A stretch of DNA of 32,665 bases from positions 4,235 through 36,899 of the forward strand of contig CAYGHK010000001.1 of NCBI GenBank assembly GCA_964349645.1. Reading direction: 5' to 3'. A program made the position numbers and the translations under genes. How positions within the stretch are numbered: the first letter of the stretch is position 1; each line of letters starts with the position of its first letter. The DNA comes from an uncultured Candidatus Saccharibacteria bacterium (GTDB lineage: Bacteria; Patescibacteriota; Saccharimonadia; Saccharimonadales; Saccharimonadaceae). Shown piece by piece: positions 1-32,665 of this stretch. The notes under the pieces were generated by a model, which was given only the letters and a program-made list of their open reading frames with translations, ran no database searches and was not told the origin of the DNA.

Positions 1-1266
1 AGTGCCAGCGCCAATATTTAGATAATCACTGTAGTTTCTCAGCCACAAGCTAGATCCGTATATCAATATCGTCATTAAAATTAGATAGCGAAACCTACGC
101 AAAGGAAGTTTGCCCCAAGAAAATGCGAGAACAATAATAGAAATTGCAAAAATTGCCCAACCAGCATATCTTAAAACAGGATTGCCGGAAGAAGCCTGCA
201 TGGTCGTTGGCAAATATCGTATTTCTAGTGGTATATTTTTGTCATACACAAACGAAGCAGTCACAAATAAATCATTAAATATATGAGGGGCCCAGTACGA
301 AGTTGTATATTCTATTGGATCATCTCTTTGAAGGTTCTTTGCGTCATTACTTTGCTTCCATGAAGTGTCTCTTTTCCAAACCGTGTACTCGACACAACTT
401 TCTTCGCTGTGTATACGGTCACACTTTGGCTCAAGCGCACGATATTGAACTATATTTGTACCGTAACGCTCCATAAACATACCTAAAGAAAATATAAAAA
501 ACAATGATGCAATTATAAGTTGTACTTTTGGAAGTTTTTTTGCTTGTTTTATTAAAACCTCGGAAGTTTTGGTTTTGTGTTTTCTCCATATAATTATGAA
601 AACAAACAGTACACATGAGAATGCAATAGGTAGTGTGGTGAATTTAACGAGTGAGGCGAGACTGGAGGTTGATAGAAGTAAAATTATCCAAAATATTTGC
701 TTGTTGCTTTTTTCAATACTTCGAATCGTTAGGTAAAATATTGTGGCAGTTAGTAAAAAAGCCAGCGAGTCATAGTTTATTTGACTAAGTGCAAAAGGAA
801 CTAGTGGAATGAGAGTAAAAAAAGCTATGGAAAGGTGGGTTAGACTTTTTGTTAGCCCACTTCTTAGTAAAAAAGCCCGAAACACAAACAAACCGGCGGC
901 AACAAAGCCAATACATATTAGTCGCATCAGTATAACGGTTAGATGAATATCGTTTGTAAATTGAGAAATGATAGTATAGGGCACACTCATTACATAATGA
1001 AATAGGTAAGATCCGTAGCGAGTGATATCCCCATGAAATGACGCTTCTGGTGGCTGTATTGAAATGAACGGGCTTATTTGCCGAGAATATATATCAATAA
1101 TCCCCAAATGATATTCCTCATCAAAAATCATTGGGTAAACATTAGACAATGCTATCCAGATAGTTTGAAATAAAAAGAAAGCTACTACAAAGCTAAAAAA
1201 CCAATTACTGCCTAGTACTTTTGCTATTAATGTGGTTTTTCGTTTTGGCGTTACTTGTGTAGGCAT
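1..1266 (-). CDS. Polytopic membrane protein, C-terminus cut by the window edge. GT-C-type glycosyltransferase-like (ArnT/PMT/DUF2142-like); function tentative.
   Basis: Absent from the ORF track because it has no stop codon in the window. Manual minus-strand translation from the ATG at 1266 stays open to base 1 (422 codons: MPTQVTPKRKTTLIAKVLGSNWFFSFVVAFFLFQTIWIALSNVYPMIFDEEYHLGIIDIY...). It has many hydrophobic helices. The acidic DEEYH motif in the first loop after TM1 resembles GT-C enzymes. The start lies 2 nt after the jag stop, so it belongs to the same operon. Confidence 0.6.
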   Translation of the reverse strand, partial: MPTQVTPKRKTTLIAKVLGSNWFFSFVVAFFLFQTIWIALSNVYPMIFDEEYHLGIIDIYSRQISPFISIQPPEASFHGDITRYGSYLFHYVMSVPYTIISQFTNDIHLTVILMRLICIGFVAAGLFVFRAFLLRSGLTKSLTHLSIAFFTLIPLVPFALSQINYDSLAFLLTATIFYLTIRSIEKSNKQIFWIILLLSTSSLASLVKFTTLPIAFSCVLFVFIIIWRKHKTKTSEVLIKQAKKLPKVQLIIASLFFIFSLGMFMERYGTNIVQYRALEPKCDRIHSEESCVEYTVWKRDTSWKQSNDAKNLQRDDPIEYTTSYWAPHIFNDLFVTASFVYDKNIPLEIRYLPTTMQASSGNPVLRYAGWAIFAISIIVLAFSWGKLPLRRFRYLILMTILIYGSSLWLRNYSDYLNIGAGT

Positions 1267-1268
1267 AA

Positions 1269-1727
1269 TTATTTTTTACTAATAACAATATGACGATCAC
1301 GACCCTCGCCCTCAGAGTGAGTTTGTAGGTCTGGATATTCACTAACAGCCTGGTGGACAACTCTTCTATCGGCTGCGTTCATTGGTTCTAGGCTGTGGGA
1401 CTCACCACTTTTTTGAATGGCTTCTAGGGTGTCCTTGATTTTACTCACTAAACGATCTGCTCGTTGTGCTTTGTAGTCAGCGATATCAATATTTATACGA
1501 CTAAGTAGCGCGTCGTGATTTCTAAGTGTCGTAGATACTAAAAATTGAAGACTACGCAGAGTGTCTCCATTATGCCCTATTAAAAAACCGTTGAGGTGGG
1601 TGCTCGGTACTTTTAGCTCAATAACATCTTCATCGGCAGACGCTTTAACTTCAATGTTAAGCCCAAAAAAAGAAAGTGTGTCTTCAAGATACTTCTTGGC
1701 GTATGTGATTGACTCTTCCCTGTCCAT
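1269..1727 (-). CDS. jag: Jag/KhpB-type RNA-binding protein (KH plus R3H domains)
   Basis: 152-aa ORF with a KH-like GxxG segment (GFLIGHNGDTLRSLQFL) and a C-terminal R3H-like segment (MNAADRRVVHQAVSEYPDLQTHSEGEGRDRHIVI). It lies immediately downstream of yidC, as in the conserved rpmH-rnpA-yidC-jag arrangement. Confidence 0.8.
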   Translation of the reverse strand: MDREESITYAKKYLEDTLSFFGLNIEVKASADEDVIELKVPSTHLNGFLIGHNGDTLRSLQFLVSTTLRNHDALLSRINIDIADYKAQRADRLVSKIKDTLEAIQKSGESHSLEPMNAADRRVVHQAVSEYPDLQTHSEGEGRDRHIVISKK

Positions 1728-1730
1728 ATA

Positions 1731-2642
1731 TCACCTCTTCTTTCTTTTCTTTTTCTTTTTTGTAGAGATGGTTTTTTTGGTAACTATTTTTGCTTCTTTG
1801 ATTTTTTTTACGTTTTTTTGGTCAGCTAGTTGAATCATTTCTTCAGTGTCTTGTTTTAGTACAAAGTATTGTTGAATCACGGCCACTATGCTTGAGGCAG
1901 CATAATAAAGAACAACGGCACCAGGTAGGTATAGTGCAAATACAAGCAAAAGTATTGGCATAAAGGTCATCATTTTACTACTCATCGCAGCGCTTATTTC
2001 AGCTTGATCTGCCTCTTTACCACTTGATGCATCTTTTAATATATCTCTGAGCTTCTTTTGAGAAGAGTCTGATGGCATAAGTTGTTTGGTTTGAATATAT
2101 TGAAACGCTGCGGCTAGAATAGCGAGGAAAATAAGCGCTATATGTGGGCCTCCGTTGCCAAGTGCTGTTTGTGTTAGGTTAAATATTCCAAATAATGTTT
2201 CGTTAAAATTGTGACTGCCGCTATATATATCATTTACTATTTGAATATTTTTTGTGAATTCATATAGATATTTCTCTATCTGGTTCCCGTGCTGAGTAAT
2301 GATGGTTATTACTTGAAATATACCAATAAATATTGGCAGTTGGATTATTAATACGCCTATTGAACTGAAGGGTTTTATACCCCTCTCTCTATAAAGCTCC
2401 ATCATTAACTTTGCTTCGAGTTGCTTATCACCTTTTGTGCGGGCTTTTATTTTTTTGAGTTCCGGTTGAACTTTGCGCATTAGCTTGGTTTGATGAAGCT
2501 GTTTCTTTATAAGCGGCCACAAAATTATACGCACTAAAATTGTGAATAAAATAATACTAATACCAAAATCATGCACTAATGCGTAAATAAGAAGTAGCGC
2601 ATTAAAAATTGGCTGCACGACTAAAATATCGAAAATATTCAT
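1731..2642 (-). CDS. yidC: Membrane protein insertase YidC (short, monoderm type)
   Basis: 303 aa with the motif FGISIILFTILVRIILWPL, several TM helices and a lysine-rich C-terminal tail (KKKKKRKKR) typical of ribosome-binding YidC tails. Position is between rnpA and jag. Confidence 0.9.
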   Translation of the reverse strand: MNIFDILVVQPIFNALLLIYALVHDFGISIILFTILVRIILWPLIKKQLHQTKLMRKVQPELKKIKARTKGDKQLEAKLMMELYRERGIKPFSSIGVLIIQLPIFIGIFQVITIITQHGNQIEKYLYEFTKNIQIVNDIYSGSHNFNETLFGIFNLTQTALGNGGPHIALIFLAILAAAFQYIQTKQLMPSDSSQKKLRDILKDASSGKEADQAEISAAMSSKMMTFMPILLLVFALYLPGAVVLYYAASSIVAVIQQYFVLKQDTEEMIQLADQKNVKKIKEAKIVTKKTISTKKKKKRKKR

Positions 2643-2681
2643 TCTTATTGGGTCTCCCTGTGTTTAAGTCTAAGGTCTATT

Positions 2682-3029
2682 CTAACTGATTAGCTTTTCT
2701 TTTACTAGCAGTTCACGGAGTTGTTTTTCCAATATATCTTTTTCGAGCGTAATAACTTCTGGTGTAAAAACTGTCACTACAAAATCGCTTGTAGTTTTAA
2801 TTTCTGGAAGCAATGCCCGGATTATTTCGTATATTCGCCTTCGCACTCGATTTCTTTTAACTGCAGATTTGTGTACTTTTTTGCTAACTACAATTGCAAA
2901 CCTAGAGTGGACTCTCTTACTGTTTTCTGTTTGATGTAGGCCTAAGTCTCGTGTTCTAGATTTTGACCCATGAGTATAGACAAAACGCAAACTACCATGA
3001 CCGTGGAAACGATTTCGGTGAGATAACAT
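2682..3029 (-). CDS. rnpA: Ribonuclease P protein component
   Basis: 115-aa basic protein containing FAIVVSKKVHKSAVKRNRVRRRIYEIIR, typical of RnpA. It sits directly downstream of rpmH. Confidence 0.88.
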   Translation of the reverse strand: MLSHRNRFHGHGSLRFVYTHGSKSRTRDLGLHQTENSKRVHSRFAIVVSKKVHKSAVKRNRVRRRIYEIIRALLPEIKTTSDFVVTVFTPEVITLEKDILEKQLRELLVKEKLIS

Positions 3030-3045
3030 ATTAAATATTATAGCT

Positions 3046-3183
3046 CTATACGCTAAGTTTGGCGCGTTTTTTGAGTCGGCGTGCTTTTAATACAAGACGT
3101 CCAGCTTTTGAGGCCATGCGTGCTCGAAAACCGTGCTTACGTGCGCGGCGTCGGGTTTTTGGTTGATGGGTTCTCTTTGGCAT
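3046..3183 (-). CDS. rpmH: 50S ribosomal protein L34
   Basis: Below the ORF-track length cutoff. Manual minus-strand translation from the ATG at 3183 gives [45 protein letters not shown] followed by TAG (3046-3048). This is a canonical L34 sequence in the canonical position. Confidence 0.93.
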
Positions 3184-3431
3184 ATCCAATTACTTTATCA
3201 TATATAGGGTGAAAAACAAATATTTGTTTGCAATTTGTTGATTTTTATTTATACGATAGTTTTTCTTTTGCACATATACTAAATATGTTTCCACAGTTTT
3301 TAAAGTGTTAACTTAGACATGTGTAAAAACTCACCCCAAGCGAAGAGATGTGTGTGTCAAAGTACTTTTGGTTGTGGAAAACCCTTGGTTTGGTTTATAG
3401 TTATTGGTAGCTATTACAAAAAAATGCGACG
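3184..3431. promoter_or_regulatory. rpmH-dnaA divergent intergenic region; candidate oriC half with DnaA-box-like motifs and an AT-rich stretch
   Basis: TGTGTAAAA at 3320-3328 is the reverse complement of TTTTACACA. TGTGGAAAA at 3373-3381 has one mismatch to the TGTGGATAA consensus. GTTTCCACA lies at 3287-3295. An AT-rich tract spans 3215-3275. Confidence 0.5.
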
Positions 3432-4808
3432 GTGGTGGAAATTAGGAGGACAGTGAACCAAGTTTTATGGCAAACAGTGCTAGGTGAGATTGAGGTCTCA
3501 GTTTCTAAGGCAGCATATGCTGCGTGGTTTAAAGAAACTGAACTAAGTGACGACTCGACTGAAACTGATCTTATTATTGGAGTAAAAAATATTTTTACCA
3601 AGCAGCAGCTTGAGTCTAAATTTGACCCACAAATACGCCAAATACTTGCTAAAAATAAAATTAACCCAAAGTCGATTACCTATAGAATAAATTCAGATAA
3701 AAAAATCTCTAGGAACTATGAAAATTCTTATGTAGATTTTAATCAATCAAGAAAAAAATCAGATAACCACAGTAGGCCAATAGAAGAAAATATTTTCAAT
3801 CCAAAATACACTTTGGAATCTTTTGTTGTTGGTAGTAACAATGACCTTGCCTACACAGTGGCTCAGGCAATTGTCGAAAAGCCTGGTGAAAGATACAACC
3901 CTATGTTTGTATATGGAAGTGTTGGTTTGGGTAAAACCCACCTTATCCAGGCTATTGGTAGCGAGATTTGCAAAAGGCGCCCCGAACTAAATGTTCACTA
4001 CACCACCACCGAGGCGTTTATTGGTAAGTTTATGTCTTACCTTAGGAGTAAAAATAAACGAGATAATTTTTCTGACCGTTATAAAAATATTGATGTACTT
4101 ATAATGGATGATATCCAATTTATCGCAGGAAAAGAAACAACTGAAGAAGCTTTTTTTCATATCTTCAACTATCTACACCAAAATAATAAGCAGATATTAA
4201 TAAGCTCCGATAAGCCACCAAAAAGAATCTCAAGTCTAACCGATAGGTTGCGTAGTCGTCTTGAGTGGGGTATGGCAATTGATATTCATATGCCAGATTT
4301 TGAAACAAGATGCGCAATATTACAAAGTAAAGCTGCGCAGTCTGGTTTTACATTAGAGCAAGATACTATTGAGTTTATTGCTAGTAACATAAAATCAAAC
4401 ATCCGCGAGTTAGAGGGTGCTTTAAATCAGCTACTTGCATTTTGTGAGATGAGGGGTATAAATCCTGATAAACAAATAGCGGAGGGAATACTTGGTAATG
4501 TATCTAGAGCGAGACCAAAACACCTTACACCAAAACAAATAATAAGTAAGGTTTCAAACCATTTTAATGTAGATGTTAGCGATATTATAAGTCCGAAGCG
4601 TGATCGTCATATTATGATACCTCGTCAAATAGCTATGTATTTAATGAGAAGTGAGTTACACACTAGTTTTCCTAGTATTGCTAGGGAACTTGGTAGAAAA
4701 GACCACACAACAGCAATACATTCTGTAGAAAAAATTACTAAAGCGGTAAAACTTGATTATTCTATTCGTGAAAACGTTGCTGAAATTCGGGAGAAACTGT
4801 ATGTGTAG
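3432..4808 (+). CDS. dnaA: Chromosomal replication initiator protein DnaA
   Basis: 458 aa. N-terminus is LWQTVLGEIEVSVSKAAYAAWF. AAA+ Walker A is GSVGLGKTHL and Walker B is LIMDDIQF. The C-terminal DNA-binding helix is DHTTAIHSVEKI. The start is ambiguous: GTG at 3432 in the track, or GTG at 3453 (MNQVLWQ...) only 3 nt after AGGAGG. Confidence 0.95.
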   Translation: MVEIRRTVNQVLWQTVLGEIEVSVSKAAYAAWFKETELSDDSTETDLIIGVKNIFTKQQLESKFDPQIRQILAKNKINPKSITYRINSDKKISRNYENSYVDFNQSRKKSDNHSRPIEENIFNPKYTLESFVVGSNNDLAYTVAQAIVEKPGERYNPMFVYGSVGLGKTHLIQAIGSEICKRRPELNVHYTTTEAFIGKFMSYLRSKNKRDNFSDRYKNIDVLIMDDIQFIAGKETTEEAFFHIFNYLHQNNKQILISSDKPPKRISSLTDRLRSRLEWGMAIDIHMPDFETRCAILQSKAAQSGFTLEQDTIEFIASNIKSNIRELEGALNQLLAFCEMRGINPDKQIAEGILGNVSRARPKHLTPKQIISKVSNHFNVDVSDIISPKRDRHIMIPRQIAMYLMRSELHTSFPSIARELGRKDHTTAIHSVEKITKAVKLDYSIRENVAEIREKLYV

Positions 4809-5048
4809 TGTGTGTGTAAAAAGTCAGGAAAAAGACGTTGTAAGTCGTAGTAAAAGTGATGGTTTTTACTATGTTGTTTTTTTAAAAAATAGTTATTTTC
4901 AGTTTTTACACAAAAAAATACTAAAAGAAAACACCTTTTTTACACACATATTATATGGGTTTTCACATCAGTTATTTTCAGTTTTTACACACAATACACA
5001 CCAACTACTATCACCACTAAGTTTAAATAAATAATAAGGAAAGAGAAT
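4809..5048. promoter_or_regulatory. dnaA-dnaN intergenic region; candidate oriC with repeated TTTTACACA 9-mers
   Basis: Exact TTTTACACA occurs at 4904-4912, 4938-4946 and 4983-4991 on the plus strand, and inverted (TGTGTAAAA) at 4813-4821. The motif has one mismatch to the TTATNCACA DnaA-box consensus. The surrounding sequence is AT-rich. Confidence 0.55.
4891..4991 (+). repeat. 22-bp perfect direct repeat AGTTATTTTCAGTTTTTACACA (4891-4912 and 4970-4991)
   Basis: Read directly from the sequence. Each copy ends in the TTTTACACA box. Confidence 0.9.
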
Positions 5049-6158
5049 ATGAAGCTTACTGTCACACAAGAAAATTTAAACAAAGCACTTTCGATTGTTT
5101 CTCGTATTGCGAGTAGTAGAACACCACTACCAATTCTTAGTAATATACTTATAAAAACAGAAAACAACAGACTTTTACTTGCAGCAACGAACTTAGAGAT
5201 AGCAATAACTGTTTATATTGGAACAAAAATTGAAAACAAAGGAAGTTTAACCATACCTGCAAAACTCCTAAGCGAGTTCGTAAGCAATCTACCAAAAAAT
5301 AATATTGAAATTGAAAACAAAAACCTCCACATAAACATAAAATCAGGAATGTATGAATCTACAATAAATGGATTACCAGCAGATGAATTTCCTAACCTAC
5401 CTGTTATAAATGAAAAAACAGCGTCTATTTTTAAAATACCAACCAACACCCTAAAACAAGCAATTTCACAAACCATAATAGCTGCTAGTCATGACTCTAC
5501 CCGACCAATGTTAACAGGTGGTTACTTACATACAATAGATGGTGAGCTTTATATTGCAGCTACAGATGGTTATAGATTAGCTGAAAGACACATTTCTGAT
5601 ACTAAAATAAAATCTAAAATCGACGCAATTATACCGGTTTCATCACTTCAAGAAGTGGTTCGTATAATACCTGAAGACCAGGCTGAAATAGAAGTTTTAA
5701 TTGATGAAAATCAAGTACGATTTAGAGTTAATGACGTAGAATTAACAAGTAAACTTATAGACGCTACTTTTGTAGACTATCGACAACTTATACCAAATAC
5801 ACAAGATATAAGGGTTGTAATAAATAAAGAAGAATTTACAAGAATTGTAAAAGTAGCTAGTTTATTTGCTCGTGAAAGTGCTGGCGGTATAACAATTAAA
5901 ACTGATTCAAAAGATAAAACAATCTCCATACATTCAGTTGCATCACAGCTCGGAGAAAACACATCAACTGCTAATGGCGATATTATTGGCGACGGAACTA
6001 TAACCCTCAACTCCCGCTACCTACTCGAAGCACTCAGTTGTATAGACGGTGAAACAGTTGAATTTAGTTTTAATGGAAAACTTTCTCCAAGTGTTCTGGC
6101 TGATGCAGATGTAAAAAAATCAAACTACCAACACATCATAATGCCGCTAAAAAGTTAA
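5049..6158 (+). CDS. dnaN: DNA polymerase III beta sliding clamp
   Basis: 369 aa starting MKLTVTQENLNKALSIVSRIAS...LPILSNILIKTENNRLLLAATNLE and ending in IMPLK, both typical of DnaN. An RBS (AAGGAAAGAG) lies upstream. Position is after dnaA. Confidence 0.95.
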   Translation: MKLTVTQENLNKALSIVSRIASSRTPLPILSNILIKTENNRLLLAATNLEIAITVYIGTKIENKGSLTIPAKLLSEFVSNLPKNNIEIENKNLHINIKSGMYESTINGLPADEFPNLPVINEKTASIFKIPTNTLKQAISQTIIAASHDSTRPMLTGGYLHTIDGELYIAATDGYRLAERHISDTKIKSKIDAIIPVSSLQEVVRIIPEDQAEIEVLIDENQVRFRVNDVELTSKLIDATFVDYRQLIPNTQDIRVVINKEEFTRIVKVASLFARESAGGITIKTDSKDKTISIHSVASQLGENTSTANGDIIGDGTITLNSRYLLEALSCIDGETVEFSFNGKLSPSVLADADVKKSNYQHIIMPLKS

Positions 6159-6164
6159 GATACA

Positions 6165-7199
6165 ATGATAAATCGTATAAGTTTAAAAAACTTTCGATCA
6201 TATAGTAGTGCAACTTTTGATTTTACAAACAAAACAAACATTATAATAGGTAAAAATGGTGTTGGAAAAACCAACATACTAGAAGCTATTAATATACTAG
6301 CCACAGGTTCATCTTTTAGGGTGAGCGATAAGGATGTAATTCAGTATGAAAAAAATAAATCAAAAATAACCGGTACTTTCGATGAAAAAAAACGAGAACT
6401 AATAATAAACGACGATAAAACAAAATATTTTAATATACAAAATACTAAAGTAAAAAGAATAAATTTTACTCAAAAAATACCAACAGTATTATTCGAACCA
6501 GACTTTATGCAAATACTCTCAAGGGGGCCGGATAAAAGAAGAGATTATTTCGACACCATACTTTCAAAAATACACCCAAACTATCAAACCATATTAAATA
6601 AATATAAAAGATCACTTTCTCAAAGAAATAACTTACTAAAAAAACAACAATTTTCAAAAGATGAGATTTTTGTATGGAATATAAAAATAAGTGAAATTGG
6701 TGGACAAATAGCACAGTTTAGAATGGATTTAGTTAGTGAAATAAACAAAACAATTAGCGAAATTTACAGCCAAATAGCTGGTAGTGAATCAAAAATAGAG
6801 ATAATTTATATGACAAAAATTAACAAACATAACTATACAGATAGTCTGCTTAAAAATTTGGAAAAAAATATAGACACAGATAAGCTGATGGGTTTTACAT
6901 CATTTGGCGTACATAGAGATGATTTTTATTTTTTAATAAACAATAAAGATGCCAATACATCCGCTTCAAGGGGTGAAGGGAGAACTATTCTTTTAGCTTT
7001 GAAAATCATTGAAACTAAACTGGTGGAAAAAGCGCGAGGGGTGCCACCAATACTCTTACTTGATGACGTTTTTTCAGAACTTGATACTGACAGACAAAGT
7101 AAGCTTGTAGATTTTTTGTATAACAATCAAGTTATAATCACTACAACCACAATAACCCCACTTATGAAGGGTGTGAGCGGTAAAATTATTGAACTATAA
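6165..7199 (+). CDS. recF: DNA replication and repair protein RecF
   Basis: 344 aa. N-terminus is ISLKNFRSY with Walker A GKNGVGKTNILEAI. The SMC-like signature is ASRGEGRTILLALK and Walker B is ILLLDDVFSELD. Confidence 0.92.
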   Translation: MINRISLKNFRSYSSATFDFTNKTNIIIGKNGVGKTNILEAINILATGSSFRVSDKDVIQYEKNKSKITGTFDEKKRELIINDDKTKYFNIQNTKVKRINFTQKIPTVLFEPDFMQILSRGPDKRRDYFDTILSKIHPNYQTILNKYKRSLSQRNNLLKKQQFSKDEIFVWNIKISEIGGQIAQFRMDLVSEINKTISEIYSQIAGSESKIEIIYMTKINKHNYTDSLLKNLEKNIDTDKLMGFTSFGVHRDDFYFLINNKDANTSASRGEGRTILLALKIIETKLVEKARGVPPILLLDDVFSELDTDRQSKLVDFLYNNQVIITTTTITPLMKGVSGKIIEL

Positions 7200-7201
7200 A
7201 A

Positions 7202-7912
7202 CTATTGTCCCCCAACTCCATGTGAAGTGTCGGGATTTGTGAATTTTTCTAACATTTTTGTTTTTTGAAAATTATTTACATCAACTAAAACATCAACAGG
7301 AATCCTAGGGAACACATACTTACTAAGAGATATGCTCGGAGGGTCCGTTTTAATAATCCAATTATTATCTTCTTTATTTAAAACTATACGAAGGGTGTCT
7401 GAATTTGAATAATCATCACCTATATATTTTAAAGTCGTACCATACCAATCGCCAAAGTGGTATAGTTTGCCCGACTGTATCTCATATAAATTTATTTTAT
7501 TTGAATACTTACTTTTTATTACGTTATGTATTGAGCCCTCCTGATCACCAAGTAGCTGAGAGAGTTTGTCTTGTGAATAGTAGGGGTTAATTTTTATAAC
7601 ATCCCTCTCACTGGGCTTAAAGGATATCAGTCCATCATCATAATCCGTATTACCAGAGTAAGTTATCTGGTAAGTTTCAGATTTATCCAAGCGAATTGAT
7701 TCACCGGATTTTTTTACTTCCGCAACTTTGTTATCTCCATCAAGGTGTTCTCCACTAAATATATGTATATTTACATCCTTGCTATTTTTGTAGTAAACAG
7801 CCACTTCTTTTGTGGACGATATATAACCAATAAACACCACCATAGATGTAATTACTACCACCACCACAATCATGGCTATTATGTATTTTTTATTACTTCG
7901 TATAATATCCAT
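7202..7912 (-). CDS. Hypothetical membrane-anchored protein, last gene of the T4SS-like minus-strand operon
   Basis: The ORF track starts it at GTG 7915. An ATG at 7912 overlaps the upstream TGA by 1 nt (TGATG). It has one N-terminal TM helix (YIIAMIVVVVVITSMVVFIGYI) followed by a soluble domain of about 200 aa. I recognise no motif. Confidence 0.6.
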   Translation of the reverse strand: MDIIRSNKKYIIAMIVVVVVITSMVVFIGYISSTKEVAVYYKNSKDVNIHIFSGEHLDGDNKVAEVKKSGESIRLDKSETYQITYSGNTDYDDGLISFKPSERDVIKINPYYSQDKLSQLLGDQEGSIHNVIKSKYSNKINLYEIQSGKLYHFGDWYGTTLKYIGDDYSNSDTLRIVLNKEDNNWIIKTDPPSISLSKYVFPRIPVDVLVDVNNFQKTKMLEKFTNPDTSHGVGGQ

Positions 7913-8565
7913 CACTCGTGCCTTCCTTCGTTGATATCTTCTGGTAGTAGAGGATTTTCAAAATCATCAAAACGAATATCGATATTAGTTGGATCATAAC
8001 CTTGGTTTTTAATCCAAGAAATTGCTACTTCCCTACCGAGTGGCGTGCTGTCGGTTATTTCTATAAAACTTCCATAAAGTCTATCTGGGGTAGTACCATA
8101 ATCTATTGTGAACGGTCCCTCTACATCTGTATATGGTAGCTCATTTATTATTGGAGTATTATCTTCTATATATCCACCAAGCAAGCTGGACATCTTTGCA
8201 CCTATAGCTTCTCTCTTGAGTTGAATTTCTGGATTTTTACTCAACCAATTTATTGCCTCATCAGACTTAGGATCTGGTGTTAAGCCAATTTCTAAATCTT
8301 CATCATTTACTTGCAAAACAACTTCATTATCTGTGAAGCCGATTTTTTTTGCTACAAACTTGTGCTTACCTGGCTTTAAGTAGTTGTCTCCAGAATTGGA
8401 TTTTTTACCATCTATATATAGGCTTGAATCATTAGGAATTAATTCTACATTTACTTTAGTTTTTCCAATTCTTGAAATAGCTATGGTGAGAAAAAAAGTA
8501 ATTAAAAGTGCAAAAAACACTAAGATGATAATCCATCTTTGCCTAAACGATAATTTTTCTAACAT
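7912..8565 (-). CDS. Hypothetical membrane-anchored protein with a PEGA-like beta domain
   Basis: 217 aa with the N-terminal TM helix WIIILVFFALLITFFLTIAI. The segment VELIPNDSSLYIDGKKSNSGDNYLKPGKHKFVAKKIGFTDNEVVLQV fits the PEGA-domain pattern. Confidence 0.6.
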   Translation of the reverse strand: MLEKLSFRQRWIIILVFFALLITFFLTIAISRIGKTKVNVELIPNDSSLYIDGKKSNSGDNYLKPGKHKFVAKKIGFTDNEVVLQVNDEDLEIGLTPDPKSDEAINWLSKNPEIQLKREAIGAKMSSLLGGYIEDNTPIINELPYTDVEGPFTIDYGTTPDRLYGSFIEITDSTPLGREVAISWIKNQGYDPTNIDIRFDDFENPLLPEDINEGRHE

Positions 8566-8576
8566 CTCATATTCTC

Positions 8577-11081
8577 CTAATCTTTTCTATACCAACTATA
8601 TTTTGAATCCATCGCGTCCCCCTGCCCAGCCATCGGCGACCTACCGGGCCCACCATCCGAGTCCCAGGACGCAGAGGCGAATTTTTTACTAAAACCATCA
8701 ATACTACCAACAAACATAAAGGTATGGCTGCTACTCATTGCAACATCACCCTGCTTTAAATCACTAGTGCTATTTACGGATATTTTTTTCCAATTTCTAT
8801 CTAGCCATTTCTTTTGCGCGATTGTTGTACCGGCTCCCTTTGAAAAATTTGCTCCATAGTTATATTCTGGCTCGTAGCCAGAATTTATCATTGTCAAAGT
8901 TACAAAACCGCCGCAGTCGTTTCCAGGGTATGATATTCCACCAACATACAACCCCTTTTTCCTAGCTTTGGTAACAGCACTTTTATAGGCCGGTCGCTGT
9001 TTACCAAACGGATCGCCGTGATACTCCGGCCATGCATAAGCTTTTATTGTGCCTGCGAAATCTCCGGCAACAGCACCATCGGAACAGCCATTTTCTGTCC
9101 CAGTAGTTGAACCTTTTGCTCCTAGCGCCTTTTCGATTCCCTTCCCTATGCCGTCGGCGTATTTATCTTTATTTAATCCGCTCTGCCCAACCTCGTTATA
9201 TACCCAAGGAACATCTGAAAAGAGCTGTACTATAGATATATCACCAATAGCAGGTAAACCTCTTGAGGCTGGAAAGTCTAGTCTATGAATTTGCACTCCA
9301 CCTTCTTCGGCTTTTCTTGCATCTAATATTTTTTCTGAATATTCCTTACTCTTTTTTGCTACAGCTTCGTTTGTGAAGGTCTTCTTCTTTGTGCCGGTTT
9401 TACGGTATAAGCCAACTTCCTGTGGAGTAACCCAGCCATATGAGGAAGATCCGAAGCTGCCCCCAGTTGTGTGAATACTTACAGCTATAGACGCTTTTGC
9501 TTTATTTGCTATCTTCGCTCTTTCGATAAGACCCACGCTATCTTCAGCATTTTTCTTGGTACTTTTAACTTTATAACCCTTTCCCTCAAGATAATTACGA
9601 ACTTTCTCAGAAATAGTCCAAGCGTCTTTAGTTTCCTGGCCATTGTCAGAGTCTTGTGCTTTGATGCCACTTTCTGGGTCGGTTTCATTTACAGTACTGC
9701 CCGAATGGCCGGGATCTAGGACAACGTCTACAGATCCACCACCAGCCGTGTCTTCACAGACACATGCGGAAGTTCCGCTTGATTCACTTGTTGGTGTAGT
9801 TGCAGCTCCTCCAGTTGATGGTACGCCCGCTCCAAACTTTCTCAAAGTAGCTTTTGCTTTTTTAGTTCGATCGTCTATAGTTGCTGTTCTACTGAGGGGT
9901 CTTTCATATCCAAAATACGGACTTCCATTTACGCTACCCTGGAATGCTTCGGTGGCTTGTTTTACGGTAGTGGTTGACTTTAGTTGACTACCGGCGACAG
10001 GCTCCTTGAGTATTCCTTTGTTATTTAAGCCATCGTCTATTGTCTCAAGTTGTACTTGTAGGTCGTTTGGGTCTTTGCCGGCTGCTTTTGTTGGGTTTAT
10101 AAATTTACCCCCTTTTGTCCACTGTGCAATACCCCAGCCCGCATCACCACTGAAACTTTCAGCTGGGGTTTTAGTTCCAATAGGCGTACCCTGCTTTCTT
10201 TGTGGTTCTACGTTGGATTCAACAAGTAGGTTACCTACAATTCCGGCAGACTGTTCTTTTGTCCAACCTTTAGATACGAAAAAGTTAAAAGCTTTCTCGG
10301 CGTTTTCACTACCTTCTAATCCAGCACCCTCGCTGTCTGGATTACCGCATATGCAAGGGTTGCTTCCATCGCCCTCATCTTCACTAGCCTGTGCCCCTTC
10401 GCTGATATTAGTAAGTGGCGTCTCTTTTGTAACCGGTCTTATTTTTACATTGTCTATTCCGTCCTTGAAGTTAAGTATTTCCGCAACTTCCCACCATAGA
10501 TCTATCTCTGGTTTTTGGTCACCTCCAGCTCCAACATCTGCCTTTTGGGCAACAACACTCTTACCTTTGTATGTAATTTCTAGCTTAGTTTTATTTGGTA
10601 AATCACCAAGTGCGCTGTAGTCGCCACTCCCGGGACTAATACTTAACTCCGCAAAAGAGGACGTTCCAGGAAGTTTATTGTCGGTGTTGCCTACACCAGT
10701 ATCATCAGAACTACCATTACTGCCGTCGGGGTCTTGAATGTTATTCGTAGGTACGAACTTTCCATTTTTGTAAGTTCCGCCATATATACTAGCTTTTGCT
10801 GTGCGCCCTCCAGCGGGTACATTACCAACGCCTCTTGGTGAATACTCTACACTACCACCCGAAGGGCTTGCACTTGCATCGGGTTCTTCTGTGCCACCAC
10901 CCGTTGGATCGCAAGCATTTGGATCGTAGAACTGTACTTCAGAGTCGGAATAAAAGTCTGAAACAGCTTGCACGGGTAGTTCAGATATTAAGGTGATACA
11001 AAATACTAACAACACTCCTGCACGCAGTGCTTTTGAGAAAGTAAAAAATCTATTCTTTAGCAATGTGTACATGAGGTCCAC
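8577..11081 (-). CDS. Secreted or anchored multi-domain peptidoglycan hydrolase: RlpA/DPBB-like, phage-tail-lysozyme-like, MurNAc-L-Ala amidase (Amidase_3-like) and NlpC/P60-like domains
   Basis: 834 aa with an N-terminal hydrophobic anchor (ALRAGVLLVFCITLISELPVQA).
- DPBB-like: ASIYGGTY...LPGTSSFAEL...KLEITYKGKSVVAQKADVGAGG...EIDLWWEVAEIL.
- Lysozyme-like: FFVSKGWTKEQSAGIVGNLLVESNVEP...GWGIAQWT.
- Amidase_3-like: VVLDPGHSG...LIERAKIANKAKASIAVSIHT.
- NlpC/P60-like: GNDCGGFV...LKQGDVAMSSSHTFMFVG.
Domain calls rest on motif recall only. Confidence 0.72.
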   Translation of the reverse strand: MDLMYTLLKNRFFTFSKALRAGVLLVFCITLISELPVQAVSDFYSDSEVQFYDPNACDPTGGGTEEPDASASPSGGSVEYSPRGVGNVPAGGRTAKASIYGGTYKNGKFVPTNNIQDPDGSNGSSDDTGVGNTDNKLPGTSSFAELSISPGSGDYSALGDLPNKTKLEITYKGKSVVAQKADVGAGGDQKPEIDLWWEVAEILNFKDGIDNVKIRPVTKETPLTNISEGAQASEDEGDGSNPCICGNPDSEGAGLEGSENAEKAFNFFVSKGWTKEQSAGIVGNLLVESNVEPQRKQGTPIGTKTPAESFSGDAGWGIAQWTKGGKFINPTKAAGKDPNDLQVQLETIDDGLNNKGILKEPVAGSQLKSTTTVKQATEAFQGSVNGSPYFGYERPLSRTATIDDRTKKAKATLRKFGAGVPSTGGAATTPTSESSGTSACVCEDTAGGGSVDVVLDPGHSGSTVNETDPESGIKAQDSDNGQETKDAWTISEKVRNYLEGKGYKVKSTKKNAEDSVGLIERAKIANKAKASIAVSIHTTGGSFGSSSYGWVTPQEVGLYRKTGTKKKTFTNEAVAKKSKEYSEKILDARKAEEGGVQIHRLDFPASRGLPAIGDISIVQLFSDVPWVYNEVGQSGLNKDKYADGIGKGIEKALGAKGSTTGTENGCSDGAVAGDFAGTIKAYAWPEYHGDPFGKQRPAYKSAVTKARKKGLYVGGISYPGNDCGGFVTLTMINSGYEPEYNYGANFSKGAGTTIAQKKWLDRNWKKISVNSTSDLKQGDVAMSSSHTFMFVGSIDGFSKKFASASWDSDGGPGRSPMAGQGDAMDSKYSWYRKD

Positions 11082-13962
11082 TTCCTATATCTATGAAAAC
11101 TTCGCATTTACTGCCGTTGTCTTTAGTTTTATTAACGTACTCTTGATTTGGCACACCATTTTCACAATTTGAACCAAGTAAATTTGCAGCATCATCGATA
11201 AATTTCTGAACTTTATCATTGTGTCCATTATAAGCTAAAGTTACGCCATCTATTGCGCCTATATCTGCAGCCTTACCTTCACAATGATTACTTCCAGAAC
11301 AAGGTCCTCGGTATAATGAGCTGACTGTAAAGGTGTGGTTTTGCGAGAGAGAAGCAAGAACTTTTATCAAGGCTTCATTTAGTGGTGTATTTTGACCCCT
11401 TGCCATCTTCTCTACCAACTCTTTATCGTCCGATAAAGTTACTTTTCCTGAGTCCAGAATCTCTTTAGCGGCTTCTTGGGCCGTTCCACTAAAAGCCCCT
11501 GTACCACCCGCCGAATCATCAGAGGGTTCTGGTGCTGACTCATCTGCCTTATCATTATGTTGATCGTCAAACCCGCCATCAAAGTAATTCATATGGAACA
11601 TATGGTACTTTAAGGGATCGTCGGTTTTATCTGGGTCTAGGCAGGCTTTTTTATCAAGACCTTCTGGCCAACCTTCCGTTTCGCTTGAAATTGGTTCATC
11701 ATTTTCTACACATTTTTTTAACCACTTATCGTATTCAGTATCTGGTACAGATTCGCCATCCTCATCTATATACCTATAGCACGGTGCTTCATTATCGACG
11801 TCTTGACCACACATGTAGCTCGTAACATTATCGGGGTCGTAGGTGTCGCTACTCGAGGAACCTGCGTCGCCAACTTTATTAGGGTCGAGGCCGTACTGTG
11901 GGTTGCAATATATATCTGCTGCAACATCAAGGCTCTCATAATCGTCATCTGGACATTGTTCGTATTCACCTTCAATATAATCACTACTTTTAGCATATGT
12001 TGAAACCGAAACGCTTGAGGCTGCTACTGCAGCTAGATTGGTCAGTTTTGGAAGTATATTACCAAAAGTTACACCACTTACAGCAGGAGATATTGTTGTG
12101 GCAAAACGACCTGCAAAAGAATCGGTGTTTGAAATATCAAATTGGTACCCAAGTCCGCTATCGGCAGCTATTTTACTTTCAATTTTTTTAGCATCGTTGT
12201 CATAAGCCACAGCCTTAGCTGCGCTTAGCGGGAAAAAACCATGGAAACGATTATTCATAGAGCTTAGCCCCCCAACCCCTCCAACGATAGCATTTCCAGC
12301 TTCGTCGCCGTACTCGTCGCCTGTGATGAGCGTGTTACTTAAGGCGGCGATTAGCCCCGTAGCTGCAAGTCGAATAAGCGGTATGAATGGTTTTGCAGCC
12401 ACACTTCCCACAGCACCAATTGCGTCACCGACGATTGGGATAGATAGTATTAGATCGCCAACAAAGTTAATAGCTTTACATCCACCTGCCGCAAATTTAT
12501 TTTTCGCTATTGCTCCAGCCGTACTAGCCGAGCCACCACCTAGGATGTATTTGCCGTATTCTGAATTATCTTTTGGCAAGTATCCATAAGCCGCATATTG
12601 GTAGCCTGCTGAGTCGAAAGCTGTTTTGTTGTCGTTATTTGGGTTTGGTTTTTGTAAAATTCCAGCAAGTAAGGCCATAGCTCTCGTGGCGCTTGTATTT
12701 TTTGAGTCACCAGCTTTTGTTTGATCAGCAAGCCTGAAGAATATTGCTGCATACCGGATTAAGACAGCAGAATTTTTTAATTTTACTGCAGTTGCCGCGT
12801 AACTGACAAGGGAACGCACCATGCAGACGCCTTGCAATGCGGCGGCATATATATTGCTTAGTTTAGGCACGTGTACCTTGCCGGACTTTTCGTCTAGCTT
12901 AGCCTCTTCCACCTCCTCGGCAAGCGCCTCCGCCATATCTTCGCCCAGCTGTTTTGATACGGCATTTTCTGTACTGTCATTGTTTCTGTCAGGCCTAACA
13001 TTTATATCAAAACCTTCGCCACTAATTGATGTCTTTATTCTACTTTTTAATTCCTTATCTCTTTCTGCTGGATCGTCGATTATTCTATCACTATCAATTC
13101 CTTTAGTTTTACCTATATAAACTTTTAGTTTTGCAAGCATTTTTCTTGCTGAAGTATCTACCCAGTGTGCAACTTTTGATTTATTGAAACTTCGTACATT
13201 TTTGCGAAGATTTGGGCTTTCACGAAACTCCCTCTTAAAGTCCTTAGCGGCGATCTTCTTATTCTTTCCCGTTTCGTCAATATATGTGATTGATTTTATC
13301 TTACATTTAGTTGTACCTACAAAACTTTTACAAACTTCGGTTTCAATTTTTGAGCCCGGGTTGCGCCTTTCAAATTTATCTATTTCTTTTTGAGACATAC
13401 CTTTAAATCGACATTTTACTTTGATTTTGCAGCTTGTTGGGTCGCTGGTCATCTTTTTCACCATTATTCGACCATTACGTCTGTCCATTAGTGCATTCGG
13501 TCTTCTGTCGAACTTGTCCAGCAAGACCTCTTTTAGGTGAATAAGGGCAGTTGTTGGGCCAAGCACGACTGCCAGTCCAATAACAACAATAATAATTCCT
13601 ACCAGGCCACCTATAACACCTTTTTTCTTTGTGAATTGAATATTGAAGCCTACCTTCGATTCTTCGTTTTTAGCCTTCGAAACGTTAGTAACCCAACCAG
13701 CACCAGCCGCCTCCTTGGATCTTATGCCATCTTGGCTTGCGTCAAGGTCTTCGGTATCATTTTCGGCAGCGTTATTTTCGTAATCTTCGAGAGATTTGTC
13801 GCTAGGCTCATCAGGCGTGTATGTAGGGTTTTCCAGGATTGATTTACTTGGTGATTTTGAACCACCATAGTTTTTTTCAACTTTGTCAGACCATTTTTTA
13901 TCACCAACGTTTCTTGCTGGGTTTAGGTCGTCTTGTTCTGGTTTTTGTTTTGTGTTGGGCAT
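11050..13962 (-). CDS. Large membrane-anchored T4SS-associated protein with a C-terminal LAS-family (peptidase M15-like) zinc peptidase domain
   Basis: 970 aa. It has an acidic, disordered N-terminus, a TM helix (VIGGLVGIIIVVIGLAVVLG) and a Gly/Ala-rich hydrophobic central region. The C-terminus reads SSLYRGPCSGSNHCEGKAADI...GSGPHVHIA, matching the SxHxxGxAxD...HxH zinc-ligand pattern of M15/hedgehog-type peptidases. It overlaps the next gene by 32 nt. Confidence 0.65.
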   Translation of the reverse strand: MPNTKQKPEQDDLNPARNVGDKKWSDKVEKNYGGSKSPSKSILENPTYTPDEPSDKSLEDYENNAAENDTEDLDASQDGIRSKEAAGAGWVTNVSKAKNEESKVGFNIQFTKKKGVIGGLVGIIIVVIGLAVVLGPTTALIHLKEVLLDKFDRRPNALMDRRNGRIMVKKMTSDPTSCKIKVKCRFKGMSQKEIDKFERRNPGSKIETEVCKSFVGTTKCKIKSITYIDETGKNKKIAAKDFKREFRESPNLRKNVRSFNKSKVAHWVDTSARKMLAKLKVYIGKTKGIDSDRIIDDPAERDKELKSRIKTSISGEGFDINVRPDRNNDSTENAVSKQLGEDMAEALAEEVEEAKLDEKSGKVHVPKLSNIYAAALQGVCMVRSLVSYAATAVKLKNSAVLIRYAAIFFRLADQTKAGDSKNTSATRAMALLAGILQKPNPNNDNKTAFDSAGYQYAAYGYLPKDNSEYGKYILGGGSASTAGAIAKNKFAAGGCKAINFVGDLILSIPIVGDAIGAVGSVAAKPFIPLIRLAATGLIAALSNTLITGDEYGDEAGNAIVGGVGGLSSMNNRFHGFFPLSAAKAVAYDNDAKKIESKIAADSGLGYQFDISNTDSFAGRFATTISPAVSGVTFGNILPKLTNLAAVAASSVSVSTYAKSSDYIEGEYEQCPDDDYESLDVAADIYCNPQYGLDPNKVGDAGSSSSDTYDPDNVTSYMCGQDVDNEAPCYRYIDEDGESVPDTEYDKWLKKCVENDEPISSETEGWPEGLDKKACLDPDKTDDPLKYHMFHMNYFDGGFDDQHNDKADESAPEPSDDSAGGTGAFSGTAQEAAKEILDSGKVTLSDDKELVEKMARGQNTPLNEALIKVLASLSQNHTFTVSSLYRGPCSGSNHCEGKAADIGAIDGVTLAYNGHNDKVQKFIDDAANLLGSNCENGVPNQEYVNKTKDNGSKCEVFIDIGSGPHVHIAKE

Positions 13963-13975
13963 GAGTAATTTGCCT

Positions 13976-15871
13976 CTACTTTATTTCACCTTCACTTAAA
14001 TATCCTTTGCGAATCTCAACATCTTGATTTTCTACAGCCTGGTCGGCAAGCTCAGCTGCTCTTTTAGCATCAAGCTCCGCTTGGGGGTTGGTAGTAACAA
14101 GTTTGTGTTCAGTTGGGCTTGGAACAATTTGAATATGTACATGATTTTGACCTGCGAAGAAAAGACCTTGGCCTACCGGGAAGTTGTTTAGTCGTTTTCT
14201 TTCTTCTTCGGTAAGTTTAAATACATCAGCCAGAACATCTACTGCGCTTGAGCTTTGTTTTAGTAGTAACTGCATGCTGGCGTTAGCAACAATAGCACGA
14301 CCCATTTTACTAGCCATAAAATCTTCTACGTCTTGGCTAATTGTAGTGAGTCCAAGGTAATATTTTCGTGCACGTTTAGCCAAACTAAAAATAAAGTTTG
14401 CAGAGTCTTCGTACTTCATCAGTTGCCATGCCTCATCAACAATTAGCATTCGTTTCTTTTTGTCAGTTCGAGTTTTGTTCCAGATATGGTTCAAAATGAT
14501 ATACATTGCAGTTGGACGCAACTCGTCCTCGAGAGTTTGAATATTAAACACAACCATATTGTTGTTTATATCAACATTACTTTGTTGAGAGAAGATGCCG
14601 GCAAATGTTCCTGTAGTATATTTTCGTAGCCTTTGAGCCAATTCTGGGCCAGAGCCGCCCATATGGAGCAACGTGTCATAAAGGTCGTTGATTGTAGGCG
14701 GCGTCGACTGGTGAGTAAGCGGATCACTCGTAATGCCGACGCGCGCATAAGTATCGATCAACGCTTGATCGAGGTCAGCTTCTTGGTTCGGCGTAAGTGG
14801 AACGGCTTGGTTGCTTATCATTAGTTTGATAAGTCCATGTAGGGTTATTAGGTTTGCTCGTAGTGAATCATCAGCATCTTCTTCGTCGATAACCCTCGGT
14901 AAGTCAAAAGGATTTATGCGAATATCAGAGTTTAGACTCATTTGTACGTAGCTACCACCCACTGCTTCACATAGTTTTTGGTATTCATTTTCAGGGTCGA
15001 TGATTATGACTTCCGTACCGGTCATCATAGAGCGTATCGCTTCAAGCTTCACAGCAAAGGATTTACCAGCACCGGATTTTGCAAAAACAACCATATTTGC
15101 GTTTTCGAGAGAGAATCTATCAAAAATAACCAAACCGTTGTTGTGCATGTTTATTCCGTATAGGACGCCTTTTTCTTGAGTAAGATCGGCAGATGTAAAT
15201 GGAAAGCTAGTTGAAATTGCCCCAGTGTTCATGTTGTGACGAATCTGCAATTGGTCTGAAAGTTGAGGTGCTGTACTTTGCACACCCTGCTCTTGTTGGC
15301 TGGAGGCGACTTTGCTAAAAATAAGCTGTTGACCAAGTGTACTTTCAACTTTGTGCTGCATGAAGTCCATTTCATCTAAGCTGTCGGCGTATAAAGTAAT
15401 GTATAGACCGTATCGGAAGAAACGCTCAGCACCAAGTTGCAGCTGATCACGTAGCTCTTCGGCGTCGCTAATTGCAGCTTCAAGACCCGGGTCGCGAACC
15501 TTACCTTTTTCGCTATTTATGCTCTGCGATGCTTCAAGTTGAGTTACTTTTCGACGCAAGTTTTTCATAACAATTTCCGACTCAACTGGGTAAATAAACA
15601 TAGCTATATCCACTACTTCATCGGCATTTATGATCGAGCTAAGCCAGCCAGTATATAGCTGACGAGGATATCCGTACACATAAAGCGTTCGGCCGTATTT
15701 ATTGCCAAGTCGGAAGTATGAGCTATTAATTTCTAAACTACTTGGAGCAATGAGGTCACGAAGGGTTCGAACTCCTTTTAAAAACTCTTGTTCGATTTCG
15801 GCCTGTTCCCTAGCACGTTGCTGGGCGGCTATGTCGATAGCATCTTGCTTTTTACCGCCAAAAATACCCAT
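13976..15871 (-). CDS. virB4: VirB4/TrbE/PrgJ-family T4SS ATPase
   Basis: 631 aa. The N-domain pattern is LIAPSSLEINSSYFRLGNKYGRTLYVYGYPRQLYTGWLSSII. Walker A is FAKSGAGKSF and Walker B is RMLIVDEAWQL, followed by GLTTISQDVEDF. Its start overlaps the upstream stop by 1 nt (TAATG). Confidence 0.88.
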   Translation of the reverse strand: MGIFGGKKQDAIDIAAQQRAREQAEIEQEFLKGVRTLRDLIAPSSLEINSSYFRLGNKYGRTLYVYGYPRQLYTGWLSSIINADEVVDIAMFIYPVESEIVMKNLRRKVTQLEASQSINSEKGKVRDPGLEAAISDAEELRDQLQLGAERFFRYGLYITLYADSLDEMDFMQHKVESTLGQQLIFSKVASSQQEQGVQSTAPQLSDQLQIRHNMNTGAISTSFPFTSADLTQEKGVLYGINMHNNGLVIFDRFSLENANMVVFAKSGAGKSFAVKLEAIRSMMTGTEVIIIDPENEYQKLCEAVGGSYVQMSLNSDIRINPFDLPRVIDEEDADDSLRANLITLHGLIKLMISNQAVPLTPNQEADLDQALIDTYARVGITSDPLTHQSTPPTINDLYDTLLHMGGSGPELAQRLRKYTTGTFAGIFSQQSNVDINNNMVVFNIQTLEDELRPTAMYIILNHIWNKTRTDKKKRMLIVDEAWQLMKYEDSANFIFSLAKRARKYYLGLTTISQDVEDFMASKMGRAIVANASMQLLLKQSSSAVDVLADVFKLTEEERKRLNNFPVGQGLFFAGQNHVHIQIVPSPTEHKLVTTNPQAELDAKRAAELADQAVENQDVEIRKGYLSEGEIK

Positions 15872-16698
15872 TAGTTGCTCTCCTGGCTAAGGTTTGGCCG
15901 TGGCGCTTCGCCCGCACCCTTTTGGATATAGGTGTTGGTGATGTTGTTAAAATCCCCTAAAGGTTGGCGAACGGCAGTATCTGGGTTGTAGAAGTTGTAG
16001 TAGAGCTCGCCAAGCTCCTTGGTGTTGAGTTGCACCGAACGAACTCCCATTTGGAATAAACCACTCAAAACTGTGTTGATGCGGTTTTGTAACTCATCTT
16101 TGGCTTTGTCATATGCTTCTTGGTTGATTTTAATATTCACCTGTTGCTGAGGTTTAAATAGGTTTGAAAATAGGTTTTTACTCGAAGCAACTGCGCTATC
16201 AAGATCTCCAGCTGGGTAATATGGTACAACCAGGAAAAAACTCTTGTCCATAATATTCGCTTCTTGTGCAAGCTGGTCGATAAAGTCTATGTAATTGTCC
16301 ATCAGTACTCCTAAGAGCATGTTGTCTTGACCTCTACGCATTTTATCGAGTCTGTCGAGGTATGGTGCGATATCTACTCTTTGTGAGCGAATTAATATTT
16401 GTATCGGAAAGGTCAAAGAATTTAAAAAACTTTGGTAGGCGTACTCAACACCTTCACGCTCTCGTGAGCTCATGAGGTCAAAGTTGATTGACTTACAGGT
16501 TATAACCGCACGAAAACTACCGTCGCTCATGATCACCATATTTTCACGTATTTCAGATATCAAGAGTGCGTTTTGTGCACTGTTTGGATTTTTCTTTGCT
16601 GCTGCAGGTGCAGGTTGTTGAGGGTTTTTCCCGGCAGCTTGAGGTGCTCCAGGTTGTCCTGGGGCTTTAGGTTGGGTATTATTTTTATTTGGCTGCAT
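15871..16698 (-). CDS. Hypothetical protein, VirB4 N-terminal-domain-like with no NTPase motifs
   Basis: 275 aa with a Pro/Gln/Ala-rich disordered N-terminus. The segment ISEIRENMVIMSDGSFRAVITCKSINFDLMSSREREGVEYAYQSFLNSLTFPIQILIRSQRVD resembles the start of VirB4/TrbE N-domains. There is no Walker A. It is translationally coupled to virB4. Confidence 0.4.
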   Translation of the reverse strand: MQPNKNNTQPKAPGQPGAPQAAGKNPQQPAPAAAKKNPNSAQNALLISEIRENMVIMSDGSFRAVITCKSINFDLMSSREREGVEYAYQSFLNSLTFPIQILIRSQRVDIAPYLDRLDKMRRGQDNMLLGVLMDNYIDFIDQLAQEANIMDKSFFLVVPYYPAGDLDSAVASSKNLFSNLFKPQQQVNIKINQEAYDKAKDELQNRINTVLSGLFQMGVRSVQLNTKELGELYYNFYNPDTAVRQPLGDFNNITNTYIQKGAGEAPRPNLSQESN

Positions 16699-16741
16699 TT
16701 ATTACTGTTTACCCTCTTCTCGCTACGGCGGGGATCAGGCA

Positions 16742-17680
16742 CTAATGCAACTTAATCTCCACCTCTTCTTCGGCTTGTTTTTCTTCTATACGCTTCGCTT
16801 GCTTGGCGAGCGTACTCACCTTATAGCCTTGACTGTTGTCTACGAGGTTTATTATATCAGGAGACGGCGTGTTATCGCTAGTGCTTTGAGCAGTTTGGTC
16901 AACACTTGTCGTTTCTGGTTTAGAATCTTCGGGATCGACCACTTCTCCGACTGGATGTATAACTGTTTGGTGAATTGACGAAGGGTATGGGTCAAACTTT
17001 ACTTTATCGAGTATTTTTTTTGCTTCTTTTTCGAGTTCGTCATCTGTTACGTCAGGCTTTTTCGGCTGAGCCTTCTTGGCTGGTTTTGCAGCTTGCTCCA
17101 TTCGATCTATCGCCGCTTTTTGGCTGATAGTTTTTTGTTCTTTTATAAGTTTATCGAAAGAGGTTTCTTCTAAAATATCTTCCATATTGTCAACTTCGGC
17201 AACCACATTTTCGGCCAAACTAACATTTCCAGTACTGTTAACATCAGGGTTAAACACGCCCCTCGCAGCCCAACCTCGTGTGTCCATAATTTGCGAAAGC
17301 CTGTCTAGCCTGTCCAGTGCTTCGTCTTGACTGATGTCTTTTGTTCTTTGCTCCTCTATAACGTGCGGCGCGGTTATCTCAACAGTTGAAATAACGCCGT
17401 CGGGCATCCACAAGCGTTTTTTGGACTTTAAGTTGTATTGTAATATCGCAGCCAGGTAGGTTTCGGTCGGTTGATCTTTGCGTAAAGGTAGGGCTATTGC
17501 AGTAAAAAATATTATAAATGGCAATGGAATCAATATAAGCCCAACAAATATTTTACTGAGTATAAATGCCACAAAACAAGCAAATGCCACTATAATAAGG
17601 TAAATAAACTGACGAAAGCCAAAAGGCCCTATCAGCTTATCTTCTGCTTCAACATCCTGGGGTACTTTGTAGACTGCCAT
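16742..17680 (-). CDS. PrgI/VirB3-like T4SS membrane protein with a long charged C-terminal extension
   Basis: MAVYKVPQDVEAEDKLIGPFGFRQFIYLIIVAFACFVAFIL plus a second TM helix fits the PrgI-family N-terminus. I prefer the ATG at 17680. The track starts at 17719, adding 13 residues. Confidence 0.6.
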   Translation of the reverse strand: MAVYKVPQDVEAEDKLIGPFGFRQFIYLIIVAFACFVAFILSKIFVGLILIPLPFIIFFTAIALPLRKDQPTETYLAAILQYNLKSKKRLWMPDGVISTVEITAPHVIEEQRTKDISQDEALDRLDRLSQIMDTRGWAARGVFNPDVNSTGNVSLAENVVAEVDNMEDILEETSFDKLIKEQKTISQKAAIDRMEQAAKPAKKAQPKKPDVTDDELEKEAKKILDKVKFDPYPSSIHQTVIHPVGEVVDPEDSKPETTSVDQTAQSTSDNTPSPDIINLVDNSQGYKVSTLAKQAKRIEEKQAEEEVEIKLH

Positions 17681-17787
17681 GCTTATGTTTATTATATAGG
17701 ATTTCTCAGTTAAAATCACAAATCCAAGAGATTATATATTTACAAATATTCATTTTTAGTTTATTGTAATTTACAAAAGGAGATATT

Positions 17788-18468
17788 ATGGGATTTGAAG
17801 ATTTTATTTCAAAAACTGGAGCTGAGGTAAAAATAAGCCAAGCGAATCAAAAAGAAACTGAGCGTAGAAAAAAAGATGCGATAAGTATTATATCAAAAAC
17901 CCGTGATATTTTTAACTATTTGCCTGATATGGAAAAAGCCTGCGACCACTACGATCATTTAGGAGATAGGCGGTTTATTCTTGGTGAGGGACATAGGACC
18001 CCCTTTGTAGCTCTTTCAGCAGATGGTGTTGAAGCTGCTATTATACGCGACAGATTCTTTAAGCGTAATTTGGAAACGGAAGAAGTAGAATACCACAGTC
18101 ATGCATATACACTTGTAATACGAGTTAATGGAGCCGATAATCCATACGCGAAAGTAGAAGAAAAAGATTCATATAATAATGGATATACAGCTCAGCCAAC
18201 TATAGGATATGCAGAAGATCGCCGACATGAAAGTTATAAACTTTTTGTACCAGGTACAGAAGAAGAAGACAGAGAGGCGATTCAACTTTTCAGCGAGGTA
18301 TGTGATGCGCTTGAACGAAAGTATGGGCCGCTGCAGAAGCCTGATTTTAGGTCCAAAGACAGACCAATCCAACATTTACCTACGAAACGAAGAAAAGAAG
18401 TTCAACCAACTGTTCCCGCGGGCTGGAGTCACGCAAATAAAAGAAGGCGGTTTTTCAAGAAGAAATAG
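17788..18468 (+). CDS. Hypothetical soluble protein with a basic C-terminus
   Basis: 226-aa ORF preceded by a good RBS (AAGGAG, 7 nt upstream). It has no TM helix or signal peptide, and no motif I recognise. Confidence 0.65.
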   Translation: MGFEDFISKTGAEVKISQANQKETERRKKDAISIISKTRDIFNYLPDMEKACDHYDHLGDRRFILGEGHRTPFVALSADGVEAAIIRDRFFKRNLETEEVEYHSHAYTLVIRVNGADNPYAKVEEKDSYNNGYTAQPTIGYAEDRRHESYKLFVPGTEEEDREAIQLFSEVCDALERKYGPLQKPDFRSKDRPIQHLPTKRRKEVQPTVPAGWSHANKRRRFFKKK

Positions 18469-18509
18469 ACTTGCAAAATTATACTTTTTATGCTAATATA
18501 ACTGATGAA

Positions 18510-19937
18510 ATGTCAGAACAACCACCACAAACAAACAGCGAAACACCAAATCCTGCAGATAACTTCGAAGATATTCGGGATTTAGTTGAAGTTGGTGATG
18601 ATGAAAATGGTGACGGTGTAAACACTCTTCACAGGCCAGATGGAAGCGGCAAGCTACTTTCTGTTGATGAGCTTGAGATGATACGGGAAAATCAAGATCT
18701 AATACGAAATGAAACCCAAGAAATGCCCAGCGATGGTCTTGAAAGTGAACCCAGAGCCGAAAAGATAGCTCACTACATACACAAACATAGTAAGGGTAAA
18801 GGCACTTCTCCCGAAGTAGTTAGGGAATTGTATAAAAGACTCGAAGCAGAGGGCGATGAATTTCTAGATGACGACCCCACTGAAGTAATGCAAGCGCCAG
18901 ATTCTCGGTTTACCCCCGAGGAGATTCGAAAACAACAAGAATTACTAGCTAAGATAGATGAAGCAGATCGTATATTCGATCGAAAAAAGCGCATGTTAGC
19001 GCTTAAAGCAATTGCCGAAGATGATGAATATAGAAATACTGATTTCGCTGGAGATACTGGCAACTTGGCTGTTGAAGCTGCACAGAGAATACGAATAAGT
19101 AAGACTCGTAGCAAATGGAATCCTCGTAAATTGTGGGTAAAAAGATCCAAAAAGAGTAATTACGAACTTAGTCAGATGTCTTACGAAGAAGACAAAAGAT
19201 ACAGTCTTCACGCTGCAAAAGCTATGGGTGGCAACCTACATATAAAAGATAAAAACACCTACCCAGGCCGGAACGAAACAATACACAGGGCTAACAAGTG
19301 GTATGAAACAAAAGTCGTCCTTGGTTTGGAAGAAAAACTAGCTACAGTTAAGCGTCAAATTCCTGAAGCAGAAGAAAAAGTTCAAGAGGCGGAGCTCAGG
19401 CTCGCTGCTGATAGCGAAAATAAAGGTCTGCAAGAAGAGGCTGAAAAGGCAAAGGTTGTTCTACGTACATTAGAAAAATCAGAAGTTAGTACATTTCATG
19501 AACTAGAACAGAGGAAATACGATACTCTAGATGCGCTTTGCACACTACGTGGATTTGGCGGTAATGAGTATTTTGGCAAAGGTATTGCCTATTTGGCTAT
19601 TACAAAAAACGATCCAAATCTTCTTCGCGCACTTGAAGGTCTTGATCGTGTTAGTCTTAGGCGTCGAGAACAGCCAGTTGAAATACCTGGACTTGGGAAA
19701 GCGCGCGAGCTGTATCACAAAACTCGTATCAATAAAGCCGAAGTGATGATGATTCCTGAAAATCTAAAGCAGAAAATTAAAACAATAGAAGATAAAAGGC
19801 AAGGTGGACAGATAGATGGTTCCGAAGCAGCATTAGCTCGAGAAAAGGCTATAGCCCAAGCTCGAGAAGAAGCTCGGTCAATTAAGCAGCCAGATTGGCG
19901 TGATGAAGCTATTATTCGAATTAATAAATTAGCTTAA
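18510..19937 (+). CDS. Hypothetical soluble protein with an acidic N-terminus and coiled-coil-like Glu/Lys-rich segments
   Basis: The ORF is open from TTG at 18471. The first ATG, at 18510, gives MSEQPPQTNS.... There is no TM helix. Its stop codon overlaps the stop of the convergent gene within cTTAAg (19934-19937). Confidence 0.6.
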   Translation: MSEQPPQTNSETPNPADNFEDIRDLVEVGDDENGDGVNTLHRPDGSGKLLSVDELEMIRENQDLIRNETQEMPSDGLESEPRAEKIAHYIHKHSKGKGTSPEVVRELYKRLEAEGDEFLDDDPTEVMQAPDSRFTPEEIRKQQELLAKIDEADRIFDRKKRMLALKAIAEDDEYRNTDFAGDTGNLAVEAAQRIRISKTRSKWNPRKLWVKRSKKSNYELSQMSYEEDKRYSLHAAKAMGGNLHIKDKNTYPGRNETIHRANKWYETKVVLGLEEKLATVKRQIPEAEEKVQEAELRLAADSENKGLQEEAEKAKVVLRTLEKSEVSTFHELEQRKYDTLDALCTLRGFGGNEYFGKGIAYLAITKNDPNLLRALEGLDRVSLRRREQPVEIPGLGKARELYHKTRINKAEVMMIPENLKQKIKTIEDKRQGGQIDGSEAALAREKAIAQAREEARSIKQPDWRDEAIIRINKLA

Positions 19938-21268
19938 GATTTCCTACTAATCCACTTGCTGTAAGCCATCATCTCAATACCAAGTTGTGAATAATCAACT
20001 CTATAGAATCCATCACTATCAACTATAACTGCATTAGGGTGGCTACTAGCTACATCCTGGGCCATTACACCGACGTATTCGGTATCTTCCCAATTGTATC
20101 TAAATCTATAAAAAGGGATACCGCTAATCGTACCTAATCGTTGCACATCACGCTTTAGACGCCTATCTGATTGCTGGTAAGGTGCAGCCCGGTAGTCTGC
20201 AGCATCCTGCACTACTACATCGTGGAACCCAGGAGGCATTGCATCAATTTTTGCCTGAGTAAATGGTTTTTCAGCAGCAGCAGCAGCAAGAATTTGCCTT
20301 GCATGAATCCCCACATCATCACCCGGCCCAGCACTTGCTGCACGCTGAACGTACTGTTGGAATGATCTTTCGTCTAGATCACCAACATTAGTTGAGTCAA
20401 CCTTCTTGAAGGTCGCTTCGAAGCTTTTTGGACCACCACTTGTATCTCCTGCTGTTTCAACAAAGCTGCTGGTAATATCTGGCCTTGTTTTTTCAAGTGC
20501 ATCATAATGATCTTTACCAAGATGGGCTGCAAATGCTTGAGCTTCAGCAGAGCCGCTTTGCATTTGTGATGCAAAATCTCCAACCATATCCCTGCCGGGT
20601 GCGCCATTTTGCATTGCAAGATTTGCAATTGCTGCTCGTTGTTCATCAGTTTGGGCTTGAGCAAACTGATCGCGCAAATAATTATCTCTTCCTGTACCGC
20701 CCCCTGCATACCTTCCTCCAGGATCAGACTGGTAAGCTAGCATAGCACTTTTTATTCGAAGATCTCTTGCCTCTAGATTAAGTTTTGCTGGCTCCATTTC
20801 TTCAATTTCGCGCTTTAACCTCATCTTATCTACATTCAAGCCAACTCGTACCCCAGCGCCTCGATCAGCGCCAACGCCAACGTATCTATCTGCATTTTCT
20901 CCCATATCACTTATAACATCGTCCTCTAGGAGTCGTTTAGCTTCAGCCTCTCTATTCTGCCGTTGTGCATCCGTACGAGTAGCGCGGCCGCCTGCCCAGC
21001 GACGAAAGCGGTTTCTGCGGTTGTCTGTTATGAGGTTGCCGTTTTGATCAAGGCCGGCAGTAGTGCGCCTTGCGGATGTTTCCGTTTTGGCGAGCTGTGA
21101 TCTTTTGCCAGCATCTTCTTTCATGCCGCCTGTTAATTTGTTTCCCAAGTTTTGACCTACTCCGTACACTTTACCTAACATTGAGTTTGATGATTTTAGT
21201 AAAGCAGGTATTGCAAATAGTGGCAATGCCAGTATGACGAGTTTGAGTAAATAATTTATGACATCCAT
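19934..21268 (-). CDS. Membrane-anchored protein with a C-terminal intramolecular chaperone auto-processing domain (peptidase S74, tail-fibre/endosialidase type)
   Basis: 444 aa with the N-terminal TM helix LLKLVILALPLFAIPALL. The C-terminus reads SDRRLKRDVQRLGTISGIPFYRFRYNWEDTEYVGVMAQDVASSHPNAVIVDSDGFYRVDYSQLGIEMM. This closely follows the S74 pattern SDxRLK...GxxAQ(E/D)V...P..V......vdY..l. Confidence 0.7.
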   Translation of the reverse strand: MDVINYLLKLVILALPLFAIPALLKSSNSMLGKVYGVGQNLGNKLTGGMKEDAGKRSQLAKTETSARRTTAGLDQNGNLITDNRRNRFRRWAGGRATRTDAQRQNREAEAKRLLEDDVISDMGENADRYVGVGADRGAGVRVGLNVDKMRLKREIEEMEPAKLNLEARDLRIKSAMLAYQSDPGGRYAGGGTGRDNYLRDQFAQAQTDEQRAAIANLAMQNGAPGRDMVGDFASQMQSGSAEAQAFAAHLGKDHYDALEKTRPDITSSFVETAGDTSGGPKSFEATFKKVDSTNVGDLDERSFQQYVQRAASAGPGDDVGIHARQILAAAAAEKPFTQAKIDAMPPGFHDVVVQDAADYRAAPYQQSDRRLKRDVQRLGTISGIPFYRFRYNWEDTEYVGVMAQDVASSHPNAVIVDSDGFYRVDYSQLGIEMMAYSKWISRKS

Positions 21269-21296
21269 GCTTTATATCCTTATATATTTTATCACT

Positions 21297-22859
21297 TTAG
21301 ATTAAACTCGCTGCTAAAATTGATGCGCCAAATACTACCATTAGCATAGGAAATATTATCAGTTGTTGAGTAAATAAGCTCCACCATTTTTTGAAATATT
21401 GGTCAGTATTTGGCAACAGCCAAGCGGCGAATGCAAGTGGAGATACAAGTACTAAGCCAAGCAAGATTACTTGGCGAGCAATCAACACCAGCATGGTTGC
21501 AAAGATGGATATCAAAGCAGCAAGCAATAACGGAACGGCGAGCCATAGTAGGGCGGTTGCGCCAATACTTGCCGCCGCTACTCCACCAGCCAGCAGGCCT
21601 CCGCCAATAACGGTTCCAGCTGCTACATCACCACCAGTAGAGAAGAAGTTGACTCCCCCACTGCCACCGCCGACTGCTTCATTTATTTGTGCACTTATGC
21701 TTGTGTCGCCACCACCCGCACCAATCATGAAGCCAACAATTGAGGTACCGGCTATGTTGCTGACGTCTATTAGGAATGCACATATATAGAACGATAAGTT
21801 TATAAATATTGCTCCCATGACAAGGCGAGGTAACATTCGTTTTATGCCATAGTTTGATAGCCCTACAGAGGTTGATTGTGAAAATACAATGACCATAAAC
21901 ACAATTATTAGAAGAATATTCGCCATGCTAACAAAGGCACTATGTATAGCCTGAATTTTACCCCCGTCATCTTTTTCGGCAAGTATTCGGAAGGTCAGCA
22001 TGCTTTCGATGATGCTACCCGCCCCCTGTATAGCTGATGCGAAACCATCGATTATCGGACAAAGCACCCACCCTAGAGCACCACCCTTACAACTATCAAC
22101 GTCCCCAGCAGCGCCTCCGGCACCCGTACCACCAGCCGCTTCAATAATTGCTTTTATTTCATTTTGTTCTGCTTCGGACATTTTGTAATAATTACGGGTA
22201 TTAACCGAGAATGACTCTCTAGGAAGTCCGTTATTACACTCCGGAGATAGGATTGAACTAATCTTTTCTCCCTTCGAGCTACCACCTAGATGAGGATTTC
22301 TATCATCATCGTTCAAGTTAGCAAAACTAGTATTTTCATCCTTTTCGTGAACAACACTATCCGCGGCTCCAGCTTCACCTATTTTTGTAATTTTTGTAAT
22401 GCCTGCTGTTGTGTCGTAGTTGTCGCCACCTTGAAGTGCATTCCAGTCGTTAAACTTGTAGCCCATTACATAGTCTATTTTAAAATAAGGCCTGGTGGAG
22501 GGTTCGGTTAAGGATAAAGTAGTGCCCGAACAATATACTTGTGTGACAGCAAAGTATTCGAGCTTGTCATCGGGATCGCCTGCTCCATGCTGGTTAAGTT
22601 GTTGATTGATTTCAGATGTAAATGAAAATATCGTCCCATCACCGAAGAGGCCGCCTTTTGCGACAACTTTTATCATGTCACCAACTTCTTCTTGTTTTTT
22701 GCCATCATCAAAAATGGTTTTCAGTTTGTTTTTGTCAGCATCGTCATAAAAGAGCGCGAGGTTAGTTGCTCCCACTGCTTGGGTAGCTCCGCTTGTAATA
22801 ATAGCTAAAACAACAACCAAGAATATTCCTGCCCAGCTATGTCTAAAGAAACGTTTCAT
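21297..22859 (-). CDS. VirB6/TrbL-like polytopic T4SS channel protein with a large N-terminal extracytoplasmic domain
   Basis: 520 aa. It has a signal peptide (AGIFLVVVLAIITSGATQAVGA) and a soluble region of about 290 aa. The C-terminal half has multiple TM helices and Gly-rich loops, including LVLVSPLAFAAWLLPNTDQYFKKWWSLFTQQLIIFP, which resembles the TrbL/VirB6 core. Confidence 0.65.
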   Translation of the reverse strand: MKRFFRHSWAGIFLVVVLAIITSGATQAVGATNLALFYDDADKNKLKTIFDDGKKQEEVGDMIKVVAKGGLFGDGTIFSFTSEINQQLNQHGAGDPDDKLEYFAVTQVYCSGTTLSLTEPSTRPYFKIDYVMGYKFNDWNALQGGDNYDTTAGITKITKIGEAGAADSVVHEKDENTSFANLNDDDRNPHLGGSSKGEKISSILSPECNNGLPRESFSVNTRNYYKMSEAEQNEIKAIIEAAGGTGAGGAAGDVDSCKGGALGWVLCPIIDGFASAIQGAGSIIESMLTFRILAEKDDGGKIQAIHSAFVSMANILLIIVFMVIVFSQSTSVGLSNYGIKRMLPRLVMGAIFINLSFYICAFLIDVSNIAGTSIVGFMIGAGGGDTSISAQINEAVGGGSGGVNFFSTGGDVAAGTVIGGGLLAGGVAAASIGATALLWLAVPLLLAALISIFATMLVLIARQVILLGLVLVSPLAFAAWLLPNTDQYFKKWWSLFTQQLIIFPMLMVVFGASILAASLI

Positions 22860-22903
22860 ACTGTCAATCAGTATACCTCAAGGACAAGCACAAGCTCAAT
22901 GAT

Positions 22904-22932
22904 TTGCACTTATCGGTATAAAAAGGCATAAT
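22904..22932 (+). promoter_or_regulatory. Candidate sigma70-type promoter for the pilin operon (TTGCAC, 17-nt spacer, CATAAT)
   Basis: TTGCAC lies at 22904-22909 and CATAAT at 22927-22932, inside the 82-bp divergent intergenic region. The -10 element ends 9 nt before the ATG at 22942, implying a very short or absent leader. This is a pattern match only. Confidence 0.3.
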
Positions 22933-22941
22933 CTGTAGGTA

Positions 22942-23649
22942 ATGAAAAAGTACTTATTGATAGCTTTTGTATTTGGACTGCAGATCTCTGCGCTTGTTGT
23001 GCTTACGGCGTCACCAAAAGCGTTGGCGGCTTATTCTAGCGATAAGGGTACGGAAACTTGCCAAAGCCTTTCGCCGCCAGATGACGATAACTTAAAGGCA
23101 TGTGAATATGGCTACAAAGTAGGATACGAAGGAGCTAAAGGTGGTAAATGTTTTGCTCATGTAAAAAAAGTGATGAAAGACAAATATCACAAAAACATAA
23201 ATACAGTCGAGCAGTTAAAAGCAAATGCTGTTGCTGCTCCGATGTACAGTATTTGTGGTAAAGGAAAAATTAAAGGAGCTGAGCAAAAAGCTGCAGATGA
23301 TGCCGCAAAAGAAAGTGCAGTTGCCAATGCAAAAAACACCTGCTCGGGAGTGCCGACATTTTTTGACTTTGGGTGTAATGCAGCCGGCAGCGACAAAGAA
23401 AAAAGTGGCAAAGCAAACCCAATAAGCAGGATATTATTTACAGTTATTTCTTGGCTAACAGGTCTTGTTACACTTGCAGCTATAGGTGGCGTTATATACG
23501 GTGGCATATTGTACACAAGTGCAGGTGACAATAGTAGTCAAACCCAAAAAGGTATAAGCTTTATATTCAATGCTGTTCTCGGCTTGCTTTTATGGATAAG
23601 TGCCTACGCAATAATTAACTTCCTTGTGCCTGGAGGGCTATTCACATGA
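22942..23649 (+). CDS. Pilin paralogue P1: VirB2/TrbC-like module fused to a Cys-rich N-terminal domain of about 150 aa
   Basis: 235 aa. The signal peptide ends in ALAA, and the mature N-domain has six Cys. The C-terminal module reads LVTLAAIGGVIYGGILYTSAGDNSSQTQKGISFIFNAVLGLLLWISAYAIINFLV. Confidence 0.7.
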   Translation: MKKYLLIAFVFGLQISALVVLTASPKALAAYSSDKGTETCQSLSPPDDDNLKACEYGYKVGYEGAKGGKCFAHVKKVMKDKYHKNINTVEQLKANAVAAPMYSICGKGKIKGAEQKAADDAAKESAVANAKNTCSGVPTFFDFGCNAAGSDKEKSGKANPISRILFTVISWLTGLVTLAAIGGVIYGGILYTSAGDNSSQTQKGISFIFNAVLGLLLWISAYAIINFLVPGGLFT

Positions 23650-24083
23650 GTAGGAAATTAGCAGGTATTTTGACTCTAGTATTGTTGTTTGCGGGAATTG
23701 TCAGCACTACTTCGTTGAGTCAAACAGCAACTGCTGCTGAATGTAAAAACGAAGTTTCATTGCTACCCGGAGCAAAGCCATGGTATTCGGGCTTGTGTAA
23801 AATGGATGGCGCAAACAAAACAAACGATATAGAGCTCACTACTCCACAAGAATCTGGCACAAAAATAGCGCTTAATATTTTAAATATAATCATGGTTTTG
23901 GCCGGTTATGTTGCTGTTGCTTATGTAATGTGGGGAGGGTTTAACTACCTGACCGCAACTGGAGACTCTGGAAAAACCGCTAGTGCCAAAAGAACTATTA
24001 CAAATGCGTTAATTGGGTTACTTATTTCACTTTCGGCTGTGGCGATAATATATTTTATAGGAGGCGTATATGGTATACCGTAG
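23646..24083 (+). CDS. Pilin paralogue P2 (VirB2/TrbC-like)
   Basis: 145 aa. The signal peptide ends in ATAA and the variable region has 2 Cys. The module reads VLAGYVAVAYVMWGGFNYLTATGDSGKTASAKRTITNALIGLLISLSAVAIIYF. ATGA overlap with P1. Confidence 0.72.
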   Translation: MSRKLAGILTLVLLFAGIVSTTSLSQTATAAECKNEVSLLPGAKPWYSGLCKMDGANKTNDIELTTPQESGTKIALNILNIIMVLAGYVAVAYVMWGGFNYLTATGDSGKTASAKRTITNALIGLLISLSAVAIIYFIGGVYGIP

Positions 24084-24477
24084 AGTTTTATTTTTGTGCG
24101 TAGCGCTATTTGCGGTTGTTGGTTTGTCTTTTTTTGCAAACAACGCTCACGTTGCGGCAGCTCCAGACGAAGAGCCACCAAAGCCAGCCATTGACGTTGC
24201 CGACCCCGGTAAACTGTCTGTCGATGAAGGCGAAGTCGGCATTTTAAAAGCCGACAGCGGGACTATCGTTACAAATACACTTAATGCTGTTTACGGAATC
24301 AGTGCAGTTATTGCAGTAATTGCCATTATTGCTGCTGGAATAATGTATACAATTTCCGATGGCGATCCTGGCAAAATTAGTACAGCGAAAAATGCGATTA
24401 TATATGCGACGGTAGGTTTGGTGATTATAGGCTCGGCGTTTATAATTACAGGTATAGTCCAAAGAATAGGAACATAA
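24070..24477 (+). CDS. Pilin paralogue P3 (VirB2/TrbC-like)
   Basis: 135 aa. The signal peptide ends in VAAA and the mature variable region has no Cys. The module reads AVIAVIAIIAAGIMYTISDGDPGKISTAKNAIIYATVGLVIIGSAFIITG. An AGGAGG RBS sits 5 nt upstream, inside the end of P2. Confidence 0.72.
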   Translation: MVYRRVLFLCVALFAVVGLSFFANNAHVAAAPDEEPPKPAIDVADPGKLSVDEGEVGILKADSGTIVTNTLNAVYGISAVIAVIAIIAAGIMYTISDGDPGKISTAKNAIIYATVGLVIIGSAFIITGIVQRIGT

Positions 24478-24479
24478 AT

Positions 24480-24854
24480 ATGCAAAGAATCAAAAAAATT
24501 TCCTTTATAGCCTCAATAGCGGTGCTATTACTTGCAGTAGTCAGCTTGCTCTCTTCGGATATTGCTATGGCCGCACTACCAGGCTGTGGGACAAGTAATA
24601 CACAAATATGTACTGCAAGCGACGACCTGCTTGGAGGTATATTGAAAGACGTTATAAATGTAATGCTTTACCTTGCTGGAGCGATTGCGGTAATCATGGT
24701 GGTGGTTGGCGGTATTCGCTATATTACTAGCGACGGTGACCCTGGTGCGGCTAGTAAAGCAAAAAGTACGATTATATATGCCTTGGTTGGCCTGGTTGTA
24801 GCAATAATGAGTTTTGGTATAGTAAACTTTGTGTTAGATAGGATAAAAGCATGA
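24480..24854 (+). CDS. Pilin paralogue P4 (VirB2/TrbC-like)
   Basis: 124 aa. The signal peptide ends in AMAA and the variable region has 2 Cys. The module reads LAGAIAVIMVVVGGIRYITSDGDPGAASKAKSTIIYALVGLVVAIMSFGIVNFVL. Confidence 0.75.
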   Translation: MQRIKKISFIASIAVLLLAVVSLLSSDIAMAALPGCGTSNTQICTASDDLLGGILKDVINVMLYLAGAIAVIMVVVGGIRYITSDGDPGAASKAKSTIIYALVGLVVAIMSFGIVNFVLDRIKA

Positions 24855-25243
24855 CATTAAAAAGAATAAAAAATACACTACTATCAATTTCAGCAATTGT
24901 TTTTCTTAGCGGCGTAGGTACTGTTTGTATTACTCCCCCATCAGCTTTGGCGGACACAAAAACAGAAGCACAAACAGCTGTCGACGATCTCAGCGGTACT
25001 CATGTTGATGGGACAAACAAAATAAAAACTACCATAAGAGACATAATCAACATCTTGCTGTTTTTGATCGGTATGATTGCGGTTATCATGATTGTTATTG
25101 CAGGCTTTAGGTTTGTAACAAGCAACGGTGACTCCAATACTGTATCTTCGGCCAAAAATACAATTATTTACGCTGTTATTGGTATCGTAGTCGCAGTCAT
25201 GGCCTACGCCATAGTGAACTTTATATTAGATAATATAGCTTAA
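24851..25243 (+). CDS. Pilin paralogue P5 (VirB2/TrbC-like)
   Basis: 130 aa. The signal peptide ends in ALA and the mature variable region has no Cys. The module reads LIGMIAVIMIVIAGFRFVTSNGDSNTVSSAKNTIIYAVIGIVVAVMAYAIVNFIL. ATGA overlap with P4. Confidence 0.75.
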   Translation: MTLKRIKNTLLSISAIVFLSGVGTVCITPPSALADTKTEAQTAVDDLSGTHVDGTNKIKTTIRDIINILLFLIGMIAVIMIVIAGFRFVTSNGDSNTVSSAKNTIIYAVIGIVVAVMAYAIVNFILDNIA

Positions 25244-25245
25244 AT

Positions 25246-25683
25246 ATGTTTCGTATTTTTATTTTACTTACACTTCTTGTAGGCACAGTAGCAAGTCTCG
25301 CGCAGCCTGTATCTGTGTTTGCGCTTGATGGCAATGATGAGACCAGTTCTAGAGAAGCGCTCAAGCAAGTTGGAGATAATCCTGAAGAAGAGTGTAAAGC
25401 TAGAGGGGGCAAGCTCAATGCTCAAGATGAATGTGTCGATAGTAACGGCAAGAGTCTTAATGAGGTGACATATACACTTCGCAATGTTGTGAACCTTCTC
25501 CTATATGTAGCAGGTATTATTGCCGTAGTTATAATTGTTATTGCAGGCTTTAGGTTCGTAACAAGCAACGGCGATGCCGCACAGGTTTCAAAGGCCAAAA
25601 ACACTATAATATATGCGCTTGTAGGCCTTGTAGTTGCGGTTATGTCATACGCTATAGTGAACTTTATTTTGGAAAATATATAA
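25246..25683 (+). CDS. Pilin paralogue P6 (VirB2/TrbC-like)
   Basis: 145 aa with a signal peptide and 2 Cys in the variable region. The module reads VAGIIAVVIIVIAGFRFVTSNGDAAQVSKAKNTIIYALVGLVVAVMSYAIVNFIL. Confidence 0.75.
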   Translation: MFRIFILLTLLVGTVASLAQPVSVFALDGNDETSSREALKQVGDNPEEECKARGGKLNAQDECVDSNGKSLNEVTYTLRNVVNLLLYVAGIIAVVIIVIAGFRFVTSNGDAAQVSKAKNTIIYALVGLVVAVMSYAIVNFILENI

Positions 25684-25700
25684 GACAAATGAGGAATAAT

Positions 25701-26165
25701 ATGAAAAACATAAAGAAAATATTAGGATCGGCACTACTTGTTTTGGGTGTTGGCTTGCTGTTTGTGCCGGCAACAAGCCAGGCAAAAGTCACCATAGATG
25801 ATGCTAACGCAGAAAACCACAAAGTAGCCTGTGATAAAAACGGCGGAACGGTAGATGGAAATGGCAACTGTAGCGAGGGCGGCTCAGACATTGCCAGTAT
25901 ATTTCGCGCTGTAACGAATACGATGTTGTTTTTGGTAGGTGCTGTTGCGGTTATCATGCTAATTGTTGGTGGATTTCGTTATGTCACAAGTAATGGCGAC
26001 CAAAACTCTGTTACGGCTGCCAAAAACACTATAATGTACGCACTGATTGGTATAGTAGTAGCTTTCCTAGCATTTGCGGCTGTTAACTTTGTCACCAACC
26101 AGTTGGAAAACGCAAATACGTCCGGAGAGTCAGGCTATATACAACAAGCAAGTATTTTGGTATAA
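25701..26165 (+). CDS. Pilin paralogue P7 (VirB2/TrbC-like)
   Basis: The track starts it at ATG 25689. I prefer the ATG at 25701 (MKNIKKILG...), 5 nt after GAGGA. The signal peptide ends in SQA and the variable region has 2 Cys. The module reads LVGAVAVIMLIVGGFRYVTSNGDQNSVTAAKNTIMYALIGIVVAFLAFAAVNFVT. Confidence 0.75.
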   Translation: MKNIKKILGSALLVLGVGLLFVPATSQAKVTIDDANAENHKVACDKNGGTVDGNGNCSEGGSDIASIFRAVTNTMLFLVGAVAVIMLIVGGFRYVTSNGDQNSVTAAKNTIMYALIGIVVAFLAFAAVNFVTNQLENANTSGESGYIQQASILV

Positions 26166-26203
26166 CTAAAGCATACATCTTATAAACATAAGGAGAATAC
26201 AAA

Positions 26204-26662
26204 ATGAAAATATCAAACTTAAAAACAAAACTACAGATGTTTGCTGCGACAAATTTCGCAGTGCTAACTCTAGTTGTTGGTGGAGTACTAGGCCTGTCTG
26301 CAACAGCCTTGGCTGCTGAGCAAACCTGTACTATTGAGTCTGGTAACAGTACGGCAGTTAATGATCTTACTAACCCACTCAGTGATGGTAGCGCCTGTGC
26401 TAAGGGTAATGGTCAAGGAGATAACTTGAACGACATCTTCAAAACAGTGGCTAACATTCTACTCTTTGTAGTTGGTGCTGTTGCGGTTATCATGCTTATC
26501 ATTGGTGGTCTGCGCTACGTTACAAGTAATGGCGATCAGAACGCTGTAACAGGAGCAAAAAATACTATTATGTATGCCATCATTGGTATAGTAGTAGCCT
26601 TCCTGGCGTTTGCGGCTGTTAACTTCGTGACTTCACAGCTTGAAGCAGCGAATACAAACTAG
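26204..26662 (+). CDS. Pilin paralogue P8 (VirB2/TrbC-like)
   Basis: 152 aa with an AAGGAG RBS upstream. The signal peptide ends in ALAA and the variable region has 2 Cys. The module reads VVGAVAVIMLIIGGLRYVTSNGDQNAVTGAKNTIMYAIIGIVVAFLAFAAVNFVT and is nearly identical to P7. Confidence 0.75.
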   Translation: MKISNLKTKLQMFAATNFAVLTLVVGGVLGLSATALAAEQTCTIESGNSTAVNDLTNPLSDGSACAKGNGQGDNLNDIFKTVANILLFVVGAVAVIMLIIGGLRYVTSNGDQNAVTGAKNTIMYAIIGIVVAFLAFAAVNFVTSQLEAANTN

Positions 26663-26680
26663 TATATATTGATCAATTTT

Positions 26681-26704
26681 AAAACCCCGGATTGCCGGGG
26701 TTTT
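26681..26704. terminator. Bidirectional rho-independent terminator between the pilin operon and hsp20
   Basis: AAAACCCCGG-ATTG-CCGGGGTTTT forms a perfect 10-bp stem with a 6-bp GC core and a 4-nt loop. T-runs follow on both strands. It lies between convergent genes. Confidence 0.8.
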
Positions 26705-26723
26705 AAAATATGTACAAGTTTGT

Positions 26724-27191
26724 TTAGTTGATTTGGATCTTGCGAGCTTGCTCGGCTTTTACCTTAGTAAAGGTAATTGTTAGAACGCCATCTTTTAGAA
26801 CTGCTTCAACTTCATCTTCTTTTACTGCTACAGGTAGTGCAAGTGTTCGGCTGAACTCACCCCAATAGCACTCTTGTATGTGCCACTGAGTTGCTTCAGA
26901 ATCGTCGCCACTTGAAAGCGTACCACTGATAGTCAAGATACCATCTGAAATACTTACATCAAGGTCTTGCTTGTTAACGCCGGCTGTTCGGGCTTTAACA
27001 ACGAGCTTGTGCTCTGATTCGTAAACATCAACTGCTAGTTGGCCTGGTACAGCTGAGCTGTCTTCTTCCCAGGTTTCCTCAACAATCGTTGCAGATCCTT
27101 CAGTAGGTTGATCGTCCTCTTCATTTAAAAATGCGGCTGCTAATTCATCTTCGATCAGCAAGTCGTCATCGCTAGTAGTTTTTTTTGCCAT
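26724..27191 (-). CDS. Small heat-shock protein, Hsp20/alpha-crystallin family
   Basis: 155 aa. LAVDVYESEHKLVVKARTAGVNKQDLDVSISDGILTISG...FSRTLALPVAVKEDEVEAVLKDGVLTITFTK is a typical alpha-crystallin domain. A GGAGGAG RBS is present. Confidence 0.88.
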   Translation of the reverse strand: MAKKTTSDDDLLIEDELAAAFLNEEDDQPTEGSATIVEETWEEDSSAVPGQLAVDVYESEHKLVVKARTAGVNKQDLDVSISDGILTISGTLSSGDDSEATQWHIQECYWGEFSRTLALPVAVKEDEVEAVLKDGVLTITFTKVKAEQARKIQIN

Positions 27192-27301
27192 AGGTCTCCT
27201 CCACTTATTGTCGTTTTATAAACTCGCTTGACAATCCATGTCCTAGGAATGATTATAACTAATACATACTTAAAAATCCAGCGAAATAAGTAAAAATTAC
27301 A

Positions 27302-27964
27302 ATGTTTGATAGCTTGTTGCAAATTATTGCCCCACACCACTGTTATTCTTGCCAAAATATAGGGTCTATTTTGTGCAGCAGTTGTATATATAACATCGTA
27401 AATGAAAGCCAAAACGTATGTATAGAGTGCTTTAAGCCAAGTTCGCGAGGTATCTGTAGTGTATGTAACCCACCATTCTCGAAAGCCTGGTTTGTTAGCT
27501 TGCGTGAAGGAGAGTTGGCTACCGTAATAGACGATTTTAAATGGTCGCGTACATATGATGCTTATAAACCCCTGGCGCTGCTTTTAGACAAACATTTGCC
27601 AGTATTACCCACGAATACCGTTATAGCACCTATTCCAACTATATCGAAACACAAAAGAATACGAGGCTATGATCACATAGATATTGTATGTGCTGAATTT
27701 GCCAAACAAAGAAACCTTACGAAACGAAATTTATTAAAACGAAAAAATAACTTTGTTCAACACAAGGCAACTAAAAATGAACGAAAAATGCAGGCAGATA
27801 AAGCATTTGAATGTGACGAAGCGCTAGACCCCAACGTGCCGTATCTGATAATTGATGATATTGTCACAACCGGCTCAACAATCAAAGCAGCGACCCGGGT
27901 TCTCAAAGGGGCTGGTGCCAAAGAGGTGTGGGTCGCTGCTATTGCTCGGCAGCCACTCAACTAG
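27302..27964 (+). CDS. comFC: ComF-family protein (ComFC-like phosphoribosyltransferase with N-terminal zinc ribbons)
   Basis: 220 aa. Two CxxC pairs are present (CYSCQ...CSSC and CIEC...CSVC). The PRTase motif is YLIIDDIVTTGSTIKAATRVLKGAGAKEVWVAAIAR. Confidence 0.82.
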   Translation: MFDSLLQIIAPHHCYSCQNIGSILCSSCIYNIVNESQNVCIECFKPSSRGICSVCNPPFSKAWFVSLREGELATVIDDFKWSRTYDAYKPLALLLDKHLPVLPTNTVIAPIPTISKHKRIRGYDHIDIVCAEFAKQRNLTKRNLLKRKNNFVQHKATKNERKMQADKAFECDEALDPNVPYLIIDDIVTTGSTIKAATRVLKGAGAKEVWVAAIARQPLN

Positions 27965-27980
27965 TGAGTGAAAACCAAAT

Positions 27981-28520
27981 TTATTTTTTTATGTCGTAAG
28001 CTAGAGCTAGAAGCATTGGTCCTGTGATCAATGCGTACAGACCAAGGATCCATACAAATGCAACACCTGCTGATGCTGGTTGCATTAGCAGAGTAACTCC
28101 AACTATTACAGACAATATGCCTGTAATAACGAGGATAGTTTTGCTGGTTGCTGCGTCTTCTTCGAAAATAGCTGAAAATACATCAACTATACCGCGTGCA
28201 ATTAGGATTAATCCTACGATTAGCACGAATGCTGCGAAAGCGATGCCTGCGTGTCGTAGCAAGTACACACCTACACCTATTTCAGCAACGCTTAACAGTA
28301 CTGTTAACACGCGGGATAGAAAAGAAACTTTTCCGTTACCGATGTTAATTAGTCCCACCACGAGTCCCACCACACCACTTGCAAGCAAGAAGGCGCTAAC
28401 TAGATACACAAGTGTAACCAGTGTCAGAGCTGGCCAGAAAACAGCCGCCAGTCCGAACAGGATTGCTACAATCCCACGTAGAGCTAGAACGCCCCACAAA
28501 TCTTTTGATATTTGACTCAT
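27981..28520 (-). CDS. DUF308/HdeD-like integral membrane protein
   Basis: 179 aa with six hydrophobic helices. The N-terminus LALRGIVAILFGLAAVFWPALTLVTLVYLVSAFLLASGV fits the HdeD/DUF308 repeat. Confidence 0.7.
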   Translation of the reverse strand: MSQISKDLWGVLALRGIVAILFGLAAVFWPALTLVTLVYLVSAFLLASGVVGLVVGLINIGNGKVSFLSRVLTVLLSVAEIGVGVYLLRHAGIAFAAFVLIVGLILIARGIVDVFSAIFEEDAATSKTILVITGILSVIVGVTLLMQPASAGVAFVWILGLYALITGPMLLALAYDIKK

Positions 28521-28684
28521 TTGATACCCTCCTATTATTTAGTATCTGACTTATATATACGCTTTTTTAAGGTTGTTGTCAATTTGTATCAGTATAGTAG
28601 AGTGAGTTTGTCAAAATAAAAGTATAGTAAACCCTTGTTATATTTTGTTACTAAGCCTTAATTTTTTTGTTTGTTCAATAAACT

Positions 28685-29278
28685 TTAGGCAGATAAACCA
28701 AATTTGTTGGAAATTCTAGTACCTTCTGCTTTTACAAACGTTGCTTCTTCAGATTCTGCCTTCTTTTTCCCCTGATCAGTCTTATCTTTTGCCTGTTTTC
28801 TAGCTTTTTTCATGATTTCTTTTGATTCTTGATCTACGCCATCAGTAATCTCTTTGGTTGTTCTCTCACTATCAGTTACGACTTTGACGCATTCTACAGC
28901 TATATCGTTAATATCTCCCACAACCCTATCTACCGTAGCTTTGCAACAACCTGCTCCAAGCGAACAAACAACTTCAATTTTTGCTCGTGGCGCATAAGTT
29001 GTGGTAGTAACTTCTTCTGAATCCATATGACCTGGGTACATGGAAAACATTTCTTGTTGAGTTTTTGTTTTTTTCTTAATGTCTTTTTTGAGATTAACAC
29101 CGAGATCACACTGGTCATTTTCACACCCATTGCGAGCCTTGATGGCAAGCTCATCAAGCACGTGCCTTAAAGATAGTCCCAGAGTACCAGTAATAGCCTC
29201 TTCTTTCGGCGTAGATTTGCCTTCATCTGGTTTTTCGGGAGCTTCATCTCCCAAAAATATAACTTCTTTTTTGCTCAT
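28685..29278 (-). CDS. Hypothetical Lys/Glu-rich protein with scattered Cys
   Basis: 197-aa ORF with no TM helix and no motif I recognise. No obvious Shine-Dalgarno sequence precedes the ATG at 29278. Confidence 0.5.
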   Translation of the reverse strand: MSKKEVIFLGDEAPEKPDEGKSTPKEEAITGTLGLSLRHVLDELAIKARNGCENDQCDLGVNLKKDIKKKTKTQQEMFSMYPGHMDSEEVTTTTYAPRAKIEVVCSLGAGCCKATVDRVVGDINDIAVECVKVVTDSERTTKEITDGVDQESKEIMKKARKQAKDKTDQGKKKAESEEATFVKAEGTRISNKFGLSA

Positions 29279-29406
29279 ACAACAATTATATATTCAGGTA
29301 AGTTTTATCACAAGCTTAAACACAATCGCCAAGTCCGACAAGATATCGCTTCGCTCCTCCACTTGAAAGTGCTCGGAATACATTACTGTGCTCTTTCTCG
29401 CTACGC

Positions 29407-29547
29407 CGAACTCGCGACTATTGTTGGCTAAAGCCACCAAGTCGCAAGTGTAAACTATCAAGAATACCACGCAAAAACCTCAGCCAAAGCTGAGCTCCTT
29501 GTGATCGAACTTGCGACTATTGCTGGCTTACGCCATCAAGTCGCAAA
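29407..29547 (-). repeat. Two imperfect 42-nt direct repeats (29407-29448 and 29506-29547; 36/42 identical; 99-nt period), each a nested hairpin
   Basis: The minus-strand copies are TTGCGACTTGATGGCGTAAGCCAGCAATAGTCGCAAGTTCG and TTGCGACTTGGTGGCTTTAGCCAACAATAGTCGCGAGTTCG. The outer stem is TTGCGACT/AGTCGCAA and the inner stem is TGGC-loop-GCCA. One copy shares the 13-nt string GTCGCAAGTTCGA with the T-arm of the adjacent tRNA-Arg. Confidence 0.7.
29473..29497 (-). terminator. Terminator-like hairpin between the two 42-nt repeats
   Basis: The minus strand reads CTCAGC-TTTG-GCTGAG followed by GTTTTTGC. Confidence 0.45.
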
Positions 29548-29571
29548 ACCGAATTGTTGGATAGACCAAGC

Positions 29572-29594
29572 AAAAAGCCGGTTTAAAAACCGAC
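29572..29594 (-). terminator. Rho-independent terminator downstream of tRNA-Arg
   Basis: The minus strand reads GTCGGTT-TTTA-AACCGGC (7 bp including one G-U pair) followed by TTTTT. It begins 9 nt after the tRNA 3' end. Confidence 0.6.
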
Positions 29595-29602
29595 TCTCTG
29601 CT

Positions 29603-29679
29603 TGGTACGCCCGGCAAGATTCGAACTTGCGACACCTGGTTCCGAAGACCAGTGCTCTAATCCACTGAGCTACGGGCGC
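29603..29679 (-). tRNA. tRNA-Arg (anticodon UCG) with encoded CCA
   Basis: The minus-strand sequence is GCGCCCGTAGCTCAGTGGATTAGAGCACTGGTCTTCGGAACCAGGTGTCGCAAGTTCGAATCTTGCCGGGCGTACCA. It folds by hand into a cloverleaf. Acceptor stem 7 bp (G1-U72 wobble); D stem GCTC/GAGC. Anticodon stem CTGGT/ACCAG with loop CTTCGGA; T stem GCAAG/CTTGC with loop TTCGAAT. Confidence 0.9.
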
Positions 29680-29759
29680 GCGTGCCGTGGCATATTGCCA
29701 CGACTAAAAATAAAGGTGCATTCTCGTAAAGAGAACAAAGCCGATTTTAACAGATACCG

Positions 29760-29922
29760 GTAGATAGCGCAAAACAAATTCCTGACTTTTGAAATGATCT
29801 CTTTGGCTATTATCATTAATTTCTCTATCAATGTATCTAGAGATATATTTCAATCGAAATTAACAATAATATCTCAAAGACCTCTATCTCAGAAAGCCTA
29901 GGATTTGTTTTGCGCTATCTAC
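29760..29922. repeat. 163-bp element bounded by inverted repeats (20 bp perfect, 23/24 with one indel) around an AT-rich core; MITE-like or a long hairpin
   Basis: The left arm is GTAGATAGCGCAAAACAAATTCCT (29760-29783). The right arm is AGGATTTGTTTTGCGCTATCTAC (29900-29922). The right arm ends 1 nt before the stop codon of the 29924-30496 gene. Confidence 0.7.
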
Positions 29923-29923
29923 T

Positions 29924-30496
29924 CTAAAGCCGTAAACGACGAAGTAAATTATCCATCGCGTCAAGATGCAAATCTTCCATAGGGAGGTAAGCGCCAAGGA
30001 TATCGACGATTTTTTCGCCTTCATTTTCAGTGAAATATATTGTTAGTGCCTGGCCGAATCTTTTAGTCGGCATCAGCATAACTGAGAAAAGTGCTCCTTC
30101 CTCCAATATTCCAAATGAACGAAATTCATCAAAACTATGGAATTGTTCGCCTATGTGAAGCCCGTTGAAGCTGAGGCTGTAGCGTAGCACGCGGGTCGGA
30201 CGACGAATATAGACCATCAAGGCTATCGCCATGATCACAATTAATGCTGTGAATGTCCATTGCTGCTGCCATATAGACACACCAAGCAAAACGACAACTA
30301 CACTTATAAAACCTATAAACCATGCTCCGTCACGTTGGTGATCGATACTTTCAGACGCCTCCCAGCTTATAGACTCTGCCGGAACTTCGTCTGCGGGCTG
30401 TTGTTGTGGTGTTTGGGGTGCATTTTCAACCGGAGTCTCTCCGTTTGTAGTCCCCTCCTGAGGTTGCCAATAATTTTGCCCATCGTTTGGCTGCAT
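29924..30496 (-). CDS. Hypothetical membrane protein: two TM helices followed by a small soluble domain, possibly bacterial PH-like
   Basis: 190 aa with a Pro/Gln-rich N-terminus. The TM hairpin is WFIGFISVVVVLLGVSIW / FTALIVIMAIALMVYI. The topology resembles YdbS/YdbT-type proteins. This assignment is weak. Confidence 0.55.
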   Translation of the reverse strand: MQPNDGQNYWQPQEGTTNGETPVENAPQTPQQQPADEVPAESISWEASESIDHQRDGAWFIGFISVVVVLLGVSIWQQQWTFTALIVIMAIALMVYIRRPTRVLRYSLSFNGLHIGEQFHSFDEFRSFGILEEGALFSVMLMPTKRFGQALTIYFTENEGEKIVDILGAYLPMEDLHLDAMDNLLRRLRL

Positions 30497-30577
30497 AGTT
30501 TAATTATATCACTTAAAGTACTTGGAGTAATTCGTCCTTTTGGACTCATCAGCATAAATACACATTTATGGTTACTC

Positions 30578-30701
30578 CCGAAGGTTGTTATCTGGAGCTA
30601 GGCTCTACAAATAACAACCTTCCGGCGGAGACGAATCTCCACCGACCTGTTCCCAGGTTTTTGTTTGAATGGTAGGCTTCAAACTGCCTTTCCTACTTTT
30701 T
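30578..30701. other. Cluster of four consecutive hairpins in the intergenic region at the GC-content boundary; two are plus-strand terminator-like
   Basis: H1 is CCGAAGGTTGTTAT...ATAACAACCTTCCGG (30578-30625), with a 12-bp perfect core. H2 is GGAGA-CGAA-TCTCC (30627-30640). H3 is ACCTG-TTCC-CAGGT followed by TTTTTGTTT (30645-30668). H4 is GTAGG...CCTAC followed by TTTTT (30672-30701). Confidence 0.5.
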
Positions 30702-30711
30702 CAGCAACAGA

Positions 30712-31365
30712 TCAGTTCTTTGTTTCTGCGAACGGATCAGTGTTATCGATCTTGCCGGTGTCGCGGCCGCTCTGTGCGTCCTCGACAACAACCAAGGTGC
30801 GCATCTGCTTGAGTGCGGCCTTGCCAGTGACCGACTTGCTGGCCACTGTGATCTCGAGGTCCTCGTTGGGGTATTTCTTACCCCCAAAGGTACGAACCTT
30901 GAACGATCCAGTTCTCCACTGGTTGAACTGAGTGACGCCACGCTGCAGAATGGCCTGAGAGTCGCGGAAGTCTGTTCGACATCCATTGATGATGATCATC
31001 ACGTCCTGAAAGGACTTCGACAGCCCGGACGTATCCGGGTAGGCTTCCGTAATAGCGCTGAACAATGAGCCTCCACCTGGCTGAGCACTGGTGTTTCCAG
31101 TGTACCGACCCTTGACGGCGTCGGTAATCACCTTGTCCAGCGCATCGGTCTGTGCTTTGGTAGCGCCGACCGACTGCTTGGTTTTCACCAGGCAGTCCGA
31201 CAGGATGTTGGTCGTGTCGTTGTAGTAGGTGATCAGATCCTGCTGCTTCTTGTTGCCGTCGTTTGTGACGCTGTTGCTGATCACAAAGTAGAGCAGGCCA
31301 AGGAGCAGTACAGCTCCAATCGCGCCGAACCACTTGAACTTCTTGATTGCTTCAAGAGCTGTCAT
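30712..31365 (-). CDS. LemA-family-like membrane-anchored protein
   Basis: 217 aa with the N-terminal TM helix WFGAIGAVLLLGLLYFVI. LFSAITEAYPDTSGLSKSFQDVM and GVTQFNQWRTGSFKVRTFGG resemble the LemA motifs (AEAYPDLKA...; YN..I..FP......FG). The GC-rich coding sequence carries overlapping spurious ORFs. Confidence 0.6.
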   Translation of the reverse strand: MTALEAIKKFKWFGAIGAVLLLGLLYFVISNSVTNDGNKKQQDLITYYNDTTNILSDCLVKTKQSVGATKAQTDALDKVITDAVKGRYTGNTSAQPGGGSLFSAITEAYPDTSGLSKSFQDVMIIINGCRTDFRDSQAILQRGVTQFNQWRTGSFKVRTFGGKKYPNEDLEITVASKSVTGKAALKQMRTLVVVEDAQSGRDTGKIDNTDPFAETKN

Positions 31366-31388
31366 GTACTTCTCTCTTTCGAGTTGAT

Positions 31389-32665
31389 TTATCGATAAAG
31401 ATCGGACGAATCGAATGATTCATCCTTTGGCTTGTTTGACGTTGTGATGACGTATCCGAGGGGATCAAGGCGGAGCAAACCCCACCAAATACCCAGAGAA
31501 AGGAAAAGAACAATGAAGAACATGAAGATCTTGGCTCCAGTTTTAACTGGAACGAGATCCTTTAGCTCAACATAGCCAACTCCCGCATCTCCTGCGTCCT
31601 CGCATTTCATGCACGGGCGCTTGTAGGGAAAGTCGACGAGCACAGTTTTACCAACCAAGCCCGCCGAGTTGTGGTCGTACTTGACCTTCAACTTCTTTCC
31701 ATTGCTGTAGACACTTGTCGGAACGTTCCCGAACAAAGTATCTGGTTCAAACGGGGTTTGCTTGAGCCTCAGGCTTAACGCCGTCAGCATTGCTCCGTTT
31801 CCTTGGGGCATTCCGGTAGCTGCACGTGACCACTCGACGGTTTTGCCGTCAGTGCCCACGCCAATTGCCAGAATGATTCCATTCTTTGAAATGCTCCATT
31901 TACCAAGACTCGTCCAGTAGGCCTTAAGGGCTGTGATGTAGTCGTCTGGGTTGCTCACCTTGCTGGCGGGCATCAGAACAACGTGCATGTCACCCTGTAG
32001 ATCACTACCTAGAGCTGCGTTTAGTCTCATGAGTCGGTCATTCCACTGGGGAATGTTGTCGACCTTGAGGCTTCCAACAGCTTGGAGCTTGGTTGCTTGC
32101 ATGCCGTAGTCGTACAGAACATCATCGCCCAACTTGTCAGTGTGCTTTGGAAGCAATCTGGCTTTTTGGTACTTTGCGATGCTGCCACTGTACTTTTTGT
32201 ACAGATCACTCTCGCTTGCAAGAATGAAGTTTGCGTATTTGAAGACCCCTGTAACAGGGTCGCTCATACCCGCTTTTACATTTTGCTTTGCAGTGACCCA
32301 GCGAGCTGGAGCTTCGCGCGGAACATCACCAGGAATACTACGCCCACCTCTCCACGGTTGCGGATTGGCTTCGAAGTAGTCGTCCCCGATTGTGATTGTT
32401 CGCCCGAGATTGTCATCCAAGACATAATCAAGCTCGTAGGTTGCATATGGACAGTGATGGTCAATCACCTCGGTGTATGCGGCACTGGTCTGTCGACCAT
32501 TGCTGTCATACTGTGCGGGGTGATAAATGTATTCGGTGTCGCACACATACGTATGCGAACAAGAACCATCCTTTTCACATCTGTCCGGTACAACTCTGGC
32601 TTGAGTAACACTTCCGTTGTAAAACTCCTTGTAGCCATTTATCGCACTGTTGCGCGACAAGTTTG
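31389..32665 (-). CDS. Cys-rich protein with a TPM/YgcG-like domain and a C-terminal TM anchor; N-terminus cut by the window edge
   Basis: The frame is open to the window end, so the TTG at 32660 is probably not the real start. GDMHVVLMPASKVSNPDDYITALKAYWTSLGKWSISKNGIILAIGVGTDGKTVEWSRAATGMPQGNG resembles the TPM-domain core. The TM helix is IFMFFIVLFLSLGIWWGLL. TPM proteins are usual genomic partners of LemA. Confidence 0.5.
   Translation of the reverse strand, partial: NLSRNSAINGYKEFYNGSVTQARVVPDRCEKDGSCSHTYVCDTEYIYHPAQYDSNGRQTSAAYTEVIDHHCPYATYELDYVLDDNLGRTITIGDDYFEANPQPWRGGRSIPGDVPREAPARWVTAKQNVKAGMSDPVTGVFKYANFILASESDLYKKYSGSIAKYQKARLLPKHTDKLGDDVLYDYGMQATKLQAVGSLKVDNIPQWNDRLMRLNAALGSDLQGDMHVVLMPASKVSNPDDYITALKAYWTSLGKWSISKNGIILAIGVGTDGKTVEWSRAATGMPQGNGAMLTALSLRLKQTPFEPDTLFGNVPTSVYSNGKKLKVKYDHNSAGLVGKTVLVDFPYKRPCMKCEDAGDAGVGYVELKDLVPVKTGAKIFMFFIVLFLSLGIWWGLLRLDPLGYVITTSNKPKDESFDSSDLYR

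Follow-up and report, generated by a model that had tools for sequence, protein, structure and literature searches.

A probable T4SS locus next to recF in a Saccharibacteria genome, with a predicted monoderm-type core and an array of VirB2-type pilins

What is the role of a cluster of T4SS-like genes that lies directly behind recF and carries pilins, with no recognisable gene for a coupling protein or a relaxase? The question was raised by a window of 32,665 nucleotides (the whole stretch of DNA analysed) from an uncultured Candidatus Saccharibacteria bacterium. We found that the locus is very probably the chromosomal T4SS that Saccharibacteria (Patescibacteria, class Saccharimonadia) carry, with SEML1_0004-0019 of Southlakia epibionticum ML1 as its orthologous and syntenic counterpart. 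Since this origin-proximal Patescibacteria T4SS with its pilin array is already published, the locus is not novel. In a Tn-seq study, the T4SS of ML1 was essential for epibiotic growth (Wang 2023, Cell, PMC10633639). MPF-FATA ancestry, TrsD, pilin arrays, the absence of a relaxase and proximity to dnaA were described by Quinonero-Coronel 2025 (Microb Genom, PMC12102498), and a review covers the Saccharibacteria T4SS and its role in host interaction (PMC12857230). An earlier sequence-only reading of this DNA had reached the same conclusions as PMC12102498 (monoderm core plus pilins, relaxase absent, dnaA-adjacent); it was accurate yet not new.

Layout, position and conservation of the locus

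The locus, at positions 7202-26662 of the window, contained 19 ORFs, called in four alternating-strand transcription units. The unit structure and its start/stop overlaps were confirmed in the sequence: TAATG at 15871, where the 275-aa ORF stops and virB4 starts; TGATG at 7912; and ATGA at both 23646 and 24851. The features are as follows.

3432-4808, plus: dnaA, left context (DnaA Pfam match in the related strain L081)
5049-6158, plus: dnaN, left context (DnaN Pfam match in the related strain L081)
6165-7199, plus: recF, left context (RecF Pfam match)
7202-17719, minus: unit 1, 7 genes
7202-7915, minus: bitopic membrane protein, 236/237 aa, positional counterpart of SEML1_0004 (N-terminal TM helix only)
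7912-8565, minus: bitopic membrane protein, 217 aa, positional counterpart of SEML1_0005 (single TM helix)
8577-11081, minus: hydrolase 1, multi-domain peptidoglycan hydrolase, VirB1/PrgK analogue (PF18013, PF01520)
11050-13962, minus: hydrolase 2, 970-aa bitopic protein, SEML1_0007 counterpart (LAS motif, VanY homologues)
13976-15871, minus: VirB4 ATPase without the usual N-terminal domain (NF045971, P-loop_TraG, 4AG5)
15871-16698, minus: TrsD-like protein, predicted separate soluble VirB4 N-terminal domain, 275 aa, SEML1_0009 counterpart (NF041427, NF045975)
16742-17719, minus: PrgI/VirB3 with a long charged C-terminal tail (PF12666; two-helix hydrophobic hairpin)
17788-19937, plus: unit 2, 2 genes
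17788-18468, plus: orphan soluble 226-aa protein with a very basic C terminus, divergent from prgI
18471-19937, plus: soluble, highly charged 475/488-aa protein (closest relatives only, same position)
19934-22859, minus: unit 3, 2 genes
19934-21268, minus: C-terminal piece of an "extended" VirB6 (one TM helix, hydrophilic domain, Peptidase_S74 chaperone)
21297-22859, minus: VirB6/TrbL-like polytopic membrane protein (homologues with PF19590 or PF04610)
22942-26662, plus: unit 4, 8 genes
22942-23649, plus: pilin-like protein 1, 235 aa, long Cys-rich N-terminal region (PF18895 sub-threshold, C-terminal hairpin)
23646-24083, plus: VirB2-type pilin 2 (PF18895 above GA)
24070-24477, plus: VirB2-type pilin 3 (PF18895 above GA)
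24480-24854, plus: VirB2-type pilin 4 (PF18895 above GA)
24851-25243, plus: VirB2-type pilin 5 (PF18895 above GA)
25246-25683, plus: VirB2-type pilin 6 (PF18895 above GA)
25689-26165, plus: VirB2-type pilin 7 (PF18895 above GA)
26204-26662, plus: VirB2-type pilin 8 (PF18895 above GA)
26724-27191, minus: hsp20, right context (Pfam HSP20 at 1.1e-19)
27302-27964, plus: comF, right context (TIGR00201 at 1e-19)

The locus, whose first coordinate is 7202, adjoins recF, which ends at 7199. The origin-proximal placement directly after recF was upheld, whereas the distance to oriC, first put at about 4 kb, was revised to about 2.2 kb. The likely oriC is the dnaA-dnaN spacer (4809-5048), which contains TTTTACACA four times within 4813-4991 plus a 25-nt repeat; the canonical DnaA box was not enriched. 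The position is a fixed one: among the related Saccharibacteria loci with enough flanking sequence, dnaN or dnaA was found 5-9.2 kb from virB4 in 52 of 56. The idea of a gene-dosage effect for an origin-near T4SS has already been put forward (PMC12102498). A search for VirB4 relatives returned 549; nearly all of the best 80 loci were labelled as Saccharibacteria or Patescibacteria MAGs, with 76-98% identity, and among these 80 a TrsD-like gene was present in 77, prgI in 73 and VirB6 in 60.

The order recF, T4SS, hsp20-comF is the same as in ML1. Compared by gene table rather than by alignment, SEML1_0004-0019 showed the same gene order from dnaA-dnaN-recF through hsp20-comF. Both loci encode two small bitopic proteins, a lysozyme-type hydrolase, an approximately 1,000-aa protein with a C-terminal Hedgehog/DD-peptidase domain, VirB4 with a partner of about 290 aa, PrgI, a VirB6-like protein and a PF18895 pilin array, and a relaxase and a coupling protein are absent from the ML1 cluster as well (PMC10633639). 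The two differ in the number of pilins (six in ML1, eight in the window) and between prgI and the pilins, where ML1 has SEML1_0011 (998 aa), SEML1_0012 (NTF2-like with a VirB8 fold, nonessential) and SEML1_0013 (1,088 aa, VirB6-like), and where in the window two orphan genes on the plus strand and a single VirB6, split and bearing an S74 domain, are found instead. Neither orphan product matched a family in Pfam, NCBIfam, PHROGs or PADLOC. The 17788-18468 protein has no TM helix and gave no tblastn match in the 80 related loci (0/80), and in other samples of the same strain its conservation was 100%. The 18471-19937 protein, 475 aa by gene call, had tblastn matches in 3/80. The likeness extends to Patescibacteria T4SSs in general, which have an MPF-FATA-like VirB4, an adjacent TrsD homologue, a PrgI-type VirB3 and VirB6 (PMC12102498; TM7x, McLean 2020), together with VirB2 arrays of 2-11 genes of low mutual identity, no relaxase and a location near dnaA/dnaN/rnpA/rpmH, with no substantive difference from the window (PMC12102498).

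The pilin array and the missing conjugation genes

The count of eight VirB2-like pilins was borne out. Pilins 2-8 scored 41-51 bits against PF18895 (T4SS_pilin), 7/7 being above GA, and three of them were also above GA for PF04956 (TrbC). In an alignment of these seven, each had a signal peptide and a variable region, together with a two-helix hairpin that is conserved. Pilin 1 reached 22.1 bits, below the PF18895 GA of 26.6, but it has the same C-terminal hairpin and matched NF045849 at 3.5e-5. Identity to the first pilin was 19-28%, and paralogy at the DNA level was 62-79%. The best NCBIfam match of all eight pilins was NF045849, a "pilin-like conjugal transfer protein" of Mycoplasma ICEs (Mbov_0395 pilin-like); scores were modest, with pilins 2-8 at 1e-8 to 2e-11 and two above the cut-off of 40. 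The sequence-only reading had held that monoderm systems normally have no VirB2 pilin, a rule that, given this match, is not absolute. The closest curated family of the pilins comes from Mycoplasma ICEs, so that monoderm MPF-FATA systems may have had VirB2-like pilins ancestrally and not have borrowed them from diderms. VirB4 and the TrsD-like ORF likewise jointly cover NF045975 (Mbov_0397), at positions 98-255 and 283-891. Unlike the window, however, Mycoplasma ICEs have a T4CP (CDS5) and transfer DNA, and their small two-helix proteins are called VirB3-like, not pilins, in a review.

Could the eight small proteins be something other than pilins? They might be subunits of an effector or toxin that Sec exports and the T4SS then releases, as in Bordetella ptx/ptl. 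Signal peptides in all eight, the variable and partly Cys-rich N-terminal regions and a missing coupling protein, as in Ptl, would fit, and McLean 2020 read the TM7x small-protein array as secreted effectors, yet the identity to pertussis S1 in that study was just 11%. We consider this explanation very improbable: all eight proteins match PF18895, PF04956 or NF045849 (pilin 1 below the PF18895 GA), these matches cover the two-helix hydrophobic hairpin at the C terminus, which is conserved and is the defining feature of VirB2, and later work regards the array proteins as pilins (PMC12102498, PMC12857230, PMC10633639).

Profile scans (Pfam, NCBIfam) found no T4CP, VirB11, relaxase, integrase or VirB7/9/10 among the scanned window proteins, in agreement with the earlier reading, and none was found in the flanking DNA that could be recovered from this strain or a close relative of it (about 9 kb on the left and 3-4 kb on the right), where a T4CP and a relaxase just outside the window would have made the system an ordinary conjugative one. 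Nor were bracketing direct repeats found around the locus. Two known machine types were compared with the locus and set aside: the diderm VirB/D4 type (MPF-T), with VirB7, VirB9, VirB10 and VirB11 not found among the scanned window proteins, and a conjugative MPF-FATA T4SS, with T4CP, relaxase and integrase not found in the window or recovered flanks and with eight pilins present. The conjugative MPF-FATA systems of monoderms (pCF10 Prg/Pcf, pIP501 Tra, pGO1 Trs and CD1110-family ICEs) share with the locus VirB4, a TrsD-like protein, PrgI, a TrbL/VirB6-type channel and a large, N-terminally anchored wall hydrolase of several domains, like PrgK. In contrast to them, the window has no T4CP, relaxase/oriT, surface adhesin or recognisable VirB8-like protein; it has eight VirB2-type pilins and a fixed chromosomal site instead of a mobile element.

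There is accordingly only a slim chance that the locus serves an integrated conjugative element as its transfer module and moves DNA to other cells, with the T4CP, relaxase and oriT outside the window. VirB4 does exceed the cut-off of the conjugative-family model conju_CD1110, and many Patescibacteria genomes carry VirD4-like genes elsewhere, and a few have relaxases (PMC12102498). ML1 is one of the many Patescibacteria in which a VirD4-like gene lies at a distance from virB4, and in ML1 this gene is nonessential (PMC12102498). Against a conjugative element stand the lack of an integrase, a relaxase, a T4CP and bracketing repeats in the window and recovered flanks, the chromosomal site beside dnaN/dnaA kept in most of the loci compared across the class, a GC3 that resembles that of the neighbouring genes, and the contrast in ML1 between a growth-essential orthologous locus (PMC10633639) and a distant t4cp that is not essential (PMC12102498). 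The view that this is not a conjugation module was therefore retained, and both Wang 2023 (PMC10633639) and Quinonero-Coronel 2025 (PMC12102498) likewise concluded that the system is nonconjugative.

The secretion core and the wall-facing proteins

Judged from its sequence families, the predicted core of the locus is of the monoderm (MPF-FATA) type and consists of VirB4, a separate TrsD-like N-domain, PrgI/VirB3 and a split TrbL/VirB6; the other components belong to families of large membrane-anchored wall hydrolases (two) and Sec-exported VirB2-type pilins (eight). Profile searches supported VirB3 (PF12666) and VirB4 (NF045971) directly and VirB6 through its homologues. VirB4 scored 367 bits against NCBIfam NF045971 conju_CD1110 (cut-off 325), covering only profile positions 182-734 of 752, and matched Pfam P-loop_TraG at 9.3e-31 and the monoderm VirB4 structure 4AG5 in the PDB at 5e-51. 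A weak CedB match (1.5e-14) was also seen in the NCBIfam scan. The translation shows intact Walker A (AKSGAGKSF) and Walker B (MLIVDEAW) motifs. The 275-aa ORF upstream, overlapping virB4 by 1 nt at the stop/start and left unassigned in the earlier reading, is predicted to be the VirB4 N-domain/TrsD-like protein: it matched NF041427 TrsD at 6.4e-9 and positions 98-255 of NF045975 VirB4_plasma at 2.2e-8, an identical protein bears a precomputed PF26593 TraC-like match, and a search for a TM helix found none. PrgI/VirB3 matched Pfam PF12666 at 2.9e-12 (47.4 bits; GA, 27) and has the hydrophobic hairpin, so that this assignment held. Its start is probably the ATG at 17680, giving 312 aa; its relatives begin with MAVYKVPQ, and gene calls give 312 or 325 aa.

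The VirB6/TrbL-like assignment stood, by way of homologues with PF04610 or PF19590, but the assumed single ORF did not, because the protein is split in two. The first part (21297-22859) has an N-terminal portion with an extracytoplasmic alpha/beta domain followed by about five TM helices. It had no Pfam match and no PDB sequence match itself; its AF2 model (pLDDT, 73.6) gave no significant Foldseek match, with R388 TrwI/VirB6 among the nonsignificant ones only. Among its homologues, 20/46 matched PF04610 TrbL (best, 1.4e-6) and most bear a precomputed PF19590 or PF04610 match, which supports a transitive assignment to VirB6; many are 500-535 aa long. The second part aligns with the C-terminal half of VirB6 in L004 and in L021, where the protein is encoded by a single ORF (847/871 aa), and it matched PF13884 at 5e-8 and phrog_6121 at 5.8e-20. 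The two ORFs lie in different frames, an RBS-like AAGGA precedes the second ATG, and 10 independent contigs, drawn from several samples, show the identical split. A fused TrbL+S74 homologue is known (P0142, 961 aa). The S74 domain, an intramolecular chaperone of the kind found in phage tail fibres, has an S367/K372 dyad motif, with SDxRLK conserved, and this intact, putative Ser/Lys self-cleavage motif suggests that the S74 end of VirB6 is a trimerising, self-processed module. A link between VirB6 and S74 was not found in the literature searched, and the survey in PMC12102498 mentions neither a split VirB6, nor the S74 domain, nor the Mycoplasma ICE pilin-like family.

That the locus is a decaying, nonworking remnant, its VirB4 N-domain moved to a separate ORF and its VirB6 interrupted, is scarcely credible: the partial VirB4 profile match and the single VirB6 ORF in L004 and L021, against two in different frames here, would agree with decay, but the TrsD-like/VirB4 split occurs in 77/80 loci and the system is essential in ML1 (PMC12102498, PMC10633639), the VirB4 Walker motifs are intact, and the VirB6 split has its RBS-like sequence, recurs on 10 contigs and yields a short form of 500-535 aa that is also found among homologues.

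Of the two giant cell-wall hydrolases reported earlier, hydrolase 1 was confirmed by Pfam, and hydrolase 2 at the level of motif and homologues, with no Pfam match. Hydrolase 1 consists of an N-terminal TM segment, a phage-tail lysozyme (PF18013 Phage_lysozyme2, 2.6e-27), an Amidase_3 domain (PF01520, 1.9e-13) and, weakly, an endolysin-like C terminus of the cysteine-peptidase type (ELLD at 1e-3, below threshold). It also matched phi29 gp13 at 7e-7 and PHROG endolysin and tail families. Its start is probably at 11072, giving 831 aa, as in the gene call. Hydrolase 2 has a charged cytoplasmic N terminus and a TM segment at about 113-141, followed by a large region outside the cytoplasm that is rich in Cys and, at the C terminus, by a domain that is a putative LAS (VanY/Hedgehog-type) metallopeptidase on weaker evidence. 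This domain carries the LAS motif SxHxxGxAxD...H, with S891, H893, A898, D900 and H966 nearly invariant; only 10 homologues were found, two of which match PF02557 VanY. When its profile was compared with the PDB, 15 of the 16 sub-threshold matches listed were LAS enzymes or Hedgehog domains, the best, also sub-threshold, being 2VO9 (E, 0.08). The AF2 model was poor (pLDDT, 40.6), and Foldseek was uninformative, with nothing significant. As for the small bitopic proteins, the 7202-7915 ORF probably starts at the ATG at 7912, and its product was without a family match in Pfam, NCBIfam, PHROGs and PADLOC. The 7912-8565 protein had no Pfam match, whereas SEML1_0005 in ML1 is PEGA/Ig-like. No sequence-level match to a VirB8-like component (NTF2 fold, cf. 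PrgL/TraM) was found in the window, and the candidates at 7202-8565 are without a family match.

Proposed role in host interaction

The suggestion that the locus encodes a filament or translocation machine for host interaction gained plausibility from the Tn-seq result that the orthologous ML1 locus is essential for epibiotic growth. We propose that Sec would take the pilin precursors into the membrane and that VirB4 probably extracts them and polymerises them into a tube while VirB3 and the TrsD-like domain keep it docked on the VirB6 platform. The lysozyme, amidase and peptidase proteins would open the epibiont's own wall, and probably the host wall also, which would let the pilin tube reach the host envelope. 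The T4SS would then serve host exploitation, not conjugation. To our knowledge, a pilus has so far been shown for none of the Patescibacteria T4SSs. The most likely role, tentatively, is that of a coupling-protein-independent conduit for the uptake of host material; effector export, ranked second, appears rather unlikely, and pure attachment, ranked third, improbable. Uptake and tubular structures at the host interface have been discussed elsewhere (PMC11665869; bioRxiv 10.64898/2026.06.21.733656). Precedents exist for machines without a T4CP, such as Bordetella Ptl and Brucella VirB (PMC12102498), and for nucleic acid import, in Helicobacter ComB and archaeal Ced (PMC12102498, PMC11665869). 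However, VirB7/9/10, which the window lacks, are part of Ptl, Brucella VirB and ComB, all of them diderm machines, and no homology to these or to Ced was found beyond the common VirB2/3/4/6 parts.

Among close relatives, the envelope-facing parts (hydrolases, VirB6, small bitopic proteins and pilins) diverged far faster than VirB4, TrsD and DnaA. Turnover at this pace would be expected of a host-range cassette. That all three ideas hold jointly, namely, a trimerising, self-processed VirB6 end, a host-range cassette of envelope parts and pilins ancestral in monoderm MPF-FATA systems, is doubtful. The 7202-7915 bitopic protein was 78% identical in strain L081, compared with 96-100% for the housekeeping neighbours.

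Gene map and chromosomal setting of the locus

The gene map of the window was built from a six-frame listing of ORFs and their translations. The T4SS locus, at 7202-26662, comprised 19 genes arranged as four units that alternate in strand. The features of the window were as follows.

Left part of the window, minus strand: jag, yidC, rnpA and rpmH
3432-4808, plus strand: dnaA
5049-6158, plus strand: dnaN
6165-7199, plus strand: recF
7202-17719, minus strand: T4SS unit 1, seven genes
17788-19937, plus strand: T4SS unit 2, two genes
19934-22859, minus strand: T4SS unit 3, two genes
22942-26662, plus strand: T4SS unit 4, eight genes
Right of the locus: hsp20, comF, a gene for a DUF308 membrane protein and tRNA-Arg, then unknowns

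The four start/stop overlaps quoted in the sequence-only reading were present exactly as given, and both the Walker A and Walker B strings that it claimed for VirB4 were found in a 631-aa protein. Neither a sigma-70 scan (34 hits, versus 43 in shuffles) nor a terminator scan (17 versus 18) showed an excess. Therefore, the promoter-like sites in two divergent spacers are only suggestive. The G+C content was 0.29-0.36 from dnaA to recF and in the two small bitopic genes that follow (3432-8565), versus 0.37-0.45 in the remaining T4SS locus. At the right end, the last two genes (30712-32660) had GC3 values of 0.71 and 0.55, versus 0.19-0.42 in all other genes of the window, and neither matched any family. 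An exact-sequence lookup of the 30712-31365 product returned no record, and the 423-aa ORF at the window end is incomplete there, its counterparts in other contigs being 481-485 aa long. The segment at 30712-32660 is suggested to be foreign or recently acquired.

The spacers around dnaA were inspected for origin-like repeats. Four copies of TTTTACACA were found within 4813-4991 (spacer 4809-5048) and one at 3320 (spacer 3184-3431); the whole window held 6 copies against 1.7 expected, for a motif picked after inspection. A 25-nt repeat was found at 4891 and 4970. The canonical DnaA box TTATCCACA was not enriched in the window (7 found versus 9.2 expected). This region is probably an oriC with a variant DnaA box.

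To place the locus among its relatives, one genome per species was scanned for VirB4, which gave 549 stretches, and the best 80 loci were analyzed. Nearly all of these 80 were labelled as Saccharibacteria or Patescibacteria MAGs, with 76-98% identity in VirB4. When all window proteins were compared with them by tblastn, the TrsD-like protein was found in 77 of 80 loci, PrgI in 73, VirB6 in 60, DnaN in 53 and DnaA in 50; pilins were found in about 30, where the 10-kb flanks restricted the count. The sequence-only reading had proposed a look at synteny in related genomes, and this bore out the position: dnaN or dnaA lay downstream of virB4 in 52 of the 56 loci whose sequence reached 9 kb or more on that side, at a distance of 5.0-9.2 kb (median, 6.2 kb). 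Therefore, the site beside the replication genes is a conserved feature of the class and not peculiar to the window genome.

Families expected in a conjugative system were then considered. As that reading had held for the window, no scanned protein had a Pfam or NCBIfam match to a coupling protein, VirB11, a relaxase, an integrase or VirB7/9/10. The same families were missing from about 9 kb on the left and 3-4 kb on the right, as seen on contigs from this strain or one closely related to it. The left flank encoded glycosyltransferases, a Wzm/Wzt-type ABC exporter, an epimerase and a flippase, and the right flank held three unknown ORFs. Without a coupling protein in cis, export of cytoplasmic DNA-protein substrates is less likely. 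No direct repeats bracketed the locus. An ICE was rejected, as neither an integrase nor att repeats were found in the window or these flanks and the locus keeps its site among relatives. The incomplete ORF at the left end (window 1-1266) encodes a DUF2142 membrane protein; in the closely related strain L081 (10462-20459), a cluster for surface polysaccharide (GT4, GT2, Wzm/Wzt ABC exporter, epimerase and flippase) comes after the DUF2142 gene.

Components of the T4SS

VirB4 (13976-15871, 631 aa) matched the NCBIfam model conju_CD1110 with 367 bits (cut-off, 325), over profile positions 182-734 only, and the Pfam families P-loop_TraG and AAA_10. In the PDB, its match was to the monoderm Thermoanaerobacter VirB4 (4AG5, 5e-51), whereas the diderm TrwK reached only 5e-4. 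The 275-aa ORF upstream of virB4 matched TrsD (6.4e-9) and also the Mycoplasma ICE VirB4 model in its N-terminal region (positions 98-255), and identical proteins in public assemblies carried a precomputed TraC-like Pfam match. A PDB sequence search with this TrsD-like protein returned nothing usable. Judged by these profile matches, the N-domain missing from VirB4 is supplied by the 275-aa ORF. VirB4 and the TrsD-like ORF jointly tile the Mycoplasma ICE VirB4 model. A 325-aa ORF matched PrgI/VirB3 (PF12666, 47 bits versus a GA of 27) and had the expected hydrophobic hairpin.

The 520-aa VirB6 part had no direct family match and no PDB sequence match, and PDB searches with it and with a VirB6 family profile gave nothing usable. 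It had 519 homologues at E <= 1e-5, mostly with precomputed PF19590 or PF04610 matches, and 20 of 46 sampled homologues matched Pfam TrbL (best, 1.4e-6). In an AF2 model (pLDDT 73.6), long membrane helices come after an extracytoplasmic N-terminal alpha/beta domain. In Foldseek, the model had no match at E <= 0.001; R388 TrwI/VirB6 chains appeared at nonsignificant E values of 1.6-7, with TM-scores normalized by target length of 0.30-0.40, which would be weakly consistent with VirB6. Transitive homology, together with synteny, led us to accept the 520-aa protein as the predicted VirB6.

In the close relatives L021 and L004, the VirB6 gene is a single ORF (871 and 847 aa, respectively). The window has two, of 520 and then 444 aa, 28 nt apart and in different frames, with AAGGA 5' of the second ATG. 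The split is not an assembly error, since 10 contigs derived from several samples had the identical arrangement and homologues of 500-535 aa were numerous. A pseudogene was rejected on the same recurrence. At the C-terminal end of the 444-aa fragment (19934-21268) is an intramolecular chaperone domain, Peptidase_S74 (PF13884, 5e-8; phrog_6121, 5.8e-20). At residues 367-372 the fragment has the motif SDRRLK, the predicted Ser/Lys autoproteolysis dyad of this family (endosialidase, MYRF). The closest relatives lacked the S74 domain. Among 1.8 billion representatives searched, the combination of VirB6 and S74 recurred in other proteins, including a fused chain of 961 aa (P0142) with 41% identity to the membrane part of the window VirB6 and weak TrbL and S74 matches. 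A literature search found no paper linking VirB6 with an S74 domain. The predicted self-cleaving domain on VirB6 is a testable oddity.

The sequence-only reading had also claimed two giant cell-wall hydrolases. This was confirmed for the 834-aa protein, which has a phage-tail lysozyme domain (2.6e-27; phi29 gp13, 7e-7) and an Amidase_3 domain. Its C terminus was weakly endolysin-like, and Pfam searches with sub-fragments gave only ELLD, below threshold. For the 970-aa protein, which had no Pfam match, the claim is well supported through a motif and homologues, short of confirmation. Residues S891, H893, A898, D900 and H966 were nearly invariant among the 10 homologues found, forming the SxHxxGxAxD...H signature of LAS metallopeptidases, and 2 of the 10 carried VanY. 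With a profile of the C-terminal domain, the PDB matches were nearly exclusively LAS enzymes and Hedgehog domains, none individually significant. A PDB sequence search with the protein gave nothing usable, a homologue search with its C-terminal 180 aa alone returned nothing, and its AF2 model was poor (pLDDT 40.6), with Foldseek matches that were noise. A C-terminal peptidase domain is nonetheless a well-supported prediction from the signature. This domain was found in only 1 of the 80 loci, a rarity that suggests domain swapping.

Seven of the eight small plus-strand proteins (22942-26662) exceeded the threshold of PF18895 (T4SS_pilin), and three also exceeded that of TrbC/VirB2; the first, larger one fell below the PF18895 threshold (22.1 versus 26.6 bits). 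All eight had a signal peptide, a variable region and a conserved two-helix hairpin, and they are tandem paralogues detectable at the DNA level. The statement that monoderm systems normally lack a VirB2 pilin needs to be qualified, since the best NCBIfam match of all eight was NF045849, the Mycoplasma ICE "Mbov_0395 pilin-like" family, with two above the cut-off. This hints that VirB2-like proteins exist inside the monoderm MPF-FATA class.

Relation to the published Saccharibacteria system

A VirB4/VirB6/PrgI region with an adjacent array of Sec-signal proteins was described in TM7x and across Saccharibacteria (McLean et al. 2020). In Southlakia epibionticum ML1, SEML1_0006-0019 were annotated as a Gram-positive-type T4SS with essential pilins and without a recognizable coupling protein or relaxase, and Tn-seq showed this T4SS to be essential for epibiotic growth (Wang 2023, PMC10633639). 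According to the tables of that study, the ML1 order from dnaA to comF matches the window one for one: dnaA, dnaN and recF; two small exported proteins; a hydrolase of the lysozyme type; a protein whose C terminus is a Hedgehog/DD-peptidase domain; VirB4 and its partner of ~290 aa; PrgI; VirB6-like proteins; six PF18895 pilins; and hsp20 and comF. A survey of 2,474 Patescibacteria virB4 genes placed them in a clade nested in MPF-FATA, with TrsD adjoining VirB4, a PrgI-type VirB3, VirB6 and VirB2 arrays of 2-11 genes. Relaxases were nearly absent, and coupling-protein homologues were mostly far from virB4; dnaA, dnaN, rnpA and rpmH were enriched nearby, which was interpreted as gene dosage (Quinonero-Coronel 2025, PMC12102498). 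A 2025 review lists the Patescibacteria systems as a new T4SS type (PMC12857230).

The window locus is an environmental version of the T4SS already published for Saccharibacteria. The composition, absences and position described in the sequence-only reading hold, and its interpretation as something other than a conjugation module is supported; every element is already in print, and there is no novelty in it. The locus adds no new kind of system, and its orthologue has been studied by Tn-seq. Few envelope machines are known to be essential for epibiotic life in Saccharibacteria, and this T4SS is among them.

From established T4SS biology, VirB4 would be tethered by VirB3 and, here, also by the free N-domain. 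On a VirB6 platform, it would pull Sec-inserted VirB2 pilins from the membrane and polymerize them. The anchored hydrolases, with their lysozyme, amidase and peptidase domains, would cut peptidoglycan so that the structure could cross the epibiont wall and reach or breach the wall of the host. The parts list, the topologies and the conserved position are shown here, and essentiality is shown for the orthologue. A 2024 perspective calls the function of the T4SS completely unknown and proposes, comEC being dispensable, that it may take up nucleic acid from the host (PMC11665869). In another epibiont, a 2026 preprint reports tubular structures, maybe T4SS pili, and acquisition of host RNA (bioRxiv 10.64898/2026.06.21.733656). 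Because of these observations, an uptake conduit would rank first among the candidate roles, followed by effector export and then by adhesion.

Conserved and variable parts

Compared with the related locus L004, VirB4 (98% identity), the TrsD-like protein (95%) and DnaA (97%) were conserved. The 970-aa protein (29%), the 834-aa hydrolase (40%), VirB6 (44%), the small bitopic proteins (39-50%) and the pilins (44-77%) were divergent. In the near-identical strain L081 (Jag, 100%; DnaA, 96%), the proteins that differed most were the two small bitopic ones (78-84%). The envelope-facing parts of the T4SS diverge faster than VirB4, the TrsD-like protein and DnaA. As an environmental variant, the window shows which parts are fixed (VirB4, TrsD-like and PrgI) and which are replaceable (hydrolase domains, VirB6 architecture, pilins and the genes between prgI and VirB6). 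This fast turnover and the split VirB6 tipped with S74 are modest leads.

The slot between prgI and VirB6 is variable. In the window, it holds two plus-strand genes (17788-19937; 226 aa and 475/488 aa) whose products are soluble and highly charged, the smaller with a very basic C terminus. Neither had a family match, and PHROGs and PADLOC gave nothing for them or for the small bitopic proteins (7202-8565). Among the 80 related loci, the 226-aa gene was found in none and the 488-aa gene in 3. Three short contigs with Saccharibacteria-type T4SS genes (L046, P0053 and P0078) came from public MAGs named Flaviaesturariibacter, Segetibacter and Microbacteriaceae. These labels are probably due to mis-binning, although they could conceivably reflect co-occurrence with hosts.

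What the first reader, a model, noticed from the sequence alone, without database searches (positions are those of the whole stretch)
19934..21268. Phage tail-fibre-type self-cleaving chaperone domain (peptidase S74) on a membrane protein encoded next to VirB6
Seen: the last roughly 85 residues read SDRRLKRDVQRLGTISGIPFYRFRYNWEDTEYVGVMAQDVASSHPNAVIVDSDGFYRVDYSQLGIEMM. The gene starts 29 nt after the VirB6-like gene and begins with a TM helix.

Established knowledge: this motif defines the intramolecular chaperone domain of endosialidases and phage tail spikes or fibres. That domain drives trimerisation and then cleaves itself off at the Ser of SDxxLK using a Ser-Lys dyad.

Inference: the T4SS-like machine may carry a trimeric fibre or spike that matures like a phage tail fibre. 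I do not know of a described T4SS component of this kind.
Basis: partly seen in the sequence, partly recalled or inferred. Interest (0 to 1): 0.72.

Follow-up and report, generated by a model that had tools for sequence, protein, structure and literature searches.

The report
Self-cleaving phage chaperone domain on VirB6 tail
A Saccharibacteria type IV secretion locus encodes the split-off tail of its VirB6 channel protein ending in a genuine phage-type self-cleaving "S74" chaperone domain, a combination that recurs in related secretion loci, appears undescribed, and looks like an intracellular assembly module rather than an external fibre.

Summary
Window 19934-21268 (minus strand) is a 444-aa ORF with one N-terminal TM helix. 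Its last 78 residues hit Pfam Peptidase_S74 above the curated cut-off and carry the SDxxxK Ser/Lys motif. The gene starts 28 nt after a VirB6/TrbL-like gene in a chromosomal Saccharibacteria T4SS next to dnaA.

Residues 1-~340 are homologous to the C-terminal tail of "extended" VirB6 proteins. About 30 of 44 profile hits are single 760-1160-aa VirB6+tail proteins, and the gene boundary shifts by one TM helix in another lineage. The target is therefore VirB6's own tail, encoded separately.

The tail is all-alpha, not a beta-helical fibre. An AF2 helix count and loop charges in 63 homologues both place it in the cytoplasm.

The S74 cap is not a one-off. At least 23 T4SS loci carry it, fused or split, always with SDx[R]φK, often after a Gly/Pro/Gln linker. 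The closest relatives of the window protein lack it.

Best reading: an optional, self-cleaving oligomerisation or maturation module on the VirB6 tail. I found no description of this in the CPR-T4SS literature. I rate it a new variant of a known kind, with moderate to high interest.

The parts
19934..21268 (-). Target gene: 444-aa split-off C-terminal tail of an extended VirB6, ending in a Peptidase_S74 domain (stop codon 19934-19936)
   Evidence: ORF list; Pfam; tail profile matches the C-terminal part of 760-1160-aa VirB6 proteins
21197..21253 (-). Single TM helix (aa ~6-24, YLLKLVILALPLFAIPALL), equivalent to the fifth and last membrane helix of fused extended VirB6 proteins
   Evidence: Hydropathy; alignment with fused proteins P0028 and P0074; AF2 helix 538-575 of P0074
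20171..21196 (-). Tail core (aa 25-366): a strongly basic membrane-proximal stretch (net +9 over aa 25-120) followed by an alpha-helical domain; divergence increases towards the C-terminus
   Evidence: Charge; identity gradient of 100/92/95/65/45/50/45/22/10 % per 40 aa against P0003; all-alpha in AF2
19937..20170 (-). Peptidase_S74 mini-domain (aa 367-444), the intramolecular chaperone / self-cleaving domain
   Evidence: Pfam E=5e-8 and 33.5 bits above GA 22; PHROG E=6e-20; local HMM E=1e-39
20153..20170 (-). Predicted cleavage/catalytic motif S367-D-R-R-L-K372 (Ser nucleophile at the scissile site, Lys general base)
   Evidence: Sequence; motif present in 18/19 T4SS-linked homologues although the scan patterns did not contain it; SDxxxK is described as the S74 catalytic motif in PMC10769870
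21277..21280 (-). AGGA Shine-Dalgarno for the target gene, inside the 28-nt gap after the VirB6 stop codon (21297-21299)
   Evidence: Sequence
21297..22859 (-). VirB6/TrbL-like channel subunit (520 aa): signal peptide, ~270-aa secreted domain and four of the five membrane helices; it forms one extended VirB6 together with the target
   Evidence: 519 homologues, many with PF19590/PF04610; Foldseek top hits are R388 TrwI/VirB6; boundary alignment
18471..19937 (+). Convergent 488-aa highly charged protein of unknown function whose stop overlaps the target's stop by 4 nt; it holds the same position in relatives and evolves equally fast, so it may be a partner of the tail
   Evidence: ORFs; no Pfam or NCBIfam hit; 50-57% identity in L001/L007 where VirB4 is 94-99%; similar convergent gene in L011
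8577..17719 (-). Rest of the T4SS operon: PrgK-like cell-wall hydrolase (8577-11081), 970-aa unknown (11050-13962), VirB4 (13976-15871), TrsD/TraC-like (15871-16698), PrgI/VirB3-like (16742-17719)
   Evidence: Pfam; NCBIfam TrsD
22942..26662 (+). Eight tandem VirB2-like T4SS pilin paralogues, divergently transcribed from VirB6
   Evidence: Pfam T4SS_pilin/TrbC

Best explanation
The gene encodes the C-terminal tail of an 'extended' VirB6, the central membrane-channel subunit of the Saccharibacteria T4SS. In this lineage the tail has been split off as a separate gene directly downstream of the VirB6 core.

Shown: its single TM helix is the fifth and last membrane helix of the VirB6 unit.

Predicted: the rest of the protein, a basic membrane-proximal stretch followed by an all-alpha domain, lies in the cytoplasm.

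Shown: its last 78 residues are a genuine, compact member of the Peptidase_S74 intramolecular-chaperone family with the Ser367/Lys372 dyad intact.

Inferred mechanism: as in phage proteins, which also fold in the cytoplasm, the S74 domains of several tails associate (canonically as a trimer). This brings the VirB6 tails into register during machine assembly. The domain then cleaves itself off before Ser367, leaving a mature ~366-aa membrane-anchored tail and a free ~9-kDa fragment.

The module is optional and exchangeable. It sits at the hypervariable distal end of the tail, often behind a flexible Gly/Pro/Gln linker. It is present in many CPR T4SS loci but absent from this organism's closest relatives.
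For: - S74 membership: Pfam E=5e-8, above the cut-off, full-length profile match; PHROG E=6e-20.
- The SDxxxK motif is kept in 18/19 T4SS-linked copies recovered with patterns that did not include it.
- VirB6-tail identity: a profile of the tail core hits 44 representatives, about 30 of them 760-1160-aa proteins matched only in their C-terminal ~330 aa. Their sequences run continuously from the VirB6 core (LLPNTEQYFKKW...) through a short acidic loop into the same helix.
- In L005 the gene boundary lies one TM helix earlier.
- Southlakia SEML1_0013 is a single 1088-aa essential VirB6-like protein with a C-terminal helical domain.
- Linkage: VirB6 followed by an S74 tail, with PrgI downstream where the contig extends far enough, occurs in L004, L005, L011 and 19 metagenome loci; at least 11 are single fused ORFs of 900-1280 aa.
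- Topology: the AF2 model of the fused homologue P0074 (pLDDT 77) has five membrane helices after the secreted N-domain. Loop net charges in 63 homologues alternate +2.0 / -1.3 / +1.1 / -1.2 / +7.0.
- No fibre: the tail is alpha-helical with pLDDT >90.
Against: - Cleavage and trimerisation were not tested, and no multimer model could be run.
- The domain is a 78-aa mini version (canonical chaperone domains are, from memory, 130-150 aa). Its fold could not be verified because the single-sequence AF2 model had pLDDT <50 there.
- The canonical S74 substrate, an upstream trimeric beta-helix, is absent.
- VirB6 is pentameric in the R388 structures (entries hit), which does not fit an obligate trimer.
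- The closest relatives (P0002-P0005, L001, L007) do without the domain, so it cannot be essential to tail function.
- The cytoplasmic topology rests on prediction. One 46-residue hydrophobic helix with a conserved central Arg could be a hairpin, which would flip the tail to the outside.
- Rapid divergence of the tail (43% identity where VirB4 is 99%) is more typical of exposed proteins.
Confidence: 0.6

Rival explanations
1. One reading: the protein is an extracellular, membrane-anchored trimeric fibre or spike of the T4SS. It would mature like a phage tail fibre, as in the Bdellovibrio MAT fibres, and contact the host bacterium.
For: - S74 domains classically cap surface-exposed trimeric fibres, including non-phage ones in a bacterial predator (PMC10769870).
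- The tail and the distal end in particular are the fastest-evolving part of the locus and look mosaic, as host-recognition proteins do.
- Gly/Pro-rich linkers resemble wall-spanning segments.
- From memory, the C-terminal domain of the extended VirB6 TraG of F is regarded as periplasmic.
Against: - There is no beta-helix or fibre repeat; the tail is an alpha-helical repeat domain.
- The helix count and the positive-inside pattern (first 40 tail residues net +7 in 100% of 63 homologues) both put it inside.
- The protein has no signal peptide. Its N-flank is neutral or acidic and its C-flank basic.
- The family works without S74 in the closest relatives.
Confidence: 0.15
2. The S74 domain is a permanent (non-cleaving) oligomerisation tag, or a functionally neutral domain picked up from phage or cellular DNA at a recombination-prone gene end, with no maturation step.
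For: - The distribution is patchy: 2 of 44 tail representatives carry the domain and the closest relatives lack it.
- It is located at the hypervariable 3' end.
- The mini-domain lacks the long C-terminal part of canonical chaperone domains.
- The closest sequence relatives are stand-alone ~150-aa proteins in ordinary cellular contigs.
Against: - Ser, Asp and Lys of the cleavage motif are retained in essentially every T4SS-linked copy across lineages with 42-61% GC. This would be unexpected for a neutral or merely adhesive tag.
- The domain recurs in both fused and split architectures.
Confidence: 0.2
3. MYRF-like regulated release: S74-driven trimerisation and cleavage liberate a functional domain from its membrane anchor, for example an effector or transcription factor.
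For: MYRF is the known precedent of an S74 domain in a membrane protein (mentioned).
Against: The geometry is wrong. The anchor is N-terminal and the S74 domain is at the extreme C-terminus, so cleavage before Ser367 frees only the 78-aa chaperone domain itself.
Confidence: 0.03

Closest known systems
Peptidase_S74 / C-terminal intramolecular chaperone domain of phage endosialidases and tail fibres or spikes (K1F endoNF 3GW6, T5 pb1 4UW8), and Bdellovibrio MAT fibres
   Same: Significant full-length match to PF13884. C-terminal position. SDxxxK Ser/Lys motif at the domain start. Conserved core motifs (Y-x-F-x-Y, G-V-M-A-Q-D, P-x-A-V).
   Different: The domain is only 78 aa. The upstream region is an alpha-helical VirB6 tail or a flexible Gly/Pro/Gln linker rather than a trimeric beta-helix. 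The host protein is a T4SS membrane subunit. The predicted location is cytoplasmic.
Extended VirB6 proteins (for example F TraG, Rickettsiales VirB6 paralogues, Southlakia SEML1_0013)
   Same: The target's TM helix plus tail is homologous to the C-terminal hydrophilic extension of 760-1160-aa CPR VirB6 proteins. It holds the same place in the operon. The function of such extensions is acknowledged as unknown (PMC12857230).
   Different: Here the extension is a separate gene, and it ends in a self-cleaving S74 domain. That feature is not reported for any extended VirB6 in the papers searched.
~310-330-aa 'peptidase_S74 domain-containing structural protein' of Rhizobium, Brucella and Bcep22-like podophages (phrog_6121 / phrog_4287 'DNA ejection protein')
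   Same: Same compact S74 subfamily (46-52% identity, E 1e-12 to 1e-14). It sits at the C-terminus of a non-fibre, Ala/Gln/Gly-rich protein encoded next to proteins that build a trans-envelope conduit (injection proteins, internal-virion PG hydrolase).
   Different: These are phage virion proteins without an N-terminal TM helix, and there is no robust similarity outside the S74 domain. Their own function is only putative.
MYRF (eukaryotic membrane-bound transcription factor with an S74/ICA domain)
   Same: An S74 domain in a membrane-anchored, non-fibre protein acting on the cytoplasmic side.
   Different: In MYRF the anchor is C-terminal to the domain, so cleavage releases the functional part. 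Here the anchor is N-terminal and only the chaperone domain would be released.

Membership tests
Peptidase_S74 (PF13884) intramolecular chaperone domain | Profile match above the curated gathering threshold | tested here: met
   33.5 bits against GA 22, E=5e-8, profile positions 1-57 of 58, aa 367-414; PHROG families with the same domain at E=6e-20
Peptidase_S74 (PF13884) intramolecular chaperone domain | Catalytic Ser and Lys in an SDxxxK motif at the N-terminal edge of the domain | tested here: met
   S367-D-R-R-L-K372; conserved in 18/19 T4SS-linked and 55/63 other subfamily members, the remainder mostly SDRR[FR]K
Peptidase_S74 (PF13884) intramolecular chaperone domain | Located at the C-terminus of the carrier protein | tested here: met
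   The domain is the last 78 residues. In all T4SS-linked homologues it ends within 1-16 residues of the stop codon
Peptidase_S74 (PF13884) intramolecular chaperone domain | Three-dimensional fold like 3GW6/4UW8 and trimeric assembly | tested here: inconclusive
   The single-sequence AF2 model has pLDDT <50 over aa 361-444. No multimer prediction was available and no sequence-level PDB hit was found
Peptidase_S74 (PF13884) intramolecular chaperone domain | Autoproteolytic release of the domain, abolished by Ser->Ala or Lys->Ala | not testable with these tools
   Needs protein expression and mutagenesis
Phage-type trimeric tail fibre / tailspike | Trimeric beta-helix, coiled-coil or collagen-like shaft immediately upstream of the S74 domain | tested here: not met
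   The upstream region is alpha-helical. The homologous tail in P0074 is an all-alpha domain with pLDDT >90. Relatives have Gly/Pro/Gln linkers before the Ser
Phage-type trimeric tail fibre / tailspike | Extracellular or virion-surface location | tested here: not met
   Predicted cytoplasmic from five membrane helices after a secreted N-domain and loop charges +2/-1.3/+1.1/-1.2/+7 in 63 homologues. This is a prediction, not an experiment
Extended VirB6 (TrbL/VirB6) C-terminal extension | Sequence homology to the region C-terminal of the VirB6 membrane core in single-chain proteins | tested here: met
   The tail-core profile hits about 30 proteins of 760-1160 aa in their last ~330 aa. The reverse HMM from fused proteins hits the query at E=3e-63
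Extended VirB6 (TrbL/VirB6) C-terminal extension | Encoded with or next to the VirB6 core inside a T4SS operon | tested here: met
   28 nt downstream of VirB6 in the window; same order in L001, L004, L005, L007, L011
Extended VirB6 (TrbL/VirB6) C-terminal extension | The neighbouring core is truly VirB6 (fold or family) | tested here: met
   Homologues carry PF19590/PF04610. The best PDB matches of the P0074 model are R388 TrwI/VirB6 chains, prob 0.92-0.94 but weak E of 0.1-0.25. The window protein itself has no Pfam hit at E<=0.01

The most novel reading that the evidence does not exclude
The S74-capped VirB6 tail is assembled and self-processed in the cytoplasm like a phage fibre. It is then itself threaded through or exposed at the T4SS, as (from my memory) has been proposed for the C-terminal domain of F TraG. 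There it would act as a hypervariable, phage-like host-recognition or host-penetration element of an obligate epibiont's essential secretion machine. A related radical reading is that the shared mini-S74 cap on podophage ejection-module proteins and on VirB6 tails marks a common assembly principle for trans-envelope conduits.
Probability: 0.12. Interest if true: 0.85.

Novelty: new variant of a known kind. Interest (0 to 1): 0.6.

Why it matters
The Patescibacteria/Saccharibacteria T4SS is essential for epibiotic growth (Wang et al. 2023, PMC10633639; review PMC12857230). Its substrate and working mode are unknown, and the role of the hydrophilic extensions of 'extended VirB6' proteins is an acknowledged open question.

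A self-cleaving, oligomerising phage module at the end of that extension gives a concrete, easily tested handle: cleavage assay, S->A and K->A mutants, and stoichiometry of the tail. It would be the first S74 domain tied to a secretion-system core subunit. If the topology prediction holds, it would be a bacterial example of S74 acting inside the cell on a non-fibre, alpha-helical substrate.

The work also re-annotates a 'hypothetical membrane protein' as the split C-terminal part of VirB6. That matters for counting T4SS components in CPR genomes.

Tried and rejected
- PDB sequence searches with the whole protein, the 89-aa C-terminus and the tail-core profile gave only chance-level hits.
- NCBIfam gave nothing for the target, VirB6, the 488-aa, 226-aa and 970-aa proteins or P0074.
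- Single-sequence AF2 of the target was too poor (pLDDT 53; <50 in the S74 part) to compare folds, so no Foldseek run was made on it.
- The genome-contig scan with the tail-core alignment found only two Saccharibacteria MAGs, because the family diverges too fast for the peptide patterns.
- An interim conclusion that S74 occurs only on split tails, and that none of 120 VirB6 homologues carry PF13884, was a sampling artefact. The metagenome scan found at least 11 fused VirB6-tail-S74 ORFs.
- A neighbour-joining tree of the ~72-aa domains did not resolve whether T4SS-linked S74 domains are monophyletic.
- GC content shows no clear foreign signature at the S74 segment.
- The match of P0006 to phrog_6121 beyond the S74 domain probably reflects Ala/Gln-rich composition and was not taken as homology.
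- MYRF-like release was considered and rejected on domain order.
Full report
**1. Observation**

- The coordinates 19934-21268 delimit a 444-aa ORF on the minus strand. The plus-strand frame is full of stops.
- Pfam-A gives one hit, Peptidase_S74 (PF13884): E=5e-8, 33.5 bits (gathering cut-off 22), aa 367-414 on profile positions 1-57 of 58.
- PHROGs gives phrog_6121 'virion structural protein' (E=6e-20), phrog_4287 'DNA ejection protein' (4e-10) and several tail-fibre families, all through the same C-terminal stretch.
- The motif S367-D-R-R-L-K372 has the SDxxxK spacing described as the S74 catalytic motif (PMC10769870).
- A hydrophobic helix spans about aa 6-24.
- The gene starts 28 nt after the stop of a 520-aa polytopic membrane protein, behind an AGGA ribosome-binding site.

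**2. Genomic setting**

The window is a chromosomal origin region: yidC, dnaA, dnaN and recF. It is followed by a monoderm-type T4SS with these components:
- a PrgK-like hydrolase
- a 970-aa unknown protein
- VirB4
- a TrsD/TraC-like protein
- PrgI/VirB3
- the target
- VirB6
- eight tandem VirB2-like pilins

Syntenic loci come from 'uncultured Candidatus Saccharibacteria' MAGs. This is the T4SS shown to be essential in Southlakia epibionticum (SEML1_0006-0019, next to dnaA) and surveyed by Quiñonero-Coronel et al. 2025. Neither that paper, the 2025 T4SS nomenclature review, nor the Wang et al. supplements mention S74 or endosialidase. A full-text search for Peptidase_S74 together with 'secretion system' found only an unrelated phage paper.

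**3. What the protein is**

- The closest homologues (P0002-P0005, 348-360 aa, 44-67% identity) align over the first ~310-360 residues and lack the S74 domain.
- A profile of this tail core was searched against 1.84 billion representatives and found 44 proteins. About 30 of them are 760-1160 aa long and match only in their last ~330 residues.
- Their sequences show a continuous protein. It runs from a signal peptide and secreted domain through the VirB6 membrane core (…SNYGIKRMLPR…LLPNTEQYFKKW…) and a short acidic loop. It then enters a helix nearly identical to the target's N-terminus (…LVVLCIPLVAIPAMIKGSSSIMGKIGG…) and ends in a helical tail.
- In locus L005 the VirB6 gene ends one TM helix earlier and the next gene (P0006) starts with that helix. 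The gene boundary therefore floats within one structural unit.
- Southlakia SEML1_0013 is a single 1088-aa, essential, TrbL/VirB6-like protein with a C-terminal helical 'ARM repeat' region.
- The target is thus the C-terminal extension of an 'extended VirB6', encoded here as a separate gene: 520 + 444 = 964 aa.
- The VirB6 identity of the core rests on PF19590/PF04610 in homologues. It also rests on Foldseek, where R388 TrwI/VirB6 chains are the best PDB matches of an AF2 model of the 51%-identical fused homologue P0074 (prob 0.92-0.94, weak E).

**4. Is the S74 cap a one-off?**

It is not.
- Three further divergent lineages have VirB6 followed by a TM + tail + S74 gene. PrgI follows in L004 (after one intervening 248-aa gene) and directly in L005, while in L011 the next gene is convergent. 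These are L004/P0009, L005/P0006 (61% GC) and L011/P0035.
- A metagenome scan used two peptide patterns from the core of the domain, not the cleavage motif. It returned 80 loci, of which 19 are T4SS loci with VirB6, PrgI, TraC-like, VirB4 and/or pilins adjacent.
- In at least 11 of them the S74 domain is the C-terminal end of one 900-1280-aa ORF that also contains the VirB6 core.
- Pfam finds Peptidase_S74 in 7 of 8 such ORFs tested.
- An HMM of the tail from fused proteins hits the segment between core and S74 in most of them, and hits the query at E=3e-63.
- The motif SDx[R][LV]K is present in 18 of the 19.
- The residues before the Ser are frequently low-complexity linkers: GPGPGPGPGPGPGPH|SD, GGTGGGTGGGTGGTS|SD, QQQQQ|SD.
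- The cap is also dispensable. Only 2 of the 44 tail representatives carry it. L007 has a VirB4 99% identical to the window's, but its tail is 43% identical and has no S74.
- Identity to P0003 falls from 100% to ~10% along the tail. The distal end is therefore a hypervariable, exchangeable region.

**5. Fibre or not, inside or outside**

- The AF2 model of fused P0074 (82-sequence alignment, pLDDT 77) shows a beta-rich secreted N-domain. It then shows five long membrane helices (318-348, 356-398, 430-475, 482-517, 538-575) and an all-alpha tail with pLDDT >90 over the last ~180 residues.
- Five passes put the tail on the side opposite the secreted domain, that is, in the cytoplasm.
- Net charges of the connecting loops give an independent check. 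In 63 fused homologues they alternate +2.0, -1.3, +1.1, -1.2, and the first 40 tail residues are +7.0, positive in 100% of sequences. This is the positive-inside pattern for that same topology.
- The window protein fits: neutral N-flank, net +9 over aa 25-120.
- No beta-helical, collagen-like or coiled-coil shaft precedes the S74 domain.
- The 'tail-fibre-like spike' reading is therefore not supported.
- It is not excluded either. The 46-residue helix with a conserved central Arg could be a hairpin. The fast evolution of the tail would also suit an exposed protein.

**6. Mechanism proposed**

S74 domains normally fold, trimerise and self-cleave in the cytoplasm of the phage-infected cell, so a cytoplasmic S74 on VirB6 is biochemically reasonable. 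I propose, as inference, the following sequence:
- The cap associates the distal ends of several VirB6 tails during T4SS assembly.
- It then removes itself at Ser367.
- This leaves a mature tail whose new C-terminus or oligomeric state suits its partners.

Candidate partners are the VirB4/TrsD ATPase complex or the co-evolving convergent 488-aa protein.

Points against this proposal:
- The domain is a mini version of the family.
- Its canonical beta-helical substrate is missing.
- VirB6 is pentameric in R388.
- Close relatives lack the cap.

**7. Comparison with known systems and novelty**

- The domain is a member of Peptidase_S74 by profile, motif and position. Fold, trimerisation and cleavage are untested.
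- The carrier is a member of the extended-VirB6 class.
- The closest S74 relatives by sequence fall into two groups. One is stand-alone ~150-aa proteins in cellular contigs. The other is ~320-aa podophage structural proteins encoded next to 'injection' or internal-virion proteins.
- Non-phage use of S74 is known in Bdellovibrio MAT fibres and in MYRF.
- I did not find an S74 domain on a secretion-system core subunit in the literature searched.
- I classify this as a new variant of a known kind. Interest is moderate to high because it is recurrent, sits on an essential and poorly understood machine, and is directly testable.

Noticed in passing
P0011-P0023 (e.g. locus L010 10001-10456): The closest sequence relatives of the S74 tail are stand-alone 100-156-aa S74 proteins in large cellular contigs with ordinary metabolic neighbours. 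They carry 'SPEP..SD[IV]RLK' before the domain and 2-3 further tandem copies of the same 'SPEPxxxSDxRLKRD' cleavage-site motif after it. This amounts to a protease/chaperone domain followed by repeats of its own cleavage site, with no fibre.
   Followed up: partly
L008 5281-6219; L009 5218-6198: In Rhizobium and Brucella podophages the same compact S74 subfamily caps a ~320-aa Ala/Gln/Asn-rich 'structural protein'. That protein lies immediately upstream of 'injection proteins' or a large PG-hydrolase internal virion protein. It is part of an ejection module rather than a tail fibre, and a hydrophobic Gly-rich segment sits just before the Ser.
   Followed up: partly
window 18471-19937 (+): A convergent 488-aa highly charged protein with no family hit has a stop codon that overlaps the target's stop by 4 nt. 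It keeps this position in L001, L007 and L011. It diverges as fast as the tail (50-57% identity where VirB4 is 94-99%), which suggests co-evolution with the VirB6 tail.
   Followed up: partly
window 17788-18468 (+): A 226-aa ORF between PrgI and the 488-aa gene has no counterpart in the syntenic loci L001, L006 or L007 (no tblastn hit) and no Pfam or NCBIfam hit. It may be a lineage-specific insertion or not a real gene.
   Followed up: no
window VirB6 21297-22859 (-), motif LIARQ; P0074 residue R458: A nearly invariant Arg (>=90% of 82 sequences) sits in the middle of a 46-residue, fully hydrophobic helix that AF2 models as one continuous membrane helix. It is either a functional channel-lining residue or the sign of a hairpin that would change the topology.
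   Followed up: partly
window 8577-11081 (-) vs L001 18957-21050: The PrgK-like cell-wall hydrolase is swapped between close relatives: Phage_lysozyme2+Amidase_3 here, Phage_lysozyme2+Amidase_2+Peptidase_C39_2 in L001. Identity is only 26% where VirB4 is 94% identical. The annotated GTG start also overlaps the upstream 970-aa gene by 32 nt.
   Followed up: no
window 22942-26662 (+): Eight tandem VirB2-like pilin paralogues (the first is 235 aa with a long N-terminal extension) show very uneven conservation between relatives, from 50% to 90% identity to L007.
   Followed up: no
window 15871-16698 and 13976-15871 (-): The 275-aa protein upstream of VirB4 matches TrsD and the N-terminal part of VirB4 models. 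VirB4 therefore appears split into two genes with adjoining coordinates (stop and start share base 15871), as described for Patescibacteria.
   Followed up: no
L055 2774-5815 / 5782-6267; L076 5782-6219: In two T4SS loci the S74 domain lies in a short ORF of 146-162 aa (stop to stop). In L055 that ORF overlaps the end of the VirB6-tail ORF. In L076 the cleavage motif is missing. These could be frameshifts, decayed copies, or a third 'stand-alone S74' arrangement.
   Followed up: no

Follow-up and report, generated by a model that had tools for sequence, protein, structure and literature searches.

Eight tandem VirB2-like pilin paralogues in a T4SS locus of a Saccharibacteria (CPR) bacterium

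Tandem arrays of pilin genes from Saccharimonadia and Patescibacteria are already in print (McLean 2020; Wang 2023; Quiñonero-Coronel 2025; a 2025 FEMS review). The systems nearest to the one described here are SEML1_0014-0019 of S. epibionticum ML1, the 'Sec-secreted array' of N. lyticus TM7x, and the 441 arrays, of 2-11 genes each, reported by Quiñonero-Coronel et al. 2025. Wang 2023 described six tandem pilins in S. epibionticum, each of them scored essential (Table S1), and a lone seventh pilin gene that was not; such per-gene Tn-seq essentiality may in part reflect polar effects within the operon. The essentiality of each copy argues that the six are not redundant. The T4SS genes adjoining that array were also scored essential. 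Transcriptomics of TM7x reports that stable symbiosis raises no more than half of the genes in the array, which suggests that they may not all be regulated alike. Published work interprets the array products as the pilins of a T4SS that is essential, and a filament built of array proteins has been observed in no Patescibacterium.

Here we describe a further example of this known, class-wide Saccharimonadia feature. It lies in a stretch of 32,665 nucleotides (the window) from an uncultured Candidatus Saccharibacteria bacterium (GCA_964349645.1, contig CAYGHK010000001.1, positions 4,235 to 36,899). An earlier, sequence-only reading of the window had presented the array as unusual, which the published arrays contradict. 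Like those arrays, the locus combines PF18895 matches, with or without PF04956, with a tandem plus-strand run, a divergent VirB6-like gene, Hsp20 and ComFC-like genes downstream, a split VirB4/TrsD, PrgI and proximity to dnaA. It differs in its eight copies, where six are usual, and in the length of its VirB6-like protein, 520 aa here and 1088 aa in ML1. Many relatives also have a lone pilin gene on the minus strand downstream, which is missing from the window.

The eight small ORFs are co-oriented and closely packed on the plus strand at 22942-26662, where the sequence-only reading had placed them. P1 (22942..23649, 235 aa) is a class-1 pilin with a helical head of 129 aa and six Cys. In the alignment its loop before the first membrane helix is conserved (C-x-G-V-x-T-F-F-D-F-G-C), and its C-terminus is NFLVPGGLFT. 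P2 (23646..24083, 145 aa) belongs to class 2 and has two Cys in its head; the end of the P1 gene and the start of the P2 gene share 4 nt. P3 (24070..24477, 135 aa) is a class-3 pilin whose 34-aa head is acidic, Pro-rich and Cys-free; the strongest Shine-Dalgarno sequence of the array (AGGAGG) stands at this gene. P4 (24480..24854, 124 aa) has a short head of 16 aa with one Cys pair. P5 (24851..25243, 130 aa), a class-5 pilin with a Cys-free head, is nearest to the family consensus. P6 (25246..25683, 145 aa) is a lineage-specific duplicate of class 5 with a new two-Cys head. P7 (25689..26165), a lineage-specific duplicate of the last class with a two-Cys head, is 158 aa long when the first ATG (25689) is taken as the start; the 154 aa given earlier corresponds to the second ATG. 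P8 (26204..26662, 152 aa), also of the last class and with a two-Cys head, has a strong Shine-Dalgarno sequence (AAGGAG).

Consecutive genes from P1 to P8 are spaced by -4, -14, 2, -4, 2, 5 and 38 nt. Between P1 and the VirB6-like gene lies a divergent intergenic region of 82 bp (22860..22941) with promoter-like sites on both strands: TTTGCA-18-CATAAT at 22903-22932 on the plus strand and a second site at 22899-22870 on the minus strand, each a consensus match only. A convincing terminator was looked for within the array and not found. The overlapping or near-abutting frames, the single upstream promoter-like site and the lack of an internal terminator favour co-expression of the array.

All eight proteins begin with a basic and hydrophobic stretch that ends at an AxA-type site (from P1 to P8 ALA|A, ATA|A, VAA|A, AMA|A, ALA|D, VFA|L, SQA|K and ALA|A); cleavage was judged by eye and from hydropathy. 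All end with two hydrophobic segments. The heads in between span 16-129 aa and are at most 23% identical between paralogues, and the hairpin modules are 21-67% identical. The proposed plan of signal peptide, variable head and shared hairpin is thus borne out for every copy. The strict motif [YF][VIL]T[SAI]xGD occurs in six of the eight copies, with LYTSAGD in P1 and YTISDGD in P3 departing from it, and NF[IV] occurs in five (P4-P8) rather than the six first counted, P1 having NFL. AlphaFold2 models P5 as a confident helical hairpin (helices 54-90 and 95-129, pLDDT >90); the P1 model has a pLDDT of 65.

The eight genes are VirB2-like pilin paralogues of the T4SS_pilin / TrbC-VirB2 superfamily. 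Pfam PF18895 (T4SS_pilin), a family whose name is itself an inference, matches all eight, seven of them above the cut-off (E 1.6e-4 to 1.4e-13). Scores are 44.1 bits for P2, 41.2 for P3, 48.0 for P4, 51.1 for P5, 41.9 for P7 and 44.5 for P8; P1 scores 22.1, under the cut-off of 26.6. In hhalign, the profile of the P1 family and that of the pilins align with a probability of 97.2% (E 3.6e-11). The similarity far exceeds chance, and a profile built from database homologues matches the eight proteins with E 2.5e-10 to 9.6e-53. P5 (30.9 bits), P6 (30.6) and P8 (28.2) also exceed the cut-off of 27.9 for PF04956 (TrbC/VirB2), and P3 and P4 score 26.0 and 26.1. With the diderm pilins of that family, such as Agrobacterium VirB2 and RP4 TrbC, they share a signal peptide, two hydrophobic helices and a short polar basic loop. 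They differ in coming from a monoderm organism, in the head of 16-129 aa between signal peptide and helix 1, and in forming many paralogues where those systems have one gene. Neither pairwise nor structural comparison gave a significant match to solved pilins: the family profile matched no PDB sequence, and an hhalign comparison with just one sequence of Agrobacterium VirB2 did not reach significance. The structural comparison proposed earlier was uninformative: a Foldseek search of the PDB with the models of P5 and P1 returned generic helical proteins (best E ~1) and the conjugative pilin 8dfu of Aeropyrum pernix at E 6.6 only.

The array adjoins a T4SS locus. The divergent gene (21297..22859, minus strand) encodes a polytopic membrane protein of 520 aa that has no Pfam or NCBIfam match and is called VirB6-like from its position and topology; the S. 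epibionticum gene at this place, SEML1_0013, has a structure-based TrbL/VirB6-like annotation. Further minus-strand genes encode a PrgI-family (VirB3-like) protein of 325 aa (16742..17719; PF12666, E 2.9e-12), a TrsD-like protein of 275 aa (15871..16698; NCBIfam TrsD, E 6.4e-9) and a VirB4-type ATPase of 631 aa (13976..15871). The TrsD-like protein is a free-standing VirB4 N-terminal domain and matches the N-terminal region of VirB4 models. The ATPase matches the NCBIfam CD1110-family VirB4-like ATPase (367 bits, cut-off 325) as well as Pfam TraG P-loop and AAA_10. A cell-wall hydrolase of 834 aa (8577..11081, minus strand) with phage-tail-lysozyme and amidase_3 domains (PF18013, E 2.6e-27; PF01520, E 1.9e-13) is VirB1-like by role. 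The convergent neighbour of the array is an Hsp20 gene (26724..27191, minus strand; PF00011, E 1.1e-19) that is kept in 73 of 79 related loci and is essential in S. epibionticum (SEML1_0020). Near dnaA, the split VirB4, PrgI/VirB3, hydrolase and VirB6-like genes reproduce the published Patescibacteria T4SS layout. VirB5, VirB7, VirB9 and VirB10 partners were not found among the scanned window ORFs.

Across 79 species loci the commonest array length is six genes. The reciprocal best hit of P1 is the first gene of the run in 59 of 61 loci, that of P2 is the second gene in 60 of 71 and that of P5 the fifth in 35 of 51; hits of P4 mostly stand fourth (7/11), and those of P8 stand last (sixth in 39 of 57). 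Among 50 six-gene arrays, 26 have the best hit of the P3 module in third place. These ranks show the paralogues to be ancient classes whose place in the array is the same from species to species. P6 and P5 are 64% identical in the module and just 11% in the head; P6 has reciprocal best hits in two loci only, and its module hits rank 5 best in 31 of 50 arrays. The P7 module is 67% identical to that of P8 and hits rank 6 best in 41 of 50 arrays. The comparison thus shows the window to hold the canonical classes and two extra duplicates, P6 of the P5 class and P7 of the P8 class, and these two lineage-specific duplications account for eight copies in place of six. Four contigs of a close relative have the eight genes in unchanged order, as do two loci whose proteins are about 60% identical to these (L005 and L006).

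The heads had been called hypervariable, which holds between paralogues and fails between orthologues. Against a relative whose DNA is ~87-91% identical over the aligned locus parts, heads have a dN/dS of 0.06 and modules one of 0.04; the respective dN values are 0.056 and 0.027, so that heads change about twice as fast. The head of each class is thus under purifying selection between close relatives. At longer distances heads accept big insertions or deletions, as in the P3 orthologues of L005 and L006, which have far larger heads (proteins of 257-288 aa). Head Cys counts are as first given, six in P1, two in P2, P4, P6, P7 and P8, and none in P3 and P5, whose sole Cys is in the signal peptide. 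Among 510 homologues, heads with 0 (192), 2 (231) or 4 (24) Cys contrast with those with 1 (34) or 3 (14). This strong even-number bias adds support to the suggestion that the heads may be disulfide-stapled. At about 60% protein identity Cys positions are kept in most Cys-bearing paralogues: the P4 pair is conserved in L005 and L006, and both P2 head Cys align in L005, the L006 orthologue also having two, the first shifted in the alignment.

The eight genes probably encode the VirB2-like subunit set of one heteromeric assembly, belonging to a chromosomal, origin-proximal, monoderm-type Saccharimonadia T4SS. Sec would insert each precursor and signal peptidase I would cut it, leaving an N-out/C-out helical hairpin with a short basic loop ([RK]-x-x-T-S-N-G-D...A-K) toward the cytoplasm. 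A VirB4/TrsD/VirB3/VirB6 membrane complex would then pull subunits out and stack them into one pilus-like or wall-spanning conduit, with loops lining the lumen and disulfide-stapled heads outside. The classes would hold distinct, non-interchangeable places, for example the large-head class 1 as initiator or tip and the small-head classes as shaft, much as other filament systems have major and minor pilins. The order and the stoichiometry of the subunits in such an assembly are purely inferred.

It is less likely that the hairpins are membrane-embedded or stalk parts of the T4SS inner-membrane complex that form no extended pilus, with the heads as periplasm- or wall-facing accessory domains. 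The models would be VirB3-like proteins or CDS15-type proteins of Mycoplasma ICEs. NCBIfam NF045849 (Mycoplasma ICE "pilin-like", Mbov_0395/CDS15), a model of 80 positions from wall-less Mollicutes that spans the hairpin module only, matches all eight proteins (E 2.4e-11 to 3.5e-5), two of them above its cut-off of 40 bits (P5 43.2, P7 40.8), and a review calls this family VirB3-like. Both systems are monoderm-type, and the window VirB4 matches the ICE VirB4 model (Mbov_0397 family) under that model's cut-off. Pili are generally absent from Gram-positive T4SSs according to the literature, none has been seen in these organisms, and Foldseek gave no pilin match. However, the window already has a separate PrgI/VirB3 gene and three copies exceed the TrbC/VirB2 cut-off. 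A purely membrane-embedded role would also hardly explain why there are at least six conserved classes, with signal peptides that can be cleaved and heads of the disulfide type. Mbov_0395, judged from gene names, lies near the ICE VirB4 gene Mbov_0397, in contrast to the multi-class array here. The Mycoplasma ICE is also a DNA-conjugation system with a VirD4-type coupling protein, whereas neither a coupling protein nor a relaxase was found among the scanned window ORFs.

The copies are unlikely to be alternative or antigenically diversifying pilins, each building its own filament to suit a particular host strain or to escape the defences of the host, a role proposed for the arrays of Bartonella Trw (TrwL) and Anaplasma VirB2. 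Those loci and that of Ehrlichia likewise carry several tandem VirB2-family genes with variable exposed parts (cited by Quiñonero-Coronel 2025), thought to vary the surface in interactions with host cells or the immune system. Unrelated heads between paralogues, the doubled head dN, the P3 indels and the new heads on P6 and P7 fit such a role, and Quiñonero-Coronel 2025 suggested adaptation to different host strains. Here, however, head dN/dS indicates purifying selection, the classes are ancient and stable in rank over the 79 species loci, and each of the six S. epibionticum copies was scored essential. The frames overlap, and switching elements, internal promoters or terminators left no sign. 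Of the three options first offered, the evidence favours a mixed assembly of fixed, non-redundant subunits over antigenic variation.

It is very improbable that the array encodes soluble effectors or toxin subunits exported by Sec and then by the T4SS, on the pertussis toxin S1-S5/Ptl analogy of McLean et al. 2020. Each copy has a signal peptide, T4SS genes are adjacent and the TM7x transcriptome papers name the genes putative effectors, but two long hydrophobic helices end every copy and pilin profiles match them, a misfit for a soluble toxin. The quoted Ptx S1 similarity is 11% identity, and later structure-based annotation moved the genes from toxin/effector to pilins. That these are generic small membrane proteins beside a T4SS by coincidence, a thought prompted by the low information of helical hairpins and many weak Pfam matches to unrelated membrane families, is effectively refuted by conserved synteny: of 67 related loci, 65 have a homologue of the VirB6-like gene upstream (on the opposite strand in tabulated cases). 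Family E-values down to 1e-13 and the essential scores of the S. epibionticum array and its T4SS neighbours also speak against it.

The reading of the array as pilin paralogues of one T4SS therefore stands, on profile matches, the AlphaFold2 hairpin and linkage in the window and in related loci. Added here to the published arrays are the six-gene norm in 79 loci, the positional classes, purifying selection on the heads and the even Cys numbers. As a single heteromeric assembly, the structure would serve epibiotic contact with the host bacterium.

Eight successive plus-strand ORFs of 235, 145, 135, 124, 130, 145, 158 and 152 aa (P1 to P8, in order) occupy positions 22942-26662. This array had been described in the sequence-only reading and it is real, with unchanged coordinates and small corrections only. 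P7 has 158 aa, or 154 aa if started at the second ATG. The genes form one tightly packed run with overlapping frames, the spacing from P1 to P8 being -4, -14, 2, -4, 2, 5 and 38 nt. A sequence scan found a single promoter-like site 5' of the array and no terminator inside it. The upstream site is weak evidence because promoter-like sites are rarer here than in shuffled sequence.

At the N-terminus each protein has a basic, hydrophobic stretch that resembles a signal peptide and ends at an AxA-type site, as judged by hydropathy and inspection of the site. A head of 16-129 aa follows, which is different in each paralogue. The C-terminus is a module of two transmembrane-length hydrophobic helices with a short loop between them. 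A signal peptide followed by a C-terminal hydrophobic hairpin is found in 8/8 copies, from the AxA-type sites and hydropathy segments. Pairwise identity between the paralogues is 4-23% in the heads and 21-67% in the hairpin modules, with the P5 and P6 modules 64% identical and those of P7 and P8 67%. The head Cys counts in the sequence-only reading are correct. The loop motif that it ascribed to every copy is strict in six of the eight, and the NF[IV] ending claimed for six copies is found in five, P1 having NFL.

The family of the first array position (class 1; P1, 22942-23649) carries a conserved C-x-G-V-x-T-F-F-D-F-G-C loop directly before helix 1, several positions of which are invariant (alignment A3, n=22 sequences). 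The C-terminal VPGGLF of this family is also invariant, and P1 ends in NFLVPGGLFT. The loop and this C-terminus could be candidate processing or recognition sites.

Profile comparisons place the array in the T4SS pilin family. Pfam PF18895 (T4SS_pilin) matches all eight proteins, seven of them at 41.2-51.1 bits and above the gathering score of 26.6 bits. P1 scores 22.1 bits, under this cut-off. It joins the family through profile-profile alignment, hhalign matching the P1 family profile to the pilin profile (probability 97.2%, E 3.6e-11). PF04956 (TrbC/VirB2; gathering score 27.9 bits) is matched above the cut-off by P5 (30.9 bits), P6 (30.6) and P8 (28.2) and just under it by P3 (26.0) and P4 (26.1), with no PF04956 match in P1, P2 and P7. 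Membership of the broad VirB2/TrbC superfamily is supported by these profile matches, not by fold comparison. The hairpin modules of all eight are also matched by NF045849 (Mbov_0395), a "pilin-like conjugal transfer protein" of Mycoplasma ICEs, at E 2.4e-11 to 3.5e-5. The equivalog cut-off of 40 bits is exceeded by P5 (43.2) and P7 (40.8), and the other six lie under it at 23.4-37.2 bits. These six are related to the NF045849 family but are not equivalogs. These matches suggest that monoderm-type T4SSs may have the VirB2-like module as a native component. In the 2025 survey of Quiñonero-Coronel et al. such pilins are treated as absent from the monoderm FATA T4SS class.

An AlphaFold2 model of P5 built with 60 homologues is a helical hairpin (54-90 and 95-129, pLDDT above 90) with a poorly defined head. 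Comparison with solved pilins by Foldseek, a check proposed in the sequence-only reading, gave no significant match and is uninformative for a two-helix hairpin. The P5 model (pLDDT 77.5) had its best PDB matches at E ~1, to SipB, CnrX and ATP-synthase c subunits, with no pilin among the 50 matches listed. Nothing significant in the PDB was found with the P1 model (pLDDT 65), and its head had no VirB5-like match. The only pilin match was the A. pernix conjugation pilus (8dfu), which aligned to the P1 model at E 6.6, with a target-normalised TM-score of 0.60 over 71 aligned columns. Neither model had a PDB match at E 0.001 or better, a two-helix hairpin being too simple for this test. The only match of the family profile to PDB sequences was a de novo designed protein (E 1.1). 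Alignment of the family profile to one Agrobacterium VirB2 sequence by hhalign was not significant (probability 1%). One sequence makes too weak a template, and the Pfam TrbC model tests the relationship better.

The array is linked to a T4SS locus. The start of the window is a replication origin region, because rnpA, yidC and jag (minus strand) and dnaA, dnaN and recF (plus strand) lie together at 1269-7199. Under 2 kb separate this gene set from the T4SS block, in agreement with published dnaA-proximal Patescibacterial T4SSs. The minus strand encodes an 834-aa lysozyme/amidase, a 970-aa protein without an assigned function and a PrgI/VirB3-family protein. VirB4 is split in two (13976-16698, minus strand), with a 275-aa TrsD-like protein that is a free-standing VirB4 N-domain and a 631-aa ATPase. 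The ATPase scores 367 bits with the NCBIfam CD1110-family model, above its cut-off, and the Mycoplasma ICE VirB4 model (Mbov_0397 family) also matches it, below the cut-off of that model. The array lies 7 kb from VirB4 and adjoins a divergent gene for a 520-aa polytopic membrane protein (21297..22859, minus strand), in the position of the S. epibionticum VirB6-like gene. It is labelled VirB6 from its position, its topology and the annotation in S. epibionticum because the 520-aa protein, like its 970-aa, 488-aa and 226-aa neighbours, has no Pfam or NCBIfam match. Downstream, at 26724-27964, a convergent Hsp20 gene is followed by that of a ComFC-like phosphoribosyltransferase whose N-terminus has Cys motifs. 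Hsp20 might be a putative chaperone for the hairpin proteins. The window ORFs scanned include no VirB5, VirB7, VirB9, VirB10 or TraF-type peptidase.

Many related loci (L007-L083) carry one more pilin-like gene, a solitary one on the minus strand, ~1.5-2 kb downstream of the array and past Hsp20 and the ComFC-like gene. It appears to correspond to the non-essential SEML1_0024 of S. epibionticum ML1, and possibly to TM7x_00135 'virB2'. Where many relatives carry this gene the window has a DUF308 membrane protein (27981-28520), and no ninth pilin gene was detected with the family HMM anywhere in the window. The sole RNA gene detected in the window (ARAGORN, Rfam) is a tRNA-Arg with anticodon TCG at 29603-29679 (minus strand), far from the array.

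Arrays of this type have been described before. McLean et al. 2020 reported a conserved array beside VirB4 and VirB6 in Saccharibacteria, made up of 4-6 small proteins with Sec signals, and likened these to pertussis toxin subunits. These proteins were re-annotated by Wang et al. 2023 as pilin subunits of an essential T4SS cluster in S. epibionticum. In their Table S1 all six tandem genes, SEML1_0014-0019, are individually scored essential, with the caveat that Tn-seq essentiality within an operon may be polar. The neighbouring Hsp20 is also essential there; neither the ComFC-like gene nor the solitary minus-strand pilin SEML1_0024 is. Quiñonero-Coronel et al. 2025 detected VirB2-like pilins in 1,948 assemblies and counted 441 arrays with 2-11 genes each, the within-array identity being 25% on average and 54% at most. 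They also recorded TrsD, PrgI, VirB6 and a location close to dnaA. The closest assembly, GCA_001790495, was not found in two supplementary files of that study. A published array consists of at least two tandem pilin genes in or near a virB4 T4SS cluster; here there are eight, in a gene arrangement that recurs in 79 related loci. Low identity within the array, as in the published ones, is seen here too (modules 21-67%, heads 4-23%). The window array belongs to the published Saccharimonadia T4SS pilin arrays and is no new kind of system. The initial interpretation as a pilin array is correct, and the feature was already known. The array differs from the published ones only in having eight copies instead of the usual six, a shorter VirB6-like protein and no solitary pilin gene downstream in the window.

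Scanning the GTDB species representatives gave 79 loci, almost all carrying a Saccharibacteria or Saccharimonadia label. With the family HMM, and arrays reaching a contig end left out, the tandem run has 4 genes in 4 loci, 5 in 8, 6 in 44, 7 in 9 and 8 in 3. A VirB6-like gene lies upstream in 65 of the 67 loci with enough sequence. Downstream, Hsp20 is present in 73/79 related loci and the ComFC-like gene in 68/79. VirB4 was seen in only 9 of the 33 loci that extend more than 8 kb upstream, and it usually lies near or past the 10-kb flank, as in S. epibionticum. Reciprocal best hits assign P1 to rank 1 in 59/61 loci, P2 to rank 2 in 60/71 and P5 to rank 5 in 35/51, with P8 at the last rank. 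Best hits of the module alone place P3 at rank 3, P4-P6 mainly at rank 5 and P7-P8 at rank 6. From these rank assignments and the module identity of P5/P6 and P7/P8, it follows that the window array comprises the canonical classes and two lineage-specific duplicates with newly acquired heads.

The classes are ancient and keep their positions, and their heads are conserved. In the databases the nearest relative is Ca. Saccharibacteria bacterium RIFCSPHIGHO2_12_FULL_42 (P5 identity 92%). In four contigs of a close relative the array and its Hsp20/ComFC-like neighbours are in unchanged order; three have all eight genes and in the fourth P1 is cut by the contig end. DNA identity is ~87-91% in aligned segments and 82.5% in a shorter stretch of the divergent region. 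Against this relative dN/dS is 0.06 for heads, 0.04 for hairpin modules and 0.16 for signal peptides, and 0.03 for both the VirB6-like gene and Hsp20. This is another evolutionary mode than that of the Bartonella TrwL and Anaplasma VirB2 arrays, the exposed heads here being without diversifying or relaxed evolution.

In two loci at ~60% identity (L005 and L006) all eight positions are matched, and the heads are 25-45% identical with insertions and deletions. The Cys pairs of P4, P6 and P7 are in place in both and that of P2 in L005; the first Cys is shifted in P8 and in P2 of L006. The P3 head (24070-24477) has 34 aa and is Cys-free here, and is ~150-190 aa, Cys-containing and Gly/Ser-rich in L005 (6264-7130) and L006 (1230-2003). 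The rank-3 protein of most six-gene arrays is nearly headless (median 99 aa). Rank-3 head size evidently shifts readily between lineages. Head Cys counts in 510 family members are 0 in 192, 2 in 231 and 4 in 24, and 1 in 34 and 3 in 14. This strong bias towards even counts is consistent with extracellular disulfide bonding.

The fast-evolving part of the T4SS locus lies at 17693-20854, between flanks with 87-91% DNA identity to the related locus L001. Here the 488-aa and 444-aa proteins share only 63% and 57% identity with the 507-aa and 361-aa counterparts in L001. The C-terminus of the 444-aa protein differs from that in L001 and bears a Peptidase_S74 (tail-fibre/endosialidase chaperone) domain. 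No counterpart of the 226-aa gene was detected in L001. If the locus sets host specificity at all, this region is a better candidate for it than the pilin heads.

VirB2-type pilins are N-out/C-out membrane hairpins. The loop between their helices faces the lumen of the pilus, and their termini point outward. TrbC/VirB2 pilins polymerise into an extracellular pilus that contains bound phospholipid. In diderms the pilin is matured by signal peptidase, with C-terminal trimming and cyclisation (TrbC, VirB2) or acetylation (TraA). The present system differs from diderm VirB2/TrbC in its monoderm envelope, its inserted head and multiple classes, and the lack of VirB5/VirB7/VirB9/VirB10 among the window ORFs scanned. 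By analogy with VirB2-type pilins, precursors would be inserted by Sec and cleaved by signal peptidase I. The hairpins would then pool in the membrane, from which a VirB4/TrsD/VirB3/VirB6 complex would extract them. Assembly would leave the heads exposed.

The product is probably one heteromeric assembly with a distinct place for each class, since the classes are kept in order, are under purifying selection and are each scored essential in a relative. No filament has been seen. In Patescibacteria no extracellular VirB2-type pilus or filament has been reported, and a pilus conduit was offered as speculation in a 2025 FEMS review. A serious rival, which we judge unlikely, is a non-filament role as a membrane or stalk component; in its favour is a match to the Mycoplasma ICE CDS15 family, called VirB3-like in a review. 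Alternative or antigenically variable filaments are less favoured than the heteromer. Antigenic diversification, an option of the sequence-only reading, has against it the head dN/dS of 0.06 and the positional orthology of the classes. The pertussis-toxin-like effector array (McLean 2020) is contradicted by the two C-terminal transmembrane-length helices of all copies, and a Pfam scan gave no toxin-domain match to P1-P8.

A more specific form of the heteromeric assembly is put forward tentatively. The ~six position-conserved classes would be obligate, non-interchangeable blocks of one ordered VirB2-type filament or conduit in a monoderm, with the large-head class 1 as the host-contact tip. The set would have expanded from a single Mollicutes-ICE-like hairpin gene and not been borrowed from diderm T4SSs.

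The function of the Saccharibacterial T4SS is still described in the literature as completely unknown. In the one Saccharibacterium that can be manipulated genetically, the T4SS and its pilin genes are scored essential for growth as an epibiont. The comparative results narrow the hypotheses. Positional orthology, purifying selection on the heads, even head Cys and the Mycoplasma ICE hairpin link suggest that the paralogues act as fixed parts of one assembly, not as a repertoire of variable antigens. The subunits to tag or deplete first are the large-head class 1 and the consensus-like class 5. If the ordered heteromer is real, it would be the first VirB2-type pilus built from several subunits, and Saccharibacteria would draw on their host through it.
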